Source: a virus. Taken from it: a stretch of 64,000 bases of DNA. Positions within the stretch are counted from its first letter, which is position 1; the number at the start of each line of letters is the position of its first letter. The notes under the pieces were generated by a model. That model saw only the letters and a list, made by a program, of their open reading frames with translations, ran no database searches and was not told the DNA's origin. Of this stretch, positions 1-64,000 are shown piece after piece. The position numbers and the translations under genes are program-made. Where the stretch lies: IMG/VR virus record IMGVR_UViG_3300029904_000004, positions 1 through 64,000 of that record, one strand, 5' to 3'.

Positions 1-39
1 AATTTCAAACCGGCTTGCAATTATCAAAATTTAGATAAA

Positions 40-258
40 ATGACAACAGTTACTTATTATCGCTTGCGAATCTCCAGGAGGTTGCGCAACGGGCAGTACG
101 ACCACAAGTATTCTAAGGAGTATTCATCAGTTGCTGAATTATTCAAGCAGCCTGGGTTTGCTAAATACTTAGAAGAAAACGTTGCTGGTAACATCTATGT
201 CTCACTTCACTTAGAAAGGCGTAGTGTAGTAGTAGAAGAGAAAGGGGGTGCCAAATGA
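40..258 (+). CDS. hypothetical protein (72 aa)
   Basis: ORF track. ATG start; the TGA stop overlaps the next ATG (ATGA at 255-258). Confidence 0.5.
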   Translation: MTTVTYYRLRISRRLRNGQYDHKYSKEYSSVAELFKQPGFAKYLEENVAGNIYVSLHLERRSVVVEEKGGAK

Positions 259-443
259 AGCACCTCTTTTCTCAAATAATGATAGCTCTCGCACTTATGT
301 GCGGAGCTGTCTTTATTGCCAGCGTGTTTGTTGCTTGTTTGTCGGATGACATCAATGTGATTCGTATAGGGTGTCTCATGTCGTGGGTTAGTAGCGGTTT
401 CGGGTTCTTATTCGCAGTATTCGGGACTGATTTATCTGACTAA
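255..443 (+). CDS. small membrane protein (62 aa, two hydrophobic helices)
   Basis: ORF track. Hydrophobic segments IMIALALMCGAVFIASVFVA and WVSSGFGFLFAVFG. A hairpin plus T-tract follows. Confidence 0.55.
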   Translation: MKHLFSQIMIALALMCGAVFIASVFVACLSDDINVIRIGCLMSWVSSGFGFLFAVFGTDLSD

Positions 444-447
444 GGGG

Positions 448-476
448 GTGCGCTTATGCGCACTCTCTTTTATTTT
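448..476 (+). terminator. intrinsic terminator-like hairpin
   Basis: GTGCGC-TTAT-GCGCAC stem-loop followed by a TCTCTTTTATTTT run, directly after the stop at 443. Confidence 0.55.
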
Positions 477-681
477 GCTTCTAAGGCGTTTAAATTACCT
501 CAGCGGTACAATTGTCCACCTAATAGGAGAAAACCCGTCAGATCGCTTTAAAATGCGTTTTAGAGGTGTTCTACAATACTGTATACCCAATCCGCTCAAT
601 TTCCCGGCTCACTTCGTTCGCTAATCTGTACACTTTACAGCAGTCCGCAGATTTTAAGTATAACCCTTAAATATTACCGAA

Positions 682-1260
682 ATGGATACTCAAGAGAAAA
701 TCAAAGCGTTGAGGAAGATGATTCTCGCATCAGGAGACCCGATGAAGATTCCAACACCTATCGAATGTGTGTATTTGATGAGTTACGCAGACCCTATCTT
801 CAGGGATGAAAATACCTTATACATCAACTACACTGCCGACTACGTTGACGCGTATGAAAAATACGACGACAAACTCGAATTGATATTATACGGCAAAAAA
901 GGATATGGAGTTGCAACAACATCGATGTTCGAGAATGAGGATGAAATCATCGACAAGCTGTACGAGCAACTATCTGGTAAGCCTATGACGTATTACGCGT
1001 TCATGCCATTCTTTCATTGGCGCGAATGTTGTGACAAGCGACCAGAAGACAACAAGAACTTACACGGAGATTACATTCTTGCGCACATCACGAAGACTAC
1101 AGATGGTGCATACGCATATCATCTGTACGCAGAAGTTCCGTGTCCTGCAAGTCAGCTTGTTCAGGCAGATTCTCCAGAAGAGCTCGAAAAGAAGATTGAC
1201 GAAATGATTAAAAATTTCGAAAATCCTGAATGGGTTTCGGAGCTTGAAAAAGCACTCTGA
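682..1260 (+). CDS. hypothetical protein, paralog of 3993..4502
   Basis: ORF track. The C-terminal ~90 aa are shared with 3993..4502 (YYAFMPFFHW, GDYxLA, KTTD, YAExPCPASQLV, EEL.KKI). Confidence 0.75.
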   Translation: MDTQEKIKALRKMILASGDPMKIPTPIECVYLMSYADPIFRDENTLYINYTADYVDAYEKYDDKLELILYGKKGYGVATTSMFENEDEIIDKLYEQLSGKPMTYYAFMPFFHWRECCDKRPEDNKNLHGDYILAHITKTTDGAYAYHLYAEVPCPASQLVQADSPEELEKKIDEMIKNFENPEWVSELEKAL

Positions 1261-1284
1261 ACGACGAACTTAGAGGGGTTTAAA

Positions 1285-1310
1285 GTATATATATTTATAT
1301 ATATATATAC
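1285..1310. repeat. TA-rich simple repeat
   Basis: The tract GTATATATATTTATATATATATATAC is seen directly in the intergenic region. Confidence 0.7.
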
Positions 1311-1317
1311 TTTATTT

Positions 1318-1440
1318 CCCTTGGCTTCGCTCGCTTCGCTCGCTACGCCCTTCCTTCCCAAGTCCGCCCAATTACAGCTCCGCTTCGCTTCGCTTCTGCA
1401 GCTAATTCCTACACTTTCCAGCAGCTCGCTTCGCTCACAT
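1318..1440. repeat. GC-rich CGCTTCG(CT) short tandem/dispersed repeats
   Basis: GGCTTCGCTCGCTTCGCTCGCT, CCGCTTCGCTTCGCTTCTGC and CTCGCTTCGCTCAC occur within 120 nt, in an otherwise AT-rich genome. Confidence 0.7.
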
Positions 1441-1501
1441 CAAAACGAAGTGCTATAGTGTTAATATATAGCTTATCATTCAACTTAAAAATTGCAAGAC
1501 T

Positions 1502-2158
1502 ATGTTGTACGATTACAGACTCCACGAATTGAAATTTGGACAAATTCAATCGGGAACAAACAAAGGCAAAGTGTTTATGGCAGGCATTGCTCGCAACACA
1601 AAGTTTAGAATGGACCAGACAAATGTCGTAATTCTCCCAGGAGTAGACGATGAACGAATACAAATGTGTCGTTCAGTCTTCCCTAAAGGGGATAAATGGC
1701 ACGGAACTGGAGACATCAACCCTGAGAAATTCAATTGGCGAGAAGCCGAGAAAAGTCTCAAGGACTTAGATGGCGAAGACTGGACTATTCTGAACAATGG
1801 CAAGATTGAGGATTATATTCTCCCAATCCCGCAATGCATGCAATACAACACTGATTTTGCAGAATTTAAGAAGGGTGACTGGATTACAAATCGGATGTCA
1901 GGCAAAGTACGTATATTTACCAAAATAAAAGTATTCTGCCTATATACAGACGATGAAAGCCAGCCAGTCAACGGATGGGACGCAGAAAGCAGGGCCCGTT
2001 CAAGACTCACCAACATGTATCCTGCAAACCTACTGTATCAGGAGCATCCAGAGCTATTTGACAAATTCGAGTTGGAACACGCATGCGGTTTCAAAATCGA
2101 TGATGTATCAGGCGAAAATGCTCCTGTAGAAACACCGAATAACGAAGAACCGTTCTAA
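1502..2158 (+). CDS. hypothetical protein (218 aa)
   Basis: ORF track. Long ORF followed by a strong terminator hairpin. Confidence 0.7.
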   Translation: MLYDYRLHELKFGQIQSGTNKGKVFMAGIARNTKFRMDQTNVVILPGVDDERIQMCRSVFPKGDKWHGTGDINPEKFNWREAEKSLKDLDGEDWTILNNGKIEDYILPIPQCMQYNTDFAEFKKGDWITNRMSGKVRIFTKIKVFCLYTDDESQPVNGWDAESRARSRLTNMYPANLLYQEHPELFDKFELEHACGFKIDDVSGENAPVETPNNEEPF

Positions 2159-2175
2159 TTTGGTAATTGCACTAA

Positions 2176-2213
2176 CCTCCTTGTAACGCGTCAGCGTTAC
2201 TTGGGGGTTTTTT
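2176..2213 (+). terminator. intrinsic terminator
   Basis: CCTCCTTGTAACGC-GTCA-GCGTTACTTGGGGG hairpin followed by TTTTTT. Confidence 0.7.
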
Positions 2214-2305
2214 CGAGGATCCTACATCTAAAACATCAAATACGCAATTTTAAAGTGGAATATCAACAAAAGAAATCTTACAAGATTAATCAATAATCAC
2301 GAGAT

Positions 2306-2545
2306 ATGAACGAATTTGTATATGTGGTATCACTTGTAGGTAAGCATGTGTTCCACGATTGGAGTATCAAATGTGTAATTAAACACATAGACGACTTAGA
2401 TAAAGTTCGTGCTTTGATTAAAGAAAATCACAACATTGAGTTTGAAGAATTATCATCACGCTCTTACAACGGTTGGTGGAGTTTTGACAATATCACCGAC
2501 AATAGAGACATAAAGCTCGTTGTTGAACGTGTTGATGTACTATAA
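2306..2545 (+). CDS. hypothetical protein (79 aa)
   Basis: ORF track. Confidence 0.55.
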   Translation: MNEFVYVVSLVGKHVFHDWSIKCVIKHIDDLDKVRALIKENHNIEFEELSSRSYNGWWSFDNITDNRDIKLVVERVDVL

Positions 2546-2732
2546 TCGTTATTGATGATTTAAATCAATATATCCTGAGTATGATATAAAACTACTCACT
2601 CTTTGTGTTCTGGAGTATAAACTAAACGTGGTTAATCACCAGGAGAATACTACGTGTTGGCAGCCTGGAATAGACAGGCATTATTTACTAACTTTTGAAC
2701 CTCGCACTGATTAGGTAAAGTGTAGAATAGCT

Positions 2733-3182
2733 ATGAGATACGTTGTAAATATCGATCCTGTCACTAATTTATCAAGTGATAAAAACTTCTTCTTTGGCAC
2801 TGGTTTCCTGGGTGCAGAGTTTTCTACTAAGAAGGAATTGACAGAGCTTCTTTACAAGTATGCAACCATTGAGAAGGATGGAAAACGCTACTGGAGAGAG
2901 TATATCAAACTCTCTTTTTCTCTTGCTTCTACTATCTCCTCTATTAAAGAAGAGGGTGATAGGCAGGCTAAAGAGAATGGTGTTGTTAACCTATTCACCG
3001 CTTGTCTTGCTGCAAAGAAAGACCCGTTTTACGGTATTCATGTCTATTATCGTCCTGCTGGATGGTTAGATGAGAATGGGAATGTCTTTAAATTTGTGGT
3101 TGAGAAAGGAAAGGAGTTAACTCCTAACTACGGTAAACTATCTAATATCCTTAAAGAACTTGGTATAGAGATTGAGCAATGA
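2733..3182 (+). CDS. hypothetical protein (149 aa)
   Basis: ORF track. The stop overlaps the next start (ATGA). Confidence 0.65.
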   Translation: MRYVVNIDPVTNLSSDKNFFFGTGFLGAEFSTKKELTELLYKYATIEKDGKRYWREYIKLSFSLASTISSIKEEGDRQAKENGVVNLFTACLAAKKDPFYGIHVYYRPAGWLDENGNVFKFVVEKGKELTPNYGKLSNILKELGIEIEQ

Positions 3183-3436
3183 AAAGGATAACTGACTATT
3201 GCAGCAGGGTCTGGGTAAATCCCGAAGATTCTGCTGCTACTGGTAGTATTGTTTGTTATGACGGTTATATGGATGATGAGAGGATTTCCTTTATGGAAAT
3301 AGCCTCTTGTCATTCTAAGGCCAGGTTACATCAATACAAGGATAGTACACCAGAAGAGTTTTTGAGTAAGCTCAAGCTAGTTAGAGAGGAATTGGATAAG
3401 TTTATTAACCATTTAGAAGAACAACTATGTATATAG
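3179..3436 (+). CDS. hypothetical protein (85 aa), terminates on TAG
   Basis: ORF track. The final codons are TGT ATA TAG. Confidence 0.6.
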   Translation: MKRITDYCSRVWVNPEDSAATGSIVCYDGYMDDERISFMEIASCHSKARLHQYKDSTPEEFLSKLKLVREELDKFINHLEEQLCI

Positions 3437-3669
3437 CATTTCCCCCTTCAAAAATCGTTGCGTTCTATAGATACAGAACAGCATTGGTATTTGGCTTTAG
3501 TATTTCGGATGTAGATGAAACTACTCTACGTATTGTTCGAAGAGTATTAAAGCGAAATGGATATGAAATGGATAATCATATCTGTTGGACAACTGAAGAT
3601 GGTCTTTCTTACATGTGGTCTGATGGAAGATTAACCGTAGGAACTAACCTGGTTGTGAGAAACTGGTAA
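3427..3669 (+). CDS. hypothetical protein (80 aa)
   Basis: ORF track. Confidence 0.5.
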   Translation: MYIAFPPSKIVAFYRYRTALVFGFSISDVDETTLRIVRRVLKRNGYEMDNHICWTTEDGLSYMWSDGRLTVGTNLVVRNW

Positions 3670-3751
3670 TATACAGAAAGCCAGCGCTGTAAAGACTGGC
3701 ACATTTTCTAATAATCTTAAAACTCGCGATGGTGGTTAATCGCAGAACAAC

Positions 3752-3985
3752 ATGAGACAGTATTTTTATCTCGTAGGACACGACATCGTAGGTGATGATT
3801 TTGTTGCTGATAAGATTTTCTTGCAGGAACATGAAGCACTGAGATGGGGAAGGAAGCTTGCTACTAAAAATCCTGATTATAGTGTTAAACTGTATAAGCA
3901 GGAAATTACTAGAACTGGCAAATTGAAGTTTGTAAAACAGCTCAAAGCTTTCCTAACACCAGAAATCGATAATAATCAATATTAA
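3752..3985 (+). CDS. hypothetical protein (77 aa)
   Basis: ORF track. Confidence 0.55.
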   Translation: MRQYFYLVGHDIVGDDFVADKIFLQEHEALRWGRKLATKNPDYSVKLYKQEITRTGKLKFVKQLKAFLTPEIDNNQY

Positions 3986-3992
3986 TCGAAAT

Positions 3993-4502
3993 ATGGAAAC
4001 AAAAGACAAAATCATCCAGTTATTAAACACCACAAAGACTGGTAGTGTGAAAATACTTGTAAGTATGACTTATGAACACAGTTCAAGTTATACGACAACT
4101 ATTATGGCACGCAAGGTAAGCTTGTTAGGTAAGAATGACCTCTGTATAACGAATATAAATGGTAATTTATATCCTATCAGTGACCGAATTCGTAACAGAG
4201 ATGGAGTATTAGACGCTATACTTTCGCAAGTTATGACCGCTACTAATAAGCAAAAGTACTATGCGTTTATGCCATTCTTTCATTGGGGTGAGATAATGGA
4301 TGAAAAACCTGAACCAGATGGTGTAAAGGTATTTGGTGATTACGTGTTGGCAAATATTTGTAAGACAACAGATTACAATCTTGCCATGACTCTTTATGCT
4401 GAAACTCCTTGTCCTGCAAGTCAATTAGTTGAAGCAAACTCTTGGGAAGAACTCGATGAAAAAATTGAGGAAACGAAAAAGCTTTTTGACAAGCGAGAAT
4501 AA
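3993..4502 (+). CDS. hypothetical protein, paralog of 682..1260
   Basis: ORF track. Shares the C-terminal motif block with 682..1260. Confidence 0.75.
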   Translation: METKDKIIQLLNTTKTGSVKILVSMTYEHSSSYTTTIMARKVSLLGKNDLCITNINGNLYPISDRIRNRDGVLDAILSQVMTATNKQKYYAFMPFFHWGEIMDEKPEPDGVKVFGDYVLANICKTTDYNLAMTLYAETPCPASQLVEANSWEELDEKIEETKKLFDKRE

Positions 4503-4530
4503 GTTAACGAACTTGAAAAATATCTATAAC

Positions 4531-4809
4531 ATGACTAACAAAGCCAAAAACAGCCTAATATTTACATTAATTGTATTATTGGGTGTGAGTATTTTCTGCA
4601 ACTTGTATCAATCACATTGTTGGAGTAAAGCTTGCGAGCTCGTTGAATGTTATGACCGTGTAGTAGACACAATTGACGATGATTATTTTTTGGATGTCAT
4701 TTGTACAACAGATGAATGGAGAAATCTTCAGAATTGCGTCGAACGTAATCATCTTGGGTGTGGTTGTCCTAAAGATATCATGCCCATAGATAGTCCTGAG
4801 CAAGACTAA
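4531..4809 (+). CDS. membrane-anchored Cys-rich small protein
   Basis: In-frame ATG inside track ORF 4429..4809, chosen to avoid overlap with 3993..4502. N-terminal hydrophobic helix (LIFTLIVLLGVSIFC), then several Cys. Confidence 0.55.
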   Translation: MTNKAKNSLIFTLIVLLGVSIFCNLYQSHCWSKACELVECYDRVVDTIDDDYFLDVICTTDEWRNLQNCVERNHLGCGCPKDIMPIDSPEQD

Positions 4810-4843
4810 AACTGCTCATATTGCTAACTTATGATGATTAAGT

Positions 4844-5035
4844 ATGACTACAAATAGACAAAAAGCTGCTGTTCACTTTTGTGAACAATGGCTCCATGTT
4901 ACCTTTGAAGGTGATATCAATGACTTTCAACAAGTAAGTCACTTTTTGTCAATTTACTTAGACGAGGCTAAAAGTCTCTATAATGAAGTCAGATGCGAAT
5001 ATGAATCTTATTTATGGGATTTAATGATGGATTAA
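4844..5035 (+). CDS. hypothetical protein (63 aa)
   Basis: ORF track. Confidence 0.5.
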   Translation: MTTNRQKAAVHFCEQWLHVTFEGDINDFQQVSHFLSIYLDEAKSLYNEVRCEYESYLWDLMMD

Positions 5036-5381
5036 CGTGGAATCAATCAAGTATAGTTCCGAACCTTGCAGGGGCAAGCACAATTCTCAGTGTAATTGAG
5101 AGAGTAGTCTATGATGAGGACGAATATAAATCATCACGTTAAAAACACTTATATTAAGTGGGAAGTTCTACGTAAACTGAACAAATACGATATTCAATAT
5201 GCATAAATTGAATATCCTGCATAATGTACGACGGCAAAGTATGTATATGTAGATTCAAGCAGCAAAATGCAAAATAATGCTGAAGGATGTAGTCGCTACC
5301 TGACAAGCGGTAACCCAGGCCTAACGTATATTTGTGCCTTACGGGTGAATATGTTCGCCAAAACATAGTCAGATTTGCAGT

Positions 5382-5420
5382 GTAGGGGAGATTGTACAGT
5401 CTCCTCTACATTTTTAATTT
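5382..5420 (+). terminator. intrinsic terminator-like hairpin inside an ORF-poor spacer
   Basis: 10-bp stem GTAGGGGAGA/TCTCCTCTAC with an 8-nt loop, followed by ATTTTTAATTT. Confidence 0.55.
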
Positions 5421-5555
5421 GGTTATTCACGCAACAGTATATACTTTGACTACGTTTGCCATCAAGGCATACTGCGAATAATAGTAACAGTAGTTTAAAA
5501 TGTAGGTATTGCCTATAGAAATAGGACACAAAGCCTCAAATGGCGCAAATAAATC

Positions 5556-5801
5556 ATGCTTACAAAACAGATTGAGACATCACATTTTATAGCGTGTTTT
5601 AATAAGAATTATTCATTGTGTTCAATCGAGTCTGATGAAAAAGCAGAGAGTGTACCAGGTGTAACTGAATGTGTATACGATATTATAAATACATATCGTG
5701 GACAACAGTTCGATACATGTCAGTATGACCTGCACGAAGAGCTTGCTTCATTAGACAAAGATATTGACGAATACATCAAAGCTCACCCTGCTAATGAATA
5801 A
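5556..5801 (+). CDS. hypothetical protein (81 aa)
   Basis: ORF track. Confidence 0.55.
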   Translation: MLTKQIETSHFIACFNKNYSLCSIESDEKAESVPGVTECVYDIINTYRGQQFDTCQYDLHEELASLDKDIDEYIKAHPANE

Positions 5802-6156
5802 GGCTTATTATGCTCAATTTGGGGACATGAAATGTGTTGTTAAACCAACAATATTCATGGCTCAATTAGACACATTGTACTTATCGATTTACATTAATCA
5901 TCGTGTTAGTGAAAAAGTATATGGTACAATACTCTGGAATTATACGAATAATCTTCGTATAGTGGAATGGTTACAATTGCGAAAATATGACAAAATAACA
6001 TTTGCTATAGATTTGCAAGATAAACAAAAGACGATATATAAAGCGTATCCACAACCGCATATTGTCAAAATCCCTTATCGTTATCTACCAATATATAGTG
6101 TAGAAGACGCAATACGCATGTTACAAAACGCAATCGAGAAATTGTATACAGCATGA
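5794..6156 (+). CDS. hypothetical protein (~120 aa)
   Basis: Track ORF 5764..6156. I prefer the internal ATG at 5794, which overlaps the upstream stop (ATGAATAA). Confidence 0.6.
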   Translation: MNKAYYAQFGDMKCVVKPTIFMAQLDTLYLSIYINHRVSEKVYGTILWNYTNNLRIVEWLQLRKYDKITFAIDLQDKQKTIYKAYPQPHIVKIPYRYLPIYSVEDAIRMLQNAIEKLYTA

Positions 6157-6398
6157 AACGCTTATATTTAATTCTACCAGCTTTGGAATTTTATGCTTCG
6201 TGTGCAGGTATAGCTTTAATCGTGCTTTCTGCAGATTATATTCTATCACTGTCACTCAACGCGATAATTGCAGTATTATTTTTATTCGCCATATTTTGTT
6301 TGTGTATAATATCATTAACCAAGATACTAACAGACGAAGAATGGGAATATATAACACTGTATCACTGGTGGAAACAGTTATTCAAAAACGAAAACTAA
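6153..6398 (+). CDS. small membrane protein (81 aa)
   Basis: ORF track. Two or three hydrophobic helices; ATGA overlap with the previous gene. Confidence 0.6.
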   Translation: MKRLYLILPALEFYASCAGIALIVLSADYILSLSLNAIIAVLFLFAIFCLCIISLTKILTDEEWEYITLYHWWKQLFKNEN

Positions 6399-6567
6399 AA
6401 CAGTTGTGATGGTAACCCTAATGGAGGGCCGGATTAAGAAAAAAATATCGATTCACAACGTCTCCTAAATATGAGATGATAAACTATTTCGTATGTTAAC
6501 GCGTAAAGTAAACATCCACCTGAGCATGTGGCAATAAACTGCTCATTTCACCTAAATCATTATCAAA

Positions 6568-7137
6568 ATGACTGAAGAAAAACTAATCAATGGCTATAAG
6601 TGCTGTTTTCAAGATTTAAGAAAAGCTCCTGAATGTAATTTCATTAGCATTCCGATTGTACACGATGCCAAATACAACAATGTTTATTTCGCTATTGGAT
6701 TTACTCCTGAAGAGAAAGAAACATTTGGCAAACGTATACAATTAATAGGATCTTCAACACATCCTATTAAGGAAGGACATTTTGCTGTATCCGTATTTAC
6801 GTTCACGTATATGGAAGATGATGATCTTAAATTTATCAAGAAAAAAGTTACATTTTTCTTCAAAGAAAGGAAGAGTGTATTAATAGAAAAAGATCAAATG
6901 TCCACATCTAAAGCACCAGAAGTACTGACATTATACAATCATGGTTGTAGCAAACTTATAACTGTTAAATTAATAAGAAACTATCTCAACATGGGATTGA
7001 GCGAAGCAAAAAACTCTATAGATTCAATGTCTATAACGGGATATGTAAATTATGATTTATCAGAGCTTTCTGAAACAGAAAGACTAAGTTTGTTAAAAGA
7101 TCTTAAATCAAACGACGTAAAATACGAGGTAAAATGA
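6568..7137 (+). CDS. hypothetical protein with a ribosomal L7/L12 C-terminal-domain-like tail
   Basis: ORF track. The C-terminal ~70 aa (KLITVKLIRNYLNMGLSEAKNSIDS...LLKDLKSNDVKYEVK) parallel E. coli L7/L12 ([25 protein letters not shown]...[15 protein letters not shown], recalled from memory). Conserved leader AAATCATTATCAAAATG. Confidence 0.7.
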   Translation: MTEEKLINGYKCCFQDLRKAPECNFISIPIVHDAKYNNVYFAIGFTPEEKETFGKRIQLIGSSTHPIKEGHFAVSVFTFTYMEDDDLKFIKKKVTFFFKERKSVLIEKDQMSTSKAPEVLTLYNHGCSKLITVKLIRNYLNMGLSEAKNSIDSMSITGYVNYDLSELSETERLSLLKDLKSNDVKYEVK

Positions 7138-7180
7138 AAATTAACTCATACTTTATGTTCAACTATTAAATATATGCAAA

Positions 7181-7687
7181 GTGGAAAAGATTAATTTGTG
7201 TAATTGTAATGTGTGGAATTTTGGAGAACCAGAAAAATATTATTTCTCCATATTCATACCTGTTGGTCTACATGATGTGACTTCTGTAGAAAAACCAGAA
7301 GAATTGAAAATACATGGTTCTTACATGTTGCCCGAAGGAGATTTGTACATATTTGAAACAGATGACCCATGTCATGATGAAAACTACATTCGTAGTAAAG
7401 TAACATTCATCATATATAAAGAATGTATACAAATATCCATAGACAAACGCGACATGCCTGGAGAAGAAGTTACACAAAAATTAAACCTTGTATTTGAAAA
7501 GATGAAAGGGTTTGATGAAATGGACTTCGATACCTTTTGTATGAACTTATGTGGGAATTGCAACAAACAAATGGTGTACAATTTTCCATACTCTGAACGC
7601 GTTAATGTAGTAGACATCGTAAAAATACTTAATGATGCCGGTATTAACACAACGATGAGATTACGATTTAATCGACCTGTAGCATGA
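7181..7687 (+). CDS. hypothetical protein (168 aa)
   Basis: ORF track (GTG start). Confidence 0.6.
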   Translation: MEKINLCNCNVWNFGEPEKYYFSIFIPVGLHDVTSVEKPEELKIHGSYMLPEGDLYIFETDDPCHDENYIRSKVTFIIYKECIQISIDKRDMPGEEVTQKLNLVFEKMKGFDEMDFDTFCMNLCGNCNKQMVYNFPYSERVNVVDIVKILNDAGINTTMRLRFNRPVA

Positions 7688-8196
7688 AAACATACAAGTA
7701 TTTAATCGCAGAACATTGTAAAGACGGTTATTATTTATTCAATACTGTCGCAGCAATTTCAACAATAGATGCCCGTAAGTACAGAGATTATGTTTTTGGA
7801 TATGATATAGCACACGATGTTATAAAACACGTGTATGTATTTCCAAAAATGGTTCACTTATGTTTATCAACAATACATGTCAGTGAAGTCGAGTACTATA
7901 AACTGAAGTATACAAAATCGTTGAAAATAAAGAAAACTCCTGCAAATATACGAACTGCACAAAATGCAATAAAAGCAAATAATCTATTCATAAAGCAATT
8001 GAATGAGTATTTTAGTTCTATCTATAAGAGTCATACTCGTGCAAGAAAAGCTTGTTGTAATGAAGATTGTATAATTTTTGCTTATTTTAAATCAAAAACT
8101 GATTATAAGTATGCAGTTTGTAAACTTAGTGTAAACATGAATGGTGATTATATTTTAATATATCAGCGAGAATTAATAACACTCAAAGATGACTGA
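7684..8196 (+). CDS. hypothetical protein (170 aa)
   Basis: ORF track; ATGA overlap. Confidence 0.65.
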   Translation: MKTYKYLIAEHCKDGYYLFNTVAAISTIDARKYRDYVFGYDIAHDVIKHVYVFPKMVHLCLSTIHVSEVEYYKLKYTKSLKIKKTPANIRTAQNAIKANNLFIKQLNEYFSSIYKSHTRARKACCNEDCIIFAYFKSKTDYKYAVCKLSVNMNGDYILIYQRELITLKDD

Positions 8197-8407
8197 TAAC
8201 GTAAGAATACGAAATCAAGTAAATCCCCCAGAACGCGTAGTACGTAATAAATGGGGTAAAAAACCTGGCTGGAAAATCTATTTTAAAAAAGATGGGAACA
8301 GCATGCTCTTATTCAGCGGATTGCAACGTCATATAGCGTTTGTTCGCTGTAACACTCTCAAGCGTATTTATAACGATTGGCGTGGTAAATTTATAATCAC
8401 GAGATAA
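8189..8407 (+). CDS. hypothetical basic protein (72 aa)
   Basis: ORF track. Confidence 0.5.
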   Translation: MTDNVRIRNQVNPPERVVRNKWGKKPGWKIYFKKDGNSMLLFSGLQRHIAFVRCNTLKRIYNDWRGKFIITR

Positions 8408-8410
8408 GGT

Positions 8411-8650
8411 ATGTCAAAATACAAATGTGGACAATTCATATCAATGCATGATAGAAAAGATAATAAGTGGTTATGCAGAATTGTACGATGTCTTTCTATA
8501 AGAGACATTTGTGATACGTGTGATTTCCATAACGAATCAGATGATATATGCAAATGTGTTGCTAGAAGTGACGATAAACAAAAATGTATTTTACATATAC
8601 CAGTATTATCGACAATCAAAAAGATAAGAATATGTCAAAAAAAGGAGTGA
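8411..8650 (+). CDS. Cys-rich small protein (79 aa)
   Basis: ORF track. Multiple Cys residues, with a CxxC pair (CDTC), suggest a zinc-ribbon-like fold. Confidence 0.5.
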   Translation: MSKYKCGQFISMHDRKDNKWLCRIVRCLSIRDICDTCDFHNESDDICKCVARSDDKQKCILHIPVLSTIKKIRICQKKE

Positions 8651-8913
8651 CACGTATTCAAAGCCAAAAAGAGCTTGAATTACGTAGATATCATGCTCAA
8701 GTACGTAAATTACGTGAATTATGTAACAACAATAATATATGTTTGAATACGTACAGTGAAGCAGATGACAGTATGAAATGTGTATTATCTAAATCAGATT
8801 ACGAAATAGGTGATACAAAACCGTATTGTTGTGAAGAAAATGAAAATTACTTTGTAACCGAAAGTGATTTAGAAAAACTTGACAAATTGCGAAACTATGA
8901 AGAAGATTTTTAA
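8632..8913 (+). CDS. hypothetical protein (~93 aa)
   Basis: Internal ATG of track ORF 8584..8913, chosen to minimise overlap. Confidence 0.5.
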   Translation: MSKKGVTRIQSQKELELRRYHAQVRKLRELCNNNNICLNTYSEADDSMKCVLSKSDYEIGDTKPYCCEENENYFVTESDLEKLDKLRNYEEDF

Positions 8914-9082
8914 ATATCTTTGTGCAATACTATTAACATTATTTGTTATGGTATTTATACATGCAATAGCTGTTGTTAATTATGCACAAATGACATTTTT
9001 AGGAGCATTCTTCACATGTGTTTCTATAATTGTTATAGTGCTGATTACAGTAATTGCGATATGTAATTTGTTGTCAGATTAA
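8879..9082 (+). CDS. small membrane protein (67 aa)
   Basis: ORF track; two hydrophobic helices. Confidence 0.55.
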   Translation: MTNCETMKKIFKYLCAILLTLFVMVFIHAIAVVNYAQMTFLGAFFTCVSIIVIVLITVIAICNLLSD

Positions 9083-9251
9083 TCTTCAACTTGGGGCGTA
9101 AGTATCAAACTTACGTCCTGAGTAAATTTAGTAAAACAGCGTATTTAACCAATACACGGTTCAAAGCCCGTAAAGCAAATTAGCAAATGTTGATGACTAA
9201 ATAGGTCTTATTGACCAAGTAACTTAAGTTTAATTTAAAATCATTATCAAA

Positions 9252-9503
9252 ATGAAAGTAAAAGAGATTAGTACCGTAAGAACGGATGGGATGATTCAAT
9301 TCATCAAAATCAAAGACAATGACGACACCGAAACACTCGTCAACATCAACAAGATCTCCATGATTACGGAGAAAACGAATGGCGATATTGACATATCGAC
9401 AACCAACAATGAGAGAATCTTGTTGCAAGGTACGTCTATTGTCGAAATAACAAACCTGGTCGAAGATAACGACGATGACGACGATGACGACGATTGGGAT
9501 TAA
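9252..9503 (+). CDS. hypothetical protein with a poly-Asp C-terminal tail
   Basis: ORF track. Ends in DNDDDDDDDDWD. Conserved leader upstream. Confidence 0.7.
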   Translation: MKVKEISTVRTDGMIQFIKIKDNDDTETLVNINKISMITEKTNGDIDISTTNNERILLQGTSIVEITNLVEDNDDDDDDDDWD

Positions 9504-9528
9504 TTAACCACTTAAAACTATTATCAAA

Positions 9529-10005
9529 ATGGGAAAAGTAATTAAATTCTTAATGTTGTTGTGCTGTGTAACATTAATCACAGCATGTAAAAACGAACAA
9601 TCAATTTCTCCGCAAGAGAAAGCAAGTATTGTTCAGTTGAGTGTTGAACAGGCTACAACGCCTACATTCGACAGTGTAGACAGTTTTGTCAATTACACAA
9701 TCGATTATCGTGAAAAAGCACGATTTGTAGATGTATGTAACACCCTCTCCTTAAAAGAACTAAAGGAAATGTCCAAAGTTATATTACAAAGGGAGGGTTA
9801 TATCGACTACAAGCTGCTTCTGAAAGAATATGATACATCATACCAGCGTGTATATCGTTATTTGAATAATGAAAACGAAGATGTTTCAAACTTAGAATCG
9901 GCAAGTCATGATAAGAACGACACGATTGTAGTAAATAACATAACACCTAATTCAACACCAAACAATGGAACAACAAGCAATAGTAATTCTGTTCACAGGA
10001 AATAG
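9529..10005 (+). CDS. putative lipoprotein, terminates on TAG
   Basis: ORF track. Signal peptide with a lipobox-like LITAC. Stop is TAG, followed two codons later by TGA TGA. Confidence 0.7.
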   Translation: MGKVIKFLMLLCCVTLITACKNEQSISPQEKASIVQLSVEQATTPTFDSVDSFVNYTIDYREKARFVDVCNTLSLKELKEMSKVILQREGYIDYKLLLKEYDTSYQRVYRYLNNENEDVSNLESASHDKNDTIVVNNITPNSTPNNGTTSNSNSVHRK

Positions 10006-10447
10006 TCTTCCTGATGAGACGAGTGGAAAATTATGTAGCATACTTTCAAAAGATACATTTGCACATCCGGAAGATGTGAAAATATATACTTTTGACGAGG
10101 ACAATCTTGCAAAGCTTATTGCTGAGAAGATTACAAAGGTTCATACACCTAAATGTACAGAAAGTACTACAGAGGCTGCAATGATACTCTCCAAAGAGTT
10201 TCCTCTTAACAACAATGTAGCGCTCGCAATACATTTTGGTCGTATTATGCCAGAGATTTACGCTCGAATCAAGTACGGTAAAGCCATTCAGCATGATATC
10301 GATACGGTAGAACGTATCAAAGTCATACTTGACAACGGTATAACCGGAAGATTTGCAATAGAACGCCAAGGCGGAGATAAAGAGACTATCGAAATCATTC
10401 GTAAAATCTTTAATAATTATTTCGATGAAAAAGGAAATGCGAGATGA
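9965..10447 (+). CDS. hypothetical protein (160 aa)
   Basis: ORF track. Confidence 0.6.
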   Translation: MEQQAIVILFTGNSLPDETSGKLCSILSKDTFAHPEDVKIYTFDEDNLAKLIAEKITKVHTPKCTESTTEAAMILSKEFPLNNNVALAIHFGRIMPEIYARIKYGKAIQHDIDTVERIKVILDNGITGRFAIERQGGDKETIEIIRKIFNNYFDEKGNAR

Positions 10448-10524
10448 GTTTTCAGAAAAGAAAGTAAAGAACTCAAAACATAAAGCAAAATTAAAACCTT
10501 ACAAACGAAGTAAATACAAAGATT

Positions 10525-10752
10525 ATGAAACAGAAGATGTATAGTTTCGATGTTTTCGCTACTATCAAAAATGGCAAACGTAAAAAAGTAGCAACGCATT
10601 CATATCCTACAATAAAACAGGCAAAAGATGCACGTACTGCTATTGAACGTATGCCTTACGGTAATTATATTTACCAACCAAGAGAGAATGCCCCGTATGT
10701 TTATCGCACATTAGGTGGATGGACATGCAGTGACATAACAGAGATTAATTAA
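10525..10752 (+). CDS. hypothetical protein (75 aa)
   Basis: ORF track. Confidence 0.6.
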   Translation: MKQKMYSFDVFATIKNGKRKKVATHSYPTIKQAKDARTAIERMPYGNYIYQPRENAPYVYRTLGGWTCSDITEIN

Positions 10753-10786
10753 CTTAAGTTTAACTATTTAAATCATTATCAAAATG
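10752..10786 (+). promoter_or_regulatory. conserved gene leader TAATTAAC...AAATCATTATCAAAATG (best copy)
   Basis: Near-identical leaders end at the start codons at 6568, 9252, 9529, 10784, 14460 and 16015. Confidence 0.6.
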
Positions 10787-11275
10787 GCAAAACAAAAAAA
10801 TCAAGCACAGACAACAGCTCCTGCAAAACCAGTTGAAGCAACAGAAGAAAGCGTAATGGATGTAATCCGTAATCAGAACATCGGTGAAAAGTCAGTCGCA
10901 GAAGAAGTCGACAAACGAATGAAAAACGAGAAAAACGAACGACTGATTGAAGACACCAAACGCAAAGTTGCTGCAGCAGAGTACAACAACATGAAGGCTC
11001 TCTTGATGTTGCGTCTTCGCCGGCGTGAGGAGCGTGCTACGAAGGAGTATCTGAAGTCAACAAAGGAACTCCTTGACAAGTTGAAGGGATATACAGACGA
11101 GAAAGGTGAATTTGTAGAACCTACACTCACCATATTCCAGTATGAAGGCGAACGTGATAAGATTATCAAAGCAAAGCGTGAAGCATTCCGCGATGCTGAT
11201 AAGGTTTATCGAGACGAACTGTCTGAACTTCGCTATCAGTATCCTCAATACTGGTCGTATGAATGGGATGAGTAA
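10784..11275 (+). CDS. charged coiled-coil-like protein (163 aa)
   Basis: ORF track. K/E/R-rich; conserved leader upstream. Confidence 0.7.
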   Translation: MAKQKNQAQTTAPAKPVEATEESVMDVIRNQNIGEKSVAEEVDKRMKNEKNERLIEDTKRKVAAAEYNNMKALLMLRLRRREERATKEYLKSTKELLDKLKGYTDEKGEFVEPTLTIFQYEGERDKIIKAKREAFRDADKVYRDELSELRYQYPQYWSYEWDE

Positions 11276-12183
11276 TCCTGCTCGTATACACTAAAATCAT
11301 CCGCACAAGAACCTTAGAGTCACGTGCTGGTGTTTATTAATCGAGGATTACAGGAGTTTAATCAAAATTAATAACCACCGTCTATGAATTGACATAGAAT
11401 CAAAGAGCCTTGGAGCCATGTAGGATGTAAAACTCTCAAAATAGGGAGAATAAACTATATTATCTTTTTACCACCAATCATTGGTTACAATTTGAGAACC
11501 TTTGAGTCATTGTGTATTATTGAATTTGCTCTGATACATAACAAATTGTAAATCAAAAAGCGTTGTATAGCCTCAAGAACCGCAGAGTCACGAGATTACT
11601 ATATGTATTTCAATCATATTCTTTATACAACACGTGTTAGACTCATTTATTTGCGTTTTAAGAGCTTCAAAAATCGTCGATGGATTAGCTACCCATAAGC
11701 GAGAACTGAGGCGATTAGAGCGCATTTAAATGACGTTTTAGGGCATTTTGAGTTTGCTACTCAATTTGCCCACTATTTGTTCTCAAGTGATTATGACGCA
11801 AATATTATGGACCGCAGTTCGAGTCTGCGCACGTCCACGACCTCTTATTCACTGTTTGACATAATAAACACTTGGCTCAGGCATGTTGTGAAACACCCTG
11901 AGTTTTTAATACGGGCGTGACAGGATTTGACATAATAGGAGATAAGTATGATGGGAACAGATGTTCAAACAATAAATGGCAATGTAAACAACATTGTTGA
12001 CTACACTCACGTAGCGTGAGCACAGTCATTAAGTAGCTGTACTTAATTAATTAAAACAGTAAGGAGCCTGGCACCCAGATGGTAAGTGGTTGATGTTATA
12101 TAGGAGAGTTATTTAAATAACCTTGTATATAGCTATAAAAGTTCATGGTTCGAGTCCATGCAGGCTCCCAAAATCAATTTATT
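11276..12183 (+). other. ORF-free region with periodic repeats and T-arm-like hairpins; candidate structured RNA(s) or regulatory array
   Basis: The track has no ORF of 60 aa or more in any frame here. Four copies of an AGAACC-NN-(A/T)GAGTCA-like motif occur at about 11307, 11403, 11494 and 11575. GGTTCGAGTCC-type hairpins lie at 11809-11836 and 12144-12160. Confidence 0.5.
12063..12168 (+). other. tRNA-like element (acceptor-type 7-8 bp helix plus canonical T-arm) of non-canonical length (~105 nt)
   Basis: GGAGCCTG at 12063-12070 pairs with CAGGCTCC at 12161-12168. T-arm is CATGG-TTCGAGT-CCATG. The middle part folds as a long AT-rich hairpin and I could not fit a normal D arm or anticodon arm by eye. 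Confidence 0.3.
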
Positions 12184-12636
12184 ATGAATAACGGATACAA
12201 AGGAATGTTGAGGGACAGGTTGTTACCCTCTTGGAATCTTGCATTACTTTGGTGTAAAGTTAAACAACGTTGGGTAGATACTGTTTATGAACGTAATATT
12301 AGGCATTGTCCAAGGAAATTACGTTCTGAAAATTGTAAATTCATAACCGGTCATAAAAACAAATATGGAGCTGCAGGTACGTTTATAAGTTCTGTAGACC
12401 CTGATGGATTTTTACATAGTATTGACGAAAGTGAATATCATTTATGGCATACAGTTAACGCTTGGGTAAAATGGTTTAGTAAACATCAAATGTTTATCTA
12501 TGACTTAATAGAACATTATTATGCAACAGGGTTCAATGATGAAGAAATCATAGAAAAACTAAATTATCCGGGAGTAAACAAAACGTTATGTAAATTTATG
12601 ATCAAACATAAACATATCTATTATGGACACGATTAA
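12184..12636 (+). CDS. hypothetical protein (~150 aa)
   Basis: Track ORF 12145..12636. Its first 13 codons lie inside the tRNA-like element, so I prefer the ATG at 12184 (MNNGYKG...). Confidence 0.65.
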   Translation: MNNGYKGMLRDRLLPSWNLALLWCKVKQRWVDTVYERNIRHCPRKLRSENCKFITGHKNKYGAAGTFISSVDPDGFLHSIDESEYHLWHTVNAWVKWFSKHQMFIYDLIEHYYATGFNDEEIIEKLNYPGVNKTLCKFMIKHKHIYYGHD

Positions 12637-13087
12637 TTTATTTCCAGAGTCTCCGGGACTGTATATAGCCCAGAGAAATGCAGATGTTGTCCTGTTTAAA
12701 TTGACAGGAATGAGTCCTACATTAGTAGTGACTAAATCTATCTATCTATCTAAAATGATAGAAGGAAACTCTATTGTCGAAGCTCCTAAAGAATTGTTAG
12801 CAAATATGCTTCTGTATGCTAATAAATGGAGTTTCAGTATGCTGAAGCAAATTAACATGGACGTATTTCCCAGGCTTGTATTCAAGTGTGATGGAAACTT
12901 GGACCTGACTACAGACGAATTGTTGTCAATGAAAACAACATATTATCGTTTTGTACAATGTGGAGTTCCTCCATCAATTATACTCCGAGCCTTAATGTAT
13001 GAGTATAAAATTACGATGACCCAAGTAATCGACCTCGTAAATAAATTTGACAGAGATGTTAATACCTCCAGTTTTAGACAGGTATGA
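12623..13087 (+). CDS. hypothetical protein (154 aa)
   Basis: ORF track. Confidence 0.65.
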   Translation: MDTINLFPESPGLYIAQRNADVVLFKLTGMSPTLVVTKSIYLSKMIEGNSIVEAPKELLANMLLYANKWSFSMLKQINMDVFPRLVFKCDGNLDLTTDELLSMKTTYYRFVQCGVPPSIILRALMYEYKITMTQVIDLVNKFDRDVNTSSFRQV

Positions 13088-13439
13088 AAATACCTTACGA
13101 CTACAAGACCATTATGAATGGGCAAGACGCGTATGGACATTATATCGATTTGAATATGTAGAATATAACAAACGATGTATTGAACCATTCGCCTGTTGTT
13201 TAATTTGTGGAAATTGGAGAGATTTACGAGAGTGGTTACATTGGGTCAATCGTAATATCGTACTTAATTTGGGATTAGATTCTAAAGAGACTATCGCAGT
13301 CAAACTAAGAATTGCTACGGGAATGTTGAATAAAATAGAAACACTTGATTCTGTACAAAAAATCCAAATTCATTCGAACCTAACTCGTAATATATGGTAT
13401 GAATCATATATTATCGAGACAGAAGATTTACCATTTTAG
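13047..13439 (+). CDS. hypothetical protein (130 aa), terminates on TAG
   Basis: ORF track. The stop is TAG, followed by TTA then TGA. Confidence 0.6.
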   Translation: MTEMLIPPVLDRYENTLRLQDHYEWARRVWTLYRFEYVEYNKRCIEPFACCLICGNWRDLREWLHWVNRNIVLNLGLDSKETIAVKLRIATGMLNKIETLDSVQKIQIHSNLTRNIWYESYIIETEDLPF

Positions 13440-13441
13440 TT

Positions 13442-13999
13442 ATGAACAGTCTCAAAAACGCAGTGACGATTGAGACTATCAAACAAGCTCAACAAGGGTC
13501 TGTAAAAGCATTTAACAAAATATTTTATGAATATAAATCTTTTGTAGAATATATTCTACGAGATTATATAAAAGATGATGATGAAGCTAAAGATTTAGCG
13601 AATATTGTTTTCTTAAAAATTCATGATAAGTTAATGTCTTTTACGGACTATGTTAATTTTAAAGGGTGGATTCGTACAATTACGAAGAACACTGCTATTG
13701 ATTATCTTAGAACCATAAAAGAAAAAATGGTTTCTATAGATGATACGGAACGAAATGTTCAGTTAAATGAAGACGAAATAGACAAAGAAAAGTCTTATAC
13801 AGACCGATATACTTACGATTACGTAGTAAATATGTTCGATTCATTACCTGAACAATACTCTCGAATATGTAAGATGTTTTATATAAACAATCTTACTATT
13901 AATCAGATTTCAAAAAAGCTCAATGTGCCAAAGGGAACTATTAAGTCGTATTTGCATAGAGCCCGTTCAATAATCAAAAACCAGTTAAAATTATGTTAA
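13442..13999 (+). CDS. ECF-type (sigma-70 family group 4) RNA polymerase sigma factor
   Basis: Region 2-like DEAKDLANIVFLKIHDKLMSF...FKGWIRTITKNTAIDYLR. Region 4-like LPEQYSRICKMFYINNLTINQISKKLNVPKGTIKSYLHRARSIIKNQL. Confidence 0.85.
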   Translation: MNSLKNAVTIETIKQAQQGSVKAFNKIFYEYKSFVEYILRDYIKDDDEAKDLANIVFLKIHDKLMSFTDYVNFKGWIRTITKNTAIDYLRTIKEKMVSIDDTERNVQLNEDEIDKEKSYTDRYTYDYVVNMFDSLPEQYSRICKMFYINNLTINQISKKLNVPKGTIKSYLHRARSIIKNQLKLC

Positions 14000-14361
14000 A
14001 CTTACTTATGTTCTTTTTAGGAATAACTATGATTTTCCTGATTGCCCGTTATAACAGGAATAACAAGTTGTTCTGGATGTTACTGCTCGCAATGCTGAGT
14101 GGTTTCGTGGGAGGAACAGTCGCTAACAGTATGTTAGAAGACGATAAGCAAGTTAACGTAACAATCTCTACCGACGAAGGTACATCGGTGAACACATTCG
14201 ATTTGTTCAAAACAGATATTCCTACATATCTGTTCGATGAGCCCGAAAAAGAGATTGAAAAACCGTATGCAAATACGGAATACGTTAATTTGTATGTTTC
14301 TCCAAGTAAGTCTGGCACATTTAAGCCAAGACAATACCACGATTTCGTAGATACTTCATGA
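13993..14361 (+). CDS. two-helix membrane protein; candidate anti-sigma partner
   Basis: ORF track. Its start overlaps the sigma-factor stop by 7 nt. Hydrophobic segments LLMFFLGITMIFLI and LFWMLLLAMLSGFVGG. Confidence 0.6.
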   Translation: MLNLLMFFLGITMIFLIARYNRNNKLFWMLLLAMLSGFVGGTVANSMLEDDKQVNVTISTDEGTSVNTFDLFKTDIPTYLFDEPEKEIEKPYANTEYVNLYVSPSKSGTFKPRQYHDFVDTS

Positions 14362-14459
14362 ATGTAATTTACGTAAATCGCGCGACTGAAGAAAGGAGGA
14401 AAATTCAGTCATCAACATAATTTATTCATTTAGTATTAACCCTTTAACATTTATCAAAA

Positions 14460-15860
14460 ATGGCAAAGACAAAGAACAAGCCTGCTGTACAGCAGAAACA
14501 GAAAACGGTAACACCTCCCGTAGAAGAGGCTGTAATTGAGACAGTATCTCAAGAAGAAAACCCAGTAAACATATCACAGATGACAACGAAAAATGCCGTA
14601 GGGCAAACAAGGTCTTCTTTGGATGCAAACCACCGAGTGGATTTGTTGGGCCTTGCTCATAAAGTATTCAAAGAGGACCCTGATGCAGGTAGGAAGTATT
14701 CGCTTGACTTCCTTGACGCAATGGATTCTGTCATTGCAGCCGGAATTGTATCCGCTCTTGCAGATGAAGCAGCCTTCGGTGAAGGTAGTTTCAGTGTTGT
14801 ATTACAACACAAGTTGTATCCGCAATTGGTTCTCGCTGCAAAAGAGATGGGAGTCACATTGCCTACTCCGAAGAACTTACCGCCGGCAGAGGATGGTACA
14901 GTCACTGTGAACAAAGAACAAATCAAGCTTTCTAAAGAAGTAAAGGAGGAATTAAAGAACGAGAAAGCTATTGAAAACGAACAACCAGAACTTGACCCGA
15001 AGAAAGTAGCAGAAATGGATGAAGAAGCTCTGCGCAAAGCTTTGACATACATTATGATTACTGGTCCGAAGGCGACTAATGTAAAGAACACATTGGTCAA
15101 GATTGTAGATTTTATGCGAGAATATCGCATGACTCTTGCCGACAAAGCTGAGAATGCAGCAGAAGCAAAACTGAAGTATGACGACTATACCACCGGCCAG
15201 TGGTTAGACGACGCGTTCAGTTTTATCAAACCTACATTCCTCATATCTGGTATAGGTCGTGGTATGACTACAAATGTAGCATATGAGAAGACGCCTATAT
15301 CGGCATTCTGTATACTTCGAAAGAGTATGACAGACAAAGACGGAAACGTAGAGTGGGATGACCAGTCTATTGCAGACGCGGCTAAGTCTATGATAATATT
15401 TGTCGCAAAAGACAATATTGAAAAAGAAAAGAAAGGTCTTGAAGCTCTTGACAAGAAAGCAAAAGACTATAAGGATGTCGCAGCCAAGTATGAGGCATCT
15501 ATTAGGAGGTACGAAGACTGTATTGAAACAGTTAAGAACCCGAGCTTTAGTGTGATAGACCATATTATAGAAGGTCTTGAGCGCGATGATGAAACATTGA
15601 AGAAGATGTATTATCGTGTACGCGATGCTTATTACAAAGGTAAGAGTCGTGACATGATTAAGAACTTGGATACGAACGTTATTCAGCATGCCGGCATTAT
15701 ACTGAATATGTTCCGTGAACCGGGTACGCGAAACATCGACTACAATGTATCAAATCTCTCTGAATTAGTTCAGTATACCGCAGAGGAACTGAAAGAAAAG
15801 GCTAAAGCCGAAATGGAAGCGAAAAACGCTGAAAAAAAGGCCGATGCAAAAAACGACTAA
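14460..15860 (+). CDS. large charged, probably helical protein of unknown function (466 aa)
   Basis: ORF track. Longest early-region ORF; conserved A-rich leader. Confidence 0.8.
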   Translation: MAKTKNKPAVQQKQKTVTPPVEEAVIETVSQEENPVNISQMTTKNAVGQTRSSLDANHRVDLLGLAHKVFKEDPDAGRKYSLDFLDAMDSVIAAGIVSALADEAAFGEGSFSVVLQHKLYPQLVLAAKEMGVTLPTPKNLPPAEDGTVTVNKEQIKLSKEVKEELKNEKAIENEQPELDPKKVAEMDEEALRKALTYIMITGPKATNVKNTLVKIVDFMREYRMTLADKAENAAEAKLKYDDYTTGQWLDDAFSFIKPTFLISGIGRGMTTNVAYEKTPISAFCILRKSMTDKDGNVEWDDQSIADAAKSMIIFVAKDNIEKEKKGLEALDKKAKDYKDVAAKYEASIRRYEDCIETVKNPSFSVIDHIIEGLERDDETLKKMYYRVRDAYYKGKSRDMIKNLDTNVIQHAGIILNMFREPGTRNIDYNVSNLSELVQYTAEELKEKAKAEMEAKNAEKKADAKND

Positions 15861-16014
15861 CGCAGTTGCGTCGTGAAAGAAAAAAGCGACATGTACAATT
15901 AGTCATTGATGATGTCAAAGATACAATTAGTAGACGTATTAATAATATCAAAGACAAAATCAGCAACTGCTTAGACAATATGAGTAATTAACTAACCACA
16001 AAATCATTATCAAA

Positions 16015-16425
16015 ATGAAAAAATTAAGTACAATGCTTTGCTGTATATGCTTAGCAGTTTTCGGTGCTGTAGTGGGATTAAATAATAAAAGTCCCGCAGT
16101 AACAGCAAATGCGGCACCTGTGTTTGCAGGTGTTCCGTTAGACCTTAGAATGCCTAAAATGCATTACGACACAATATATGTGTCAAAAGACACCGTAATG
16201 CCGTGCAATAAGCGTCACTATCCAAAAGTTAAGGTTGTAAGGAAACCTTATGCAGTACACGATACTTTGTATGTACCTGTACTGAAAACAATTGTCCTGA
16301 GGGTTCGTGAGGAGATTTCCCAGAGTTATACGAAGTATGGTGTTGTGCATGATACTATACAAACTCAAAAAACGTTAGAATCTCCCGACAGTGTGAGTGT
16401 GACCCCTGTCGAGTATATTCATTAA
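16015..16425 (+). CDS. secreted or membrane-anchored protein (136 aa)
   Basis: ORF track. N-terminal signal-like MKKLSTMLCCICLAVFGAVVG. Conserved leader. Confidence 0.65.
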   Translation: MKKLSTMLCCICLAVFGAVVGLNNKSPAVTANAAPVFAGVPLDLRMPKMHYDTIYVSKDTVMPCNKRHYPKVKVVRKPYAVHDTLYVPVLKTIVLRVREEISQSYTKYGVVHDTIQTQKTLESPDSVSVTPVEYIH

Positions 16426-18498
16426 TGATTAGGTCTCATTAGCCTGATATAACAATGAAATACTTCAAAAGTAACTGGGTGGGAGAATATGTTAGCCTCC
16501 TCAAGAGGTGAGAAACTCAAAAGGTACCACGAAAGGCATATTGCGTGAAAAACAATATGTCAGTAGGGAGAGCGTTGTATCAACCCTAACATTTTGTATA
16601 TGAGAACCGACTGGAGATATACAATCTAAGGAAGACGCGTAAGTCGTGAGTTGACAATCATGCAAAACGAACCGTAGCTAATACTCTTTATTATTCGATA
16701 CAGATAATATTGGTAACGTTACAAGTGCTGCAAGATATAAGTCTCCAAAACTTATATTATGTATCAACAATGCTTACTCTAGTGTTTCTGCGTTCCAAGC
16801 GTAGTATAAAGGGAGGACAATAATCGGAGTAATAGTAGAGAAGGACTTGGTAGATATTCTATGATTTAGATTAGGGTATGTCAAATAGACCAAGCTGTAT
16901 GGTAAATACAGTGTCTAGATAAATCCGTACTGTTTGATTCAGTAGCCTTTTGAGTCATTAAAGGGTCCAGAGATGCGGTAAAAATTATGGCTGAGAAAAC
17001 TACTACCGACCGCCAGGCCTTGGTCGTTCATGCGGTATATAAAAGTGGAATGACCAGATGTATGGGGCAAATACATAGCGTCTAGAGTCCGCGTTCATAG
17101 GACTGAAGACAGAATTGTGGTATGTGCATTAGCAACACAAAACACATGAAATAGATGTTAATGAGATGACTACTTGACAGTCAAAAGAAGGCATTTTAAT
17201 GCTTGGATGCCCGAAAGAAATAAGCATACATTAGTTGATTCGAGGTATAGCACGCCAGCTATAACTGACCTCCACTAATGCCAGTAAAATGTTATAATCC
17301 CTATTTACAGATATATTCATAGAATTATATAATATCTATTATTCTCTATGTAAAGAGAAAGAACCTATTACACTAAGGAATAATGATAGTTATTACATAT
17401 GATAGTAGTGCATATAATTAGAGTATTGAAATAAAGAAAAAGATTATACATAAAGGTGTAGGAGAAAAGCTACATATTAAGTATTCTCACAAAGTAACAT
17501 TGTTTAACAAAAATCGATGTCCTCCGGATGTGAAAAACCTTATGTTGTAAATAAGAAGTAACTCCCGGAAAGTTCGAGTGCCAACCGTTATGTGGTAACC
17601 AGACTAAACTTTACATGTGAAAATGTGAAGGTAAATCTAAAGGTAGAACCAATACAGAAAGATAAGTAGGCAGCTCATGCTCAGTATCGCAGTGCAGTAA
17701 GCGTATGCGTGTTAGTGATGAACTAACCTTGGTGTATACTGTCTCTATACATCAGGAAAGTATGAGTGGGTGATAACTATTTAGTATGTATTCAGTTAAA
17801 TTCTGACGTATTCGCGCACTATAAATAAAGTTGGTTTTTAGTAAGGTTTTCCGTAGAATAACCACCGTAGACTCGTAGATACCCACTGAAGGCTAGAGTG
17901 TTCGATAATGAAACGTTTGGTTGTTTACGTTAAAAACAATACGTGGAGACTATTGATTGTTCTACCTGCCACAAGTAAAGGGAGAACAGGGGTAGCTGCG
18001 CCTAATCAGGTATCGCAAGACAGGATTACAGCAGCGGAGAATGACCACTCCTTAAAACACTTATATCCAAGTCTGGGAAACAAGGATATTTGAATCTTAT
18101 CGGTTTAACTTAATCTGGCAGAGTATATCTACGATTCCGCGAAACATTAGATATATATCTGTCAGATAAAAACAATTAGTTTTCTATTCCAAAAAAGAGT
18201 TTGCATATGAAATGCTAAATGTCATTCGAAGCTTTCCTGGGATATGGTTAATATGGGTTATGAAGCTTAGCTAATCCTACCATTGGATTCTTCTGTTATA
18301 TTGAGCCTCCTCGAACGAGTAATAGTATATAACAAGCCTGTATTGTATTAAAGCGAATCTTTAGCTACAAAGATAACATTAAAAAGAAAAACTCTGGAAT
18401 CAAAACAAACAAAAAGCTCGTGTAAAGCTGATTTACACATTAGTAATAAAATTTGTCGTGGGTGGAATCAACCACGATATCAAAAAGGACAAATTTTT
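16426..18498 (+). other. 2.07-kb ORF-free region; candidate large structured non-coding RNA(s)
   Basis: The track shows only one marginal 61-aa ORF (17908..18093) in six frames. Several GC-rich hairpins are visible (for example AGTCC-GCGTTCATA-GGACT near 17085 and CGACC...GGTCG near 17008). It shares motifs with the 11.3-12.2 kb and 20.57-20.66 kb regions. Confidence 0.45.
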
Positions 18499-19107
18499 AT
18501 GGAAAAAACAGCCATTAACGTACGGTTGGTAGAAGACAACCGCGTAAATATTTCAATGTTCGGCCCGCTTTATGGCCATCGTATTTATAAAGCAGCGAAA
18601 ATAGCATGTATTCTTGACTTTAACGCAAAGTTGCGTGACGCACAAGAAAACAATGCCGGTTTGTTAACCAACCGTACTCCATATCGATACAAGATTATTC
18701 CAATCGATATAGTTGGGTTAGACTTGGAGAAGGATATCGACGGGTCTAACGTAATTGTAATTAACAAGGGAAGGGTTGACGAGAACGGCGATTCTATAGA
18801 GATTCGATGCCCGATTGACAATAGCAAGTTTACGAAGGAAGTTAGCGTAGAGACTGTATCAGACGTCCTGAACAAGAAGGATTCTACTGCAGTATACTTC
18901 GCAAACGCACGTAAGCTTGTGGAGGTATTGAATCCGAGTAACAACAACGAGATTGCTCGCATAGAGCGTCTTGTAGACGACCTTAACAAGATTAAGGACA
19001 TGATTAAGCAGACTCGTGATTACAATATCACAAGTGTTAACGATTATTTCCGACAGCTTGATAAGGACAAGGAGCAGGTAAAAATCAATGTAACTGTTGA
19101 AGACTAA
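18499..19107 (+). CDS. hypothetical protein (202 aa)
   Basis: ORF track. Confidence 0.7.
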   Translation: MEKTAINVRLVEDNRVNISMFGPLYGHRIYKAAKIACILDFNAKLRDAQENNAGLLTNRTPYRYKIIPIDIVGLDLEKDIDGSNVIVINKGRVDENGDSIEIRCPIDNSKFTKEVSVETVSDVLNKKDSTAVYFANARKLVEVLNPSNNNEIARIERLVDDLNKIKDMIKQTRDYNITSVNDYFRQLDKDKEQVKINVTVED

Positions 19108-19640
19108 TGAACAAGCTTTCTGAGCGAAGTAAGAAACAGATAGAAATTCTTTTTATGGATGAATCTATCAAAAGGAACCTGATAGACGATTCTAAGAAAG
19201 AATTTTATAAAACAGTCACTATCAACGATGATGGGTCAATCACTTTTGGAAAGACAAGGGTCTTATGGTGGAATCGACTTATCGGAGATGAGAAGACAAT
19301 CAGTTTCTCTGATTTCGCATTAAGGACAGTTGCTGCTCTATCGGGACAAAAGCGCAATGTTAACGACGTTATCCTAAAGGGACTTGGAGAGGAAGTTATA
19401 CGTAATGCGATTTTGGAAGAGCAGTATGATTTAGTTGTAGACAGGTTGTTTGATGCAGCTCGATACGGTGTTCAATCTTCGTTGAATACAAAAGGTTTTG
19501 AAGTTACGGACCAAATAAAACAACACGTTAAAATCCAGTCTAAGGATGGAGTAAAGGTAATTCGACTTCCTGGGTCTGGAGATCCGTTGTGTCAAGTAAA
19601 AATTGGTATAACTGGTGTTGAAATGATTGATCCGGAATAA
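19107..19640 (+). CDS. hypothetical protein (177 aa)
   Basis: ORF track; TAATG overlap with the previous gene. Confidence 0.7.
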   Translation: MNKLSERSKKQIEILFMDESIKRNLIDDSKKEFYKTVTINDDGSITFGKTRVLWWNRLIGDEKTISFSDFALRTVAALSGQKRNVNDVILKGLGEEVIRNAILEEQYDLVVDRLFDAARYGVQSSLNTKGFEVTDQIKQHVKIQSKDGVKVIRLPGSGDPLCQVKIGITGVEMIDPE

Positions 19641-19657
19641 TCTCTAAGATAGTTGCA

Positions 19658-19700
19658 AGTATGAATACTAAGGTACAACAAGGGTTGTTGTATTCATACT
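19658..19700 (+). terminator. long stem-loop downstream of 19107..19640 (terminator or processing hairpin)
   Basis: Inner stem TACAACAA-GGG-TTGTTGTA and outer stem AGTATGAA/TTCATACT. Only a weak T-run follows. Confidence 0.4.
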
Positions 19701-19744
19701 TTCTAAATATCGTCATCCCTTAAGTAATTACTTAGGGGATTTAT

Positions 19745-19820
19745 GACTCTATAGCTCAGTTGGTAGAGCAACAGGCTTTTAATCTGTGGGTCCAGAGTTC
19801 GAATCTCTGTAGAGTCACCA
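19745..19820 (+). tRNA. tRNA-Lys (anticodon UUU), CCA encoded
   Basis: Hand-folded cloverleaf. Acceptor GACTCTA/TAGAGTC. D-arm GCTC-AGTTGGTA-GAGC. Anticodon arm ACAGG-CTTTTAA-TCTGT. T-arm CAGAG-TTCGAAT-CTCTG. Ends in ACCA. Confidence 0.85.
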
Positions 19821-19879
19821 GGTAATCGATTTGGATTTCAAATTCATTGTAATTTATGTTTAATTAAAAATCAAGAAAT

Positions 19880-20428
19880 ATGAATAAATCAATGAAATTG
19901 ACATCTAAAGATATAATTGCACAGCGTGATAATATTTGTAAGACAAAGACTAAGTATTGGCGAATAATTAAAGCCGAGAATGTGATGACAAAGAAGGCTA
20001 AAGCGGCAGGTATGGGGTCTGGTTTTGACCTTAAGGCTCTCCACAATCAGATACTTCAAATGTCAGATAAGCTTATAAAAATTAAACTTATGCTCAATGC
20101 TATTAATAATGGCATTACAACATTTAATTTTGAAGAAGCTAAGAAGACTCATTATTACACAATATATCTCGCATGTGAGAAAAAAGAGCAAATGGCTCAT
20201 TGGGATGAAATCCTTACAAAACACACAATAAATCCTGCAACTAAGGCTAAAGCCGGAATTAAGGGTACAGGTAAGATTGAAACATTTACTTCAGCTAAGA
20301 TAGCTTCTATTAAAAAGAATCTTCAGCTTGAGATAAATAAGCTTGATGCAGATATTGCCAAGTTTAATGATAATACGACATTGGAAATAACCAATGACGA
20401 CGATATTAAAGAACTTATGGCAGTATAA
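19880..20428 (+). CDS. hypothetical protein (182 aa)
   Basis: ORF track. Confidence 0.7.
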   Translation: MNKSMKLTSKDIIAQRDNICKTKTKYWRIIKAENVMTKKAKAAGMGSGFDLKALHNQILQMSDKLIKIKLMLNAINNGITTFNFEEAKKTHYYTIYLACEKKEQMAHWDEILTKHTINPATKAKAGIKGTGKIETFTSAKIASIKKNLQLEINKLDADIAKFNDNTTLEITNDDDIKELMAV

Positions 20429-20440
20429 ATATCATATATT

Positions 20441-20498
20441 ACTATATGCATAGGGCAGTCCTTAGAGAAGTGTGGTTCGAGTCCCACTATAGTAACCA
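20441..20498 (+). other. truncated tRNA-like minihelix (acceptor stem + T-arm + ACCA, no D-arm)
   Basis: TACTATA pairs with TATAGTA. The T-arm is GTG(T)GG-TTCGAGT-CCCAC and the element ends in ACCA. Only ~21 nt lie between the acceptor stem and the T-arm, and no 7-nt anticodon loop could be folded. Confidence 0.3.
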
Positions 20499-20603
20499 AT
20501 TCGGTCTCGTCTATCGGAAACATCGCTTCCTTCTTTTTCAAGCATAATATCAGTTTTTAATTTTTGTTAGTTGGTTTTTGTTTGTATTAGTAAGGCGTTG
20601 AGG

Positions 20604-20655
20604 ACGTATGCGTAGTGATACGTATAAAAGATAGGTTCGACTCCTATGACCGAAC
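20604..20655 (+). other. tRNA-like 3' module (hairpin with 8-nt loop + perfect T-arm)
   Basis: ACGTAT-GCGTAGTG-ATACGT hairpin, then ATAGG-TTCGACT-CCTAT, then GACCGAA. The only complement (TTCGGTC) lies ~150 nt upstream at 20500-20506. Confidence 0.25.
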
Positions 20656-20788
20656 TATTTATTTTCGATTTAACGGCCTTTCTTTGCCTCTGTGAGTAAT
20701 TATACTACTTTAGCCATGACATGCGCTCAGAACGCAAGGAAATGGCCTTAAATCGAATGTTTTGTTTAACCATTAAAGCATAATCAAT

Positions 20789-21586
20789 ATGAATCCGAAT
20801 AATAAAGTAAACCGCATATATAAGTTTGATAATCTTAGTAAGAAAATTGATAAATTTTTGGCAACCAAGAATGGTAAAGAAGTCGTTAATAATATACATC
20901 GTTTCACACTGGAAGATTTAGTATATCGATATAATCTTAAATATCTGCTTAAAATGCACAGTAATAAGCAGTCTATTATGGATTATATTCGTAACAAAGT
21001 AAAGAACGAAAACAAGCCAAAAAATATTATCGATTATACTCATACGAATGAGACAGATGAGACAGATGGGTATAAGTATATACATTATCCAAACTTAACC
21101 AAAAAAGAGTTGAAGAAGATATGGGATACAAAGACAAGTCCCAAATTACAGTATGCCGAGCGTATGAGTATGCTCGAACAGCATAAGATCGACCGTTGGG
21201 AAAAAGAAAATAAACCGACTTTCGAACAATTGAAAAACGATTTCTTTCCACGTAGTATTATACAAGCATTTAATGATAAATTGTTTAAGAAACGTGAAGA
21301 AATACGTTTAAAACTCGCACAGAAATACGAAGACCCTATAAACAAACCGGTATATGTACGATATTATAGTACGCCCGAAATCATAAAAGAGAAACTTATA
21401 GGGTATGTACGAGATATTAAAAATACAATACGGAAAAAACCTTCATTCTATACACTTGATAAGGTAGATAAGTATTTGTATAACCAAATAAAGTTTTTGC
21501 AAATGCGAATGAAAGCGATATTTAACGACGACTTTGTTTGTTTAAAAGTAATGACAGCCAATAATCATGTAGGTTGTTGGGCTTAA
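20789..21586 (+). CDS. hypothetical protein (265 aa)
   Basis: ORF track. Confidence 0.7.
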   Translation: MNPNNKVNRIYKFDNLSKKIDKFLATKNGKEVVNNIHRFTLEDLVYRYNLKYLLKMHSNKQSIMDYIRNKVKNENKPKNIIDYTHTNETDETDGYKYIHYPNLTKKELKKIWDTKTSPKLQYAERMSMLEQHKIDRWEKENKPTFEQLKNDFFPRSIIQAFNDKLFKKREEIRLKLAQKYEDPINKPVYVRYYSTPEIIKEKLIGYVRDIKNTIRKKPSFYTLDKVDKYLYNQIKFLQMRMKAIFNDDFVCLKVMTANNHVGCWA

Positions 21587-21593
21587 TTTAATG

Positions 21594-21679
21594 GCCTCGA
21601 TGATGGAACTGGGAGACATTTAACACTTAAAATGTTATGTTCCGTAAGGAACGTGTGGGTTCGAATCCCACTCGAGGTA
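21594..21679 (+). tRNA. tRNA-Leu (anticodon UAA), class II with long variable arm
   Basis: Acceptor GCCTCGA/TCGAGGT. 3-bp D-stem ATG/CAT. Anticodon arm TAACA-CTTAAAA-TGTTA. Variable arm GTTCC-GTAA-GGAAC. T-arm GTGGG-TTCGAAT-CCCAC. Confidence 0.8.
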
Positions 21680-21773
21680 CTATACCGTTAGCATGTTGTT
21701 GTTAATTTAGTTTTTTTCGAGTACGGTGGTTCGCGAGAATAGCCGTATTTTTATTATTAAGAGTCCGTGAACC

Positions 21774-23633
21774 ATGATAATACACGATAAAACAGTAATA
21801 ATATATGATATAGAATCGTTTCCAAATTTCTTTTGTTGTACATGTAAGAATACAGAAACTCAAAGTATAAGAACATTTGAGATTTCTCTAAGACAAAGTG
21901 ACATATTAGAATTAAGTAATTACTTTTCAAAGAAAGAATTATTATTTTGTGGATATAATAATAAACATTACGACGATGTTGTAATAAATTATATTATTAT
22001 GTATGCAGAAAAAATGATTCAATTTCCAAAATTACGTATTACTGATTCTATTTTCAATTTGTCGCAATATATAATAAAAGAAGATATTGATAAATATAAG
22101 CGATTTAAATATGCAAATTTGTTTGAATCTATGGATTTACTAACTATGATGTTTAGTAGTAAATTAAGAGTAGGTTTGAAAGAAATGCAATTGACAATGC
22201 ATTACGATAATGTACTCGAATATGAAGGTGACTTTAATGATTATGTACAACCTGAAGATTATTCTAAAATAATTGAGTACAATATAAATGACGTAGAATC
22301 TACTACTTGTTTGTTTAATAAACTTGTAGATAAAGGAGAAATAGATTTACGTTTATTCATTGAAGAAGAATACGGATTCAATGCGCTTTCAATGGATAGT
22401 GTCAAGTTTGGAGAAACAATTCTGGCTAAAAAAGTTTGTGAAGAATTACACATAGACAAAAGACAACTAGAAAAAATGCGTTCCCCAATGGACATGATTC
22501 CATTGAAAGATGTCATATTACCGTTTATAAAATATAAAAATCCGAAATTTCAACAAGTTCTTGAAGATATGAAAGAGCAAATAGTATCTTCTAAAGAACG
22601 TAAAAGCTACGAGAATAAGTTCGTTGTCTCGAATTTACAGTATTCTATAGGAATTGGTGGAATACATTCTATCAATAAACCAAGGATATATGTTCCTAAA
22701 GAAGACGAATATATTGGACATCTTGATGTTGCTTCAATGTATCCGAGTTTCATTGTGCAGTATGGGTGGTTTCCTACTCAATTAGGTAAAGCAGGTTTGG
22801 ACGTGTATATAGATTTATATTACCAAAGGTTACACGCCAAACATAGCGGGCAGAAACTTAAGAATCTTGCTCTAAAATTGGTTCTTAATTCTGTTACAGG
22901 AAAAATGCAACAAGAGACCTCTTGGTTATACGACCCGAAGAGTGTATTTAAAATAAGAATAAATGGGCAATTAGTCTTATTGATGCTTGCAGATATCTTA
23001 CTTCAATATAATTGTGAGATAATACAAGTAAATACAGATGGTGTGATGTTTATTGCTAAGAAAGATAGAGAATCAGATATAATGGAATCGGTATCTGAAC
23101 TTGAGCGATTAACTAAATTGTCTTTTGAAGCGGACCGCTATGAAGCGTTTTATCAATACGCCGTTAACGACTATTTCGGTGTGGTTAACGAAAATAAGAT
23201 AGAAAAAAAAGGTATGTTTATAACAGAAAACAAATTGGGTAAAGGACTCACACCAACCATTATTCCAAAAGCTGTTATAGCATACTTTACTAAACATATC
23301 CCTATAAGGGATACAATACGTAATTGTAATGATATATATGAATTCTTGATGGCCCAAAGAGTTGATAAAAAATTCAAGATAGAATATAATAATCATTACG
23401 TTCAACGTATAAACAGATATTATGCAAGTACAAAAGGTTATTGGCTTTATAAAATAAAACACGAAAACGGAAAAGAAAGCTTTGAAAACATGCTTACTAA
23501 ATCTGGTGTAAAAATATTGAATAAAATCGATAATACTGACGTACCTGATGATATAAACTATGCGTATTATGAAAGTGAAGCACGAAAAATTATTAATGAT
23601 TTAGAGTGTAGACAACTTGATTTATTTGCATAG
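21774..23633 (+). CDS. family-B DNA polymerase, terminates on TAG
   Basis: Exo motifs YDIES, YNNKHYDDVV and YNINDVES. Polymerase motifs DVASMYPS (A), KLVLNSVTGK (B) and QVNTDGV (C). Stop is TAG, with TAA five codons later. Confidence 0.9.
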   Translation: MIIHDKTVIIYDIESFPNFFCCTCKNTETQSIRTFEISLRQSDILELSNYFSKKELLFCGYNNKHYDDVVINYIIMYAEKMIQFPKLRITDSIFNLSQYIIKEDIDKYKRFKYANLFESMDLLTMMFSSKLRVGLKEMQLTMHYDNVLEYEGDFNDYVQPEDYSKIIEYNINDVESTTCLFNKLVDKGEIDLRLFIEEEYGFNALSMDSVKFGETILAKKVCEELHIDKRQLEKMRSPMDMIPLKDVILPFIKYKNPKFQQVLEDMKEQIVSSKERKSYENKFVVSNLQYSIGIGGIHSINKPRIYVPKEDEYIGHLDVASMYPSFIVQYGWFPTQLGKAGLDVYIDLYYQRLHAKHSGQKLKNLALKLVLNSVTGKMQQETSWLYDPKSVFKIRINGQLVLLMLADILLQYNCEIIQVNTDGVMFIAKKDRESDIMESVSELERLTKLSFEADRYEAFYQYAVNDYFGVVNENKIEKKGMFITENKLGKGLTPTIIPKAVIAYFTKHIPIRDTIRNCNDIYEFLMAQRVDKKFKIEYNNHYVQRINRYYASTKGYWLYKIKHENGKESFENMLTKSGVKILNKIDNTDVPDDINYAYYESEARKIINDLECRQLDLFA

Positions 23634-23667
23634 TACAATAACGCTTGCTAACCTTAGAGTATAAGAG

Positions 23668-24237
23668 ATGATTATTGATGTAAATTTAAAACTTTTGGGA
23701 ATAGACCCAAAAATCAATTTAAATCAGTTAATATTCCTTAGTATGGTATTGAATAAGAATCAAAAATATAATGATCAAGACGTTCGCAAGTTAGTCAGCC
23801 TTATTAGCGACGACGAAATATCATACTTAATCTCCAATAATTTAATCACCTCGATGGAGAGAGGTGGTTTTGTGTATTATAATCCATCAAATAAACTTAA
23901 AGAGGCGTTAGCTCCTCAAAAAGATTATTTCGATGTGTTTTTTGAAACATACCCTACGTATATAACACGACCAGATGGTACAAAAGCGTTTTTACGCACT
24001 AATAAAAACAAATGTAGAGTAATGTATAATGATTATATTCACGATTCTGCAGAAGCGGCAGAACATTTGTTAAAGTGTTTGAATTATCAAATACAAAAAT
24101 TAACAATGAGTGGCAAATTAGGATACATGAAAACAATGTACAAATGGTTGGTACAACACGAATGGGAAATTATTGAAGAAGAAATGCAGTATCAACAATC
24201 TAAAGCAGAACAGTCTTATGGAACAGAGCTACTATAA
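23668..24237 (+). CDS. hypothetical replication-module protein (189 aa)
   Basis: ORF track; sits between the polymerase and the helicase. Confidence 0.65.
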   Translation: MIIDVNLKLLGIDPKINLNQLIFLSMVLNKNQKYNDQDVRKLVSLISDDEISYLISNNLITSMERGGFVYYNPSNKLKEALAPQKDYFDVFFETYPTYITRPDGTKAFLRTNKNKCRVMYNDYIHDSAEAAEHLLKCLNYQIQKLTMSGKLGYMKTMYKWLVQHEWEIIEEEMQYQQSKAEQSYGTELL

Positions 24238-25147
24238 TTTACCTATAAGACATATTTCAACTGTTACTAATGAAGCATTACAATATATTACTTCACGTAA
24301 GGAACATAAAGTAACTTCATTGGCTACACGTTGGAAAAAACTGAATAGTTGTTGTATGGGAGGTATTGAACCAAACACCGTTTACACCATAGCTGGAATT
24401 TCTGGTTCCGGAAAGTCATCGGTAGCAAATTTAATCGAAACTGATTTAATTGATCTAAATCCTAATAGGAATATTGTTATACTTACTTTTTCTTTAGAAA
24501 TGGTTGGATTTAGGCAAATCGGAAGAACACTGTCTAATAAATTACGCAAGACAACTTCTTATTTGTATAGTTCTCAACAGGACCTTGACGACGATACGTA
24601 CCATAAGGTCGTCGATGTTTCTAATCAGCTAAAGAATTACCCGATTTATTTTGTAGATAATCCGGGTAGTCCCGAACAAGTAAGACAAACAATACTTACG
24701 TTCTATGAAAGATATGTTAAAGACCAAAACAAATATTTTGTAATAATCTATGACCATACTCTTTTAACGAAGAAGGTTGGAACTACAATAGATACTTTAA
24801 GTGAATTACAAGAAGTATTTATCCAAATTAAAAAACTTCCGTTAACGTCTGTTATACAATTATCACAGATGAATAGAAATATAGAAAGTCCTGAAAGGAT
24901 AAATAATCCATTGGCACATTATCCAATGAGGAGTGATTTATCGTCGTCCGATTCGATATTCCAGGCAAGCGATTATGTACTTGTTATACATCGTCCTGAA
25001 ATATTAAATATACGTGAGTACGGACCAAATCGATTACCTACACAAAATAAGGTATATATTCACATTCTTAAAAATAGGGATGCTGGTAAACCTTGTATAC
25101 TTGAGTTTGAAAACGACCTCATGTATAATAATCTAATCGAACGATAA
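24173..25147 (+). CDS. DnaB-like replicative helicase (RecA-fold domain)
   Basis: Walker A GISGSGKS, Walker B VIIYDH, and SQMNRN...MRSDLSSSDSIFQASDYVLVIHRPE, which resembles the DnaB C-terminal motifs. The true start is probably an internal ATG. Confidence 0.85.
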   Translation: MKKKCSINNLKQNSLMEQSYYNLPIRHISTVTNEALQYITSRKEHKVTSLATRWKKLNSCCMGGIEPNTVYTIAGISGSGKSSVANLIETDLIDLNPNRNIVILTFSLEMVGFRQIGRTLSNKLRKTTSYLYSSQQDLDDDTYHKVVDVSNQLKNYPIYFVDNPGSPEQVRQTILTFYERYVKDQNKYFVIIYDHTLLTKKVGTTIDTLSELQEVFIQIKKLPLTSVIQLSQMNRNIESPERINNPLAHYPMRSDLSSSDSIFQASDYVLVIHRPEILNIREYGPNRLPTQNKVYIHILKNRDAGKPCILEFENDLMYNNLIER

Positions 25148-25173
25148 AGTATAACAATTAAAGGCTGAAAATT

Positions 25174-25641
25174 ATGAAGAAGTACACGTTTTATACAAAG
25201 AAGACAAACAACAATACAACTCCCAGTAACGATTATTCTAAGATTCTTAGTGACATTATATCTTCTAATATTTTGAAGGCAAATCCGTATTTTGCAGATA
25301 TTGAGAAGCCAAAGAGTAAGAAGGTAAATATCGATATTGAGATAACGAAGAAACCGACGTATACTTTCAAGGATGACCAGTACGAGGGAATCCTTAATGC
25401 TATAGACTTGTTCTATAACAGTTTGATTGAGAAGGACACGTATGACTTTAAGCTTCCTGATGGTACTCCTGTTAAGAAGTTTGGAAACGAGATTCAGATT
25501 GGTCTCGATTTGTTCCCGCTTAACAAGTTTACAGAGAAGATTTATGATTATCTTAAAGATATGAATAAAGAGAAGATATACGAGTTCTATATCAATCTTC
25601 CGAAAAAATCTAAAAAAGAAATTAACATTCTTATTGCGTAA
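25174..25641 (+). CDS. hypothetical protein (155 aa)
   Basis: ORF track. Confidence 0.65.
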   Translation: MKKYTFYTKKTNNNTTPSNDYSKILSDIISSNILKANPYFADIEKPKSKKVNIDIEITKKPTYTFKDDQYEGILNAIDLFYNSLIEKDTYDFKLPDGTPVKKFGNEIQIGLDLFPLNKFTEKIYDYLKDMNKEKIYEFYINLPKKSKKEINILIA

Positions 25642-25647
25642 TAAAAT

Positions 25648-26385
25648 ATGAGTTTAGTATTACCTACAAGTAAAATTCCAGCAGTTTCTACTAATCCTAA
25701 GTTTTTGATTATTTACGGAAGGCCTAAAGCAGGTAAAACAAGTTGTTTAGCACAACTTGAGATGAACCTGATTATAGACCTTGAAGGAGGTAGTCAGTTT
25801 ATTGATGCTATGGCTGTACAAGCACGTAGTGTTAACGAATTAGGAGAAATTGCTCAAGCCATTCGAGCTAAGAATAAAGAAGTAGGACATAATTTTTATA
25901 AACATATTACAATAGATAACGCTACTCGTCTTGAAGAGATGTGTCTAAGCTATGCAAAATTATTGTATATGCAAACTCCGATGGGGAAGAACTATAAAGG
26001 TGAAGATATACGAACTTTACCAAATGGTTCTGGATACATGTATTTAAGACAAGCAGTACGTAAAGTTATAGATATGTTCCGTGAGTTATGTGACGAATTC
26101 ATTCTGGTAGGACATGTAAAAGATGTTCAAATAGAACAGAATGGTGAAGAACTTAGTCAAATGGCTTTGGATTTAGTTGGAAAATTAGGTTCTATTATTT
26201 GTGGAGAAGCTGATGCTGTAGGATATCTTTACCGCAAAGGTAACGAAACACACATTAGTTTTAAAGGAGGTGATGGAACTATAAAAGAAGCCAGAGCTCC
26301 TCATTTACGTGGACAAGATATTATAATCGCAACAGGTAATGAGGATGGAACAATAACAACATATTGGAATAAAATTTATAAATAA
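25648..26385 (+). CDS. P-loop ATPase (AAA_24/Sak4-like, RecA-related)
   Basis: Walker A YGRPKAGKTS close to the N-terminus and a later hydrophobic strand FILVGH, typical of small phage recombination ATPases. Confidence 0.75.
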   Translation: MSLVLPTSKIPAVSTNPKFLIIYGRPKAGKTSCLAQLEMNLIIDLEGGSQFIDAMAVQARSVNELGEIAQAIRAKNKEVGHNFYKHITIDNATRLEEMCLSYAKLLYMQTPMGKNYKGEDIRTLPNGSGYMYLRQAVRKVIDMFRELCDEFILVGHVKDVQIEQNGEELSQMALDLVGKLGSIICGEADAVGYLYRKGNETHISFKGGDGTIKEARAPHLRGQDIIIATGNEDGTITTYWNKIYK

Positions 26386-26387
26386 TT

Positions 26388-26990
26388 ATGTATAGTACAC
26401 AAACTGCAGTTGTAAGTACTGGCAATTCGAGCTTTATGCCTGCCGGTATAAATGAAAATGTAACACTTAAAGAAGTAAATGTAAATACAAGTCCTACTGG
26501 AAAGAATTTCCTTGAAGTAATATTTGAGGATAAAGACGGTAAGACTGCAACATATGATGAATGGAAGAACGAAAAGAATATGTGGATTAAAACTGATGCT
26601 GAACTTCAGCAGCGTGATAATCAACAGTTTGGACGTATTCTACAAATCGTAAAATGTTTCTATGATGAAGTACCTCAGGCAGAGTTTAATACATTTATCG
26701 ATATGATAAATTGGGTTAAATCACTACTCGATGGTAAGATTGCTGAAAAGAAACCGTTGCGTGTAAAGACTACGTACGATAAGAAAGGATTTGTACGTGT
26801 GTCTAAGAATGGTATTTATGTAGAACCAATGAGTGTTGCCGAGACTCAGATAGTTATTACAGGTCGTGATGTACTTGTACGTCCAGAAATACCTGTAGAT
26901 AAAGAACAACCTACAAAGGACCCGCTTAGTACATTAAATACTACTCCGGAAACTGAGTCGGGAAGCTCCGATAGCGATTTGCCGTTTTAA
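26388..26990 (+). CDS. SSB-like single-stranded DNA-binding protein
   Basis: Acidic C-terminal tip SDSDLPF resembles the SSB tail (DDDIPF type). Located in the replication module. Confidence 0.6.
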   Translation: MYSTQTAVVSTGNSSFMPAGINENVTLKEVNVNTSPTGKNFLEVIFEDKDGKTATYDEWKNEKNMWIKTDAELQQRDNQQFGRILQIVKCFYDEVPQAEFNTFIDMINWVKSLLDGKIAEKKPLRVKTTYDKKGFVRVSKNGIYVEPMSVAETQIVITGRDVLVRPEIPVDKEQPTKDPLSTLNTTPETESGSSDSDLPF

Positions 26991-27196
26991 CGTATAATAA
27001 AACGGCTGGTGGTCAACCCCGCACAGGGTGTATAGTGAAATCAGCACATTCTGTGTAATTAAATAAAAAACTAAAAACTCTTCCAAAGATGTTGATGGCA
27101 CCTTAGTTCTTATGATAAGCATAAGGCATTTTCAGTAAGTCCTTTATGTAAATGATAATGTCATAAGTTTTAGGTGTAAAACACAAATCTAACATT

Positions 27197-28186
27197 ATGT
27201 ATAGTACAAAAACAGCAAAAACAAATACTTTAAAAGATATTTTGCTAATGTTAGATGACTACGATATATTCTCGTATTATTTAGGGAATTTTCAAGTTGG
27301 AAAGCTTTATAATAGTCCGTTAAGAAGTGATGATAAAAATCCTTCATTTGCTGTATTTCGCAGTAATAAAAATAACTGTCTATTGTTCAAAGACCACGGA
27401 AGTGGACAATTTGGGAATGCTCTAACGTTTGTAAAAACTATAAATCATATTACAAATGATGAGGATTTAGAAAAAGAATTATTACGAATTGTACGAAAAA
27501 GAAATCCTACTGGGAAAGTATTAACGCAAAATAGGAAATATGTAAATGAACACGTTACTGAAATTCAAATAGCTAGACAATCGTTTACTATTACAGATAT
27601 TCAGTATTGGAGTAAATATCATATTTCTACGAATACATTAAATAAATTTAATGTGTTTAGCATAAAGTATTTTCTTTGTAATGGAACCGTCAGAGGAGTC
27701 TATAAAGAAACAAGTCCTATGTATGCATATAAAGTGTTTGATAAATTTAAGATTTACAGACCTTTAGCCTCAAAGTATACTAAATGGCGTAGTAATCTGA
27801 CAAATTATCACGTTCAGGGGCTTGCTGAATTACCTGCAGATGGAGGGAATGTTCTCATAATAACAAAGTCTTTAAAAGATGTTATGGTACTATATGAGAT
27901 GGGATATAATGCTATTTCTGCGTCAAGCGAGACTACTTTTATACCTCATGAAATATTAAATATGTTGAAAGCAAAATGGAAACATATTTTAATACTTTAT
28001 GATAGAGATAGTACTGGTATGATTAAAGCTCGTGAATACAGTAAACAAAGCGGATTCCCCGCATTTTTCGTACATCGTAAGTTTCATTCTAAAGATATAT
28101 CAGATGCAGTTATGAATAATAGTTTTGAAGAAGTTGAAAAATGGTTAGATAAAGAACTAAAAAAATATGGGGACACAAAGAGTTAA
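27197..28186 (+). CDS. primase-like protein with TOPRIM domain
   Basis: LIITKSLKDVMVLYEMGYNAISASSE...ILILYDRDSTG pattern. Replication-module context. Confidence 0.7.
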   Translation: MYSTKTAKTNTLKDILLMLDDYDIFSYYLGNFQVGKLYNSPLRSDDKNPSFAVFRSNKNNCLLFKDHGSGQFGNALTFVKTINHITNDEDLEKELLRIVRKRNPTGKVLTQNRKYVNEHVTEIQIARQSFTITDIQYWSKYHISTNTLNKFNVFSIKYFLCNGTVRGVYKETSPMYAYKVFDKFKIYRPLASKYTKWRSNLTNYHVQGLAELPADGGNVLIITKSLKDVMVLYEMGYNAISASSETTFIPHEILNMLKAKWKHILILYDRDSTGMIKAREYSKQSGFPAFFVHRKFHSKDISDAVMNNSFEEVEKWLDKELKKYGDTKS

Positions 28187-28544
28187 AAATGCGACAAAGG
28201 TCAATAAGTATGGTATACAATTCAGGTCAAAACTTGAATGTTATACTTATGAAGCTTTTATGAATGCTGGAATACCAGTTAAATATGAGCCAAAGCATTT
28301 TACTCTTTTACCAAAATTTGAGTATATGGGAGAAAAGATACGTCCTATTACATATTTACCTGATTTTATAGGTAAAGGATTTGTAGTAGAATGTAAAGGT
28401 CTTATGGGGGATTCGTTCCCTTTAAGATTTAAGCTTTTTAAGCATTACTTAAAACGACATCGTAGTAAGATGAAATGTTACTTGGTGAGAAATCATAAAC
28501 AAGTAGACGAAATGATAAAAGACATTAAATGCAATATATCATGA
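28167..28544 (+). CDS. small PD-(D/E)xK-fold nuclease (resolvase-like)
   Basis: YLPDF...VVECKG matches a D...ExK signature. 125 aa. Confidence 0.6.
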   Translation: MGTQRVKNATKVNKYGIQFRSKLECYTYEAFMNAGIPVKYEPKHFTLLPKFEYMGEKIRPITYLPDFIGKGFVVECKGLMGDSFPLRFKLFKHYLKRHRSKMKCYLVRNHKQVDEMIKDIKCNIS

Positions 28545-29314
28545 ACACAAATTTTATAAAAAGAGGAACACGAATATTTACAACACCGTTAGGATTAGAT
28601 TATACTTTAAGGACTGACGTTGCTTATAAATTGTCTTTCGACGGATGGGAGGGAATTTGTTATCTTGAAGAAACAAAATTACCTGTATTCCCAGAAGGAT
28701 GTTATACAAAAACGATAGATAAATTTATAAATAAAGTACTCGTTAGTTTTAATAGTGCAACTAATTCTAATACGGGAGTATTGCTTACAGGATTGAAAGG
28801 TTCTGGAAAAACACTTACAGCAAAACGATTAGCTGTACGTAGCGGTATTCCTATGATTATTGTAAGTGATAATTGTCCTGCATGTAAATTGATAAATTTC
28901 TTTTCTAATATACATCAAGAAGTATGTGTAATATTTGATGAAATAGATAAAAATACCAAGATGTGGGATACTTCACAATTATTATCATTTCTTGATGGTT
29001 TTGAAACATTGTGTAAGAAATTAGTTATATTTACATGTAACAATGTAAGTTTTGCAAATGAGAATCTCATAGACCGTTGTTCAAGGATTCGTTATTTTAA
29101 AGAATATCAAGGTCTTTCTGAAGAAGAAATAGACTTTATATTAGACGATTTGTTGTTGTATGATGATAAAAAAGACGTTTGTAAAAAATGTATATCGTCT
29201 ATAAAAACAAAGAGTTATGATAATATTATTTCTTTTATTAAAGAAGTAAATAATTATAAAGACGAAGACCCTGAAGAATTGTTAAAAGATTTGAATATAA
29301 ATGTAAAACAATGA
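28529..29314 (+). CDS. AAA+ ATPase
   Basis: Walker A GLKGSGKT and Walker B VIFDEIDK. Confidence 0.75.
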   Translation: MQYIMNTNFIKRGTRIFTTPLGLDYTLRTDVAYKLSFDGWEGICYLEETKLPVFPEGCYTKTIDKFINKVLVSFNSATNSNTGVLLTGLKGSGKTLTAKRLAVRSGIPMIIVSDNCPACKLINFFSNIHQEVCVIFDEIDKNTKMWDTSQLLSFLDGFETLCKKLVIFTCNNVSFANENLIDRCSRIRYFKEYQGLSEEEIDFILDDLLLYDDKKDVCKKCISSIKTKSYDNIISFIKEVNNYKDEDPEELLKDLNINVKQ

Positions 29315-30279
29315 ATATAACAATTCCATATTACGATGATGTTTCGCGTATCTCAAATTCTAATATAGGCTGGTTCATTAAATATGGGCCGGCCTATTTG
29401 CATAAAATGCTGACAACTCACCCAGAAGAACAAAGTACAGCAGCCATGCGAAAAGGTACAATGATACATATGTATTTATTACAACCTGAAGAATTTGTAA
29501 ATACGTATGAACAAAAGGATTTTATAGAACCTAAATCTGTACAACAGAAAAAGTTCTGTGAAAGCCTTATAAATACATTAGAAATAGAGCCAAATAAAGC
29601 CCTTCTGAGCGCATATAAAGATAGTTATAGTACAGTTGGCCAGTCAGAGGATTTAATGCTCTCTAAAGCAAAGGAAATGGCCTCTACGTTTAAATCTTAC
29701 ATCGAGTATAATAAAAACCCGAACAGTAAGACTAAAATATCACGATATGATGTAGCAATGCTTGAAAATATACGTGATAAAGTACAGGAACATAAACTTG
29801 CAAAAGAACTTATAAATCCTAAAGAAGGAGAAACACACCACGAGTTTCATATAAACTGGGAACATTGTGATGTACAATGTAAATCGTTATTGGATAGTGT
29901 CAACTTTAATTTTAAAGCTAAAATATGTACACTTGTAGATTTAAAAACTACTGTACATATTGGTTGTTTTGAAGAAAGTATGAAAGAATATGATTATTTA
30001 AGACAACTCTGTTTTTATCAGGAAGCTTTAAAATGGTATATAAGTAATGAATTACATCAAGACCCGATGGATTGGATGTTTGATGTATACATTGTAGCTA
30101 TAGACACTGTAAACGATAATGAGATACGTGTATTTAGGTTTTATCCTTCACAGATTAAGTCACGTTTACAAACTATCGAAAATGTCTTAAAAGAGATTAA
30201 ATGGCATCAAGATACTGATAAATGGGAACATCACAAACAATATTATGACGGTGATGGAAGTGAAACATTGAGCCTATGA
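29311..30279 (+). CDS. RecB/Cas4-family PD-(D/E)xK exonuclease
   Basis: LVDLKTT (DxK) followed by QLCFYQEAL (QxxxY). ATGA overlaps on both sides. Confidence 0.75.
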   Translation: MNITIPYYDDVSRISNSNIGWFIKYGPAYLHKMLTTHPEEQSTAAMRKGTMIHMYLLQPEEFVNTYEQKDFIEPKSVQQKKFCESLINTLEIEPNKALLSAYKDSYSTVGQSEDLMLSKAKEMASTFKSYIEYNKNPNSKTKISRYDVAMLENIRDKVQEHKLAKELINPKEGETHHEFHINWEHCDVQCKSLLDSVNFNFKAKICTLVDLKTTVHIGCFEESMKEYDYLRQLCFYQEALKWYISNELHQDPMDWMFDVYIVAIDTVNDNEIRVFRFYPSQIKSRLQTIENVLKEIKWHQDTDKWEHHKQYYDGDGSETLSL

Positions 30280-30770
30280 GCCTAAAACTAAAAACAATAA
30301 TTCCTTTTATAGATAAAAATATAACTGAAAAAGATGTATCTCCATGTTCAGGTTTTATTGAAGCGTATCGTTTTGATGAAAACAGACCTAATATTAGAGA
30401 TTGTATATTTTTAGTATATGATGCAAGTATGCATAGTATAGAACAATTCGAACGATTACATAAGTTTAAAAACTTTAAATCGTTACGTAGCACGGTACTT
30501 TATACTATAAAAGGGAAAAAATATACAATTTATGCATTTACAATTACAGATAAAAGTTTATTATTAAATTTAGACAATGCTGTAACATTTGTTCATAATC
30601 CTGCCCGTGTTTTGCAATTTTGGGGCGTGTCTGATGAACACTTTGTGAACAATGTTGTATGTCCGGATAAAATAATATATCCCGACAATACGTATATCCC
30701 AGAAAAGGATTTTATTCCTGATCTGAATGATGTACGTAAAATGCATAAATTAAGGGTGGCCGCTTCGTAA
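30276..30770 (+). CDS. hypothetical protein (164 aa), last gene of the plus-strand block
   Basis: ORF track. Confidence 0.65.
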   Translation: MSLKLKTIIPFIDKNITEKDVSPCSGFIEAYRFDENRPNIRDCIFLVYDASMHSIEQFERLHKFKNFKSLRSTVLYTIKGKKYTIYAFTITDKSLLLNLDNAVTFVHNPARVLQFWGVSDEHFVNNVVCPDKIIYPDNTYIPEKDFIPDLNDVRKMHKLRVAAS

Positions 30771-30792
30771 ATCGGAGCAGTCACCCTTTTTT
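30752..30792. terminator. bidirectional terminator hairpin at the convergence point
   Basis: AAGGGTGGC...GTCACCCTT stem with an inner GCTTCG/CGGAGC stem. TTTTTT follows on the plus strand and an A-run precedes it. Confidence 0.65.
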
Positions 30793-30848
30793 CTTTAGGT
30801 TATTTTAGTCATTACATTATAAATACGACTTTTTTTAATTTTTTTTCA

Positions 30849-33800
30849 TTATCTTAAACTTTCACGCAATTCGCGTTGAAATTCATTTTTTTCTCTATTG
30901 ATTTCTCTCATCTCTCTTCGTATGTCAGGATCTACATATTTTTTAGTCTTTTTAGATTTTTCATCGTTTTTACCAAATATTTGATTTCTAAACGGCATAA
31001 TACTCTTATAATATTTGGTATTTTGATTTATCACATAAGATCCACCTCCTCCGAGAGATTTAGGCATATTCGTATACCAGTTATGTAATCCGACAAAATT
31101 CAATACGTTGAACGTGTGGTAAAATAATCGGCTATGTCCTTTATAATTTCCATTTTTTACAGGATCGTCCAATTTATGATTACTTAATTCTAATGCCTCC
31201 ATTATCATATCTATAGCATGCGCATTTTTATCAAACGACGACGTTGCTGAAGTTATAGATCTGATTAAATCATTCAATGTACTCGCACTATAAAATGTAG
31301 CTCTATCAATAGTCAAACGTATTAAATTATTCTACATCATGTACAACAAGAAATAATCGTCATCGTCAGGATCTTTGTCTTTTAATAAAGAATTCATGAT
31401 AGAATCTATTAAAACTAATAATGCTATAGTTCCAACTTCCATCATAACACGATTCAATGCATAAATTTCATGTCTATTTATGTTATTCTGACCCATTATT
31501 TCTGAAGTTTGGTCAGAATATGTTCCATGTTTAATTGATGCAGAAACGTATTTTAAATACGGCCATATTTTCAAAATTGCAGCAAATGCAGATCTGTATA
31601 TTCCGTTTTCTATTCTGCCTGTTTGAAAATTAAATCCTCCTGTAGGACTATTTTTCTTTACATCGCGTAGATTTTCAGGATCTATAGGACTATTATACAC
31701 AACACCTGTGTTAGGATCTACTTCTCCGACAAAATCTTGATAGTTCTAAAACCTTTCCCACAAACCTACAATTAAGAAGTTACGCATCATAGTTATGAAC
31801 TACGTCCACACATTAGTTTGAGCCCACGTTCTTTCCGCATCCTGTATGATTCCTGTATAAGCGGCAGATCTGGATCTTATCTGTTGTCCTACTTTATACA
31901 AATCTTTTTCAGATATTTCTGTATCATCTTTAGGAACAAATCTTCCATTTTTGTCTCGTTTCATCCGATCGTACATATTCACAGAATGTTTCCACATATA
32001 AATTGCATCTTTATACGTCATTCCTTTATTTTGAGCTTTTTGTAAAAAGGCTTGTTTATTCATCCATTCATGCGTACCATCTTCGTTTACATATTTACGG
32101 TATGCACGCATTGTGGCGGTCATGTTAAGAGCGTTTATGGTATAATCTCCTATAGTAAATCCTTTCATAAGAATTCCGTCAGATACGAATCTCCTTAAAG
32201 CACTTTGGTCTGTATTTTTAAATGTGTCATATATTCCTCTAGATAGACCAAAATACTACATGCCTGCAGTTATTTTACTATACGTATTAACTCTACCCAA
32301 ACTGGCTAAAGCTCTAAATGAATTTATCGTCAGTCGACTCATTGCGAAAAACAAATCTTTTTTATTAATGTATCTTCCGGTGCTTGCGTCTATTCCTAAA
32401 GATACCGCTGTATCCCAAAAAGACACTACCGCAGATCTTAAATTTAATCCCAACATACCTAAACTACTAATCGCTCTAATTTGACCTAGATGTTTTAACC
32501 ATGTTGGAGTATCTGCAACAATATATCTTCGAACCCAATCAAAATATTTCCATTTTTTATCATCGCCGTAATTTTTACCGAGCCCTGTAGATAAATTTTC
32601 GTAATACTGTCTATCCATCATTCCTTCTAATACCGAAATCTAATTAGAACCAGTACCTTCTGCATACGATTTGGCTGCATCTATAATAGCCTATACTTTA
32701 GGTGCCGATTTAGATTTCACTTTATAGTTTTCAGCCATTTTCCAAAAAAGAACAACGTTGCCGATTATATTGGTACTTATATATTCCGGTTTTTCCAACA
32801 TTTGTAGATATCTTACTGGAATATTTTTAATATCAGAACCGTCTGGACGTTTGGTATAATTATACTGTACAAGATCAACATCCGATTCGTTTGGCATAAA
32901 CCATCTATTGAACCAATATGCTAAATTTTTACCAAATCTGGAAAAGAATTTTCGCATCATTATATTAAAAAACCTACTTTCGCCAACTTGTACAAGTCTC
33001 CCATCGTACGGTTTTGAAAACGGTATCTTTTTAAAACTTTCACCCATCAATTCGATACATCTATTCAAAAGAATACGGTTTTCTTCAGATTCGTTTACAA
33101 ATTCGTCATACCTTTTATCGTGATACAAAGCATCTTTTATTTGTACAGCCTCCTGATTAGAAGTGTCAAAATCTTCATTTACATATTCTTTAGAACTATT
33201 TTTAAAATCTATTTTTGAAAACATTCTAATAGGGGTGCGTATTATGCTATTATGTACTTTACCTTCGCTACGGAACTGTTTCAATTGTTTAGGATACGGT
33301 GTTGTAAATATGGACAATGGGTCGTCGTAAGCATAAAACGTTGATTTTATTTTTTCATCTATTTCAGATTCCGATAAACCTTTAGTACGTAAAAATTTAA
33401 TATACCCGTACTTCATTTCTTCAAATTTACTACCTATTAAGTCGGGAACAAGGTCGTACTGACTGTTACTGCCTGCAAGATATATATAATCAAAAATATC
33501 ACTAAACTTAATGTCGTTTTCGTCATACGAATACGTCTCGCGTATAGTTCCTGATAATTTTTTTATTTCAGAATCTAATCGAGCAAGTTCTTTAAAAAAT
33601 TCCAAACTCTTTATTTCACCGGTATTTTCATCATATAATTTATCCCAGTTTATTTGATAAAATTCTTCTCCTCGAACATACGATAATAGTTTAGAGCGTC
33701 TTTTTTTCAGGATATTTAATTCTTTTTCCATATCCTCCATTGAAGAAGGTGTGGGTTTTTTTGTTATTTTTGACCACAATAACGGATTTATTACACGTTT

Positions 33801-36095
33801 TGTAAACATCCTGTCAAATTCTTTTTTGTTTCTGGCTTTCTCTCTTGCTTTTTCATACATGTCCATATCGGACACATATTGTATTTTACCAGCTATGTGG
33901 GCATTCCAATTAGTAAGCTCTTTCGCCGCTTTTCCGTATTCATCTTCGTCGTCTTTAATTGTTCCGTCGGGATTATAAGGATTAGACAATTCCGAATATT
34001 CTTCCTAATATCTATGTAAGTCGTCTAGTTGAGCATCGGTTAACAAATCAGGTCTAAATTCTCCGTCAACTGTACCAGCTTTAAGTACATCGTTTATCTT
34101 CGACTATACTTCGTTTAATAATCTTAAAGTAGAAGGAGATAAATAATCTATTCGCTCTAAATAATATTTTTCTGTAAATCTACGATTAGCGTGATGGCAT
34201 ATCCAACTCTCCATATCACGAAAATAGCCTTTACATATATCGTCAAGCCTTTCGTCTTCTGGGAATACAGGGTCTCCGAATTGGTTTATTTCGAGATTAA
34301 ATTCGCCATTTTCGTCTCTGAAAATATATCGCCCATTTTCGTCTTTCATGTTTGCGATACGTTCTACAACACCTCCTCTAGTGTATAACAATTTTGCTCT
34401 ATAGTCTTCTAAATCTTGATAATACTGTCCTTTATTGATCGGCTCTATGAAATAACCTGTGGTAAGACCTCTTCTGTCTAATGCAGCCATGCGTTTTTGA
34501 TAGTTTCTCTATGTAAATCTGCCTTTCCACTTAGAAGCTTTTATAGCATTTCTATATAATTTATTTAGCTCCAAACCAACTTGCATTGCTGCTGTATGTA
34601 CTTCATTCTGATCTTTATCTATAATTTCCTGAACAAGACGTATTAAAATACTTTTAGATCTACTACCTATGCCTACATACCGCTCGAACGCTTTAACGTC
34701 TCCGTAATCGAATTGATCCTTTAACCATTTTATAGTGTTTACACGAAGACGCTCCCTCTTATCGCCGTCTATTTCTGCAGAATCTAACTCATCTATAGCT
34801 TCATTTATATACTATTCAACTTTCGTACGTAAAGAATCAATATACATGTTTTGTAGAGTAGATACTCGTTGTATAATATTACTGTCTCTCAATAGATCTT
34901 TTAATGCTTGTACAGATTCCTGTATATTTTCTAAAAGCTACTGCTCTTCAGACGAAGGGTTTTGAGGTAAGAAGTCTAAGTTGATATTATCCAACATACT
35001 TTGCATTTCAGATATAATCTTAAAATAATATCCTACAACGTCAGTATGAGTATACGTCAATTGGTCAAAATCTAACTCCTCTGAAAACTATGCGTTGCTG
35101 GCATTAAGTAATTCTCCGTTATTGTCTGCGTATATTTTTCTTCCTGTTCTTGGATCGGTGTTATAAAATACTCTTCGATAATTATTAGCTTTTGCATTAG
35201 CTACCAATGATATACAATTAGTGATTTCCTAATTTGCACGAGATATAAAGTCAGAGAATAGGTCTAATTTCTACAATAACTCCATACAATCATTTCCGCT
35301 CTATACCGCCTCTGATATTCTTGTATTGTGCATTTTAACATTACGAACAGCTTCTTGATTTTCTACAATTTGATTCGAATCTACGTGCTAATTGTGTTTA
35401 GACTTCGATGACTTTTGTTTACTTATAGTACCCTCTATGATTTTTGTAGTAATTTTATCAATCTCTTCTTGAGTAGCAGTTTTTCTACCTTTAGATATAA
35501 AAGTAATAAATTTTTTATTTCTCCTGGCAGCACGTTTAGCTCTTCTGTATGCGTTACGAATTCTTTCCGTAACTCTAGTAGGATTTTCTACGTCTTTCAA
35601 AGCCTCCCTTTCGTTACGTATATTTTCACGCTCAACAGTGTCCGATTCAGGAGTTTCTTTTTCTCTGTCATCCAACTCGGCATTGACTATTTCTATTGTA
35701 GACTTTCCTTCAGAAGCTGCTTTATACGCTAATACAGAATTTATATAATCCTTTTCCTCTTGTGTAAATGCGTATTCTTCGTTTTCTAGTACAGATATTA
35801 CATCCTGGGCTAAATATTCTCCGTTTTCATCTACACCCGAGCTGTCTTCAACCTGATCTTTAAAACGCTGTAAATACGTTTTTCCTTTCTACTGAAGGGC
35901 TTTCTACCTATTACCTGAGTAATAGTCCATAAGGTCTTTAAAAAGCCTTGAATTGGCCCCATTTGGGGCCTTATCCAAAGCGTATCCATTGTTTCTGTCC
36001 CATAGGAGATAAGCCATATCTTCTCCTACAGCTTGTACAAGTTCTTCAAATTCTTGTTTTACTTGTTTATTACTAAAATTCGGACAAAATATCAT
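30849..36095 (-). CDS. large late/virion protein (~1,748 aa) readable only with TAG as sense
   Basis: Eight track fragments (30849..31316 through 35904..36095) share one frame. Every internal break is TAG and the gaps I walked have no TAA or TGA. The true stop is TAA at 30849. The ATG at 36093-36095 overlaps the upstream TGA (ATGA). One spot near 34440-34500 could not be reconciled with the track (see rejected items). Confidence 0.7.
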
Positions 36096-39000
36096 GATTT
36101 ACCTCCTCTGTTACAATGTTTATTAATTTGTTCCGCTTGTTTCTTTTCTTCAGGTGTTGTTAAATCTTGTATGTTTCCGGACAGGGAAGCAGTAGGTTTC
36201 CCAGAATTATCTGTTAATACACGTGGTTGGTTATTTCCAACGTCTACACGAGTGATTTTTCTATCTACAATGTTTCCATTATCGTCGTAATACCTAAAGC
36301 TGTTAGAGTCTGATTGACCGGCATAACAATATGCACAGCTACTGAAACACTTCTTTTCGTTCATTCTAAACATATCCTGATGTGCGCCATAACACATACA
36401 ATCAGGTCTAGAAGTATCTCGCTTATATGTACCGTCTTCAGAAGTAACATCTACACCTGTAAGCCTTTCGATAATCAATGGGTCGAGACACGCAGAAGCT
36501 TTCAGCCCTTGTACAGTAAACGAACAAGTTTCTATTTCTATTTCCGGATCTTTATTCAATTCTCGTAAAATATCACCTACTTGATCTACATACTCGAATT
36601 TAGGAGTAAAGTGTATCTTCCCGATACTACTAGCAGTTACAAGTCGTATTCTCTCAGCAAAGGCTTCGCTTATCATTCTACCCCACCAAGCTTTTATGTT
36701 AGCTTTAGCTTCAGGATGTTTTTCCTTGAAGTTATTCATGAATTGATTACTTATATTCACATCGTCTTGTGAAATTATTCCGTAATACTCTTCCCAGTTA
36801 TACGATTGTCCAGCTTCAGCAAGTGCTGTATTGATACCGCTCACAACTTTTCTCGTGCTAGATGTACCTTCGAGGTAACCGTAAGATTGTACTAACGAAG
36901 TTACAAATTTACGGATACCCATAGACTTACAACGAGCTACAATCTTCTTAATATCCTCCATATTTGTATATCCTACAAGTATAGGGTCTAATCTAACTGT
37001 AGTTGTACGAGGATCCAAATCTCCAGCTTGTATCAATTGTTCAATCCTATCTAACAAGTCGTCGTATTTTAATACACCTTTTTCTAATGGAGTATCTCCT
37101 AGACCTGTAATACTAAAGGAAACCATTGGTGCAACTTTATATTGCTTACAAGCTCTTAATATGTTTTGTATAGGTAGACCGTCATGTTTGGTCCATAGTT
37201 CCATCGCATAATATCTACGAGTATCTCCGAACGGAATTTTATCATTCTCTTCGAGACTTTTGATTATTTCGTTAGCGAAGAACGCAGGATCTGTAAATCT
37301 ACTAACAGATTTTATCATAAGTTTACCAGTCTTGTCGAACACCTGTTTTAATTTAGATATTTCCTCTTCTGTAAACACAGGCTTCACCGTATCTAAGACA
37401 TCTTTAAATGTTAAACCTTTCTTGACAGTTTTTACAGTATCTTGTATCTCAGATGCAACATTAGGATCGTCTTTACCCCCGAGTATTTCTTCAAGATCTT
37501 CCATCTACTGTCTTGCTATAGAAATCTAATCTTTATTATTTATCAAATATCCTATCACCGTAGCGTGACTCGGTCTATTCAATTCTTTATAATAAAGGAT
37601 TGGGGTATTTAATGGAGATTGCAGTATTTTATTTATTATAGCCTGTCTAAATTCTTCAGTAGCCTTCGTATTATCATAATTGTCTCCATACAATAACCAG
37701 CGGTAAAATTGGTCAACAGTACCCGCACCTCTCACAGATTCTGAGAACGGATTTCCGATAATTCCCTATTCTACCGCTTCGGGAGTGTTGTAATTATTAA
37801 AGTTCACTCTATACGCAACTATGCCGTCAGGATTGTTCTTTTGCCATTCTTTATAGTTAGATCGTAAGTTCTAATCTATATATACTCCGTATGTTGCAGT
37901 AAGTATTGTATTCGATGTTGGATCAAATCTTGCAGTATTGCTTTTAGATAATACCAAACCGTATCCGTCATAACCTTCTTGCGTATTCTTTATTACCTCG
38001 TATCGCACTCCTAATTCGTTCTATATTTTTTCTTGTAACCATTGCGCAAACCTTAAAGGAAGTGCCGAACGTCTTGTAGCCATTTGTTTAGGAACAATCA
38101 GTTTAGAGTATTCTGAATTTTCATATTTGGATCTAATATACGCAAAAGCCCGACTATTTGCATTAACAAACGCCTTAAAATCAGAATCTGTATCTTCAAA
38201 TTGACCTTCGTATTGTACGAAATCCCCAGATTCGTTTTGTTGATATTTCTTAACAACTATTCCTTCTGCGTTTTCCGTAAGCACGTTGTTAGAATCGGTA
38301 CGTATTACTGCCTGATTTGTGCCGTTCGCTGACGATACATTTAACTGTAAACGATCTGTTTGAGGAATAGATTCATTTTCCGTATCAAACCCATATATTT
38401 TAGACTGTACTTGCAGATTTTCTGTATAAAGATAGAAATAATCTCTATTTTCTTGCGGTTCGTTTTTATGATATCCTGTAGACGTTTCTACAGTATATAT
38501 ACCAAAACGACCTACGGGAGTGTATACGTCTTTATTTCTACCAACATGTAAAGTCGCAAGTTCTTCAGCACTTATTCCTATAGGATTCTGGAACTTACGC
38601 AATAAAACAGAGCCGTTCAAAATATTTCCGTCTTCGTCGAATTTTACGAAATTCTTTAAGATATCGTCTATTCTGGATATATATTGTTGTGCTGTTGTAA
38701 CTGGTATATTTTCCCTTTCGTATATATGTTTATAAACGTCGTCTCGCTCAATACTGTAGAATTGGTATACTTGAGAACCTATTTTAGTAGAGAATCCTTT
38801 AGGTGTAACCAATCCGTACACAGGTCTCGCAGCACCATTTTTAGTAGCATACGTTGCGATGTTGGTATATAATAAGAATGAGTCTGCACTATTCCTGTTG
38901 GTTCCATTTCTTCTTAATTTTATATATCTCGGGAATGTACCTGTATTTTCTATTCTACGTATATCGTATGTGGGGAATAATATAGCGTATTCACTAGCAT

Positions 39001-42000
39001 CTACAATTTCTCCATTTTCGTCAAGAATGTTGAAATGTCTAGATGTTCCTACAAATCTGTTTACTGATAGACCATCATATGTTGTCGTATATTTATCTGT
39101 ATACGGAATAATTGTGTCGTCGTATGCAAAATTCATAAAGAATTCATCAATATCGAATGTAAATACACCATCTGTACGAGATTCGTCAGAATTAACAATC
39201 TCAACATCACCGGACATAAACTGCTGGTGAGCTTGTCGTATATACTGGTCGTATCCAAAATCTCTTCTCCAGCTTATCGGTACATATTTAAAGAATTTAG
39301 TAAACCCTCTACTATCTGCAGAAGTCATAAATGCGTATATTGCAAGATCGTTAGCTAACTTTCTAATAGCAAGACATTCTTTTGTTAGATTTCCGTCGTC
39401 ATCTGTAACAGTAAATTCTAACAATTGCTGCCATGCGTCAATATAATTATTCATTCCTTCTTGAGAATCGTCCTGTGTATTGTCGAGAGTAATAAAATCG
39501 TAATGTTCGTTTCCAAATTTAGTTAAATACGGCAATCTTCTCAGATTATTGAGTAAGGGGTTAATTATAACTCCGTTAGAAACAAGTTGTTCATATTTAC
39601 CAGATGTATCTTTTAATAACCACTGTTTCAATCCTTCTATCCTTGAAGCAAGTGTACGATTCCCATAAATCATATTTCTCCAATCATCCTCTGTAAAATT
39701 ATTATCACGCAAAGCTTGATTCATACATACTTGTTTTATATACGAAAGTAATGAATTTGCAACTTTTGTATGAGCGGATTCGCTATCGTCGTTAATGTAT
39801 CTACATATATAATCGGTAAGATTACTAAATGATGGAGTAGCTTGTATAGCAATCTGTCCCATAATAAACTAAAGTGTAGTACAACCTATTCTGGTCTTTT
39901 TGTCTATAAACGAATCTTTCACCATATTGTGTAAGGTCTTTTGGTCGAACATGGGGTTTTCAAGCAGTTTGCTATATTTTTTGATATACGACAGTTGTTG
40001 CTGAACCGTGTTTCCTTGTTTCTTGGTATCTATTTTAGTACATTGTACCAGATCATTCAGCGCATTGGCATAAGGAGCAAAAGCATCTTTAGTAATATAC
40101 AATATTTGTTGAATATCTTTCGGTGAGTACATTTTACCATCAATGTCGTATATTTTTTCAGTACTCATATTAGATACCGTAAGACCTTTATTAGGATCTA
40201 TTTTAGACCGTTTATTAACAAGAATATCTTCCAATATGGACCTTGTACCATCTATGAATTTAGGATCGAATATTTTTTCGATTATTTCAAAATAGTTTTT
40301 CTAAACACCCTTTTTAACATTGTCTTTTGATTTAGCATACCGATCCAAACTGTTATCTCCAAATGTATTATGAATATATTCTTGTGTTTTTTTCTATATT
40401 CTTATATATATTGGAGTTGCTGCATCTTCAACAATATTACCAGACTCTCTCAGTTCTACCTATGCTAATTCTCTAATTACAGGTTGATTTAAGAAATACA
40501 ACGCCTAATTTCCAAACCCTGTACGTAATAACAAGTTTATTAAGTTGTACGTAGCTCCGTTTATATTTAATCCTGTCACATACGGATCTTTCGCAATGTC
40601 TACGTGACCATTGATTAAAGCACTGATCCACGATAGTATAGCGTTGCCTTCGTCGTCTACAATGTTACCGAGATTATTTTTATGAAGGAACGTTAATATT
40701 CTACTTGGATTGTGGGCGAATTTTATACCGTATATTTGGCATAATATTTGATTGTTGTTGTTAAGGGCAAACGGACCTATTCCAACCTTTCCTGTAGCAA
40801 ACTGCTGCATCGTTTTCACCTAATTTGACAACTGTTCGTATTGATACGGTTCTACCTCTTTTGCGTAAGCTCCTTGTATTTTACTTACAATACTTGTCAC
40901 TAAAGAAGTATCGTTATCAATAGATCTGTACTTCAAGTGGTCATAACGACGATCTTTAAGTAAATTCAGATACGCTCGCAGCATTTCGTTTGCTAAATTC
41001 TATTTGCCATCCTTCAGATTTATTGTGGTGACTTTTGTACGAGTCTTCTCTTTACCGTTCTTGTCGATATATTTTTCTATAATCTTGTCGTAATATAAAG
41101 AAGACAACATTAATTTATCGATGTCGAAATCGGAACCGGTCAGTTTAGTAAATTCTTTTGGAAGTATTATAGTATCTCTGACTACAGGTATTACGTCTAC
41201 AAATCTTAATGCGGAAATAGATGCTAGCGCCTAAGTAGGAATACGATATCCCATAGTTTGGGCAGAAGCATTATGCCATTCTGTTTCCCCAGTTTTTACA
41301 CCTGAAATAATATCGTTGTCGATAAGCCATTGTTTTGCCTTATTAAAATTGTAAAATATTCCAGGTGGGATTATGTCTTTAAAATAATCTATACTTATCA
41401 CGGCGTCCATAGAACCTTCTTCGTTTATCATCTACAAAGGTTTTCCTCCGTTGAGTTCGTATTTAGAATCCTTATCAGATATAACCTTCATCGGAGAATC
41501 CATACCAAATACAGACCTTTGATAAAACGCATTTCCTTTGAATGTTATGTCTATCGCATTCTTATTGATGACCGAATTTATTATTGTTTCCAGCCACTGT
41601 ACATTGGATACGGTATTTATGTCTACCGGGAATCGTACTGTTTCAGGTATAATATTTCCATCGTTATCTGTTTCGTACGTACAGGTTAATGCATCCAGTA
41701 TATTTTTATCCGCATTTCTATTTTTAAGTTCATTAATCGCAAATTTTGAAAATTTTACAAGGTCTATTTGACCGTTTTTGTCTGTAAACTATTCCATTAC
41801 TCGGTTGTACCCGATGTCTGCCATTTCATTCATTCGGCTCATTATGTAGCTCACATATTCTGAACCGCTGACCGATTTAATTACAATCTTTCCATCTTCT
41901 ACTACAGGCAAAGAATATATCTGTTCAGGTCGTATTGCACTCAATGCTATTTTCATAGCCTGTGTACCTGCCTGCATTTCTTCATCTTCTCTCGGGTCAG

Positions 42001-45000
42001 TATTAAGCTGTCTACGAATGAATTTATATTTCTACTTATATGTATGACCTGCAAATGTAAACTGTGCAACTTCTTCATCAGTCATGTCTGGGTTAAATCG
42101 TTGCGCCGCCTAAGATCCAGATTTTACTGCTGAATCAAACATCACCATATCTACAGGATTTTTAGGATCTGTCATTTTATTGTACAGATTTCTAGTAAAT
42201 CCGTAAGAAATTCCTTTAAACAATGGGAACAATGCGAACTTGTCGTAGAAGTGTACAGGGATTCCATTCTACATTCTGTATCCGAACGCAGAGTATTTTT
42301 GAGTACTTATCAAAGCGTCGAAGATAAGCTGATAATCTTCTACAGAATTTAAATATCCCTTGTCTCCACGAAGCCTATCAAAAGCAGCTTTGATTTTACT
42401 ATTGTAAGCTCCTCGCATTTTCAACAAGTTTTCAGCCATTGTGTCGCTAATATATGCAGTACCATCAGCAACGTTTATTTTAGACAAGTAGGAGTCCGCT
42501 TCAATTTCTATTTTAGCGTCTATTATATTGAGTAGACCGCGGCTTTTCAAATACTCCTGCATCATGTCTTCTGAAATTTCTCCACTGTCTACTTTTTCGC
42601 AGAGTTCACGTGATGTTAGTTCGACATCGTGTCCGGGGAGTGTGAAAGACCTTTCACCTAGGATTATATCATTTATAAATGCGTCCGCATACTCACATTT
42701 TCTGAAAGACTGTTTTAATGTATCATATACAGATGAGCCTATCTCCCAATCTTTTATCTCCGCACAAATGTATTCTGAATCTACGTTAGGCAAATCCTCT
42801 CTGTTATTTTCTCCGGTAGATCCGAGACCTCCGTAACGTTTCGTCTCATCGACACCGTACTGTACAAGTTTACCATCGGAATATTGTGTTTTAAAGAACT
42901 ACGGCATACCTGTAAACACTCTACGAGTTTCTTCCATAGACATTATAGATTTACACATAGTATCGTATACCATAGCAACTACCGCCATAGATTCGCACGC
43001 GCTATATCCGTATTTATCTGCGATACGAGAATATTTAGTTTTCAACGCATCGATTTTATCCTGATCCATCAATTTATTCTTATACTTAAAATACGGATGT
43101 GGATCTGAAGCGGGTCTTGAAACTTCTTCAATAATTCCGTTTTCGACGAGGAAATTTAATTCGTCGTTCAGTCTGTGTTGTAATATTTTAGCCACATAAT
43201 AACGTCTTTTTTCTTGAGATACATGATCTCCGAAGAACATATCGTACGCCTTATTAAAACTATTTATTACACCACCGTCTTTTGAATTGTCTTTAAAATT
43301 AAATGATACATAATTACCGTTCTCGTCATATATACCCATCAGACTAAAGAATCTGGCACCGTTTATATTTTCTGTATGATAATTTTTTACTTTGTCATTT
43401 TCTGATATAGGTGTCGCAGTATTAGTTTCCCCATACAATCCGAGGTCGTTGATAGTTTTCTTTACGTTTTCGAACTCACATTCAAAATATTCCAAAAACT
43501 GATCCAATATCGGATTTGCAGAGTATCCTTCAGAATTGTCAGAATTCTAAAATATTATATCTCCAGTACGCCTGTTAAATAAAGGCAGAATACCTATGTC
43601 CTAACTATTCCAGTTTAGTCCTGGCAGCTAAAATCCTCCCAGCACCATATAAGTAGATTTGTCAGAAAGAGTTGGAGATATTATCAGCCCTTGTTGGAGC
43701 ATTGTCATTTTACTGATATAATCTTCAGAAGTTGTAGACGAAATATATTTTGTTCCACCTTCTCTTTTATTTTGTAATTTAACACCGCTCGCTGTATATA
43801 CTACTACTTTATTATGTTTCGGGTTGAATTCTGGATCAGTCAATGATTTTACAATTATCGATCCTTTTCCATTGTGCATTACATATGATACTTCAGACAA
43901 ATCTTTTATTATGGAATCTTCTTTCATATTACCGTTTTTATCAAACGTATTATTTAAATTATCCACAATATCCGAATAAGTATGGTTTTGAGCAAACGTA
44001 TACTACTTGGTATTTTCTGCACCCAATGTCATCAATTCTACATTGCGTTGTCGATATGCACCATATTGGGACGCCAACAATCTAATAAACCCGTTTGTAG
44101 AATACATATATGCACCAGAAATAGTATCTCCAACTTTATTTCGTAATTTTGGGGTATCTTGTAAAAATAAATAGACATTGCCTTGTTCAACAGCAGATTG
44201 CATTTTATCGAGCAGCATTCCATCTCTGACAATAGTACCTAATCCTCCCGAAGTATTTCCGTCTCCGTATTGAATTAACTCGACAAATTGATTCCACAGA
44301 TTTGTAGAACTAAGATCCATATTTTGTAAAGTATAAATTAAATACGGTTTGTCTATACCTATACCTATTTCGTTCATTGTTTGTATAAATATAGAATATA
44401 TTTGATCAGCATCTTCGGGTTTAGTCACGTCATATTTTTTACCGTCTACAGTCAATATCTGCATATAACTTTGCGACAGTATTTCATTTAAAATCTTTTT
44501 AGCCTTTTTAAATCCTTCAAAACTACTATTTAATTGTGGCGTTTTTCCAGATTTAAATAATTGCGAATACGAAGATCTCAGATTATCGAACCATTGTATA
44601 GGATATTGTTGTACGGACTGATCTGCATTTGTAGACTTAAATTCATACGTATATGTTCCTTGTTTAACATTCCCGTCTTGATCCGTATAAGGACGTACAT
44701 ATACGAAATTAAAACTCAAATGTTGTGATTTTATAGCTTGGAATAATTGAGTTGTCAACGACTCCATATCTGCGTTTGTAACATATACAGCGCCCGGAAT
44801 CAAATCTCCTTTTTTGAAAATTATGTTCCCATCTTTATCTTTTATATCAATTGCAGCATACACCCTCTTCGGATACAACTCGTCATGAGTAGGATTTTTT
44901 AAATCGGAGATATAATATTTCGGGTTCAATCGTTTGTTTTTATACATCACTACCGGAATATTGTCATATTCTTTAGCATTTGTATACCTTACATATGACT

Positions 45001-48000
45001 GCCATCTACAGTTAAATAATATTTTTGCAATATTTTCAAACATGTAGTCGTTTTCTCCAAGCTTGTGTAATCTGTTGTATAAATCATCAACACTTTCAAC
45101 ATCGCTTAAGGCAGACAACAATCTCTAATGAACCGATTTAAAATCTAAGAATTGTACAGTTCCTAAAGAATTTCTACCTATAGGTACTAACGTTCGTTTT
45201 TTGTTTCCGTTTTTATCCACAACCTCTTTACCAGACTTGTCGACTACGTATATAGATTTCACCGCTCCGGAATTTACATCTTCTTGAGTAGCATACCTTA
45301 ATGCAGGTCTTGTAGACAATATAAATTTTACTTGTGATGTGACATCTTCAGAACGAGAATGCGTATAAAATTCATCGGAGTGTCCTGTAATATCGTTCGC
45401 AACTGCTCCAGATTCTCCTCCTTCAATATTACTTATAGTTTGTTCCTCTTTTTCTCTGGTTGTAATTATACCTATAGAACGAAGTTTGTCAAATAATAGC
45501 TATTGTGTAGCTTCATAATTGTCGAATAACTCTCTAAATATCAAAGCGTTTCTGTAAGTTAAATTACTTATCACACCTTGTTCGTATTTTTCCTTCAACG
45601 CCTTTTCTGTGTTTAAATTGTCGTACATCAACGTGAGCTTCAAATACGTCTTAGCAAATCGACTTTCAAACTTACCATCTTTTTGAGTCAGATTGGTCAA
45701 ATACTGTTTGCTTAAATTTAAATTTTTAGCATTGGACCCCAATTGATTCAAACCTTCACACCTAACGATTTCGTACAACAGCGTGTTTATAGCATCATCT
45801 AATTGCGTAGACGTGAAAATATGTTTGAATTCGACAGTCTTGTCTCCAGACTATACTTTCATAGTTAATCCGCCAGGGAATCTACGCTTGAAATTTTCGA
45901 TCTGAGAGGGTTTTATTACGTTGTTGGAGTATTTACCCCAATCCACTTGTACAAACAGCCTAGCGAGCTTTAAATCGCTTGTAGCAGCATATGCTTTAAC
46001 CCAGCTCCACATCTTAGCGAAGAAGGCTCCTATTTTATTATTTGGATGGAATGTATGTCTACTATAATTGAAGAACTTATCTGCCAAATCCTCAGCTATA
46101 TCTCGTTCAGATTTATCTCCGTATTTATTACGATAATATGAATATAAATCTTTGCGTTCAGATTCGTCCATTAACAACTCTACAGCAGCGTGGAATGCCT
46201 CGTGGAAATCTGTACCGTTTTCGGCATTTTCTGCAAGAGCTATACTTGTAGCTTTACACATTCCGACAACATCCCAATCTCGTAAAGTATCTTCAAATCT
46301 ATCGACAAACTCTACCGGAATTGAATCTCCCGTTATTCTACGAATAGTACGTTCTGCTTTTTTACGATTCATTGGTCGTACTTTCTTACCTTTACGCTGC
46401 TTATGAAACAATGATGGACCCAATATATCATTATTAAAATCGTCTTGATTTGTAGGAAGTATCTTCAAATCCTCGTCCGATATAATCAAGCCGGCTGGAA
46501 CAGAATCTTCGGGAGTACCTTCTGGAGTCAATGGCTTATCTTCTGGTTCTGGGTTAGGATCTGGTTTTGGTTTGTTGTCGACTTCTTCTACATCTGTAGC
46601 GTATATAAATGCGTCAGTAACGCCTTCGTATCGTGTACTAAACCATCCATGACTCATCATCCAGTGATATCCGAATTTACCAATATCTTCTCGATCGAAA
46701 ACCAACGATTCTGAGAATTTAAGTTGTTTCTCGTTAGGATGTTCTTCAAACCATTTTGCAATATATGTAAACGGATGTTCTAGATCGGAAGTATTCTTTC
46801 TATCAAGTTTAGATCTTAAAATTCTAACATTGTTAGAGTACAGATATAATTTGTCAACCAAATACTTCTTTAGATTTATAAGATCGGTGTCGTTGTTTAA
46901 AGAAAACATTCTTTCTTCACCTTGTATCTTAATGTATACACGAGTATTGTCAACATCTGTCGTTTGTGGTTTAGGATTATTTAACTATTCGTCTTTATAC
47001 GCATATCTAAAAACAAACGTAGAGCCTGGTATTTCCTCTGTAGCACGTCCAAATCTTACGAGCATTTCTAATATTTGTCCATAAGTCAACGGAGATTGAA
47101 CACCGTTTACCGTTGGACGTTTTCTGCTATCGTTCTACAGACATTCTATTATCATGTCTGCGTCACTTTCCGTAATTCGTTTACCGTCCAAATATATCGG
47201 CACCTTTTGACCAGGATTTTCTTTATAACCGAGACTATGTAAAATCATAACTCGTCCAGATTCAAGACGTTTACTTTTATCGTTTATACCACTTTTATTC
47301 ACGTATATAGTTCGGTTATTTCCCAAGCGTGAACTTTGAGTTATTCCTTTAAGGTTTCCATCCTAATCAACAACTCCAATCTGATCTCCAAATTTCCCGT
47401 TATATAAACCGTCAACTTTAGTTTTGTCTTGTTCAGATTCGCTGAGTCCGAACTGTTTCAATACAGAGTGAGGTTCTTTTCCAAATATAATTCTACCGTT
47501 ACTTCTACTTAAACCTACTAATTTAACTGTAACATTCGTTCCTTTTTCCTTAATGATTGATTCTAATTTAATAGCGATAGGATGATCTATGCTCGCACTA
47601 TTATACTATTTTCCGTCAGCATCTACTTTGGATAATTGCAATCTTATACCTTTTACGGAATTTCCAGATTTACCTCTGAGGTCTAAAACTTCCCCATTGT
47701 ATCTTATTTCGTCAAATGTCAGATAGTCTGGTCGTGTACGTCTAAAATGATGCAGGTTTACAACAAATACAGCTTTTTCTAAAAAATCGGGTTGAGTGGA
47801 CCACTCCATCAACTTCTACTTCGATTTTTGATCTGCGTCCTAGAAACCAATCTTGTTTGACGGTTTTGATTCCTCATCCAACGGTTTGTTTTTTAAGTTA
47901 TCCTTAGCCTGTTCGTTCTATGCAGATGCAGCATCTTGTAGTAATTGTGTAGACTAATCTAATATATTAGTAAGACTTCTAAAAAGATTCTGAGCATCTG

Positions 48001-51000
48001 ATTTGTCATATATATCGAGTATTTGTTTTTTGCGACGTATATTATCTAATGTAGTAATTATTTTCTTTGCACGTCGAGCAATATTCTGATTCTAATTATC
48101 TCGAAGTGCAGAAACCTATTGAAATATAGAATCTGCTCTAGAAAGCGAATCGGATAGTTGTTGTACTATTGCAGAAGTTTCTTCCCCGATACGAGATAGT
48201 TGTTCTTTGTTTTCTATACGTTCAGAATAAATGCCGTCGTTCTTCTATAATAAAATCTCTTGCGGAGAATCTATTTGTAAAATTTGGCCTAATCCTACAT
48301 TTTTTTGATGCAAAGAATCACGCATATCTAATTCTGTATAGAATCCGAGCAATCTTATATCTTCTACAGGTTTACCGACAGCATTAGAAATTAAACCTGA
48401 ATACATATTCAATTGGTTAGTATAACCTTCTCGTTGAGTAAAATTTGCTCTATGATACTTTTTATCTAACGCTTCTATTTTTCCGTTTTGTTCGCTATAT
48501 GAATCCGTAGAAGTTTTAAAGTCTACAATATGTATTCCACCATTCTTGTCTACAAGAATCATATCGGTTTCGCCAGCAATACCGTCTGCATACCAAAGAT
48601 ATCGATTTGATAATATAGTATATCCTTTATCTTCGTATTCTTTCTTTTTTGCCAATATGTTTTGCTTGTGAGATTCGAATACTTCTTCAGACATCATGAA
48701 TGACGGATCGTACTAAACATCTTCTCCTAAAAACAACCTACGATTAATGTCGTCAATTATTGTTCCAGAGATTGCTGAAGCTTTTGGCAACCTTATATAA
48801 AACTTACTATTTATATTTGTATTGGAATTTTCACCGACTTTCACTCCTTCCGTAATCATTTTCATGGAATCAAATATTCTTAGAACATGATTGTACGCTT
48901 CGGAATCTTTAAGTAAATCACAATATTTAAGATAGCCGTCTAGATTTATATAATGTTCGCCACGTTGAGTTTCGTCAGTAAATTGCTCGTCTATCTGTTG
49001 ATTGTATCGCTGTTGTAATTCACGTATTCGTCGATGCAATTCTGTAATATTTCCGCTATTCCTAGCTTCGTTCAAATACTCGTGTACATATACATTCGGC
49101 TCGTTCGGGAACATGTTCTGAAGTACACTATGTACTCTGGAATATCTGTGAATATTTCCGTCTTCGTCTTCGATAAAATAATCGTATCCAGTACGTAATT
49201 CGTAATGTAGTTTGGGGTTATTATCTGCGTTAAATTTATTTATTACTTGTATCACCCTACCCGCTTGTTCAGAATTATCTGATTCGTTTTCCGTGTGTTG
49301 TGTAGGATTTGGGTTTGAATAAAATCCAGCATAATTATACTTAACTTTACCTATTTGTTTGCGATTAGATCCTTTTCTTAAATAATATTTACCCCCTGAT
49401 TCTACAACATCGTAACCATCACGAAGATACGATTCCAATTCTAGTGCGTCTGATAACGATATTCTTCGGTTTTCATGTTTTCCTGCACGATTATTGAATT
49501 CTACAACCCTTCTCTCAGTCTATCTGTTGTTTTCTAACTCTTCTACAGTAAGTGTAGAAAGAGAAATTTCTCCTTTCTCCAAATCAACAATCGGTCGAGA
49601 TAACCGCATCTACTCGAGAGACGCATTATTAATTGTAGTGGTAAACTATTCCGCATGTTCGTTCTATTCAATATCGTAAACGTCGTCGTATATCGGTGCT
49701 TCTTTTTGCAATTGTTCGTTTTTAGCAAAACGATCTATTTCATCCTACGTGTTACGATATTGATCAAATTTATCTTCGGTGAACTCTTTTATCAATCGTT
49801 CGTATTCGCTTGCCTCTTCGGACGTAAGATCTTGATGATTATCTATTTTATTTTTCAATACAGAATATACAATATAATCCAGTCGTATCTTACGAAGATT
49901 ATTTAATTTTTCGGCATGCTGTTTCTTTTTTTCTTGGTAATCGTACCACTCTTCTTTATCAAACGGCAATGGCTAATTGTCCACAACACCGTCATTGTAT
50001 AAATGCTTTTCGGCAATTCCAGAAGGATTTATTACAACAACAGCAAGATTTCCATTACGATCTTCGTATACATTATTATCGTTAGTAATAACCGCATCCT
50101 GTACGTCATATTTTTTTATAGTGTCGTCAATGTATTTAGACTCCACTTCTTGGCGTAATCTCTCGTCATCTTTTTTAACCTCTTTGTAATGGTTTACATG
50201 CTTTTTAGCAGTTCGAGTATCGTTCTATAATTTTTCATAGATGTTTGTATCAATATCCAACTGCACTTCGTATAGAGACTACTGTCTCATACTTTCTACT
50301 AATTCATCGTTGATCGACAATCCGTTTTCGGCGAAAGCTTTATCTACGTCTTCTTTAGTTTCGATGTTTAATTTTGTAGCTTTATTAAACTGATCTATTT
50401 TTCTCTAAACTTGTTTTGATAACAATTTACTGCCTCGAACTTTTTCTTCAGGTTTGTTTTTTTCTACAACATCTAAGTAGTCTCGTACATCTATTAAACT
50501 TTTAAGATGATATAAATTTTTTAAAACGTTTTGTTTTTTAACTAAATCCTCTTCAGTTTCATTGGGATTTTGTTGTTTTAATTTTTCAAGCTCTCCCTGC
50601 TGTAATTTTAGAGTTTCTTCTAACGACTGTTTATATTCATTTATATCGCCTCGTACTCTATTTTTATGTAATGCTAATAAAGAAGCATAATAGTCCAAGT
50701 CTTCTTTTTTAAATCCTGCTTTCTTTGCAAATTCTTGAAAATGTTTATTGTTATATATAATATTTATATCGTCAAACAATTCAACCTCTTCGTCGATCAT
50801 TTTTGAATCAATTCCGACAGGATCACCTTCTTGTTCGAAGTTCTAATTTATACGGTCATTGATTCGTTTATACTGCAACAACTTATCTCTGGTAGCAGAT
50901 CCTCGTCCTTTTCTAATCTATTTGGCATATCTCGCTCCTTTTTCGATATTCGAATCGTTTTCCATCTTACTTGCCAAAAGATTATTTGCTACTGCATGAT

Positions 51001-53176
51001 TTAAACGAATTTCTTTCACCGTTCCTGTAGTAACTTGAGCTGAGCTAACAACTCCTCCTTGTGTCCACGCTCCGAGAATACCTCCGGACATATTATTGTG
51101 TATATCTCTTTCTCGTTCCGTAGCTGTTTCTGGGTCGTATAACAAGTAATCTGTCCAAAGTCTGGGGCCCGAAAATATAGTATTCAACCACTGATCCTAA
51201 GCATAGAAATAATTATCGTCACGTTCATCAATTCTTTGATACTGTTGTTCCTATTGCAATCCCTCTTCTATTGCCTCAGAATACGCACTTAATGCAGAAC
51301 GTTTTGCTAAGCTTTTTATTCCTTTCCTAACTGCTTTTAAATCAGCTTTTCCTTGTAAGATTTTTTTCGGAAGCATTGCTGCGTAATCTGCAACATTTGA
51401 TGCGTGCTTTAAAGATTTCTCTGCGAGTTTTTTAACCGTTGCAGTACCTATGTTGTCTATAGTTCTTCCTATTTTTTGTGTCAGCGGTATCATTTTTTGC
51501 ACACCTTTGCTATCTTTTATTACGGTGACAAAACCTTTCCCCATTGACTTTACATCGCCTTTAAACTATTGTAATTTTGTAGCCCTCGATATAGACCCCA
51601 TAGGAAGAACTTCTATTGCGGTGTCGAATGTAGCATCTATTGTGTTTACGCCTTGCCCCTACATAAACTGTTTTAACGAACCTACAGATGCATTTATTAT
51701 AGTATTACGTATTTTGTAGTTTTTAGGAACATATTCCCCCATCTAATATGCAAGATACAAATCTTCTGCAGTAGCATTTGGGTTTTTCAATTGTTCTCTA
51801 CCGTCTCTTAAAAATTCTTCAAACTGCCCGTTAGCAGTAAGTTCAGCAGTCATTATGTCTTTAGTGGCTTGAGCAACATTTGCAAAATTTTCATCTGCAC
51901 CGGAAGATAAATTTAATCCGTATGTTCCCGCGACTAATGTTTTACCCAATACGTCTTTGGCTATAGAGCCTCCTCCTGTGAGATATGCCGACAGTAGACC
52001 TAATGCCATAGACCCGATTTGTTTTTGAGGAGCAGACATAGACGATCCTATTAGCCCTGGTGTTTGGAATAACCACTTTTTAGGATTAAATACAGATAAG
52101 TCCTGAGCTATTTGTTCTTGGTTCTCAAAGTAATCAGATACTTCATAACCAGAATATCTTTCCAAGTCTCTACGATCATCTTCAATGTCCTACTTCCATT
52201 TATTGCGCATCTGTGTTGATCGGTTCTGATATTTTTTATAAATATCTGTTAGGTTTTTATAATACCGATCAGCAGTCGTGGCATCTCTATTGGCAAGGGC
52301 TTTTTGCATCTTTGTTAAATTCTCATTAAAGCCTCTTAATGAATTTCCAAGACCTGTTCCAAAATCCAAATCTACTTCTGCAAGACCACTTTGCATTTGA
52401 GAAAACGCTCCGGTGAATCCGTTCAACGATTCGTACTGTTTTATTTTGTCGAACATAGACTCGTAATGATTTTTTTTCGAATTCAACTCGTTTGAACGTT
52501 TTCTTAGATTGTCCATTTCCAAACTTTCGTCATCAGTCAATCCGGCCCCTGTAGTATATTTATCTATCAAATGATTCAATCTGTCGTTAACAGATATCAA
52601 CTCTTGCGCAGTATAGACATAATCGTACATCGCTTCAGGACTAATATATCTATCCATTTGATCCGCAATACTCATTTTACCCAAAGATGTGTCTATTTGA
52701 GTCTAATTCTTATTAGTCATCATCTTTGTGTACGCATCAGAAAAATAATCTTTTTTACGATTATCCCATTGTTCTACACCCAATATTTTTCTAAAAATGT
52801 TTGTTGCAGGAACTGTTAAATTAGAAGCTATCTAAAAACCTTTTACTATAGAATTCCACCAATAATTATCGTCTGATTCGGATTCTTTTTGTTGTTTTTT
52901 ATTATTGTTTGTGTTAGGTTGTTGGGCTGCCAATCTGTTTAAATGATCTTGATATTTTTTTCTAGTTTCCGGGCCAATAAACTTATTTATATCAAAATCC
53001 TCTTTTTCTGTATCTGAAGGAGACACTTGCTATATCTAATCCTACCTGTTCTGTTTAGATTGCTCTATCTCCTAACGTCTCTATTCTTTTATATAATCTT
53101 CGTATTGCTGATTATATAATTCCTGATTACTACTCGCAATATCTCCAAAATATTGCGCCTACTTTTTTATGTCCAT
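36092..53176 (-). CDS. giant multidomain virion protein (~5,694 aa, TAG sense) containing an RNA-polymerase-like DFDID motif
   Basis: 25 track fragments from 36092..37504 to 52832..53026 all have end coordinate mod 3 = 1 and all end in TAG. I walked every gap and found ~63 in-frame TAG and no TAA or TGA. ATG at 53174-53176 is preceded by an in-frame TAA at 53192. The stop is TGA at 36092. Confidence 0.8.
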
Positions 53177-53184
53177 ATTTAATT

Positions 53185-54843
53185 TTACTGATTAATTGCA
53201 AAATCTACATCCGTCTGCTTTGCTACACCGCCGTTCCCTAAAGCGCCGGATACTCTAGATTCATAAGCACTCATCCTAGATAAAGTTTCTTCAGAAGGAA
53301 ATAACGATACCGTGTCGGAATTATTTGGAGTTGGATCTCCATACTATATAGGCATATACGCCTGTTGTAAATATTTCGTATTTCTAGTTTTAGGATTTCC
53401 ATCACTGTCGTATTCCAACGTCGATGTATATAGATTTACTTGTTGATATTGTTTTGGTCTACCTTGTGCATCGTATTTATAGAATACTTTTCCAGTAGGT
53501 GCTGCAAGTAAATTTTTACCATTTTTAAGTTTATTATAAAACACGTTGTTGTATTTATAGTTAACTGCGCCAAGAGTGTTCTATACATACTGACTCGTAG
53601 TCTCCATTCCGCCAATATCTGCAGTAGACAATTTCATATATTTGGTATTGGTTTTTGAATCTACAAATATATCGTTATTTGCTTTACCGTATCTCAATAT
53701 TTGTATTTCAGGATCTTCAACAACACCTCCGTTGCTATATTGTAAAAATTTACGCTTATATTCGGAATAATTAGATTTTTTCAAATTAGCATTATTCTAT
53801 TTCCACGTGTTGAACGCTTCTTTACCGTGTTTTGAAGCATAGTCAGCAGCTTCGTCCGCACCTTTATTTAAATATTTACCAATAGCATTCGGAATTAAAG
53901 CCAGAGCTCCTCGTATAAATAGGGACTGGTGATAATTAAATTGTCCCTTTTGTTTCTTTTCTTGTGCTTTTTGACGTGCAGCTTGTGCTTGTCTTTGTCT
54001 TGCTAACGCATGTTGATGTTGTAGATTCTCCAACGCAAACTGATTTACTCTACGATCATTCATTAAATAATCAGTATTAGCACTTACAATGTCGTTCATC
54101 AATATATCCTAAGCTCTTTTTTCTATAGATGCTTGAGATTCTCCGGGAGTTGCAGTTCCTTGCGCAACTCTTTTAGCACGATCGTAAAAATATCTACCAT
54201 AATCGCTTGCAAGGAACGCTTTTATCTGAGTATTGGCTGTTTCTCGCATATCGCCTTCGTCATATCCGTAATAATCATATCCGCCTTTCTACCCTTTAAA
54301 TTTGAGAGTTCTGTGCTGGAACCACGGATCTGTAAGAGTTCTAAGACCTTTATATTCTGTCGGGGAAGTTCTATCCCACATTCCTTGTGACAACGTATCG
54401 TAATTACCAAATTGTCTGTCTCCTAACAAGAACTGTTCAAATTCTGGATTATATTTACCTTCGGCCTGTAATTTAGCCCTGTTAGCTAAATATTGTTGTC
54501 CTGTAGCAGCGGACTGCCTTAACTATGATAGCTTCTCTCTCGGAATCTGTCTCATAACACTAGCCATTGCAGCACGACCTTCTTGAGACCTTAGAGGATC
54601 TATTCCGTTCTTTTCGAGAAAATTGTATGTCTGTATAACCGGATCCATTGTAAGCCTATCCCAGTTCTCAACATCTTTTTGGAAGGGACTTATAAAATCT
54701 CCGTACTTAGATATAAAATCTTCTTGTTGTTTAATTCCTCGCTCGTATTCATCTTTTGCAGCATTTATGTACAATCCCATCATTCCAGAATCATACAAAT
54801 CTACAACAGGATATAGAGCGGCTTCATCACGACCATATATCAT
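53185..54843 (-). CDS. late structural protein (~552 aa, 6 in-frame TAG)
   Basis: Fragments 53344..53544, 53581..53784, 53797..54102 and 54523..54843 share a frame and break only at TAG. TAA stop at 53185. ATG at 54843 with an in-frame TGA just upstream. Confidence 0.7.
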
Positions 54844-56902
54844 ACCAATTCCTCCTTCCGTAATTCATTGAATAATCAGGTGTAAAATTCCACTCGGGCA
54901 AAGTACTACCGTACATCCATTTAAACGCATTTGTAGGTATCCAAGTATTTGTATAAGGATTGTCGTTGCGTGAATACCATGGAATATATGTTGAAGCAGT
55001 CGATGTGGTCTACTGTTTCTATTCGGGATTACTATTTGTAGCACCTGCGTTAGCCCATTTAAATTCCAAATCCGCTCTATCGTTAGCCAATCTCTGTCTA
55101 TAGAAATCTGCGGTATCCATCCAAGTATTATATTTAAACTCGTTTTGATACATATTATTCATCTGATTAATAATATTAGCTATAGCAGTATCTCTATTCT
55201 TGTACTTAGCACCGTGTGAAGCAGTATAGTTTTCGTAGTCTTGCTGTGCGGCAGCCATTCTTGCAGATCTATCTTGCTGTCCTGCATTGAGTAATGAGGT
55301 ATAATAATCCTGTCTGTACTTATTATTTTGTGCAGCAGCGTTTGCGTAAGTATTAGCTATATTTCTTTGCGTTCCTATAGTATTGGCTATTTGTGCAGCA
55401 GCTCGTTGACCAGCCGTCAATCCACCCATGTTATTTATTCCGTAAGCCCCTCTACGCTCGGCATTACGTATAGCTTGTAACTCTGGGTATATATCATATC
55501 TCAATGAAGCCAACCCTTGCAAAGCTCTGTTTGCATACGGATTACTCCTATATGTATTTGTAGTGCTTACAGGTTGATTATTGTACGTTAAATACTGTCC
55601 CAAAGAAGCTGCCAAACCTACAGCGTTAGGCATTATTCTCTAATACCACGGCATATCACTTCTTTGACCAACATTCGAATAATCTGGTATTGTGATATTT
55701 ACAGCATCTTTACCGGGAGCATAATACCCTAAAGCCTATTTATTTTCGATCTGGTGCTGTTTTTCTTGTCTAGCTGATATATCTGCCAGAGCGTCTAAAA
55801 GAGGCTGTTTACGGCGATTTATTTCACGTTCTTGGACATTCTGTGTTTGCTTGCTTAATGAACTTTTATCGCTGTACTTATTTGTACGCTTTGTAATGTC
55901 ATTCAACATCTGCAATCTTGCTGTATAAGGTGCAGCCTAATCTGCAAATTTAATTCCGTTAGTCCAGTCTATATCGTTACCGAGTATTACATTATTATCG
56001 TCAGGATGTACAGATGAAGGTTGGTTATCTACACCTTTCGTACCTTTAGTAACAAGCGTTCCCTTACCCGTGTTGAAGTTAATTATACTCTCTCCTTTAC
56101 CTACCATACTGTTTATATGTCCATTACGATAACCAGATGGTGTCCATACTTTATTCATGTCTTTACCTTTATTTGCGTATAATATTCCAGAACTGTTATC
56201 GTCGTTTTCGTTATAATAATTCTATTGTAGTGCTTGAGTATTGGCTCCAGTTCTGTTATAAATATTTGTCCTATTTACTTGTCGCTAAGCTTCCCTCATT
56301 CGTTCAAGTAGCTTCTTTCTTCTACGACTACCTCCAAACAAACCTCCGATTAAACCTACAACTCCACCAACGGCGGTACCTATAGGCCCAAAAGCACTAC
56401 CTAACTACGCTCCAGATGTAACAGCATTTAATGTGTTAGAAGCATTCTCAGCCTACAATTGTTTTAGGTTTGCCTATTCGTCTATAGAATTTTGTCGTTC
56501 ATAATCTATTCCGTTTATAGTCCCTTGTGTAGAACCTGCTTCAGACATCAATTCGTTTTGCGATTTTACAGAATTTGTATTAAACGCATTGATCATGTTT
56601 GCCGCAAAATTAATTCCTTCTGTTATCGGCAAACCTTTCATTCCACCACCGGCAGCTTTATTTGCACCTTCTACTGGGACTGCTTTAACATTTTGGAGAC
56701 CTTGACTCGCATTGTTTTGAAGTATGCTGTTCGGAATCATATTCATCGAAGGCTTCGGTAGATTCTCCATAGAGGTCATTTGTATACGTCCAGAAAGCGT
56801 CCCTGTGTCGATAGGACTGTACGGTTTGAATGCGTATGCTTCTTTTCCTACTTTATACTACGGTTTTGTATTTTTAATGTATTTATATTTTCTTAAGTCC
56901 AT
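54827..56902 (-). CDS. late structural protein (~691 aa, ~11 in-frame TAG) with a Gly-rich hydrophobic segment
   Basis: Fragments 55019..55633, 55937..56158 and 56474..56779 share a frame. TGA stop at 54827. ATG at 56900-56902. Segment LGSAFGPIGTAVGGVVGLIGGLFGG followed by SRRRKK. Confidence 0.65.
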
Positions 56903-59900
56903 GACTATCTATATTTTGTAATAATGTAAGATATTGAGGTATTACCGTTAGCTGGTTCGTTTTCAATTGTACACAACATATATTTACCTCTAACTCTATT
57001 ACCGTAAGAAGGTGTATTCCCGGCAACAGTTAGTGCTCTAGGTATAGAGTACCTAAAATTACCTTCTCGGTCCGTATATTTTAAATTATGTTCTACAGCA
57101 CGATTCAAATCCGTCTCCCATGCGTATGTGTGGTTTTTAGAATAGACGTCTTTATCGTAATTATCATATCCTCTAATCTCACTCGTCACTATTTCTTGAT
57201 TGTCGAATGTTTTTGTAATTAATGGGTTCGGATTTACTACATACTGGACATATGTTCGAATCGCATTGTCCTGCGTATTTACAGGAGCTTCTTCTGTTAT
57301 TTCGTTCCATTTGTATATTCCTAATTCTTTATCACCTATAATTCTTACTAAATATGTATCGTTATCGAACTACATTGAAGTGTTATACACCATGTCGTAC
57401 AATGATGTAAACATATTATACTTTTCGTTAAAGACTATTTGGTTATCTTGTGCCAATACATTAGATACTATCTCTTGATACTTCTAATCGTAGAACATGT
57501 CTAATTCTGTAGCAGCTTCTTCTTTCTACATGAGGTTGTTCGTTTGATATGATGTATTCACTTTCTAATACTGTTGATCTCCGTATCTACGTATTTCCTT
57601 ATTCTTATCGTCATACCAATATAAGTAAGATGCAGATTCTGTGTCACAATATTTTTCAGGACTCATACCTGAAGTTTGATCTAAATAATCGTATCTACTC
57701 AATACTCCGCCATTTCCAAGAATCAACATCTGTCCGTTATCGTCTGTAATTTGAGCTCGTTCGTTAATACTAAGTAATCCTACGGCGTTATTCTGCCAAA
57801 ATACCATCTTATCTTTAAACGACTCCATGTTAGTAACCTCTCCGTATCGATTATCTACGTCTATATAGTTATTTGGCATAAACGTACTCCAGGAATCTAT
57901 AGACTCGTTATTGGTTTTTGGGTTAGAATAGTATATTCGATAGTCTACATTCTGCAAATTATTAGACTCTTCTTCAGAAATATACGGCGTACTTAATTTT
58001 GTACTGTTTTGTGAAGAATAGACTGTATTGTAATTGTATAACGGATCTGATTGGCTATAATAACCGTATACATCAGAAGGTTTTATTTGGATATTAGTTA
58101 TTCCTTCTCTCTGATAGTTTCTACTAAATTCATTACCGTACGTATAAGCTAAGTTTATATTAGTTTCTACAGGTATAGAATATATAAAACATGTTACTTC
58201 GGGGTATTTGAATTTAGAAAACCAATATTTATGTTGTGAAACATACTCCAACGGCATTATAACACAATCTCCATCAAATACAACTAACGAATCTTTTTTA
58301 GATACATCTCCGTAACTATAATAAGTATTCAGTGTTCTAGAAGTATAATCAGCCCCTCCATATGGTATAGAACTTTTTCTTATATTACATAAGTATGTTC
58401 CAGCAACACTGTTTCTGAATATTACAGTACCACTGTTGTTTGTAAGATTATCGTATACCTATAGCTCTTCTAATGTAGTTTCGTCATATTGTCGTTTTCC
58501 GAGATCTACATCAGCTTTGTATTCTATAGTATCTTTCAATACATCTTTTGTAACGTCTACATAATTATTTACAGTATCTGTAGCTATCGTCTTGTAGAAT
58601 ATATTATCGTCATCTAATGTAATCAATGCTGTTCTACCTGCAGGACCTATTACAAAACTGTTCGAATGTGCAAGTCCTGCCCATTGACCATTTCCGTCGT
58701 TTTCGTTAATATAGTCCTACGTGTTTCCGTATACTCCAAGACTTACTACATTACTGTATTGATAGTTGTCTATTACAGTCAGATTATCTTGAAAACTTGA
58801 AACAATCGTAGTATTATTACCATCTTCGTTTTTCTCATCCGTGAACATTTCGTTCCACCCGATTTCAGAGGCAACTTTAAAACTTTCTATAGTATACTTA
58901 ACATTGTTCTAAGATAAATCGCACGTGTCATATTCCGTCTTACTGCCAACAATAGACTCGTAATCAGACTGAGAGCTGTATTTTCTTAAATATGTAGACT
59001 TAGATGTATGATATAATTTAGAATAACCGTATACAAATTTAGTTATTGGTAAAGATGATTTGTTGACATATACAACCTACGTATCATTCGGACTTCCCGG
59101 AGAACGATATGTTAATGTAGATCCATCCACAATATGTCTAGTCTGGTCATAAGAATCAGGTCCAAATCCCATTATCAATCTTTGCGGATATACACAATAG
59201 TATTGAACTATATCGTAATCTACAGGACTAAATATGGATTTTAACGAAATATTAGCGAGTTTATTATCATCACTGTCTCCAGAACCCACGTATAAAGAAC
59301 CCTGGTTTGGTAAAATAGGCATTCCGTACTACATATTTGTCGAGCCTATTTGTATAAATCGAGCTCTATCTTCCATGTATACACCATCTTGGGCGAATGC
59401 TTTATTGTCTCCTGCAGATCCGTTATAATCTTCGCCGTCTCTATAATAGTTATTCGGTTGATAATCTTCGGTCTATTGAAACATGTATGTTATCGGAGAT
59501 ATACTTAAATTATACGCACTTGTTAATTGTTCTATATAATCATTCTGATAGACAACTTCTGGAGATACAAACTAATATAGGTAATGGTTTTCATAGTTAC
59601 AAACTTCATCTTTATCCAAACCTGTATCTGTCTTACTTGTATTGTATGCTACAAATTCTTTACCAGACCAGAAGTTAGCAGTAGTTAACAAACCTGTAGG
59701 AGTATAAGGATAGCTCTCTATATTTTCTTTTGTAGCATTCTTGTTGATTATTTTCCTAACAGGTCTTGATATAACACCCTAAGTAATAGTATTTATATCA
59801 GATTCGTCTCTATTACACCTAACTATTTCGTATCCTACAATCTCTAAATCTTGAGAATAATCAAGGTTTCTGGACTATACAGTGTTACGTAATTGTGTAT

Positions 59901-61758
59901 TAATGGCTTCTATATCTACATTAAATTGTATACCTAAAGAACGTACTGTTAAATCTGACAAATATCCATTCACATATCCGTCGTGTACAAATGATTCAAA
60001 GCCTTTGAAGTTTGCAGCAGGTGTTCTTATATCTTGTATCCATTTTACAGAAGACGCTTGCCCTAACTTATTATAAAATATAATACCGTATCTATACAAC
60101 TCGTCACGTCTTAAAGATTTAAGAGCATAAGATACTACAGGATTTGAATAATTGTAACCGTATGAACTATCGTCATACACACTAGACATGTCTTGTTGTA
60201 CCTTATTTTGTATCGAACCGTTTTTGTCAATATTTCCAGTCCAAATACTGGTATCGAACTATTTTGTATTATCTAGCTTTTGAATATTGTTGTGTGTTCC
60301 GAATATGTGTTCGTGGTCTCCAACAACACGTCCTGTGAAAGTACAATCGTCTCCGGATAACTCTGTTATTACGAATTTCCAACTAACATATTTACCAGTA
60401 CCTCCATAATATCCGTCTTTGTCGAATCTACACCACACTCCTTTTTTATCAGAATCTGAAACAAAATGATTCGAATCCGCATAAGTTTGAGACATGTTAT
60501 TATATATGTTATAACAGTCTGCATTTTCAGGAATATCGTTTGGTATACTGTTTATATCGAAATCTCTTTCATTACTTTCATCAGAATATTTATATAGATA
60601 CACATGTCCGTCAGGATCTGCACTATAACATCTTGTATCTATGTCTTTCAAATACTCATCTAATTGCTGTACAGTATCTTTAATATTTGCTGCAAATAGG
60701 TAATCGTATTTGGATTCTATTACTTTCGGTATTATGTGTATTCCAGAAAGTCCGTTAAACTCTTCTAAAGTTAAATGTTGTAACGATTCGTTCCCGGAAT
60801 CCACGAAGTATATATCTCTGGCATCATCTTCACCGAGACCTATACTCCTATCGAATATTAAATCTATTTCCGGTTCTTGTCCCGTTTCTACGTATTTTAT
60901 TCGGTATAGCTGTATTCTGTTAAAGTTTTTTAATTCGTTGTCTAAATGTATTTTAACTCTAACGCCTTGTCCTACATGTTTGTCTTTATCTGCTCCGTTT
61001 ATATTTTTACCGTCCCCGTTGAAAGAACCTTCTTTGGAGTATACTATAGGTATCAGTTTTGTAGGGATAGACATGTCTGTACTAATTCCGTTTTTATTGT
61101 ATAGTACGTAAGCATATGACACCATTCCGGAAGTCATATTTCCTGCAGTAAGTCCACAGAAAACAGGGGGCAATAACAACGAAGATTGATGTGCTTGTAG
61201 TTTAGTAAAATCTCCATCGAGACTATCGTTATATTCATCGTCGAGAATATTTATCACCAACAGCTCTCTATATCCGTCCGCAATATATAATTTTATATTA
61301 TCTTCGTCTTCGTATTTTAGTTCTACGGACAATCTATCAATACCGTCAGGACCACCTAATACATCGTCATCTCTGTTTTGTGTTGAAGTGAATATTCTTT
61401 TACACTCTATTCCTTCATCCGTAAGCTTTAGTCTCACGATTGTCCACGAATACTATTGTTCTCCACTTTCTAAATGTAAAGATCCTTCTAAAATTATAAT
61501 TCCGTAATTTCGTATAGTTTCTGCTGCTAGTATCTTACCTATATCGAAATCCTAAAATAAACCCTCTGTTTCTAATATTTTCTTAACGCCTTCTATAGAC
61601 TTTATTTCTCCAAACTGATTTCCAGAACTACTTAACGGGAACACTCTTATATTTTTAGCATTTATATACTAATCATTCTGTATCATTTGTACAGAAGAAT
61701 CTGTATTCATGCCTTTTACAAATGTGTTTATAAACACTGTGTCTTGATTAGTAGCCAT
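56893..61758 (-). CDS. large late structural (tail-like) protein (~1,621 aa, ~18 in-frame TAG)
   Basis: Fragments 56905..57189, 57565..58257, 59077..59322, 59875..60189 and 60259..61437 share a frame and the gaps contain only TAG. TAA stop at 56893. ATG at 61756-61758 follows an in-frame TAA. Composition is rich in N, Y, S, T and G. Confidence 0.7.
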
Positions 61759-62677
61759 AATAATAATCGTTGTAATTTAATTGTCTACGACCAACACTAC
61801 TAAAGAATGTATCGTCAGCATCCCATTCAGGTACTAGTTTGGTCCATTCGTTCTTAATACTTCTAAGTTCTCCTTCTGTAGGCATCATGGCTTCTCCGTA
61901 AGCCTATCCTCTATAAAAATTCCACTGTGATTGTATATATTGATATACTCCGGAATTACCTCTAACTCTAGCTCCGCCTAATTTACCATTTAAGAATTTA
62001 GGGAAATTTAGCTTCATCATAACATACCAGTATATCGCTTCTTGGTATGATACTGTATCAGGTATTAAAGGATATCCTCGCTCATCTGTAGCCACTGCTT
62101 TGTATGATAGTTTTACAAATCCGTCTTTTTTATTAAATACTATCCAACCTGGTTTTATAAAGTACGTAGGTTCTTTATGCTTCATATCTATCATCCTACT
62201 TACATACTTGCTCAGATTTACGCCGTAAAACTGTGATTGTGATGTTGGTAGTTTGTACCTCATAGGTTGATGTTCAGGCTACGGTTTAGTTCCTACATAC
62301 ATCGGTTTATCTTCTATAGCCACGTTTGCAGGATCGTACAACGGACCTTCTATTTGAGGCTTTGGTTTATTATCTCTTTTAGGTTCTTTGAACATTGCTG
62401 TTTCTGAACGTACAGGAACCCAGAATGATCTATCTGCTCTATTAGAGTATGCGATACCTTGTAGTCTATATAAATCATCCGGCATTGGTACCTGATAGTC
62501 CTCTATCTTTATCGGAGGTGTTTCTACGTCGATATATTGTACAGGAGCTCCTATTTTCTCAACAGCTTCAAATATCCATTCTCGTATATCTGATATTCGT
62601 ATATCTTTCTCAGACATGTTCGAGTCTGCCATTATTTTTGCTATAACAGGCTCACATTTTGTATATTTGTATATCAT
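61748..62677 (-). CDS. late protein (~309 aa, 2 in-frame TAG)
   Basis: Fragments 61904..62263 and 62279..62677 share a frame. TAA stop at 61748. Confidence 0.65.
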
Positions 62678-63101
62678 CTATGTTTATATAATCGTGTTTA
62701 TTAAATATAAGCTGTGCTAATTTACGTTTATTTGCTCGTACAAGTGATAATCTATATTTGTATATATCAGGGAATGTGTTTTCATTTTTAGACCAGTATA
62801 ACCTATATTTGTAACCATCACTATGCTCGTTTAAATGATATATTGTTTTACCGAGCTCGTTGCTTGTTTTATAATCCTTAGACAAGCTCTTATTTGTATA
62901 TGTTTTAGGCTTGTATTTAACTATGCATATAAAACCTAGTCTCTAAGGCATTTTAAAGCCTTCTGACGCGTTTAAAAGTAAATCCAGTAGATTTATATTA
63001 AACTGCTCTAAAATGCGCTTAAAACGCAAATATGACGTATTCTCGTCAATCTTTTTGTAAGCTTTATACATGTCCCTGATTGTAAATGATTTTTTCATCA
63101 T
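62652..63101 (-). CDS. HU/IHF-like DNA-binding protein (~149 aa, 1 in-frame TAG)
   Basis: Track fragment 62652..62885 extends through the TAG at 62943 to ATGATG at 63096-63101. The stretch GFKMP-*-RLGFICIVKYKPK resembles the HU/IHF beta-arm entry (GFGxFxV.xR). TGA stop. Confidence 0.55.
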
Positions 63102-63778
63102 GCTTTCCACCCTTTAAGTTCTAACGATTGTGGTTTAATATCTTCAAGGGTAGAGTTGTTTTCTTCATCACTTGGGGTACGAATTAAGAAGTTGAGTTCG
63201 TTCGCCATAATCATTTGCTTGATTTGCGGAACCATCCACCCGGGAATGTTTATTCCGTCCTCATCTTCTTCATCAGTATCTACAAATATACCAGTAAGCC
63301 ATATATATTTCAATTCGTTCTAATCTACAAGTCCTTGTATATACACACGATTGTTTGTAAAACTCCACGACAATTCACCAAATGTATACTTCCTGTAATA
63401 CTAAAAATGTCTGCGTTTACTATTCATGTACTAAATTGGACAACCTTCCTGATCGAATACTGCAATAATGTTGTATGGATCGTCTGCTATTAATTCGGGT
63501 ATATCTTCCTTGGTACGTTTTGTAAATAAACAAGAACCATCCAATCCTTTAACGTCTTCTAACTCCAAAGGACCGATGGTTTTGTACATACTCTTATCGT
63601 CTTCATCTTCTCCGTTATCACGTTCCCGATCTCTTTTTTGTTTGAGTAATAACGCTTTGTACGATAATATCCAGTGAGCAATCTACGCCCTAGAGAAGTC
63701 TTCACTTTCACTTATGTTGTTATTACGTAAAAGTAGCATTATGTCGTCTATTAACGACCTAAGTGAAAACATTTTCAT
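63098..63778 (-). CDS. late protein (~226 aa, 4 in-frame TAG)
   Basis: Track fragment 63098..63313 extends upstream through four TAGs to the ATG at 63776-63778. TGA stop overlaps the next ATG. Confidence 0.55.
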
Positions 63779-64000
63779 ATTTCTGTATTTTCTATTATTC
63801 TTACACTATCTTCTTTTATTAGTTCGTTACTGTTTACTATCTTATACTTATATTTAGTTACTTTTTTCCAATCTAATGTAAACAGTCTCTAAAAGAAGTT
63901 CTTCTTGTTTTTATATTCTTTCTTTTTGTATACATACAGATATTGCTGATTACGTATATCTACTCTCATTCGTATACTGTCTTTATCTATATTATAATAT
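63775..64000 (-). CDS. 3' end of a further late gene (partial; continues beyond the window)
   Basis: The frame is open from 64000 down to the TGA at 63775-63777 with one in-frame TAG (~63889). ATGA junction with the next gene. Confidence 0.45.

What the first reader, a model, noticed from the sequence alone, without database searches (positions are those of the whole stretch)
1..30770. The early/replication block keeps the standard code: TAG is still a terminator there, usually with a nearby backup stop, and no suppressor tRNA is visible
About 50 plus-strand ORFs tile the strand with no in-frame TAG.
- **TAG as stop:** four genes end on TAG: 3179..3436, 9529..10005, 13047..13439 and the DNA polymerase 21774..23633.
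- **Backup stops:** in three of these a second stop follows within 1-5 codons. The sequences are TAG TTA TGA at 13437, TAG TCT TCC TGA TGA at 10003, and TAG followed by five codons then TAA at 23631. This is what one would expect if TAG becomes leaky late in infection.
- **tRNAs:** the only clean tRNAs here are Lys(UUU) and Leu(UAA), both of which supply AT-rich codons. I found no loop of the form T-CTA-R in any tRNA-like fold, and no recognisable release factor or Gln-tRNA synthetase.

The recoding machinery is therefore either outside this window, hidden in one of the non-canonical tRNA-like elements, or host-derived.
Basis: partly seen in the sequence, partly recalled or inferred. Interest (0 to 1): 0.7.

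Follow-up and report, generated by a model that had tools for sequence, protein, structure and literature searches.

The report
Dual-code crAss-like phage, early block
This is the early half of a gut crAss-like phage that writes its early genes in the normal genetic code and its late genes with TAG read as glutamine, a pattern already described for these phages, and the missing amber suppressor tRNA most likely lies about 5 kb outside the window.

Summary
The pattern is real but already known. The window is part of a ~98 kb Suoliviridae (delta crAss-like) phage.

**Code split**
- The plus-strand block 1-30770 holds 50 ORFs (8,290 codons) with no in-frame TAG. About 93 would be expected at the late-block rate.
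- The minus-strand block needs TAG read through: 123 in-frame TAGs, and ORF coverage rises from 0.65 to 0.99.
- In ~96% identical genomes, TAG swaps with CAG/CAA, so TAG most likely encodes Gln.

**TAG stops**
- The four TAG-ending early genes are real terminations. For three of them, orthologues end at the same residue with TAA or TGA.
- The backup-stop idea fails. Three of four is not beyond chance (P=0.10). A pooled test on 13 early blocks shows no enrichment (38% vs 32%, p=0.30).

**Suppressor tRNA**
- No tRNA(CUA), release factor or aminoacyl-tRNA synthetase is in the window.
- A 92-98% identical genome carries tRNA(CUA) about 4.9 kb left of window base 1. It lies on the late strand, after five TAG-free genes and before the first TAG-containing gene.

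- A permuted tmRNA at 11748-12110.
- A conserved ~2.1 kb ORF-free region at 16426-18498 with strong base-pair covariation. It looks like an undescribed large structured RNA.

The parts
1..30770 (+). Early/replication block, translatable in the standard code. It holds 50 ORFs (8,290 codons) with 0 in-frame TAG. Stop usage is TAA 31, TGA 15, TAG 4.
   Evidence: Synteny with Dulem virus 42 and cr130_1 runs from about 8.2 kb onward. Pfam finds an ECF sigma factor, DnaB helicase, AAA ATPases and a PDDEXK nuclease.
3179..3436 (+). TAG-terminated early gene (85 aa). The next TAA/TGA is 38 codons downstream, so it has no nearby backup stop.
   Evidence: The L012 orthologue also ends on TAG at the same place.
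9529..10005 (+). TAG-terminated early gene (158 aa), followed by TCT TCC TGA TGA.
   Evidence: The orthologue in L012 ends at the same residue on TGA and also has a second TGA four codons on.
13056..13439 (+). TAG-terminated early gene (127 aa from the ATG; 130 aa from the TTG at 13047). The TGA two codons on is part of the ATGA start of the next gene, which begins at 13442.
   Evidence: The 97.5% identical L163 has TAA TTA TGA at the same site, and most relatives use TAA or TGA.
21774..23633 (+). Family A-type crAss DNA polymerase (619 aa) ending on TAG. An in-frame TAA lies 6 codons on, inside a conserved intergenic motif.
   Evidence: The protein is 66.6% identical to the Dulem virus 42 polymerase. 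Orthologues end at the same ...LDLF(A) residue with TAG, TAA or TGA.
19745..19820 (+). tRNA-Lys(UUU).
   Evidence: ARAGORN. Rfam tRNA, 73.2 bits. AAA makes up 66-80% of Lys codons.
21594..21680 (+). tRNA-Leu(UAA). It is conserved in nearly all relatives.
   Evidence: TTA is the commonest Leu codon.
11748..12110 (+). Circularly permuted (two-piece) tmRNA gene.
- Acceptor piece: T arm at 11813-11829 and the 3' acceptor strand CACGTCC-A at 11830-11837.
- Coding piece: starts GGGCGTG at 11913.
- Tag reading frame: 11978-12019, encoding GNVNNIVDYTHVA then TGA.
   Evidence: ARAGORN. Rfam RF04321, 66.8 bits against a gathering score of 47. The G3:U70 pair was read from the sequence. The gene sits in the same syntenic position in Dulem 42, cr130_1, cr124_1, L162, L163, L013, L018-L021 and L023.
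16426..18498 (+). Conserved 2.07 kb ORF-free region, a candidate large structured RNA.
   Evidence: - No ORF is found under any single stop reassignment.
- It is 81% identical in nucleotides to L013, with no codon periodicity and many 1-2 nt indels. Flanking genes are 64-80% identical with a third-position bias.
- The predicted structure has 360 pairs. 90.9% of cells are paired, against 35-42% when partners are slid. 170 pairs show compensatory change on both sides, against 45-64 when slid, and 0 of 500 shuffles reach the observed values.
- No Rfam family matches at E<=10.
12063..12170 (+). tRNA-like element A. It has a GGAGCCU/AGGCUCC acceptor stem, a T arm and a long irregular hairpin in place of an anticodon arm.
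   Evidence: Fold z-score is -3.0. ARAGORN calls it only with the intron option. It is found only in L162, at 98% identity. It has no CUA loop.
20440..20655 (+). tRNA-like elements B and C. B (20440-20498) has a 7-bp acceptor stem, a T-loop and an encoded ACCA. C (20500-20655) has a UUCGGUC/GACCGAA acceptor stem and a T arm around a 119-nt insert.
   Evidence: Neither has a blastn counterpart in any fetched relative. Neither scores as a tRNA in Rfam at E<=1.
30849..63778 (-). Late/virion block written with TAG as a sense codon (Gln). It holds eight genes of 1748, 5694, 552, 691, 1621, 309, 149 and 226 aa, with 123 in-frame TAGs in 10,990 codons. TAG makes up 21% of Gln-type codons.
   Evidence: In ~96% identical genomes TAG swaps with CAG/CAA in 11 of 14 changes. 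In cr130_1, Q aligns at 14 of 63 TAG sites against a 3.6% background. Orthologues carry the Pfam families CrAss_Ring_1, CrAss_Ring_2 and crAss_MUZ.

Best explanation
**What it is**
- The window is 64 kb of a ~98 kb crAss-like phage of the Suoliviridae (delta) group.
- Its first 11,260 bases are identical to ENA contig ERZ27239284 k119_37345, positions 3295-14554.

**The two blocks**
- The plus-strand block 1-30770 is the early/replication module. It is written so that host ribosomes can read it in the standard code. TAG never occurs in frame and serves as a rare but real terminator in 4 of 50 genes.
- The minus-strand block from 30.8 kb onward is the virion/late module, where TAG encodes glutamine.

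**The switch**
- It is most likely made by a phage amber suppressor tRNA(CUA).
- This tRNA is not in the window. It should lie about 4.9 kb to the left of base 1, on the late strand.
- In the near-identical genome it follows five TAG-free genes and precedes the first TAG-containing gene.
- That tRNA starts with U1-A72, G2-C71 and G3-C70. These are tRNA-Gln identity features by my own knowledge, so charging by the host GlnRS is inferred.
- No phage release factor or synthetase takes part from this block.

**Consequences for the early genes**
- Once suppression is on, the four TAG-ending early proteins would gain 2, 3, 6 or up to 38 residues.
- Nothing in the sequence shows selection to limit that.

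**Shown and inferred**
- Shown: the code split, TAG acting as a stop in the early block, TAG swapping with Gln codons, absence of a suppressor in the window, and its presence and position in close relatives.
- Inferred: the early/late timing, charging by the host GlnRS, and presence of the tRNA in this very genome.
For: - **Code split:**
- **TAG as a terminator:** orthologues interchange stop codons at conserved C-termini.
- **TAG under-used as a stop:** 4 TAG against 15 TGA stops, binomial p=0.0096.
- **TAG = Gln:**
- **No suppressor, release factor or synthetase in the window:**
- **Source contig identity:**
- **Suppressor just outside the window:**
  - L162 is 92-98% identical to the window's early block. 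It has tRNA(CUA) at 5066-5139 on the minus strand, and L162 position 10001 corresponds to window position 40.
  - The tRNA sits after five TAG-free genes and before the first TAG-containing gene.
  - Dulem 42, cr130_1, cr124_1, L009/L011 and L133 have the same layout.
- **Literature:**
  - Stop reassignment is confined mostly to late genes, with suppressor tRNAs (PMC7886860).
  - Early genes are compatible with the standard code and a later switch follows (bioRxiv 10.1101/2021.08.26.457843).
  - Proteomic proof of code 15 exists for crAss-like phages (PMC9523058, abstract).
Against: - I could not read the rest of the source contig, so the suppressor is not shown in this very genome.
- Three relatives have no tRNA(CUA) near the dUTPase gene (L012 within 10 kb, L132 and L144 within 6 kb) although L012's late genes carry in-frame TAG. 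The tRNA is therefore not universal at that position.
- A 5,694-codon gene with 63 TAGs needs almost complete suppression. A tRNA competing with host RF1 does not obviously deliver that, so an unidentified factor may also be needed.
- The early/late assignment rests on gene content and analogy, not on expression data.
Confidence: 0.85

Rival explanations
1. The close second stops after TAG-ending early genes are selected fail-safes. They limit read-through once TAG becomes leaky late in infection.
For: - Three of the four TAG stops in the window have a TAA/TGA within 6 codons.
- All five TAG-ending DNA polymerase orthologues (window, L013, L014, cr130_1, L021) have an in-frame TAA within 6 codons. 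In the TAA- and TGA-ending ones (L022, Dulem 42) the same motif is out of frame.
Against: - Window test: P=0.10 and Mann-Whitney p=0.19.
- Pooled test on 13 early blocks: 13 of 34 TAG-ending versus 100 of 310 other ORFs have a stop within 6 codons (Fisher p=0.30). The median distance is larger for TAG-ending ORFs, 15 against 10.5.
- The individual second stops are explained by a start-codon overlap and by a conserved intergenic motif. They persist where the first stop is TAA or TGA.
Confidence: 0.08
2. The suppressor is inside the window, disguised as one of the non-canonical tRNA-like elements: A at 12063-12170, B at 20440-20498 or C at 20500-20655.
For: - The three elements have true acceptor stems and T-loop motifs (GGTTCGAGTCC / GGTTCGACTCC), and B ends in ACCA.
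- Some relatives lack a recognisable tRNA(CUA) near the dUTPase gene.
- Yutin et al. raise the possibility of divergent, undetectable suppressors (PMC7886860).
Against: - None has a 7-nt loop with CUA.
- None scores as a tRNA in Rfam at E<=1.
- B and C are absent from every relative, and A occurs only in the near-identical L162. Yet all those relatives recode TAG.
- L162 has both element A and an ordinary tRNA(CUA).
Confidence: 0.04
3. This phage has no suppressor of its own. TAG decoding relies on a host tRNA or on a phage-induced change to host factors, such as inactivation of RF1 or near-cognate reading by tRNA-Gln.
For: - Three relatives lack tRNA(CUA) at the usual place, and L012's late genes carry in-frame TAG.
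- Borges et al. find suppressor tRNAs in only 35-40% of recoded phages.
- No suppressor is found in 64 kb of this genome plus 9.8 kb of a 96% identical relative.
Against: - The nearest genome for this region, L162, does carry tRNA(CUA).
- About 21 kb of the source genome was not examined.
- Relatives were scanned only near the dUTPase gene, so they may carry the tRNA elsewhere.
Confidence: 0.08
4. The early-block RNA genes are part of the code-switch machinery. The candidates are the permuted tmRNA at 11748-12110 and/or the 2 kb structured RNA at 16426-18498. For example, they could rescue ribosomes that run off host mRNAs after TAG read-through, or neutralise RF1.
For: - Both RNAs are conserved in the early block of every TAG-recoding relative examined, including Dulem 42, cr130_1 and cr124_1; L162 and L163 cover only the tmRNA.
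- From established knowledge of RF1-deficient E. coli, UAG read-through and stalling raise the demand for tmRNA.
- The tag ends in ...YTHVA rather than the usual ...ALAA. The ALAA comparison is from my own knowledge.
Against: - There is no functional evidence.
- All carriers belong to one subfamily, so co-occurrence with recoding may simply be shared ancestry.
- Other TAG-recoding phages are not reported to have these RNAs. Neither Yutin 2021 nor Borges 2021 mentions tmRNA.
Confidence: 0.06

Closest known systems
Stop-codon-reassigned crAss-like phages of the Delta group / Suoliviridae (Yutin et al. 2021, PMC7886860)
   Same: TAG is reassigned to Gln only in the part of the genome holding late genes. 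A phage suppressor tRNA is present. Giant virion and RNA-polymerase genes are full of TAG. The gene order is that of cr130_1 and cr124_1.
   Different: Nothing of substance. This genome is a new species-level relative: its DNA polymerase is 66.6% identical to Dulem virus 42 and 61% to cr130_1.
Borges et al. model: recoding as a regulator of late and lytic genes (bioRxiv 10.1101/2021.08.26.457843; published in Nature Microbiology 2022, from my own knowledge)
   Same: Early genes are compatible with the standard code. TAG is depleted as a stop codon. A suppressor tRNA lies ahead of the recoded genes. Charging by the host synthetase is presumed.
   Different: There is no 'code change module' with a release factor or synthetase, as in Jade or Lak phages. 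Here the only detectable element is the tRNA, and it lies outside the window.
Dulem virus 42 (PP511876.1), cr130_1 = Chuhaivirus simiae (NC_055901.1), cr124_1 = Burzaovirus faecalis (NC_055899.1)
   Same: They share the early-block synteny, the permuted tmRNA, the 2 kb ORF-free gap, tRNA(CUA) beside or near the dUTPase gene, and TAG-rich late genes.
   Different: - The first ~8 kb of the window's early genes have no homologues in Dulem 42 or cr130_1.
- The suppressor tRNA of the window's lineage (L162 and L133, acceptor UGGGGUA) is a different sequence type from that of Dulem 42 and cr130_1.
Two-piece (permuted) tmRNA, Rfam RF04321 (Alphaproteobacteria, Betaproteobacteria, Cyanobacteria)
   Same: The gene order is permuted. 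It has a tRNA-like domain with a G3:U70 pair and a T arm, and a tag reading frame with its own stop codon. It scores above the Rfam gathering threshold.
   Different: - It is encoded by a phage of a group reported to infect Bacteroidetes (PMC7886860 abstract). That those hosts have one-piece tmRNA is from my own knowledge.
- The 3' end reads ACGA, not ACCA.
- The tag ends in ...YTHVA.
- RefSeq annotates the gene in cr130_1 and cr124_1, but I found no paper that discusses it.

Membership tests
Dual-coded (code 11 early / code 15 late) crAss-like phage | Late genes are intact only if TAG is read as a sense codon. | tested here: met
   Coverage by ORFs of at least 100 aa on the minus block rises from 0.651 to 0.992 with TAG read through. 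TGA and TAA reassignment have almost no effect. There are 35 TAG joins against 1 each for TGA and TAA.
Dual-coded (code 11 early / code 15 late) crAss-like phage | Early/replication genes are free of in-frame TAG, and TAG still terminates there. | tested here: met
   No TAG occurs in 8,290 early codons, where 93 would be expected. Orthologues end at the same residue with TAG, TAA or TGA.
Dual-coded (code 11 early / code 15 late) crAss-like phage | The reassigned codon stands for glutamine. | tested here: met
   In 96% identical genomes, 11 of 14 changes at window TAG sites are to CAG/CAA. Q is enriched sixfold at TAG sites against cr130_1. This is indirect; there are no peptide data.
Dual-coded (code 11 early / code 15 late) crAss-like phage | The phage encodes a suppressor tRNA(CUA). 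| tested here: inconclusive
   It is absent from the 64 kb window. It is present about 4.9 kb left of the window in the 92-98% identical L162. The remainder of the source contig could not be retrieved.
Crassvirales, family Suoliviridae | crAss hallmark genes and synteny with classified members. | tested here: met
   - The best DNA polymerase hits among classified phages are Suoliviridae genomes.
- Orthologues of window genes 56893-63778 carry the Pfam families CrAss_Ring_1, CrAss_Ring_2 and crAss_MUZ.
- The gene order matches cr130_1.
- TerL, MCP and portal lie outside the window, so no marker-gene phylogeny was made.
Permuted tmRNA (Rfam RF04321) | The covariance-model score is above the curated threshold. 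| tested here: met
   66.8 bits against a gathering score of 47 in the window. Six relatives score 47.6-64 bits.
Permuted tmRNA (Rfam RF04321) | An alanine-identity G3:U70 pair in an acceptor stem formed by the two pieces. | tested here: met
   GGGCGUG (11913-11919) pairs with CACGUCC (11830-11836), with G11915 opposite U11834. This was read.
Permuted tmRNA (Rfam RF04321) | A tag reading frame with a resume codon and its own stop. | tested here: met
   ARAGORN predicts the tag GNVNNIVDYTHVA*. The tag is conserved as GNDNNIVDYTHVA, DNYNVVDYTHVA, GNVNNIVDYTNVA, GNNNCILDYTHVA and GTKNVIDYSCVA in relatives.
Permuted tmRNA (Rfam RF04321) | An encoded 3' CCA on the acceptor piece, and an SmpB partner. 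| tested here: not met
   The 3' end reads A-CGA rather than A-CCA, so CCA would have to be added after transcription. No SmpB-like protein turned up in the Pfam scan of the 20 largest early proteins. Use of the host SmpB was not tested.

The most novel reading that the evidence does not exclude
The early block's two conserved RNA genes may belong to the machinery that makes near-complete TAG suppression tolerable or possible. The two-piece tmRNA has an unusual ...YTHVA tag. The ~2.1 kb RNA is heavily base-paired and has no Rfam relative. Possible roles are clearing ribosomes that read through host TAG stops, or removing RF1 competition. A suppressor tRNA alone would then not be the whole switch.
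Probability: 0.06. Interest if true: 0.85.

Novelty: already known. Interest (0 to 1): 0.22.

Why it matters
For the finding itself it matters little. It is one more example of a documented strategy: early genes in the host's code, late genes behind a TAG-to-Gln switch.

It is useful as a clean, well-controlled case in two respects:
- It shows directly that TAG remains a working terminator in the early module of such a phage, because closely related genomes interchange TAG, TAA and TGA at the same stop position.
- It shows that 'backup stops' should not be read into such data without a background rate.

The practical lesson for annotation is that these genomes need two codes. The gene calls on the ENA contig read through TAG in both blocks. 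One early gene came out 3 codons too long and two others were not called at all.

Tried and rejected
**Attempts to reach the rest of the source genome**
1. An exact 41-mer from the window start found nothing in IMG/VR.
2. Look-up of the standard-code fragment 62279-62677 found nothing on record.
All late genes in the window contain TAG, so the right flank of the same contig was unreachable.
4. A dUTPase homologue chosen for its contig length (P0063) belonged to a different phage.
5. The closest ThyX (P0121, 93% identical) led to L012. L012 shares only patches of the early region. Its ring-protein homologue, from a contig of the same length, is only 69% identical (P0248), so it is not the closest genome overall.

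**Other searches that led nowhere**
6. A degenerate pattern for the Dulem/cr130-type suppressor tRNA gave 104 IMG/VR loci. None of the 80 listed was a contig of the close relatives, and the pattern cannot match the L162/L133 type.
7. The literature search found no paper describing tmRNA or a large non-coding RNA in crAss-like phages.

**Ideas rejected**
8. Coding potential of 16426-18498. No ORF appears under any single stop reassignment, there is no codon periodicity, and 1-2 nt indels are frequent.
9. In-frame TAG in plus-strand genes after revising gene starts. The single TAG join, at 2712, has no ATG in its upstream part and matches the TGA and TAA background.
10. Elements A, B and C as intron-containing tRNAs. 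ARAGORN calls them only with relaxed or intron options, with implausible anticodons.

Full report
**What the window is**

The DNA polymerase encoded at 21774-23633 is 66.6% identical to that of Dulem virus 42. It is 58-61% identical to those of cr130_1, cr131_1, cr272_1 and cr273_1. cr130_1 and cr124_1 are classified in Crassvirales, Suoliviridae, Oafivirinae.

The first 11,260 bases of the window are identical to positions 3295-14554 of ENA contig ERZ27239284 k119_37345, which is 98,241 bp long. The window is therefore about two thirds of a ~98 kb delta-group crAss-like phage genome. GC skew flips at about 30.8 kb. Genes run on the plus strand to the left of that point and on the minus strand to the right.

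**The code split is real and strong**

- Coverage by stop-to-stop ORFs of at least 100 aa on the minus block rises from 0.651 to 0.992 when TAG is read through. Reassigning TGA or TAA does almost nothing.
- With TAG read through, eight large genes appear, among them ORFs of 1748, 5694 and 1621 aa. They contain 123 in-frame TAGs in 10,990 codons.
- On the plus block, 50 ORFs with 8,290 codons contain no TAG. At the late-block rate 93 would be expected (P about 5e-41).
- Reading through TAG joins two ORFs of at least 50 codons 35 times on the minus block and once on the plus block. One is also the TGA and TAA background. That single plus-strand case, at 2712, has no ATG in its upstream half.

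**Which amino acid TAG encodes**

In three genomes about 96% identical to the late block (L129-L131), window TAG codons that differ are CAG or CAA in 11 of 14 cases. Against cr130_1, glutamine aligns with 14 of 63 window TAG positions, while the background Q frequency is 3.6%. TAG = Gln (code 15) is the best reading. It agrees with published proteomics on crAss-like phages (PMC9523058, abstract).

**TAG is a true terminator in the early block**

Stop usage is TAA 31, TGA 15 and TAG 4. TAG is under-used relative to TGA (binomial p=0.0096). This fits the 'divestment' of the future sense codon described by Borges et al..

Three of the four TAG-ending genes are validated by orthologues:
- The DNA polymerase ends at the same ...LDLF(A) residue in all relatives. 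The stop codon is TAG in the window, L013/14, cr130_1 and L021. It is TAA in L022 and L023/24, and TGA in Dulem 42. In L016-L020 a TAA follows three codons later.
- Gene 13056-13439 ends on TAG in the window and L162. It ends on TAA in the 97.5% identical L163 and in most other relatives.
- Gene 9529-10005 ends on TGA in L012.

For the fourth gene, 3179-3436, the only orthologue found (L012) also ends on TAG at the same position.

Interchange of stop codons at a fixed C-terminus is what true termination predicts.

**The backup-stop idea does not hold**

The next TAA/TGA after the four TAG stops lies at 38, 3, 2 and 6 codons. Among the other 46 genes the median is 10.5, and 33% have one within 6 codons. 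This gives P(at least 3 of 4)=0.10 and a Mann-Whitney p of 0.19.

I pooled 13 related early blocks, using a simple ORF caller and without removing homologous duplicates. That gave 34 TAG-ending and 310 other ORFs. A stop lies within 6 codons in 38% against 32% (Fisher p=0.30). The median distance is 15 against 10.5, and the Mann-Whitney p is 0.76.

Each of the three close second stops has a mundane origin:
- TTA TGA at 13440 contains the ATG of the next gene. It is unchanged in L163, where the first stop is TAA.
- The L012 orthologue of 9529-10005 ends on TGA and still has a second TGA four codons on.
- The TAA after the polymerase lies inside a conserved intergenic motif, CTTGTTAACC(A/T)AAGAGTATAAGAG-ATG. 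The motif is present whatever the polymerase stop codon is.

One weak hint remains. In all five TAG-ending polymerase orthologues the motif's TAA is in frame, while in two non-TAG ones it is not. The sample is small and not independent.

**The translation machinery in the window**

- ARAGORN (default, intron and relaxed settings) and Rfam find only tRNA-Lys(UUU) and tRNA-Leu(UAA).
- No sequence resembling five relatives' suppressor tRNAs is present. The only 5-bp hairpin with a YU-CUA-RN loop lies inside the giant late gene and has no tRNA context.
- The 20 largest early proteins have no Pfam match to a release factor or an aminoacyl-tRNA synthetase. The remaining early ORFs are at most 192 aa, shorter than a release factor or GlnRS by my own knowledge, and were not scanned here.

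**Where the suppressor is**

Every well-covered relative has one tRNA(CUA) on the late strand, close to the dUTPase gene at the head of the late-strand unit:

| Genome | Position of tRNA(CUA) |
|---|---|
| Dulem 42 | L002:48532-48605 |
| cr130_1 | L004:19868-19941 |
| cr124_1 | L172:47896-47967 |
| L009 / L011 | just upstream of the dUTPase gene |
| L133 | about 2.2 kb upstream of the dUTPase gene |

The decisive case is L162 (Logan SRR22579483_8162, 99,596 bp). It shares an identical 72-aa protein with the window and is 92-98% identical in nucleotides across the early block. Its tRNA(CUA) lies at 5066-5139 on the minus strand, and L162 position 10001 corresponds to window position 40. That places the tRNA about 4.9 kb to the left of window base 1.

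Going along the late strand from the divergent junction next to ThyX, L162 has five TAG-free genes. Then come the tRNA, a GIY-YIG endonuclease gene, and the first gene with in-frame TAG.

The source contig begins inside ThyX, so its copy of the tRNA would lie at the other end of the contig. I could not fetch that part.

Two cautions apply:
- L012, L132 and L144 have no tRNA(CUA) near the dUTPase gene (L012 within 10 kb, L132 and L144 within 6 kb), and L012's late genes carry in-frame TAG.
- The suppressors fall into two unrelated sequence types, L162/L133 against Dulem/cr130/L009. The gene has therefore been replaced or lost more than once.

The L162 tRNA begins with U1-A72, G2-C71 and G3-C70. 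By my own knowledge of E. coli these are tRNA-Gln identity elements. Charging by the host GlnRS is an inference from that.

**Comparison with what is known**

This is the pattern reported by Yutin et al. [quoted passage not shown] They describe suppressor tRNAs and note imperfect agreement between recoding and the presence of a suppressor (PMC7886860).

It also matches Borges et al.: early genes compatible with the standard code, a later switch, and a depleted stop codon. The MgCod preprint describes such genomes as blocks that use different codes (10.1101/2022.06.29.495998).

Nothing in the finding goes beyond these reports, so I rate it already known. Unlike the Jade and Lak phages, this early block shows no release factor or synthetase module.

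1. **Permuted tmRNA, 11748-12110.**
   - It scores 66.8 bits on Rfam RF04321 against a gathering score of 47, and ARAGORN also calls it.
   - The acceptor stem formed between the two pieces contains G3:U70.
   - The tag reading frame encodes GNVNNIVDYTHVA.
   - The gene occupies the same syntenic slot, with a conserved tag, in Dulem 42, cr130_1, cr124_1, L162, L163, L013, L018-L021 and L023.
   - RefSeq annotates it in cr130_1 and cr124_1. The tmRNA database paper counts 79 phage tmRNA sequences taken from RefSeq viruses (PMC11915505). I found no paper that discusses it.
2. **Conserved ORF-free region, 16426-18498.**
   - It has no ORF under any code.
   - It is better conserved than its neighbours: 81% nucleotide identity to L013 against 64-80% for flanking genes.
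   - It shows no codon periodicity and many 1-2 nt indels.
   - On a 12-genome alignment, an RNAalifold structure of 360 pairs has 90.9% of cells paired, against 35-42% when partners are slid.
   - 170 pairs show compensatory change on both sides, against 45-64 when slid and 95±6 when shuffled. None of 500 shuffles reaches the observed values.
   - Conserved G-U pairs indicate the plus strand.
   - No Rfam family matches at E<=10.
   - Six GenBank phages and 23 IMG/VR contigs carry it.
   - The structure was predicted on the same alignment on which it was scored, so the counts lean in its favour. The margin over the slid controls is nevertheless very large.

Whether either RNA has anything to do with recoding is untested. 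I give that a low probability.

Noticed in passing
window 16426-18498 (+): A ~2.07 kb ORF-free region looks like a large structured RNA.
- It is more conserved than the flanking genes: 81% nucleotide identity to L013, with no codon periodicity.
- Covariation is very strong: 360 predicted pairs, 90.9% of cells paired against 35-42% in slid controls, and 170 pairs with compensatory changes.
- It has no Rfam match at E<=10.
- It is present in 6 GenBank Suoliviridae genomes and 23 IMG/VR contigs.
- It is unannotated in RefSeq, and I found no paper describing it. It may be a new large structured RNA family.
   Followed up: partly
window 11748-12110 (+): A circularly permuted (two-piece) tmRNA gene is encoded by a phage whose group is reported to infect Bacteroidetes.
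- It has a G3:U70 pair and the tag GNVNNIVDYTHVA. The gene encodes ACGA where ACCA is expected.
- It is conserved at the same position in all relatives examined.
- RefSeq annotates it in cr130_1 and cr124_1, but I found no discussion of it in the literature.
   Followed up: partly
window 12063-12170, 20440-20498, 20500-20655 (+): Three tRNA-like elements have good acceptor stems and T-loops but no normal anticodon arm. Element B ends in an encoded ACCA. B and C have no counterpart in any relative, and A occurs only in the near-identical L162. They are probably tRNA debris or processing signals.
   Followed up: partly
window 9128-9200 (+): A weak match to the type-P1 twister ribozyme (36.5 bits, E=1.4e-4, below the gathering score of 67.2) lies in the intergenic gap between ORFs 8897-9082 and 9252-9503.
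   Followed up: no
window 23634-23667 (+) and homologous sites in L013-L022, Dulem 42, cr130_1: A conserved intergenic motif, CTTGTTAACC(A/T)AAGAGTATAAGAG, lies directly before the ATG of the gene downstream of the DNA polymerase. It contains a GTTAAC palindrome and is kept across genomes whose proteins are only about 55-70% identical.
   Followed up: partly
L013:17223-17298; L139:4749-4841, L143:5302-5394, L145:4578-4670; L020:17253-17324; L023:9848-9916: Several relatives carry tRNA-like genes that ARAGORN reports with four-base anticodons (gcaa, ggaa). Two more have anticodon stems that leave 6- or 8-nt loops. Some lie next to the suppressor tRNA. No 8-nt-loop tRNA of this kind was called in the window at default settings.
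   Followed up: no
L162:5066-5139 vs L002:48532-48605 / L004:19868-19941; L012, L132, L144: The amber suppressor tRNAs of related phages fall into two unrelated sequence types at about the same genomic place. Three relatives have none near the dUTPase gene. In L162 a GIY-YIG endonuclease gene starts right after the tRNA, and the dUTPase gene is split by an insert.
   Followed up: partly
L005 (source contig) genes at 12823-13308 and 1431-1922; window 3179-3669: The public gene calls on the source contig read through TAG in both blocks. Early gene 9529-10005 is therefore made 3 codons too long, another early gene outside the window is extended by 34 codons, and the ORFs 3179-3436 and 3427-3669 are not called at all.
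   Followed up: no
window 13442-13999 (+): An ECF-type sigma factor (Sigma70_r2 and r4_2, E about 1e-11) lies in the early block just downstream of the tmRNA. It is conserved in cr130_1, cr124_1 and Dulem 42.
   Followed up: no

What the first reader, a model, noticed from the sequence alone, without database searches (positions are those of the whole stretch)
11276..12183. A 0.9-kb ORF-free region with a four-fold ~90-nt periodic motif and tRNA-like modules
Four copies of AAGAACC-NN-AGAGTCA-YG lie 96, 91 and 81 nt apart:
- 11307 AAGAACCTTAGAGTCACGTG
- 11403 AAGAGCCTTGGAGCCATGTAG
- 11494 GAGAACCTTTGAGTCATTGTG
- 11575 AAGAACCGCAGAGTCACGAG

They are followed by a T-arm-like hairpin, GGAC-CGCAG-TTCGAGT-CTGCG-CAC-GTCC (11809-11836). 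After that comes a ~105-nt element with a perfect 8-bp acceptor-type helix and canonical T-arm (12063-12168) but no recognisable anticodon arm. The arrangement suggests an array of small structured RNAs, protein-binding iterons, or a processed polycistronic RNA. If the 12063 element is an intron-bearing or otherwise atypical tRNA, it is a place where a suppressor could hide.
Basis: seen in the sequence. Interest (0 to 1): 0.7.

Follow-up and report, generated by a model that had tools for sequence, protein, structure and literature searches.

The report
Phage tmRNA locus with operator hairpins
The gap holds a two-piece ribosome-rescue RNA (tmRNA) gene of a crAss-like gut phage, preceded by four hairpins whose loop motif also sits on the start codons of replication genes, which suggests an undescribed translational control system.

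Summary
The "T-arm hairpin" belongs to a circularly permuted (two-piece) tmRNA gene (11778-12019; Rfam RF04321 66.8 bits, cut-off 47; ARAGORN tag GNVNNIVDYTHVA). The gene is already annotated in the RefSeq relative crAssphage cr124_1.

The four repeats are neither iterons nor plain promoter copies. Each is a 15-18 nt hairpin loop holding two pentamers 8 nt apart, closed by a stem that covaries across phages. The loop motif is strand-specific. It recurs at the DNA polymerase start codon (window 21751-21783) and, in relatives, at the sigma-factor, AAA-ATPase and DNA polymerase starts. Every copy in a genome uses that lineage's version (GARYC/GAATC or GUAUC).

I read these hairpins as RNA operators for an unidentified phage RNA-binding regulator. 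The four-copy array would act as a decoy or loading platform transcribed with the tmRNA. This step is inferred.

The 12063-12169 element is a tRNA-derived acceptor/T-arm minihelix with no anticodon arm. In relatives its body shrinks to 2 nt or the element is absent, so it is most likely an RNase P/Z processing signal for the tmRNA coding piece, not a suppressor tRNA.

The parts
11303..11327 (+). Unit 1 hairpin: stem GCAC/GUGC closing the 17-nt loop AAGAACCUUAGAGUCAC
   Evidence: Read. Closing-stem covariation is shown. CM R1 scores it 31 bits, though it was a training member.
11329..11379 (+). Long hairpin inside unit 1 (arms 11329-11341 / 11367-11379, 92% complementary)
   Evidence: inverted repeat I4. 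The equivalent helix covaries in cr124-like contigs (pairs 52-57/100-105).
11381..11398 (+). Hairpin UCUAUG-AAUUGA-CAUAGA, 4 nt before unit 2
   Evidence: Six lineages keep the AAUURA loop on different stems: UGAUG/CAUCA, AGAAUG/CAUUCU, AAGCG/CGCUU, AAAUG/CAUUU, UAGUG/CACUA.
11403..11420 (+). Unit 2 motif AA-GAGCC-UUG-GAGCC-AUG; the closing stem is weak in this phage
   Evidence: Unit 2 is GAGCC..GAGCC in the window, L025 and L002, and has an 8-bp stem in cr124-like phages.
11433..11448 (+). Hairpin CUCUC-AAAAUA-GGGAG inside unit 2
   Evidence: Covaries with CUCCG..CGGAG in L025. L052 keeps the same CUCUC/GGGAG stem with a slightly different loop (AAAACA). L002 has CUCC..GGAG.
11486..11514 (+). 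Unit 3 hairpin: stem UACAAU/AUUGUG closing the loop UUGA-GAACCUUUGAGUC
   Evidence: CM R1 scores it 17.9 bits, and it was not in the training set.
11566..11603 (+). Unit 4 hairpin: outer UAUAG/CUAUA, inner CUC/GAG, loop AA-GAACCGCAGAGUC-AC
   Evidence: The same two-tier arrangement occurs in cr124_1: UAUAGCCCUCU...GAGGAUUACUAUA.
11643..11733 (+). Long conserved helix enclosing the hairpin AUGG-AUUAGCUA-(C)CCAU (11680-11696)
   Evidence: inverted repeat I1. The orthologous helix GCGCUCUGAGGCA/UGUCUUAGAGCGC covaries in 26 cr124-like sequences. The GGAKUAGCUAMCC loop is conserved in all lineages read.
11741..11771 (+). Hairpin GGGCA...UGCCC immediately 5' of tmRNA helix P2
   Evidence: The orthologous hairpin AAAUGUUCUGA..UCGGAACAUUU is seen.
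11778..11837 (+). tmRNA acceptor piece core: P2 3' strand (11778-11808), T-arm (11813-11829), 3' acceptor strand CACGUCC (11830-11836) and discriminator A11837; CCA is not encoded
   Evidence: Rfam RF04321 alignment; ARAGORN tmRNA*; covariation test.
11838..11912 (+). Intervening sequence removed on maturation; contains a hairpin with the conserved loop CAUGUUGURAAAC
   Evidence: Its length varies from about 40 to about 230 nt between relatives.
11913..12062 (+). tmRNA coding piece: 5' acceptor strand GGGCGUG (11913-11919, G3.U70), P2 5' strand, tag reading frame 11978-12019 (GNVNNIVDYTHVA, stop UGA), hairpin 12028-12047 and tail
   Evidence: The tag differs from cr124_1 by three synonymous changes and one replacement. 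The post-stop hairpin covaries with L052: AUUAAGUA/UACUUAAU versus AUCAGGUA/UACCUGAU.
12063..12169 (+). tRNA-derived element: 8-bp acceptor helix, D-like arm, long AU hairpin with a 4-nt loop in place of an anticodon arm, canonical T-arm (12144-12160), then C12169
   Evidence: There is no tRNA call. The body is variable or absent in relatives.
21751..21783 (+). Same hairpin at the DNA polymerase start: stem UAUUAUU/GAUAAUA, loop AA-GAGUCCGUGAACC-AU, with the AUG (21774) spanning the loop edge and the first stem base
   Evidence: The ORF is a DNA polymerase (phrog_1252, E 1e-137). CM R1 scores it 27 bits. Orthologous operators occur in L052 and Dulem virus 42.
18124..18155 (+). Probable further member: stem UAUAUCUA/UAGAUAUA, loop C-GAUUCCGCGAAAC-AU, upstream of ORF 18499
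   Evidence: Motif copies sit upstream of the equivalent gene in cr124_1 (28337) and L025, where the following ...GTTAGTTAATCAATAAC.ATATCAAAAAGGA stretch is shared. The window retains only ATATCAAAAAGGA before ORF 18499.
30270..30282 (+). GAGCC-UAU-GAGCC with the AUG of ORF 30276-30770 inside the spacer; weak flanking stem, so less certain
   Evidence: The same 'pentamer-U-AUG-' arrangement occurs at the AAA-ATPase start of Dulem virus 42.

Best explanation
The 0.9-kb gap is one non-coding locus of a crAss-like phage (Suoliviridae-like) with three parts.

(1) Two-piece tmRNA. This part is shown at sequence level. The gene is circularly permuted. The acceptor piece (P2 3' strand, T-arm, 3' acceptor strand) comes first, then an intervening sequence, then the coding piece (5' acceptor strand with G3.U70, P2 5' strand, 13-codon tag).
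- Inferred: host RNase P cuts before G11913. RNase Z or exonucleases trim after A11837, and CCA is added afterwards because it is not encoded.
- Inferred: the two pieces pair, alanyl-tRNA synthetase charges the RNA, and with SmpB it rescues stalled ribosomes and adds (A)GNVNNIVDYTHVA.

(2) Structured leader of about 470 nt, 5' of the acceptor piece. It carries four hairpins. Each displays two pentamers 8 nt apart (AA-GARYC-NNN-GARYC-AY) in a 15-18 nt loop. The hairpin structure and the recurrence of the motif at translation starts are shown.
- Inferred: the hairpins are RNA recognition sites (operators) for a sequence-specific, probably dimeric, phage-encoded RNA-binding protein.
- Inferred: on mRNAs that protein would cover the start codon and control translation of replication and transcription genes. 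Here these are the DNA polymerase and ORF 30276. In relatives they are the sigma factor, the AAA_24 ATPase and the DNA polymerase.
- Inferred: the four-copy array, made together with the abundant tmRNA, would act as a decoy or sponge for that protein, or as a loading platform.

(3) tRNA-derived acceptor/T-arm minihelix, directly 3' of the coding piece.
- Inferred: it serves as an RNase P/RNase Z cleavage signal that defines the 3' end of the coding piece and frees the downstream mRNA.
For: tmRNA:
- RF04321 scores 66.8 bits against a cut-off of 47. ARAGORN reports a permuted tmRNA with a tag.
- In 8 lineages all 12 acceptor and T-stem pairs form. G1-C72, G2-C71 and G3.U70 are invariant, 9 of 12 pairs change on both sides, and the covariation score is 0.78 against 0.18 in shuffles.
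- The tag peptide is conserved as GN[VIDL]NNIVDYT[HNCRK]VA (GNLNIADYTKLVA in L025), with mostly synonymous differences.
- The syntenic gene is annotated as tmRNA in NC_055899.
- A one-piece tmRNA lies in the phi14:2 intergenic region that was reported as an abundant early and persistent non-coding transcript.

Hairpins:
- 91% of 68 unique motif contexts have a closing stem of at least 4 bp, against 29% of random positions.
- On 24 diverse units the 5-bp stem is 80.8% paired, against 49% in shuffles and 33-49% when slid. All 5 pairs covary (score 0.79 against 0.23; 0 of 500 shuffles reach it).
- Other leader helices covary too.
- The motif is strand-specific. In the window it occurs 7 times on + and 0 on -. 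In cr124_1 there are 7 copies on one strand, none on the other, against about 0.1 expected per strand.
- Copies outside the array sit on start codons:
  - window DNA polymerase;
  - L052 DNA polymerase;
  - Dulem virus 42 DNA polymerase and AAA ATPase;
  - cr124_1 sigma factor and RecA-like gp77;
  - L025 sigma factor.
- A covariance model built without them recovers the Dulem and L052 polymerase sites and the L025 sigma site at E 8e-4 to 0.02.
- Orthologous sites keep their position but change motif version together with the array: GUAUC in cr124-like phages, GARYC/GAAUC elsewhere.

Minihelix:
- The acceptor and T stems are always complementary, with different sequences.
- The body ranges from 2 nt to about 80 nt, even among contigs whose tmRNA is nearly identical.
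Against: - There is no expression, end-mapping or binding data for this phage.
- No RNA-binding protein candidate emerged from Pfam or PHROGs scans of the + strand ORFs.
- Whether the regulator represses or activates, and whether the array is a decoy, cannot be read from sequence.
- Some mRNA sites lack a clear closing stem: the cr124 sigma start and window 30270.
- One cr124 site (28337) lies about 110 nt upstream of its gene rather than on the start codon.
- In this window the loose motif count outside the array (2 sites) is close to chance. The argument therefore rests on position, hairpin geometry and cross-genome orthology.
- Unit 2 in this window has only a weak stem.
- The PK1 hairpin of the Rfam model is not formed in the alignment.
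- No SmpB gene was found among the ORFs scanned.
- Several lineages lack the minihelix (Dulem virus 42, L076, L058), so it is not essential to the tmRNA.
Confidence: 0.6

Rival explanations
1. The four hairpins and the rest of the leader are only the structural 5' domain of the tmRNA acceptor piece. They would be the topological equivalent of pseudoknots PK2-PK4 of one-piece tmRNAs, aiding folding and stability, with no trans-acting partner.
For: The leader lies directly 5' of the P2 3' strand, which is where PK2-PK4 sit in the unpermuted topology. It is conserved next to the tmRNA in every lineage examined, including genes interrupted by a T-loop intron. The coding piece has only about 43 nt after the stop codon, so no pseudoknot domain lies there.
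Against: It does not explain why the loop sequence, rather than only the helices, is the most conserved part. It does not explain why the same hairpin sits on the start codons of the polymerase, sigma and ATPase genes. It does not explain why all copies in a genome switch motif version together.
Confidence: 0.13
2. The motif is a DNA-level signal. It would be either four tandem promoters for a phage-specific RNA polymerase or sigma factor driving high tmRNA expression, or binding sites of a DNA-binding regulator.
For: The copies are oriented, strand-specific and lineage-specific, and stand in tandem ahead of a highly expressed stable RNA. The phage encodes its own ECF-type sigma factor at 13442-13999. 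One cr124 copy lies about 110 nt upstream of a gene. Promoters of the crAss virion polymerase are unknown.
Against: Flanking bases covary to keep a hairpin, which duplex DNA sites do not need. At several genes the start codon lies upstream of or inside the motif: cr124 and L025 sigma, window 30276 and the Dulem ATPase. A transcript starting downstream would lack that start codon. Pentamers 8 nt apart do not fit -35/-10 spacing. Sigma-70-like sites are not enriched.
Confidence: 0.12
3. The hairpins are cleavage sites for a sequence-specific endoribonuclease. This would parallel T4 RegB inactivating early mRNAs at their initiation regions. The enzyme would also cut the leader into roughly 90-nt pieces and free the acceptor piece.
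For: It rests on the same evidence as the operator model: RNA hairpins, start-codon positions and lineage-specific motif versions. The unit spacing of 81-96 nt would give discrete products.
Against: No nuclease candidate was found. The conserved helices between units suggest a folded whole rather than spacers. Sequence alone cannot separate this model from the repressor model.
Confidence: 0.12
4. One reading: replication iterons, an array of independent small RNA genes, or an atypical or intron-bearing suppressor tRNA at 12063.
For: TAG is read through in the minus-strand late genes. ORFs of 1,749 and 5,699 codons appear only when TAG is not a stop, so a tRNA-CUA must exist somewhere. The region is AT-rich and ORF-free.
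Against: - Spacing of 96/91/81 nt is not helically phased, and the copies sit in RNA-type hairpin loops.
- The 12063 element has a 4-nt loop on a long AU hairpin and no 7-nt loop with CUA.
- It gets no tRNA hit at E<=10.
- Its body is replaced or deleted in relatives.
Confidence: 0.03

Closest known systems
Two-piece (circularly permuted) tmRNA of Alphaproteobacteria, some Betaproteobacteria and Cyanobacteria (Rfam RF04321, RF01849-51; PMC11915505)
   Same: The gene order is acceptor piece, intervening sequence, coding piece. It has a T-arm, a G3.U70 acceptor stem, helix P2 and a short tag frame ending in Ala. Maturation by tRNA-processing enzymes is expected.
   Different: It is carried by a Bacteroidales-type phage. 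The tag ends in -VA, not -AA. CCA is not encoded. It has a 470-nt structured leader and a trailing tRNA-like minihelix. The PK1 of the model is not evident. Some relatives also carry a group I intron in the T-loop.
Phage translational operators: T4 RegA and gp43 operators, MS2/PP7 coat-protein hairpins
   Same: Short RNA hairpins or sequences overlap the start codons of replication genes and are specific to each phage lineage. A DNA polymerase start codon sits at the edge of a hairpin.
   Different: The loop is large (15-18 nt) and holds two direct pentamers. The binding protein is unknown. Nothing has been tested experimentally. There is an extra four-copy array away from any gene.
Protein-sponge RNAs CsrB/RsmZ (Csr/Rsm system)
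   Same: Several hairpins display in their loops the same short motif found at the initiation regions of target mRNAs.
   Different: The motif is different (two pentamers, not GGA). The array is fused to a tmRNA gene. No CsrA-like protein was detected.
tRNA-like 3'-end processing signals: mascRNA at the 3' end of MALAT1, and mitochondrial tRNA punctuation
   Same: A tRNA-like acceptor/T-arm module placed directly after a non-coding RNA could let RNase P create that RNA's 3' end.
   Different: Here the module follows a tmRNA coding piece in a phage. Its body is evolutionarily unstable, ranging from 2 to about 80 nt. Cleavage has not been shown.
Large ornate phage-associated RNAs near tRNA genes (GOLLD, ROOL)
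   Same: It is a long, conserved, structured non-coding RNA in a phage, next to tRNA-type genes.
   Different: No Rfam match was found, even at E<=10. The architecture differs: repeated operator-like hairpins.

Membership tests
Permuted (two-piece) tmRNA | Covariance-model score above the curated threshold | tested here: met
   RF04321 scores 66.8 bits against a gathering score of 47, E 1e-10. Relatives L001, L052, L058 and L076 also pass.
Permuted (two-piece) tmRNA | T-arm plus a 7-bp acceptor stem with the G3.U70 alanine identity pair, formed between the upstream 3' strand and the downstream 5' strand | tested here: met
   GGGCGUG (11913-19) pairs with CACGUCC (11830-36). In 8 lineages pairing is 100%, G3.U70 is invariant, and 9 of 12 pairs covary.
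Permuted (two-piece) tmRNA | Tag reading frame with a stop codon, conserved as a peptide | tested here: met
   The frame is 11978-12019. The tag is conserved as GN[VIDL]NNIVDYT[HNCRK]VA, with GNLNIADYTKLVA in L025 and mostly synonymous differences.
Permuted (two-piece) tmRNA | Pseudoknot PK1 upstream of the tag | tested here: inconclusive
   The Rfam alignment marks the PK1 hairpin positions as non-paired or deleted. This was not examined further.
Permuted (two-piece) tmRNA | Processing into two pieces, alanylation, SmpB-dependent tagging | not testable with these tools
   No SmpB domain was found in the + strand ORFs scanned. The TAG-recoded minus-strand genes were not scanned. A host SmpB is presumed.
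tRNA (element 12063-12169) | Cloverleaf with an anticodon arm (5-bp stem, 7-nt loop) that tRNA models recognise | tested here: not met
   ARAGORN makes no call. RF00005 gives no hit at E<=10. The fold shows a long AU hairpin with a 4-nt loop.
tRNA (element 12063-12169) | Acceptor stem stacked on a canonical T-arm | tested here: met
   8 bp plus 5 bp with a TTCGAGT loop. The L025 ortholog reaches 32.7 bits on RF00005.
Suppressor tRNA-CUA | CUA anticodon preceded by U33 in a 7-nt loop | tested here: not met
   The only CUA (AGCUAUA) is preceded by G and lies in an unpaired linker. Orthologs have no conserved body.
Replication iterons | Tandem duplex-DNA repeats with regular, helically phased spacing, independent of strand | tested here: not met
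   Spacing is 96/91/81 nt. The copies lie in covarying hairpin loops, are strand-specific, and also occur at start codons.
Sigma-70-type tandem promoters | -35/-10 hexamers with 16-18 nt spacing, enriched over chance | tested here: not met
   4 sites were found against 4.4 expected, and none coincides with the motifs in a consistent way.
Translational operator / sponge RNA pair (RegA-like or Csr-like logic) | The same RNA motif at initiation regions of several mRNAs and in multiple copies in a non-coding RNA | tested here: met
Translational operator / sponge RNA pair (RegA-like or Csr-like logic) | An identified RNA-binding protein that binds the motif and changes translation | not testable with these tools
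   No candidate came from Pfam or PHROGs.
Any described RNA family for the leader | Match to an Rfam 15 model | tested here: not met
   Only chance-level hits in 11276-11777 at E<=10.

The most novel reading that the evidence does not exclude
crAss-like phages of this group run a previously undescribed post-transcriptional regulon. A phage-encoded protein would read a two-pentamer hairpin loop placed on the start codons of the DNA polymerase, sigma-factor and ATPase genes. A four-hairpin decoy would be physically part of the mature acceptor piece of the phage's own two-piece tmRNA. That would couple the level of ribosome-rescue RNA to translation of replication and transcription genes during infection.
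Probability: 0.3. Interest if true: 0.85.

Novelty: new variant of a known kind. Interest (0 to 1): 0.66.

Why it matters
- crAss-like phages are the most abundant viruses of the human gut, and their gene regulation is almost unknown.
- The tmRNA itself is already in databases, but nothing has been written about its biology in these phages.
- The hairpin set gives a concrete, testable handle on post-transcriptional control of the replication module. The sites are defined, the motif versions are lineage-specific, and a natural four-copy array is available. This should allow the binding protein to be fished out.
- The locus also suggests a function for the abundant early 'long non-coding RNAs' reported in the model crAss-like phage phi14:2. 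One of those regions contains a tmRNA gene.
- The evolutionarily unstable tRNA minihelix after the coding piece offers a natural series for studying minimal RNase P/Z substrates.

Tried and rejected
- Rfam at permissive thresholds on the leader gave only chance hits.
- A single-protein search for relatives of the upstream ORF in viral contigs found nothing. Relatives were then collected by DNA patterns from the tag and from the motif.
- RNAalifold on the whole 530-nt cr124-like leader did not predict the large-loop motif hairpins, although it recovered other covarying helices. The motif hairpins therefore needed a targeted test.
- I looked for sequences complementary to the pentamers, such as pseudoknot partners or T-loops. 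None was consistent across lineages. This was by eye, and not exhaustive.
- The short ORFs that start at the AUG after some motifs are not conserved, so they were rejected as coding.
- Pfam and PHROGs scans of about 35 + strand ORFs gave no RNA-binding, SmpB or nuclease candidate.
- A search of the tmRNA database paper's supplements for phage entries returned nothing.
- Literature searches for crAss tmRNA biology or translational repression found no relevant paper.
- A look for comparable repeated hairpins in the first 9 kb of phi14:2 was inconclusive.
Full report
**What the window is.**
BLAST of the region against phage genomes hits crAssphage cr124_1 (NC_055899; Crassvirales, Suoliviridae) and Dulem virus 42, and the neighbouring genes are syntenic. 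The finding occupies the gap between ORF 10784-11275 and a gene starting at ATG 12184, all on the + strand. The minus-strand late genes only form long ORFs when TAG is read through (1,749 and 5,699 codons). This phage therefore recodes TAG, as some crAss-like lineages are known to do (my own knowledge).

**Check of the observation.**
- The four motif copies, their spacing (96, 91, 81 nt), the T-arm and the 105-nt acceptor/T-arm element are all present as described.
- The 16-nt pattern occurs 4 times against 0.19 expected, and nowhere else in the window.

**Part 1: the 'T-arm hairpin' is a permuted tmRNA.**
- Rfam's tmRNA_permuted model matches 11778-12019 at 66.8 bits (threshold 47). ARAGORN calls a permuted tmRNA with the tag GNVNNIVDYTHVA.
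- The 3' acceptor strand CACGUCC-A (11830-11837) pairs with GGGCGUG (11913-11919) downstream. This gives the G3.U70 pair that marks alanine acceptors. CCA is not encoded.
- I extracted the same segments by hand from eight diverged relatives. All 12 acceptor and T-stem pairs form in every sequence. G1-C72, G2-C71 and G3.U70 never change, and nine pairs change on both sides (covariation 0.78 against 0.18 in shuffles).
- The tag is conserved as a peptide, with mainly synonymous DNA differences.
- The syntenic gene in cr124_1 is already annotated as tmRNA. RF04321 was built in a study that catalogued 79 phage tmRNAs (PMC11915505). This part is therefore known at database level, although I found no paper discussing it for crAss-like phages.
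- The model crAss-like phage phi14:2 has a one-piece tmRNA (ARAGORN; RF00023 46 bits, E 2.6e-16) at 4031-4500. That position lies inside the ORF-free g004-g006 gap, and transcripts from these intergenic regions were reported as abundant, early and persistent, with unknown function (bioRxiv 10.1101/2020.03.07.982082). I take this as indirect evidence that such loci are strongly expressed.

**Part 2: the four repeats are hairpin loops, and the motif is a genome-wide signal.**

*Relatives collected.*
- I gathered 22 viral and 62 metagenomic contigs using a tag pattern, plus one more using the motif.
- Most lineages have four copies at the same place. One (L076/L079) shows two hairpins with a related loop, and L030-like contigs lack a recognisable motif.
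- cr124-like phages use GTATC-N3-GTATC. The window, L025, L052 and Dulem virus 42 use GARYC-type pentamers.
- The units are positional orthologs. For example, unit 2 is GAGCC..GAGCC in three diverged phages.

*The motif sits in a hairpin loop.*
- Each motif lies in a 15-18 nt loop closed by a short stem.
- 91% of 68 unique contexts have a stem of at least 4 bp, against 29% of random positions.
- On 24 diverse units, at one fixed geometry, the five stem pairs are 80.8% paired. The figure is 49% in shuffles and 33-49% when the partner is slid. All five pairs covary.
- Other helices of the 470-nt leader covary as well. One hairpin keeps an AAUURA loop on six different stems.
- The leader is therefore a conserved structured RNA, not a set of duplex-DNA sites.

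*The motif recurs at gene starts.*
- It is strictly strand-specific, and the copies outside the array sit at gene starts.
- In the window, 21751-21783 has the same geometry as the array units: AA-core-AU loop and a 7-bp stem. The AUG of ORF 21774 spans the loop edge, and that ORF is the DNA polymerase (phrog_1252, E 1e-137).
- The polymerase starts of L052 and Dulem virus 42 carry the same hairpin on different stems.
- In cr124_1 all seven GTATC-N3-GTATC copies lie on the early-gene strand, against about 0.1 expected per strand. They are:
  - the four array copies;
  - one at codons 2-6 of the sigma-factor gene;
  - one abutting the AUG of the RecA-like/AAA gp77 gene;
  - one about 110 nt upstream of gp68.
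- L025 has a GAATC-version copy at the sigma start, and another upstream of the gp68-like gene.
- Dulem virus 42 has one with the ATPase AUG in its spacer. Window 30270 has the same arrangement at ORF 30276.
- A hairpin at window 18124-18155 looks like a further, more degenerate member upstream of ORF 18499.
- A covariance model built only from array units plus the window polymerase site recovered three sites it had not seen, the Dulem and L052 polymerase sites and the L025 sigma site, at E 8e-4 to 0.02, all on the early-gene strand.

**Interpretation of part 2.**

Several features fit an RNA operator read by a phage-encoded sequence-specific protein:
- the RNA hairpins;
- positions from about 13 nt before to 13 nt after start codons;
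- start codons lying upstream of or inside several copies;
- a motif version that changes in concert at all sites of a genome.

The logic would be that of T4 RegA or gp43, or the MS2 coat protein. The four-copy array would resemble CsrB/RsmZ-type decoys (comparisons from my own knowledge). Many array units even keep AUG or ACG just after the motif, like the mRNA sites.

The structure and the distribution are shown. The protein, the direction of regulation and the decoy role are inferred, and no candidate protein was found.

The main rivals are listed below.
- The leader could be a purely structural substitute for tmRNA pseudoknots. It does lie exactly where PK2-PK4 would be in the unpermuted topology. 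This does not explain the mRNA copies.
- The motifs could be DNA-level promoters or operators. The covarying stems and the start codons upstream of the motif argue against this.
- The hairpins could be endoribonuclease sites. Sequence cannot separate this from the repressor model.

**Part 3: the 12063-12169 element.**
- It keeps a perfect acceptor helix and T-arm but has no anticodon arm. Neither ARAGORN nor Rfam recognises it, even at E<=10.
- Orthologs sit immediately after the coding piece in most lineages. Their body is extremely unstable.
- cr124-like contigs, whose sequence just before the element is almost unchanged, show at least seven body variants. These range from about 50 nt down to a bare acceptor/T-arm minihelix with a 2-nt linker.
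- L052, the relative most similar to the window in the tag and flanking sequence, has a minihelix of about 50 nt. L025 has a weak tRNA (32.7 bits; ARAGORN calls it Ile-UAU) and L028 an ARAGORN 'tRNA-Asn'. Dulem virus 42, L076 and L058 have none.
- The acceptor and T stems always stay complementary while their sequences differ. Selection therefore acts on the minihelix, which is the part recognised by RNase P, RNase Z and the CCA-adding enzyme (my own knowledge).
- The simplest reading is a processing signal that sets the 3' end of the coding piece at 12062, as mascRNA does for MALAT1. A degenerating tRNA gene or a stabilising 3' tRNA-like cap remains possible.
- It is not a plausible hiding place for the TAG suppressor.

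**Verdict.**
- The tmRNA is already known.
- The operator-like hairpin set and its association with the tmRNA appear undescribed. This is the interesting part, and it rests on comparative sequence evidence only.

Noticed in passing
L009 5507-5799 (-); also L024, L044, L070, L081: In several cr124-like contigs the permuted tmRNA gene has an insertion of about 810 nt inside the T-loop. It contains a group I intron (RF00028, 81 bits) on the tmRNA strand. A 'permuted plus T-loop intron' gene is not among the forms tabulated in PMC11915505. The four-hairpin array is intact upstream.
   Followed up: partly
window 30849-64000, minus strand: The late genes read through TAG: ORFs of 1,749, 5,699, 559, 704 and 1,627 codons appear only if TAG is not a stop. 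ARAGORN finds only tRNA-Lys(UUU) at 19745 and tRNA-Leu(UAA) at 21594 in the window, so the expected tRNA-CUA is elsewhere or non-canonical.
   Followed up: partly
window 20441-20497 and 20500-20656: Two more non-canonical tRNA-like elements lie between the real tRNAs. The first is about 57 nt, with TACTATA/TATAGTA, a bulged T-arm and an encoded ACCA end. The second is about 157 nt, with TTCGGTC/GACCGAA, the T-arm ATAGG-TTCGACT-CCTAT, and a U-rich insertion of about 80 nt where the D-loop would be. Neither gets an Rfam tRNA hit at E<=1.
   Followed up: partly
window 16426-18498: A 2-kb stretch has no ORF of 120 aa or more. It contains the motif-like hairpin at 18124-18155 and may be another non-coding RNA region.
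   Followed up: no
L091 (phi14:2, NC_021806) 4031-4500: A one-piece tmRNA (tag GSSVQKLAMVA) lies inside the intergenic region that the phi14:2 transcriptome paper describes as an abundant early non-coding RNA of unknown function. Both crAss-type tags end in -VA rather than -AA.
   Followed up: partly
L052 about 480-510 (region coordinates): The tmRNA of this close relative has a T-stem (GAGGU/ACCUC) but a non-canonical T-loop, GGCGGUA instead of UUCGANN. It still passes RF04321 (51.3 bits).
   Followed up: no
window 11855-11866 and 11926-11937: The exact 12-nt repeat TTTGACATAATA occurs once in the intervening sequence and once in the tRNA-like domain (GGAUUUGACAUAAUAGG). The intervening copy could compete for the P2 3' strand in the precursor. 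The intervening sequence also has a hairpin with a conserved loop, CAUGUUGURAAAC.
   Followed up: no
window 13442-13999: The phage encodes an ECF-type sigma factor (Sigma70_r2/r4). Its orthologs in cr124_1 and L025 carry the hairpin motif in their first codons. The window's copy does not.
   Followed up: partly

What the first reader, a model, noticed from the sequence alone, without database searches (positions are those of the whole stretch)
16426..18498. A 2.07-kb stretch with essentially no ORFs in a genome otherwise packed gene to gene
In six frames the track shows only one 61-aa ORF (17908..18093), and TAG read-through does not rescue any frame.
- **Structure by eye:** the region looks locally GC-richer than its surroundings and contains many short hairpins. 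One is a T-loop-like AGTCC-GCGTTCATA-GGACT (~17085). There are also three CGTAGA repeats at ~17851-17880.
- **Shared motifs:** AGTTGGTTTTT..AGTAAGG (17830 versus 20575) and GCGTATGCGTG..AGTGAT (17700 versus 20605) recur near the tRNA cluster. An AACC..GAGTCA-type motif (16603, 16942) is shared with the 11.3-kb region.

Large ornate RNAs such as GOLLD and ROOL are known to be phage-borne and to sit next to tRNA genes. I cannot test membership here. A novel giant structured RNA, or a self-splicing intron remnant, is a reasonable hypothesis.
Basis: partly seen in the sequence, partly recalled or inferred. Interest (0 to 1): 0.75.

Follow-up and report, generated by a model that had tools for sequence, protein, structure and literature searches.

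The report
Giant structured RNA of crAss-like phages
The 2-kb gene-free stretch is a conserved non-coding element whose base pairs co-vary like those of a folded RNA. It sits at the same spot in all five subfamilies of the abundant gut-phage family Suoliviridae and matches no known RNA family, so it may be the largest structured RNA yet seen in a phage.

Summary
The ORF-free stretch is real. It is the largest stop-codon-dense gap in the window, no alternative genetic code rescues it, and its conservation shows no codon periodicity (2.0, against 78 for the neighbouring gene).

The window is a crAss-like phage of the family Suoliviridae. The same 1.85-2.5-kb gap lies at the same syntenic position in reference genomes of all five subfamilies. 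I collected 104 full-length copies (49 non-redundant, 1919-2320 nt, mean identity 56%). Their sequence blocks stay invariant although the flanking proteins are only 25-44% identical.

Four stretches (about 16430-16830, 16865-17200, 17505-17935 and 18200-18380) carry 219 predicted pairs, 138 of them with compensatory changes. These beat every shuffle and slide control. G-U versus A-C asymmetry and folding energy favour the + strand. A T-loop-like hairpin and a covariation-supported pseudoknot are present.

Rfam 15 (4227 families, including GOLLD, ROOL, introns, rRNA and RNase P) gives nothing even at E ≤ 10, and eight literature searches found no description.

Not shown: transcription, transcript ends, whether it is one RNA or a tight array of RNAs (no long-range helix is supported), and function. 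My best reading is a new, family-wide, giant structured phage RNA of the GOLLD/ROOL kind.

The parts
16426..18498 (+). Whole conserved ORF-free element. It runs from the stop codon of the 136-aa ORF (16015..16425) to the ATG of the 202-aa ORF (18499).
   Evidence: - ORF and stop-codon analysis.
- Full-length collinear homologues, 104 copies of 1919-2320 nt.
- Syntenic gaps in all five Suoliviridae subfamilies.
- No period-3 signal.
16430..16446 (+). 5' terminal hairpin with a covarying 5-bp stem and a near-invariant loop UCUCAUUAG. It starts about 5 nt after the upstream stop codon.
   Evidence: Helix 1 of A6; searches show 3-4 Watson-Crick pair types at the outer pairs.
16470..16661 (+). 5' core domain. 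It contains AAUAUGU, a hairpin with loop UCUCAAA, CAAAAGGUA, a hairpin with loop GUGAAAA, a GGG/CCC hairpin and GAGAACCGNCUGG.
   Evidence: - Covariance model R1 finds it in Oafivirinae, Loutivirinae (135-139 bits), Boorivirinae (71 bits), Bearivirinae (37 bits) and Uncouvirinae (26 bits).
- 54-sequence alignment A11: 95.1% paired against 73.7% shuffled, 212 against 51 compensatory cells.
16673..16815 (+). Second half of the 5' region, with local helices 16673-80/16722-28, 16734-40/16752-58, 16777-80/16812-15 and 16785-92/16800-10.
   Evidence: The local helix 16673-80/16722-28 is compensated in the window's own clade. This argues against the long-range alternatives RNAalifold proposed.
16857..17185 (+). 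Central domain with seven helices, including a 13-bp helix (17020-33/17045-57) around the invariant internal loop GGUAUAUAAAAGU.
   Evidence: Alignment A4: 43 pairs, 29 with compensatory change, 93.6% paired against 75.6% shuffled, covariation 0.541 against 0.202, 0 of 500 shuffles; slid controls 0.06-0.12.
16928..16944 (+). T-loop-like hairpin: 5-bp covarying stem with a 7-nt loop, UUUGAUU here and UUCGAUU in the consensus.
   Evidence: Helix 2 of A4, all five pairs with compensatory changes. The sequence is read. The T-loop assignment is by resemblance to the tRNA T-loop consensus (my own knowledge), not a 3D test.
17078..17109 (+). A pseudoknot-type pairing joins loop nucleotides 17090-92 (CGC) to 17078-80 (GCG).
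   Evidence: - Helix 6 of A4.
- The pseudoknot is compensated independently in four lineages: GCC/GGC, GCU/AGC, CCCG/CGGG and UGCG/CGCA.
17200..17504 (+). AT-rich (29% GC), poorly conserved linker of variable length.
   Evidence: Conservation profile, GC, and no consensus helices. It holds a sigma-70-like TTTACA-18-TATAAT at 17304-17333, and no conserved Bacteroidetes-type promoter was found at any aligned position.
17505..17935 (+). 3' core domain: 13 helices forming a multi-stem junction closed by 17577-81/17816-20.
   Evidence: - Alignment A5: 74 pairs, 42 compensatory, 89.4% paired against 74.2% shuffled, covariation 0.446 against 0.186, 0 of 500.
- The closing helix switches GAGUGC/GCACU to GACUGC/GCAGU in Loutivirinae.
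17936..18199 (+). Variable region without a conserved structure. It contains the only 61-aa ORF (17908..18093), which is not conserved.
   Evidence: Alignment A7 has no consensus pairs here. The ORF has no PHROG hit.
18200..18380 (+). Distal domain: a hairpin with a UUGA-type loop, CAUUCAAAGCUUU, a hairpin AAUCC-UACCGUU-GGAUU and enclosing helices.
   Evidence: Alignment A7: 38 pairs, 21 compensatory, 88.1% paired against 77.1% shuffled, covariation 0.356 against 0.161.
18451..18498 (+). Conserved stem-loop (the outer stem covaries) followed by the invariant AUCAAAAAGGA just before the ATG of the 202-aa gene. It may be the 3' end of the RNA or the translation/transcription control region of the downstream gene.
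   Evidence: pair types 2-3 per position.

Best explanation
The stretch is the gene for a very large structured non-coding RNA, conserved across the crAss-like phage family Suoliviridae.

**How I think it works**
1. It is read from the + strand, together with or just after the rightward replication/early-middle gene block.
2. It folds into a chain of at least four autonomously folding domains with about 48 conserved helices. Tertiary devices (a pseudoknot and a T-loop-like hairpin) and long invariant single-stranded junction sequences stabilise the fold.
3. It acts as an RNA during infection rather than as a message, as a scaffold, particle or catalyst. It belongs with the other large 'ornate' phage-borne RNAs (GOLLD, ROOL). 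Like them it sits among translation-related RNA genes: a permuted tmRNA 4.3 kb upstream and tRNA-Lys 1.2 kb downstream.

**Shown**
- It is non-coding.
- It is conserved family-wide in position, size and sequence blocks.
- It has secondary structure supported by covariation, and a pseudoknot.
- Strand evidence prefers +.
- It matches no known RNA family.

**Inferred**
- That it is transcribed.
- That it is a single ~1.9-2.0-kb molecule.
- That it acts in trans.
- That its role touches host or phage translation or RNA metabolism.

**Confidence by step**
- Functional structured RNA element: about 0.85.
- Single molecule: about 0.5.
- The specific GOLLD/ROOL-like, translation-linked role: about 0.2.
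For: **Non-coding**
- It is the largest stop-dense gap in the window, and no alternative genetic code rescues it.
- Homologues have ORF content like shuffled sequence.
- The period-3 power of conservation is 2.0, against 78.1 for the adjacent CDS.

**Conservation**
- The gap is syntenic and 1.85-2.5 kb long in Oafivirinae, Loutivirinae, Boorivirinae, Uncouvirinae and Bearivirinae reference genomes.
- There are 104 full-length copies, 49 non-redundant, at mean identity 0.56.
- The flanking proteins are only 25-44% identical.
- CM R1 detects the 5' core in all five subfamilies.

**Structure**
- Counts against controls for the alignments: A6, A4, A5, A7 and A11.
- 88-95% of cells are paired, against 72-77% when shuffled.
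- Compensatory cells are 3-4 times the shuffled number.
- Covariation scores are 0.36-0.56, against 0.16-0.20 shuffled and 0.02-0.15 for slid partners.
- 0 of 500 shuffles reach the observed values (one of the five measures on A7, further pair types, was reached by 138 of 500 shuffles).
- Of the top 120 unbiased MIp pairs, 45 are canonical (at least 85% standard pairs) and 41 fall in the predicted structure.
- The pseudoknot is compensated in four lineages.

**Strand**
- RNAalifold gives -264 for + and -224 for -.
- In pairs supported by Watson-Crick covariation, G-U against A-C is 93:32 on + and 64:66 on -.
- Helix 4 of A4 has three near-invariant G-U pairs that would be A-C on the minus strand.
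- All flanking genes are on +.

**Not a known family**
- Rfam 15 finds nothing at gathering thresholds or at E ≤ 10.
Against: - There is no expression data of any kind.
- No conserved Bacteroidetes-type promoter, no conserved T-run and no intrinsic terminator on the + strand mark transcript ends.
- Only about 24% of nucleotides fall in consensus helices (235 pairs in 2000 columns).
- No helix spanning more than about 250 nt is supported. The long-range helices RNAalifold proposed are contradicted by uncompensated changes. A single molecule is therefore not demonstrated.
- Two linkers (17200-17504 and 17936-18199) are poorly conserved.
- Thermodynamic z-scores are weak, -1.7 to -2.0.
- The strand signal is ambiguous for the 5' segment.
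- The neighbouring proteins gave no functional clue.
Confidence: 0.7

Rival explanations
1. The region is a tandem array of several independent structured RNAs (four or more RNAs of roughly 150-450 nt), co-transcribed and perhaps processed. It would then be a conserved non-coding 'RNA operon' rather than one giant molecule.
For: - All supported covariation is local, with spans of about 250 nt or less.
- The long-range helices are contradicted.
- Two weakly conserved, length-variable linkers separate the conserved blocks.
- In the distant subfamilies only some blocks are detectable by sequence.
Against: - The order, orientation and total length of the blocks are constant in 104 copies and across five subfamilies.
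- No conserved promoter motif or T-run was found between blocks.
- Large RNAs such as rRNA domains also show mainly local helices in shallow alignments.
Confidence: 0.3
2. The region is a cis-acting untranslated region. It would be a giant structured leader controlling the downstream 202-aa and 177-aa genes, or a 3' UTR or processing platform for the upstream operon.
For: - It abuts the upstream stop codon and the downstream start codon without recognisable transcription signals.
- A conserved stem-loop plus AUCAAAAAGGA lies immediately before the ATG at 18499.
Against: - As far as I know, no 2-kb leader with about 48 conserved helices, invariant junctions and a pseudoknot has been described in bacteria or phages.
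- Conservation is stronger than in the genes it would regulate.
- Only the last ~50 nt look like a gene-proximal control element.
Confidence: 0.1
3. The region is a DNA-level element. It would be a replication origin, packaging site or protein-binding array whose hairpins form in single-stranded DNA.
For: - It lies in the replication gene block, about 3.3 kb upstream of the DNA polymerase gene.
- It contains an AT-rich segment at 29% GC.
Against: - Cumulative GC skew rises smoothly through the region with no inflection.
- No iteron-like repeats were found.
- G-U wobble pairs are tolerated on one strand only.
- Dozens of different covarying helices are not what binding-site arrays look like.
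Confidence: 0.05
4. The region is the decayed remnant of a mobile element, either an ORF-less group I or II intron or a retroelement RNA.
For: Yutin et al. 2021 (PMC7886860) report many group I introns in Delta-group (Suoliviridae) genomes.
Against: - There is no Rfam hit to intron families even at E ≤ 10.
- It lies between two complete genes, not inside one.
- It is present at the same site in every subfamily. That is vertical inheritance under purifying selection, not sporadic mobility.
- No reverse transcriptase or homing endonuclease is nearby.
Confidence: 0.03
5. The region is a protein-coding gene hidden by an unusual code, frameshifts or editing.
For: Stop-codon recoding is common in this phage family (PMC7886860). 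Some database records annotate small CDSs here.
Against: - No single stop reassignment opens a frame.
- There is no period-3 signal (2.0 against 78.1).
- The annotated small CDSs lie on both strands and are not conserved between genomes.
- The compensatory base-pair substitutions are a pattern that coding constraint does not explain.
Confidence: 0.01

Closest known systems
[quoted passage not shown]
   Same: - It is a large, intricately structured non-coding RNA of unknown biochemical function.
- It is carried by phages or prophages and typically sits next to tRNA genes (my own knowledge; PMC12286853 abstract).
- The element here is likewise phage-borne, multi-domain and has a pseudoknot.
- It lies between a tmRNA gene and tRNA genes.
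   Different: - No sequence or structure match to the Rfam model, even at E ≤ 10.
- About 2.5 times longer (about 2000 nt against about 800 nt).
- It is found in crAss-like phages; Crassvirales infect Bacteroidetes (PMC10136315), not Lactobacillales.
- GOLLD forms a homo-oligomeric RNA-only complex by cryo-EM (PMC12286853). Nothing is known here about assembly.
ROOL RNA (Rumen-Originating, Ornate, Large; Rfam family)
   Same: - It is a large ornate RNA, frequent in gut and rumen metagenomes and in phages, often near tRNAs (PMC5737381; my own knowledge).
- Many copies of the present element also come from gut samples (human, macaque and pig faeces).
   Different: - No Rfam match.
- About 3.5 times longer (about 2000 nt against about 580 nt).
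- Unrelated conserved motifs.
- The distribution is restricted, as far as tested, to one phage family.
OLE RNA and other large bacterial ncRNAs (raiA, HEARO)
   Same: It has size-class and conservation pattern typical of functional RNPs or ribozymes: invariant junction sequences alongside covarying stems.
   Different: - OLE, raiA and HEARO are cellular or transposon-associated and are at most about 600 nt (my own knowledge).
- OLE has dedicated protein partners. No partner is identified here, and the syntenic 466-aa and 202-aa proteins have no recognisable fold relatives.
Ribosomal RNA domains / RNase P RNA (as architectural comparison only)
   Same: - The length is between 16S and 23S rRNA.
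- It is a chain of locally closed multi-helix domains.
- It uses a T-loop-like hairpin and has long invariant single-stranded segments.
   Different: - No Rfam hit to SSU, LSU or RNase P models.
- A far lower fraction of nucleotides lies in conserved helices (about 24%).
- It is not universal; it is specific to one phage family.

Membership tests
GOLLD RNA | Match to the family's covariance model (conserved core sequence and structure) | tested here: not met
   cmscan of Rfam 15 found no hit in 16000-19000 at gathering score or at E ≤ 10.
GOLLD RNA | Phage or prophage location adjacent to tRNA genes | tested here: met
   The genome is a crAss-like phage. tRNA-Lys is at 19745, tRNA-Leu at 21594 and a permuted tmRNA at 11748-12110.
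GOLLD RNA | Homo-oligomeric RNA-only assembly (cryo-EM) | not testable with these tools
   This needs in vitro transcription followed by cryo-EM or mass photometry.
ROOL RNA | Match to the family's covariance model | tested here: not met
   No Rfam hit at E ≤ 10.
Group II intron | Domain V/VI and D1-D4 core detectable by Rfam models; insertion within a host gene; usually an intron-encoded reverse transcriptase | tested here: not met
   There is no Rfam hit. The element lies between two complete ORFs. No reverse-transcriptase domain is in the neighbours.
Group I intron | P3-P8 catalytic core (Rfam Intron_gpI); interruption of a coding or RNA gene; often a homing endonuclease | tested here: not met
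   There is no Rfam hit. It is intergenic at the same site in all subfamilies. No endonuclease ORF is present.
tRNA / tmRNA / tRNA-like structure | Cloverleaf or tmRNA model match | tested here: not met
   ARAGORN and Rfam find tRNA and tmRNA genes only outside the element. Only an isolated T-arm-like hairpin is present, at 16928-16944.
Large structured ('ornate') non-coding RNA, operational class | Several hundred nucleotides or more, non-coding, with many conserved helices supported by covariation, multi-stem junctions, pseudoknot(s) and invariant unpaired nucleotides | tested here: met
Large structured ('ornate') non-coding RNA, operational class | Expressed as a discrete stable RNA | not testable with these tools
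   No transcriptome data were available. Three short metagenome contigs start exactly at the 5' end, which is only a lead.
Protein-coding gene with reassigned stop codon | An open frame under code 4, code 15 or TAA-sense; three-base periodicity of substitutions | tested here: not met

The most novel reading that the evidence does not exclude
The whole 16430-18400 stretch is one ~2-kb RNA molecule. It would be the largest non-ribosomal structured RNA known in any bacterial virus and a defining gene of Suoliviridae. It would work as an RNA machine or self-assembling RNA/RNP particle that the phage uses to take over or re-tune host translation or RNA metabolism. This phage family also carries tmRNA and tRNA genes and switches stop-codon meaning in late genes.
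Probability: 0.3. Interest if true: 0.92.

Novelty: categorically new. Interest (0 to 1): 0.85.

Why it matters
- **Abundance.** Crassvirales are the most abundant phages of the human gut. In Yutin et al. [quoted passage not shown]
- **Scale.** A conserved 2-kb RNA gene means about 2% of each of these genomes is devoted to an unrecognised RNA function. That is far larger than GOLLD or ROOL, whose functions are still an open question. A third, much bigger and unrelated phage-borne example near translation-related RNA genes would sharpen that question. It would also give structural biology (cryo-EM of RNA-only particles) a new target.
- **Annotation.** The element corrects database records. Several records place small 'hypothetical protein' CDSs on both strands of this region.
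- **Practical use.** Its invariant blocks give a family-specific marker for Suoliviridae.

Tried and rejected
- **Rfam.** Scans at gathering thresholds and at E ≤ 10 found nothing in the element.
- **Alternative genetic codes.** No frame opens.
- **Promoter and terminator scans.** The sigma-70 and terminator scan found nothing conserved or informative. A search for conserved Bacteroidetes TAnnTTTG promoters or T-runs at aligned positions found none.
- **Long-range helices from RNAalifold.** It proposed 16673-81/17901-10, 16722-29/17863-70 and 16546-49/18225-28. I rejected them: the window's clade changes both 16677-79 and 16724-26 while the supposed 3' partners stay invariant, which supports the local helix instead.
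- **Thermodynamic stability.** Z-scores are only -1.7 to -2.0.
- **Neighbouring proteins as functional clues.**
  - PHROGs, Pfam and PDB sequence searches gave nothing for the 466-aa, 136-aa, 202-aa and 177-aa proteins.
  - Homologue searches returned only unnamed proteins or ones labelled 'hypothetical protein'.
  - AlphaFold models had pLDDT 74 and 79, and Foldseek against the PDB found nothing with E < 0.1.
- **Failed or unhelpful searches.**
  - The search for related loci with a protein alignment failed for lack of conserved words.
  - One encoding-contig look-up gave only a 1.3-kb contig.
Those with the 20.5-kb and 11.3-kb regions look like chance.
- **Second copy in the window.** A weak R1 hit at 62995-63160 (-) scores 22.7 bits with a poor alignment. 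It lies in sequence that relatives annotate as coding, so I do not count it as a second copy.
- **Literature.** Eight full-text searches found no description of this element.
Full report
**1. The observation**

- In 16426..18498 the longest ORF is 61 aa.
- 16423..18351 (1929 nt) is the longest stretch of the 64-kb window with no 80-codon stop-free run in any frame. The runner-up is 983 nt.
- Reading TAG, TGA or TAA as sense yields only scattered runs of 112 codons or fewer on both strands.
- All genes from 1 to about 30.8 kb are on the + strand.
- The 'GC-richer' remark does not hold. The region is 36.1% GC, the window is 34.7%, and both flanks are richer.
- The three CGTAGA copies and the hairpin at 17086-17104 are real.
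- The motifs shared with the 20.5-kb region exist, but they are not collinear. Only the closest relative among the seven sequences aligned shares the 17830 motif.

**2. What genome this is**

- blastn places the window among crAss-like phages of the family Suoliviridae, subfamily Oafivirinae.
- The neighbourhood reads as follows:
  - permuted tmRNA (11748-12110);
  - ECF-type sigma factor (13442-13999);
  - 466-aa protein, then 136-aa protein;
  - the gap;
  - 202-aa and 177-aa proteins;
  - tRNA-Lys;
  - further on, tRNA-Leu and the DNA polymerase.

**3. The gap is conserved in place and size**

| Subfamily | Genome(s) | Gap length (nt) |
|---|---|---|
| Oafivirinae | cr130_1, cr131_1, Bohxovirus, cr272_1 | 2025-2223 |
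| (unclassified) | Dulem virus 42 | 2116 |
| Loutivirinae | cr52_1, cr4_1 | 2109, 2147 |
| Boorivirinae | cr1_1 | 2481 |
| Uncouvirinae | cr114_1 | 1849 |
| Bearivirinae | cr6_1 | 2080 |

- In each genome the unannotated gap lies between the same genes.
- Where CDSs are annotated inside the gap they are tiny or isolated, lie on both strands, and are not shared between genomes.
- blastn with the family consensus and with a Loutivirinae copy hit only Suoliviridae records (or unclassified ones) among 50,697 phage records.

**4. Homologue collection**

- Pattern scans of IMG/VR, JGI/ENA metagenomes and GTDB genomes, followed by nhmmer, gave 104 full-length collinear copies.
- Nearly all are on contigs of about 95-105 kb, or on fragments.
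- 49 copies are non-redundant at less than 93% identity. Their lengths are 1919-2320 nt, with mean pairwise identity 0.56 and minimum 0.48.
- Two hits in 'Lachnospiraceae' MAGs are short contigs, probably mis-binned phage DNA.
- Many blocks of 8-25 nt are invariant, although the flanking proteins are only 25-44% identical.

**5. It is not coding**

- Stop-free runs in the homologues equal the shuffled expectation.
- The three-base periodicity of column conservation is 2.0 for the element (0.2-2.6 in 600-nt windows). It is 78.1 for the adjacent 202-aa gene from the same genomes.

**6. It has a conserved secondary structure**

I aligned 16 sequences of less than 80% identity in four segments. 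I counted the RNAalifold consensus pairs with the shuffle and slide controls.

| Segment | Alignment | Pairs | Pairs with compensatory change | % cells paired (shuffled) | Covariation score (shuffled) |
|---|---|---|---|---|---|
| 16400-16830 | A6 | 64 | 46 | 89.0 (71.6) | 0.530 (0.204) |
| 16865-17200 | A4 | 43 | 29 | 93.6 (75.6) | 0.541 (0.202) |
| 17505-17935 | A5 | 74 | 42 | 89.4 (74.2) | 0.446 (0.186) |
| 17936-18498 | A7 | 38 | 21 | 88.1 (77.1) | 0.356 (0.161) |

- No shuffle out of 500 reached the observed values, with one exception: on A7 the count of further pair types was reached by 138 of 500 shuffles. Partners slid by 1-3 columns scored 0.05-0.15.
- In A7 all supported pairs lie at 18200 or beyond.
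- A covariance model of the 5' core (R1, window 16470-16661) realigned 54 copies from four subfamilies. That alignment gave 95.1% paired against 73.7%, and 212 against 51 compensatory cells.
- An unbiased MIp scan put 45 canonical pairs among the top 120 column pairs, and 41 of the 120 were already in the predicted structure.

**7. Notable structural features**

- A terminal hairpin with invariant loop UCUCAUUAG lies at 16430-46.
- Hairpins carry conserved loops: GUGAAAA, GUUGUAA and YNGUAAM.
- A T-arm-like hairpin lies at 16928-44, with consensus loop UUCGAUU.
- A 13-bp helix surrounds the invariant GGUAUAUAAAAGU.
This pseudoknot-type contact is compensated independently as GCC/GGC, GCU/AGC, CCCG/CGGG and UGCG/CGCA.
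- The 3' core is a multi-helix junction closed by 17577-81/17816-20. In Loutivirinae this helix switches G-C to C-G.

**8. Strand**

- RNAalifold prefers the + strand: -264 against -224 with 49 sequences, and a summed -235 against -203 over the four segments.
- In pairs supported by Watson-Crick covariation alone, G-U outnumbers A-C 93:32 on the + reading and 64:66 on the - reading.
- Three near-invariant G-U pairs in one helix would be A-C mismatches on the other strand.
- The 5' segment alone is ambiguous.
- The + strand is also the strand of all neighbouring genes.

**9. One RNA or several?**

- The three long-range helices RNAalifold proposed do not survive inspection. The window's clade changed both strands of a local helix (16673-80/16722-28) while the alleged distant partners stayed invariant.
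- No covarying pair spans more than about 250 nt.
- Two linkers (17200-17504, 29% GC; and 17936-18199) are variable.
- Against an array: block order, orientation and overall length are constant everywhere, and no conserved promoter motif or T-run separates the blocks.
- I put 'single molecule' at about even odds.

**10. Family-wide reach**

- nhmmer finds collinear pieces of the 5', middle/3' and distal blocks in Loutivirinae.
- R1 finds the 5' core at the 5' side of the gap, on the + strand, in these subfamilies:
  - Loutivirinae: 135-139 bits;
  - Boorivirinae: 71 bits, E = 2e-17;
  - Bearivirinae: 37 bits, E = 4e-8;
  - Uncouvirinae: 26 bits, E = 2e-5.
- Other Crassvirales families were not reached by blastn. 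I did not test them with covariance models.

**11. Comparison with what is known**

- Rfam 15 (4227 families) reports only the tmRNA and two tRNAs in the window. It reports nothing in 16000-19000 beyond two chance-level hits outside the element at E ≤ 10.
- The element is therefore not GOLLD, ROOL, OLE, a group I or II intron, RNase P, rRNA or any other curated family.
- Eight full-text searches found no description.
- Yutin et al. [quoted passage not shown]
- In kind it resembles GOLLD and ROOL: large, ornate, phage-borne and near tRNA-type genes. It is unrelated in sequence and 2.5-3.5 times larger.

**12. Mechanism**

- *Shown:* a non-coding, purifying-selected, base-paired, + strand-biased element with a tertiary pairing.
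- *Inferred:* it is transcribed with the rightward gene block, folds into a chain of domains, and acts as an RNA scaffold, particle or catalyst during infection. A link to translation or RNA metabolism is possible, given its tmRNA and tRNA neighbours and the family's stop-codon recoding.
- The syntenic proteins gave no help. They have no family, sequence-to-PDB or fold matches.

**13. Verdict**

- I rate the element a new class of very large structured phage RNA, or a tight RNA array, and a hallmark of Suoliviridae.
- Expression, transcript boundaries, unity of the molecule and function remain to be shown experimentally.

Noticed in passing
window 11748-12110 (+): A permuted tmRNA gene is present (Rfam tmRNA_permuted, 66.8 bits; ARAGORN tag peptide GNVNNIVDYTHVA). 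RefSeq annotates the same gene in the relatives cr130_1 and cr131_1.
   Followed up: partly
window 20426-20776 (+): A second ORF-free stretch of 351 nt holds two T-arm-like sequences, GGTTCGAGTCCCAC at about 20476 and GGTTCGACTCC at about 20634. ARAGORN calls no tRNA there and Rfam finds nothing at E ≤ 1. These may be decayed tRNA genes or tRNA-like structures.
   Followed up: partly
window 62678-64000 (-): This is another ORF-poor stretch, with a weak match to the 5'-core model R1 at 62995-63160 (22.7 bits). Related phages annotate hypothetical proteins and a topoisomerase over the homologous DNA. It is more likely coding sequence broken by stop-codon recoding or introns than a second copy of the RNA.
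   Followed up: partly
L171 (AUXO011908612.1), L175 (AUXO011160029.1), L141 (Ga0255062_10011853): Three short metagenome contigs begin exactly at the 5' end of the element, and one (2251 nt) is co-extensive with it. If any comes from a metatranscriptome library, this would be evidence for expression and for the transcript boundary.
   Followed up: no
L003 4426-6434, L004 5247-5753 (-), L239 3263-3745 (-): The public records of Dulem virus 42, Bohxovirus 'endotrachealis' and cr7_1 carry 'hypothetical protein' CDSs inside the element. They lie on both strands and are not conserved between genomes, so they are probably annotation artefacts.
   Followed up: partly
L129, L130 (GTDB genome contigs): Two contigs of 9.8 and 39.5 kb binned into Lachnospiraceae MAGs carry the element, full-length in L130. 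They are most likely crAss-like phage contigs mis-binned into bacterial MAGs.
   Followed up: no
window 16545, 17530, 17929: A motif GTGAAAAAC(N)ATATGT recurs three times inside the element. At least the first copy is the loop and 3' stem of a covarying hairpin. It may be a repeated recognition module.
   Followed up: no
window 17304-17333 (+): A near-consensus sigma-70-type promoter (TTTACA, 18 nt, TATAAT; 11 of 12 matches) lies in the AT-rich variable linker of the element. That linker is poorly conserved in the family alignment.
   Followed up: partly
window 13442-13999 (+): The phage encodes an ECF-type sigma factor (Sigma70_r2 and r4_2). It is syntenic with the RNA element in the reference genomes where that part of the locus was retrieved (Oafivirinae, Loutivirinae, Boorivirinae, Bearivirinae). 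Its promoters are unknown and could drive the element.
   Followed up: no

What the first reader, a model, noticed from the sequence alone, without database searches (positions are those of the whole stretch)
30849..64000. The whole minus-strand late block is written in a TAG-sense code that the standard-code ORF track cannot see
Seen directly: every minus-strand fragment I examined in the track (about 45) ends at plus-strand CTA, which is TAG.
- **Shared frames:** neighbouring fragments keep one frame over very long runs. End coordinate mod 3 is 2 for 30849-36095, 1 for 36092-53026 and 0 for 56905-61437.
- **Gaps:** I walked the inter-fragment gaps codon by codon and found only TAG, never TAA or TGA.
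- **Real gene ends:** with TAG read as sense, all nine genes end in TAA or TGA, often at ATGA-type junctions (36092-36095, 63098-63101, 63775-63778).
- **Count:** by hand I get roughly 125 in-frame TAG in about 11,000 codons.
- **Likely amino acid:** many TAGs sit in Gln-rich text, for example KE*RR*EIEQSKQNR*D*I*Q, DN*NQN and F*QV. Gln (translation table 15) is therefore the best guess.

Stop-codon reassignment in late genes is documented for some crAss-like and Lak phages, so the phenomenon has precedent. This instance would be missed entirely by default annotation.
Basis: partly seen in the sequence, partly recalled or inferred. Interest (0 to 1): 0.9.

Follow-up and report, generated by a model that had tools for sequence, protein, structure and literature searches.

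The report
Amber-recoded late genes, crAss-like phage
The right half of this window is the late-gene block of a crAss-like gut phage that reads the stop codon TAG as glutamine; this is real, but it is a well-documented habit of this phage group and public gene calls for this same contig already use it.

Summary
If only TAA and TGA are treated as stops, minus strand 30849-64000 becomes nine back-to-back genes: 8 complete and 1 cut by the window edge. They hold 11,073 codons, 124 in-frame TAG and no internal TAA or TGA.

- **Gene identity:** the merged genes match single genes of Crassvirales phages (Suoliviridae, Oafivirinae) in the same order, including a 5,694-aa giant gene.
- **TAG means Gln:** in distant homologs Gln faces TAG 7 times more often than background. 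In strains 90-99% identical, TAG swaps almost only with CAG or CAA.
- **Early block:** the plus-strand block has no internal TAG in 7,216 codons.
- **Suppressor tRNA:** none lies in the window. A sister strain and three RefSeq relatives carry a tRNA with anticodon CUA at the head of the late strand, beside dUTPase. The matching 3.4 kb of the source contig could not be fetched.
- **Novelty:** late-gene TAG-to-Gln recoding in crAss-like phages is published and confirmed by proteomics. Public gene calls on this contig already use it. This is a new member of a known kind.

In passing I found a roughly 2-kb ORF-free element at 16426-18498. It shows strong base-pair covariation across related phages and has no Rfam match.

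The parts
30849..36095 (-). Last gene of the late block: 1,748 aa, 18 in-frame TAG, ends in TAA. Its start overlaps the stop of the giant gene (ATGA).
   Evidence: It sits in the same position as cr7_1 gp33 and cr273_1 gp36. No sequence match at E<=1e-10 and no PHROG hit.
36092..53176 (-). Giant late gene: 5,694 aa, 63 in-frame TAG, ends in TGA. The C-terminus carries DUF1848, and a ...TGSDFDIDKL... motif is visible in the sequence.
   Evidence: It aligns with cr7_1 gp32 (5,444 codons, 148 TAG) and cr273_1 gp35 (5,795 codons, 36 TAG). Public gene calls on this contig list it as one 5,694-aa product.
53185..54843 (-). Late gene: 552 aa, 6 in-frame TAG, ends in TAA.
54827..56902 (-). Late gene: 691 aa, 11 in-frame TAG, ends in TGA.
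56893..61758 (-). Crassvirus tail muzzle protein: 1,621 aa, 18 in-frame TAG, ends in TAA.
   Evidence: tblastn covers 99% of it with one 'virion structural protein' gene of cr124_1. Pfam crAss_MUZ is recorded on the public call.
61748..62677 (-). Ring protein 1 (Pfam CrAss_Ring_1): 309 aa, 2 in-frame TAG, ends in TAA.
   Evidence: (50-57% identity to relatives).
62652..63101 (-). 149-aa late protein, 1 in-frame TAG, ends in TGA. RefSeq annotates its relatives as 'topoisomerase'.
   Evidence: Public protein P0019 is identical, with Q at the TAG position. In six of eight close strains this codon is not TAG yet the protein is the same.
63098..63778 (-). Ring protein 2 (Pfam CrAss_Ring_2; phrog_9863, virion structural): 226 aa, 4 in-frame TAG, ends in TGA.
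63775..64000 (-). C-terminal 74 codons of a 230-aa late gene cut by the window end. One TAG lies in the window and six in the whole gene. Ends in TGA.
682..30770 (+). Early and replication block, compatible with both codes. It holds 35 ORFs (7,216 codons) with no internal TAG, including an ECF sigma factor, DnaB-like helicase, AAA_24, an AAA ATPase and a PDDEXK nuclease. Three ORFs end in TAG (at 10005, 13439 and 23633), each followed by TGA or TAA 1-5 codons later.
   Evidence: The order is syntenic with the cr7_1 and cr273_1 replication modules.

Best explanation
The window is bases 3295-67294 of a 98,241-bp metagenomic contig (ENA ERZ27239284, k119_37345). The contig is a Crassvirales phage closest to Suoliviridae/Oafivirinae.

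**Shown**
- Its late (virion, tail, cargo and lysis) genes form one long leftward unit in which TAG is a sense codon.
- TAG most likely encodes glutamine (NCBI code 15) and supplies about 21% of Gln positions in the window's late genes.
- The rightward early/replication block contains no internal TAG, so it reads the same under either code.

**Inferred mechanism**
1. [quoted passage not shown]
2. A phage tRNA with anticodon CUA is then made. It lies outside the window, about 1.8 kb into the late strand and just upstream of a 163-aa gene and dUTPase.
3. That tRNA is charged with Gln and lets ribosomes read through the TAG codons. Full-length late proteins therefore appear only once the suppressor is present.

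This timing-switch role is the published model for such phages. It was not tested here.
For: **TAG is a sense codon**
- 124 in-frame TAG, no TAA or TGA, in 11,073 codons spread over nine contiguous genes that all end in TAA or TGA.
- The merged ORFs match single genes of cr124_1, cr7_1 and cr273_1 in the same order.
- Those RefSeq orthologs themselves carry 148, 60, 36 and 12 in-frame TAG.

**TAG means Gln**
- Distant homologs: Gln faces 27 of 113 aligned TAG positions, 7.1 times background, and 15 more columns are TAG in both. The log-likelihood for Gln beats the next residue (His) by 26 nats. The reverse direction beats Lys by 30 nats.
- Strains 90-99% identical: window TAG faces TAG 248 times, CAG 38, CAA 10 and all other codons 19.
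- Per site: of 21 variable TAG sites, CAG appears at 14 and CAA at 3.

**Already in public data**
- Public gene calls on this exact contig give the same merged proteins with Q at TAG.

**Early block**
- No internal TAG in 7,216 codons. The three TAG 'stops' each have a backup stop within 1-5 codons.

**Suppressor tRNA**
- A sister strain (L046, 91-96.5% nt identity to this contig) carries a canonical cloverleaf tRNA with anticodon CUA at L046 6012-6085 on the late strand. It scores 50 bits against Rfam tRNA.
- It is 92% identical to the annotated 'tRNA-Gln' of cr130_1, which sits in the same place.
- cr7_1 and cr273_1 also have a CUA tRNA beside dUTPase.
- In L046 the five genes upstream of the tRNA hold 1 TAG in 592 codons, while the genes downstream are TAG-rich.

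**Literature**
- Delta-group crAss-like phages reassign TAG to Gln in late genes (PMC7886860).
- Peptides spanning TAG as Q were detected in two crAss-like phages (PMC9523058).
Against: - No suppressor tRNA lies in the window. It holds only tRNA-Lys(UUU), tRNA-Leu(UAA) and a tmRNA.
- None lies in the further 27.5 kb of this contig that I could read.
- The 3.4 kb where synteny places the tRNA (contig 94,815-98,241) could not be fetched, so its presence in this genome is inferred from a sister strain.
- The Gln identity of the tRNA could not be shown from its sequence. A D-arm search of bacterial genomes returned tRNAs of mixed isotypes.
- No release factor or aminoacyl-tRNA synthetase gene was found.
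- There are no protein-level data for this phage.
- The host and its genetic code are unknown.
Confidence: 0.92

Rival explanations
1. TAG is a sense codon in the late block but encodes an amino acid other than glutamine, for example His, Ser, Ala, Asn, Tyr or pyrrolysine.
For: In distant alignments Ala, Asn and His are also mildly enriched opposite TAG, at 2.4, 1.9 and 2.9 times background. ARAGORN labels CUA tRNAs 'Pyl' by default. The isotype of the tRNA could not be fixed from its sequence.
Against: Gln wins the likelihood comparison by 26-30 nats in both directions. Among close strains TAG exchanges with CAG or CAA far more than with any other codon. The other one-step neighbours are nearly absent: AAG 0, TTG 0, TGG 0, TAT 1, GAG 2 and TCG 2. 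Proteomics on related crAss-like phages found Q at TAG (PMC9523058). No Pyl biosynthesis genes were seen.
Confidence: 0.04
2. TAG stays a stop codon and is bypassed by host-encoded or leaky read-through, without a dedicated phage suppressor tRNA.
For: No CUA tRNA was found in any part of this contig that could be read. Published surveys report recoded phages that lack a detectable suppressor (PMC7886860; bioRxiv 10.64898/2026.08.21.746148).
Against: A gene with 63 TAG codons cannot give full-length product by leaky read-through. A sister strain and three RefSeq relatives carry a CUA tRNA at a conserved position that falls in the unread 3.4 kb of this contig.
Confidence: 0.03
3. The block is made of decayed pseudogenes, or is an assembly or sequencing artefact.
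For: Under the standard code the block looks shredded: 49 fragments covering 67.5% of it.
Against: All 124 interruptions are TAG and none is TAA or TGA (P about 10^-65). Reading frames are kept over as many as 5,694 codons. Identical sequence was assembled independently from several samples. TAG codons are conserved between strains about as well as CAG. Dozens of contigs of about 96-101 kb carry the same proteins.
Confidence: 0.005

Closest known systems
RefSeq Oafivirinae crassviruses: cr7_1 (Burzaovirus coli, NC_055895), cr124_1, cr273_1 (Buhlduvirus animalis, NC_055904) and cr130_1 (Chuhaivirus simiae, NC_055901)
   Same: - The genome plan is the same: a rightward early/replication block converging on a leftward late block.
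- The late genes come in the same order: ring 2, a 149-aa protein, ring 1, muzzle, two mid-size genes, a giant gene of 5.4-5.8 thousand aa, and a gene of about 1.9 thousand aa.
- They have in-frame TAG in the same genes, a CUA tRNA beside dUTPase and a tmRNA in the early block.
   Different: - They are only distantly related. The muzzle protein is about 30% identical, the ring proteins 44-65%, and DNA similarity is confined to about 2 kb at no more than 74%.
- TAG density differs: 63 in this giant gene, against 148 in cr7_1 and 36 in cr273_1.
- This phage is probably a separate genus, though ICTV criteria were not computed.
TAG-to-Gln (code 15) crAss-like phages validated by metaproteomics (Peters et al. 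2022, PMC9523058) and surveyed by Yutin et al. 2021 (PMC7886860) and Borges et al. (bioRxiv 10.1101/2021.08.26.457843)
   Same: Late structural and lysis genes are recoded, early and replication genes are compatible with the standard code, and a suppressor tRNA is the proposed switch.
   Different: There are no protein data for this phage. Its relationship to those particular genomes was not tested.
Amber-reassigned Crassvirales genome from Egypt (bioRxiv 10.64898/2026.08.21.746148)
   Same: A crassvirus of about 100 kb with two domains, one high in amber codons and one low. Coding density rises from about 59% to about 91% under code 15.
   Different: That genome is assigned to Darmviridae and is reported to lack a CUA tRNA. 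It was not compared by sequence here.
Lak megaphages and other TAG-recoded gut phages
   Same: The same TAG-to-Gln reassignment, with suppressor tRNAs.
   Different: They belong to unrelated lineages, have much larger genomes and sometimes encode RF2. No release factor was found here.

Membership tests
Stop-codon-recoded phage, genetic code 15 (TAG to Gln) | Long coherent ORFs appear only when TAG is read as sense, and the other two stops are absent in frame | tested here: met
   124 TAG and no TAA or TGA in 11,073 codons. Coverage rises from 67.5% to about 100%.
Stop-codon-recoded phage, genetic code 15 (TAG to Gln) | TAG positions align with Gln in homologs | tested here: met
   Gln is enriched 7.1-fold and is the best likelihood in both directions. 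TAG swaps with CAG or CAA in close strains.
Stop-codon-recoded phage, genetic code 15 (TAG to Gln) | Recoding is confined to late genes and early genes are compatible with the standard code | tested here: met
   No internal TAG in 35 early ORFs (7,216 codons), against 124 in the late block.
Stop-codon-recoded phage, genetic code 15 (TAG to Gln) | A phage-encoded suppressor tRNA with anticodon CUA (common in this group but not universal) | tested here: inconclusive
   Absent from the window and from the other parts of the contig that I read. Present at the syntenic site in sister strain L046 and in cr130_1, cr7_1 and cr273_1. The matching 3.4 kb of this contig could not be read.
Stop-codon-recoded phage, genetic code 15 (TAG to Gln) | Peptides that span TAG codons with Gln | not testable with these tools
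   This needs proteomics. It has been done for related phages (PMC9523058).
Crassvirales (Suoliviridae / Oafivirinae-like) | Crassvirus hallmark virion proteins | tested here: met
   Pfam crAss_MUZ, CrAss_Ring_1, CrAss_Ring_2, CrAss_Ring_3_4 and Crass_capsid are recorded on this contig. The best tblastn hits are all Crassvirales.
Crassvirales (Suoliviridae / Oafivirinae-like) | Gene order shared with Oafivirinae, including the giant late gene | tested here: met
Crassvirales (Suoliviridae / Oafivirinae-like) | Placement by ICTV criteria (shared-protein thresholds, TerL/portal/MCP phylogeny) | not tested
   No phylogeny was computed. Identity to the named genera is low (30-65% at the amino-acid level).

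The most novel reading that the evidence does not exclude
The recoding itself is ordinary for this clade. The most novel reading concerns its surroundings. The standard-code early block of these amber-recoded Oafivirinae-type phages carries a conserved set of RNA genes. One is a roughly 2-kb ORF-free element (window 16426-18498, plus strand) with extensive base-pair covariation and no Rfam 15 match. It could be a new class of very large structured phage RNA. It sits alongside a conserved two-piece tmRNA and the amber suppressor tRNA. Whether it has any role in taking over translation or in the code switch is pure speculation.
Probability: 0.4. Interest if true: 0.7.

Novelty: new member of a known kind. 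Interest (0 to 1): 0.25.

Why it matters
- **Annotation:** this phage, and the many contigs of about 96-101 kb from the same lineage in public assemblies, must be annotated with translation table 15. Otherwise about a third of the late block is lost and giant proteins are split into dozens of fragments. That is what happened in two GenBank relatives.
- **Biology:** this adds one more lineage to a known pattern and does not change current understanding. The layout is clean: genes with almost no TAG, then a CUA tRNA, then about 60 kb of TAG-containing genes. That fits the published model in which the suppressor acts as a timing switch for late genes.
- **By-product:** the more interesting result is the conserved noncoding element of about 2 kb, which would merit its own study.

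Tried and rejected
**Looking for the source sequence and close relatives**
- Megablast of 20 kb against GenBank phages found nothing.
- A single-protein search of IMG/VR with the muzzle protein found nothing.
- Exact 45-mer searches for the window end in IMG/VR, JGI metagenomes and GTDB genomes found nothing.
- The contig was finally identified through exact protein look-ups.

**Trying to reach the suppressor tRNA on this contig**
- Look-ups with standard-code fragments failed because the collection stores code-15 products.
- A metagenome scan with an early protein gave only distant relatives.

**Trying to assign the tRNA isotype**
- Searching bacterial genomes for its D-arm gave mixed isotypes and chance hits, so it was uninformative.

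**Trying to characterise the giant gene and the 1,748-aa gene**
- Pfam and PHROGs found only DUF1848.
- A PDB sequence search of the segment holding the DFDID motif found nothing. The virion RNA polymerase assignment therefore remains a guess.

**Rejected on the evidence above**
- Pseudogenisation or an assembly artefact.
- Reassignment of TGA or TAA. ORF totals do not improve on the minus strand.

**Checks on the 2-kb element**
- Repeat and promoter scans of the element and of the strand-switch region were unremarkable.


Full report
**1. The observation**

The window is 34.7% G+C. GC and AT skew flip sign at about 30.8 kb, which marks a switch of coding strand.

With TAA and TGA as the only stops, the minus strand from 30849 to 63826 becomes eight contiguous ORFs. 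A ninth runs off the window end. Counted from the first ATG, the nine genes hold 11,073 codons, 124 in-frame TAG and no internal TAA or TGA. Four end in TAA and five in TGA.

Under the standard code the same frames give 49 fragments of at least 60 aa. Of these, 45 end in TAG and the other four are the true gene ends. The fragments cover 67.5% of the block, against about 100% for the merged genes.

From all-frame triplet frequencies, a 5,699-codon frame without TAA or TGA has a probability of about e^-267. The probability that all 124 interruptions are TAG is about 10^-65.

**2. What the sequence is**

- The merged 1,621-aa protein aligns over 99% of its length with one 'virion structural protein' gene of crAssphage cr124_1. 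All 50 tblastn hits are crAss-like phages.
- The RefSeq genomes cr7_1, cr124_1 and cr273_1 (Suoliviridae, Oafivirinae) have the same gene order. It includes a giant gene of 5,444 or 5,795 codons followed by one of about 2,000 codons, converging on a replication module.
- The window is 100% identical to ENA contig ERZ27239284:k119_37345, which is 98,241 bp long. Window position equals contig position minus 3,294.
- Precomputed Pfam hits on that contig label the window's genes as CrAss_Ring_2 (226 aa), CrAss_Ring_1 (309 aa), crAss_MUZ (1,621 aa) and DUF1848 (in the giant gene). Further along the late strand lie Amidase_3, CrAss_Ring_3_4, Crass_capsid and dUTPase.
- The plus-strand block encodes an ECF sigma factor, a DnaB-like helicase, AAA_24, an AAA ATPase and a PDDEXK nuclease.
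- No GenBank phage is close. DNA similarity is at most 74%, over only about 2 kb.
- Public assemblies, however, hold dozens of contigs of about 96-101 kb with proteins at least 90% identical.

**3. Is TAG sense, and which amino acid?**

Three lines of evidence agree.

- *The orthologs are recoded too.* In RefSeq the orthologous genes carry 148, 60, 36 and 12 in-frame TAG and are annotated as single genes.
- *Distant alignments (24-65% identity).* Gln faces window TAG codons in 27 of 113 comparisons, which is 7.1 times background. Fifteen further columns are TAG in both sequences. An empirical-substitution likelihood ranks Gln first by 26 nats. The reverse comparison, using the relatives' TAG codons, ranks Gln first by 30 nats.
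- *Eight strains 90-99% identical in protein.* Window TAG codons face TAG 248 times, CAG 38, CAA 10 and every other codon 19 in total. The other single-step neighbours of TAG are almost absent. Per site, 29 of 50 covered TAG sites never vary. Among the 21 that do, CAG occurs at 14 and CAA at 3.

TAG therefore behaves as a synonym of CAG and CAA. TAG supplies 21% of Gln positions in the block.

The public gene calls on this contig already contain these merged proteins with Q at TAG. One example is P0019, which is identical to the 149-aa gene.

**4. The other half of the genome**

The 35 plus-strand ORFs (7,216 codons) have no internal TAG. Three of them end in TAG, and each is followed in frame by TGA or TAA 1-5 codons later. 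Their products are therefore almost the same under either code.

**5. How TAG is decoded**

The window holds tRNA-Lys(UUU), tRNA-Leu(UAA) and a permuted tmRNA, but no CUA tRNA, even at a permissive threshold.

I walked the source contig through exact-protein look-ups to position 94,814 and found no tRNA. The last 3.4 kb could not be fetched.

A sister strain (L046) is 91-96.5% identical in nucleotides to the flanking parts of this contig. It shows the following:
- The divergent early/late junction.
- A tRNA with anticodon CUA about 1.8 kb into the late strand, at L046 6012-6085. ARAGORN finds it, it scores 50 bits against Rfam tRNA, and it folds as a clean cloverleaf with the loop CU-CUA-AC.
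- Then a 163-aa gene and dUTPase.

The end of that 163-aa gene and the dUTPase are also seen in this contig.

The tRNA is 92% identical to the 'tRNA-Gln' of cr130_1, which lies in the same position. cr7_1 and cr273_1 have a CUA tRNA directly beside dUTPase.

In L046 the five late-strand genes upstream of the tRNA hold 1 TAG in 592 codons. The genes downstream are TAG-rich: TerL has 7, the portal protein 12, and the next gene 18. On this contig the major capsid gene and dUTPase have none.

This layout fits the published model, in which early genes are read with the host code, the suppressor then appears, and late and lysis genes become translatable (bioRxiv 10.1101/2021.08.26.457843; PMC7886860). 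The order of events in time is inferred, not shown. I could not establish from its sequence that the tRNA is charged with Gln. No release factor or synthetase gene was seen.

**6. Comparison with what is known**

- TAG-to-Gln recoding of late genes is described for Delta-group (Suoliviridae) crAss-like phages (PMC7886860).
- It has been surveyed across gut phages (Borges et al.).
- It has been confirmed by peptides in two crAss-like phages (PMC9523058).
- It has been described again for a crassvirus of about 101 kb in 2026 (bioRxiv 10.64898/2026.08.21.746148).

This case is a new and fairly divergent member of that known kind.

A JGI/IMG copy has only fragments. GenBank records PV686213.1 and PP511876.1 are annotated as strings of tiny ORFs.

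**7. Found in passing**

The 2.07-kb stretch at 16426-18498 has no ORF under any single-stop reassignment. Six Oafivirinae genomes have an unannotated gap of similar size at the same syntenic place, with collinear islands of near-invariant sequence. A conserved motif from the element picks out 47 IMG/VR contigs, most of them about 95-103 kb.

On 20 representatives less than 95% identical to each other (mean identity 58%):

| Test | Predicted pairs | Pairs with changes on both sides | Energy (kcal/mol) |
|---|---|---|---|
| Element, plus strand | 247 | 142 | -246 |
| Column-shuffled controls | 119-146 | 14-29 | -68 to -100 |
| Reverse strand | 210 | 122 | -201 |

An independent MAFFT/RNAalifold run on one sub-domain gave 34 pairs, 13 of them compensatory. 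None of 500 shuffles reached the observed covariation. Rfam 15 has no match, and a literature search found no description of it.

This looks like a large structured RNA of unknown function. The structure was derived from the same alignments that were used to score it, so an R-scape-type test is still needed.

**8. Verdict**

The mechanism is very probably a phage amber-suppressor tRNA, which was not seen in this contig itself. Novelty is low.

Noticed in passing
window 16426-18498 (+): A roughly 2.07-kb stretch of the early block with no ORF. Six Oafivirinae genomes have an equally empty gap at the same place, and a conserved motif from it picks out 47 IMG/VR contigs. RNAalifold on 20 representatives gives 247 pairs, 142 with compensatory changes (14-29 in column shuffles), at -246 kcal/mol against -68 to -100 for shuffles, and the plus strand scores better than the minus strand. 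A tool check on sub-domain 17518-17935 gave 13 of 34 pairs compensatory, and 0 of 500 shuffles reached the observed covariation. No Rfam 15 hit and no paper found. It is a candidate new large structured phage RNA.
   Followed up: partly
window 11748-12110 (+): A permuted (two-piece) tmRNA in the early block: Rfam RF04321, 66.8 bits against a gathering score of 47. Its tag peptide is GNVNNIVDYTHVA and ends in TGA. cr7_1 and cr273_1 carry a tmRNA with a nearly identical tag at the syntenic place, so it is conserved in this amber-recoded clade. I found no paper that discusses it.
   Followed up: partly
window 10003-10014, 13437-13445, 23631-23651 (+): The only three early ORFs that end in TAG are each followed in frame by TGA, TGA or TAA 2, 1 and 5 codons later. 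Suppression of TAG would therefore add only a few residues. By rough estimate the joint chance is about 0.003.
   Followed up: partly
window 9128-9200 (+): A sub-threshold match to the type-P1 twister ribozyme: 36.5 bits against a gathering score of 67.2, E = 2.7e-4, covering the full model length. It lies in the intergenic gap 8913-9529.
   Followed up: no
window 36092-53176 (-): The giant 5,694-aa ORF contains ...TGSDFDIDKL..., a DxDxD-type motif reminiscent of crAss-like virion RNA polymerases, and a C-terminal DUF1848. Neither PDB nor Pfam supports the polymerase reading.
   Followed up: partly
L003 (PV686213.1) and L049 (PP511876.1): Two GenBank relatives, Bohxovirus 'endotrachealis' and Dulem virus 42, are annotated with dozens of tiny hypothetical ORFs across the late block. 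In the Bohxovirus record, reading TAG as sense triples the ORF content, but genes stay broken (longest 716 codons). That suggests additional indel errors or another feature.
   Followed up: partly
L039 2772-4298; L043 148-690 (same contig, outside the window): TAG use is uneven. The major capsid gene (508 aa), the 250-aa gene after it and dUTPase have no TAG. The 230-aa gene next to the lysis amidase has 6 and the amidase has 3. This fits the published bias toward lysis-region genes.
   Followed up: no
L046 6239-6331 (+): ARAGORN calls a 93-nt 'tRNA-Ile(gat)' 150 bp downstream of the suppressor tRNA in the sister strain, but Rfam does not detect it. It may be a tRNA with an insertion, or a false call.
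   Followed up: no
L046 9027-12188: In the sister strain the gene at the TerL position is 1,053 aa and has weak intein and LAGLIDADG Pfam hits. In this contig it is 687 aa. An intein is therefore present in one strain and absent in the other.
   Followed up: no
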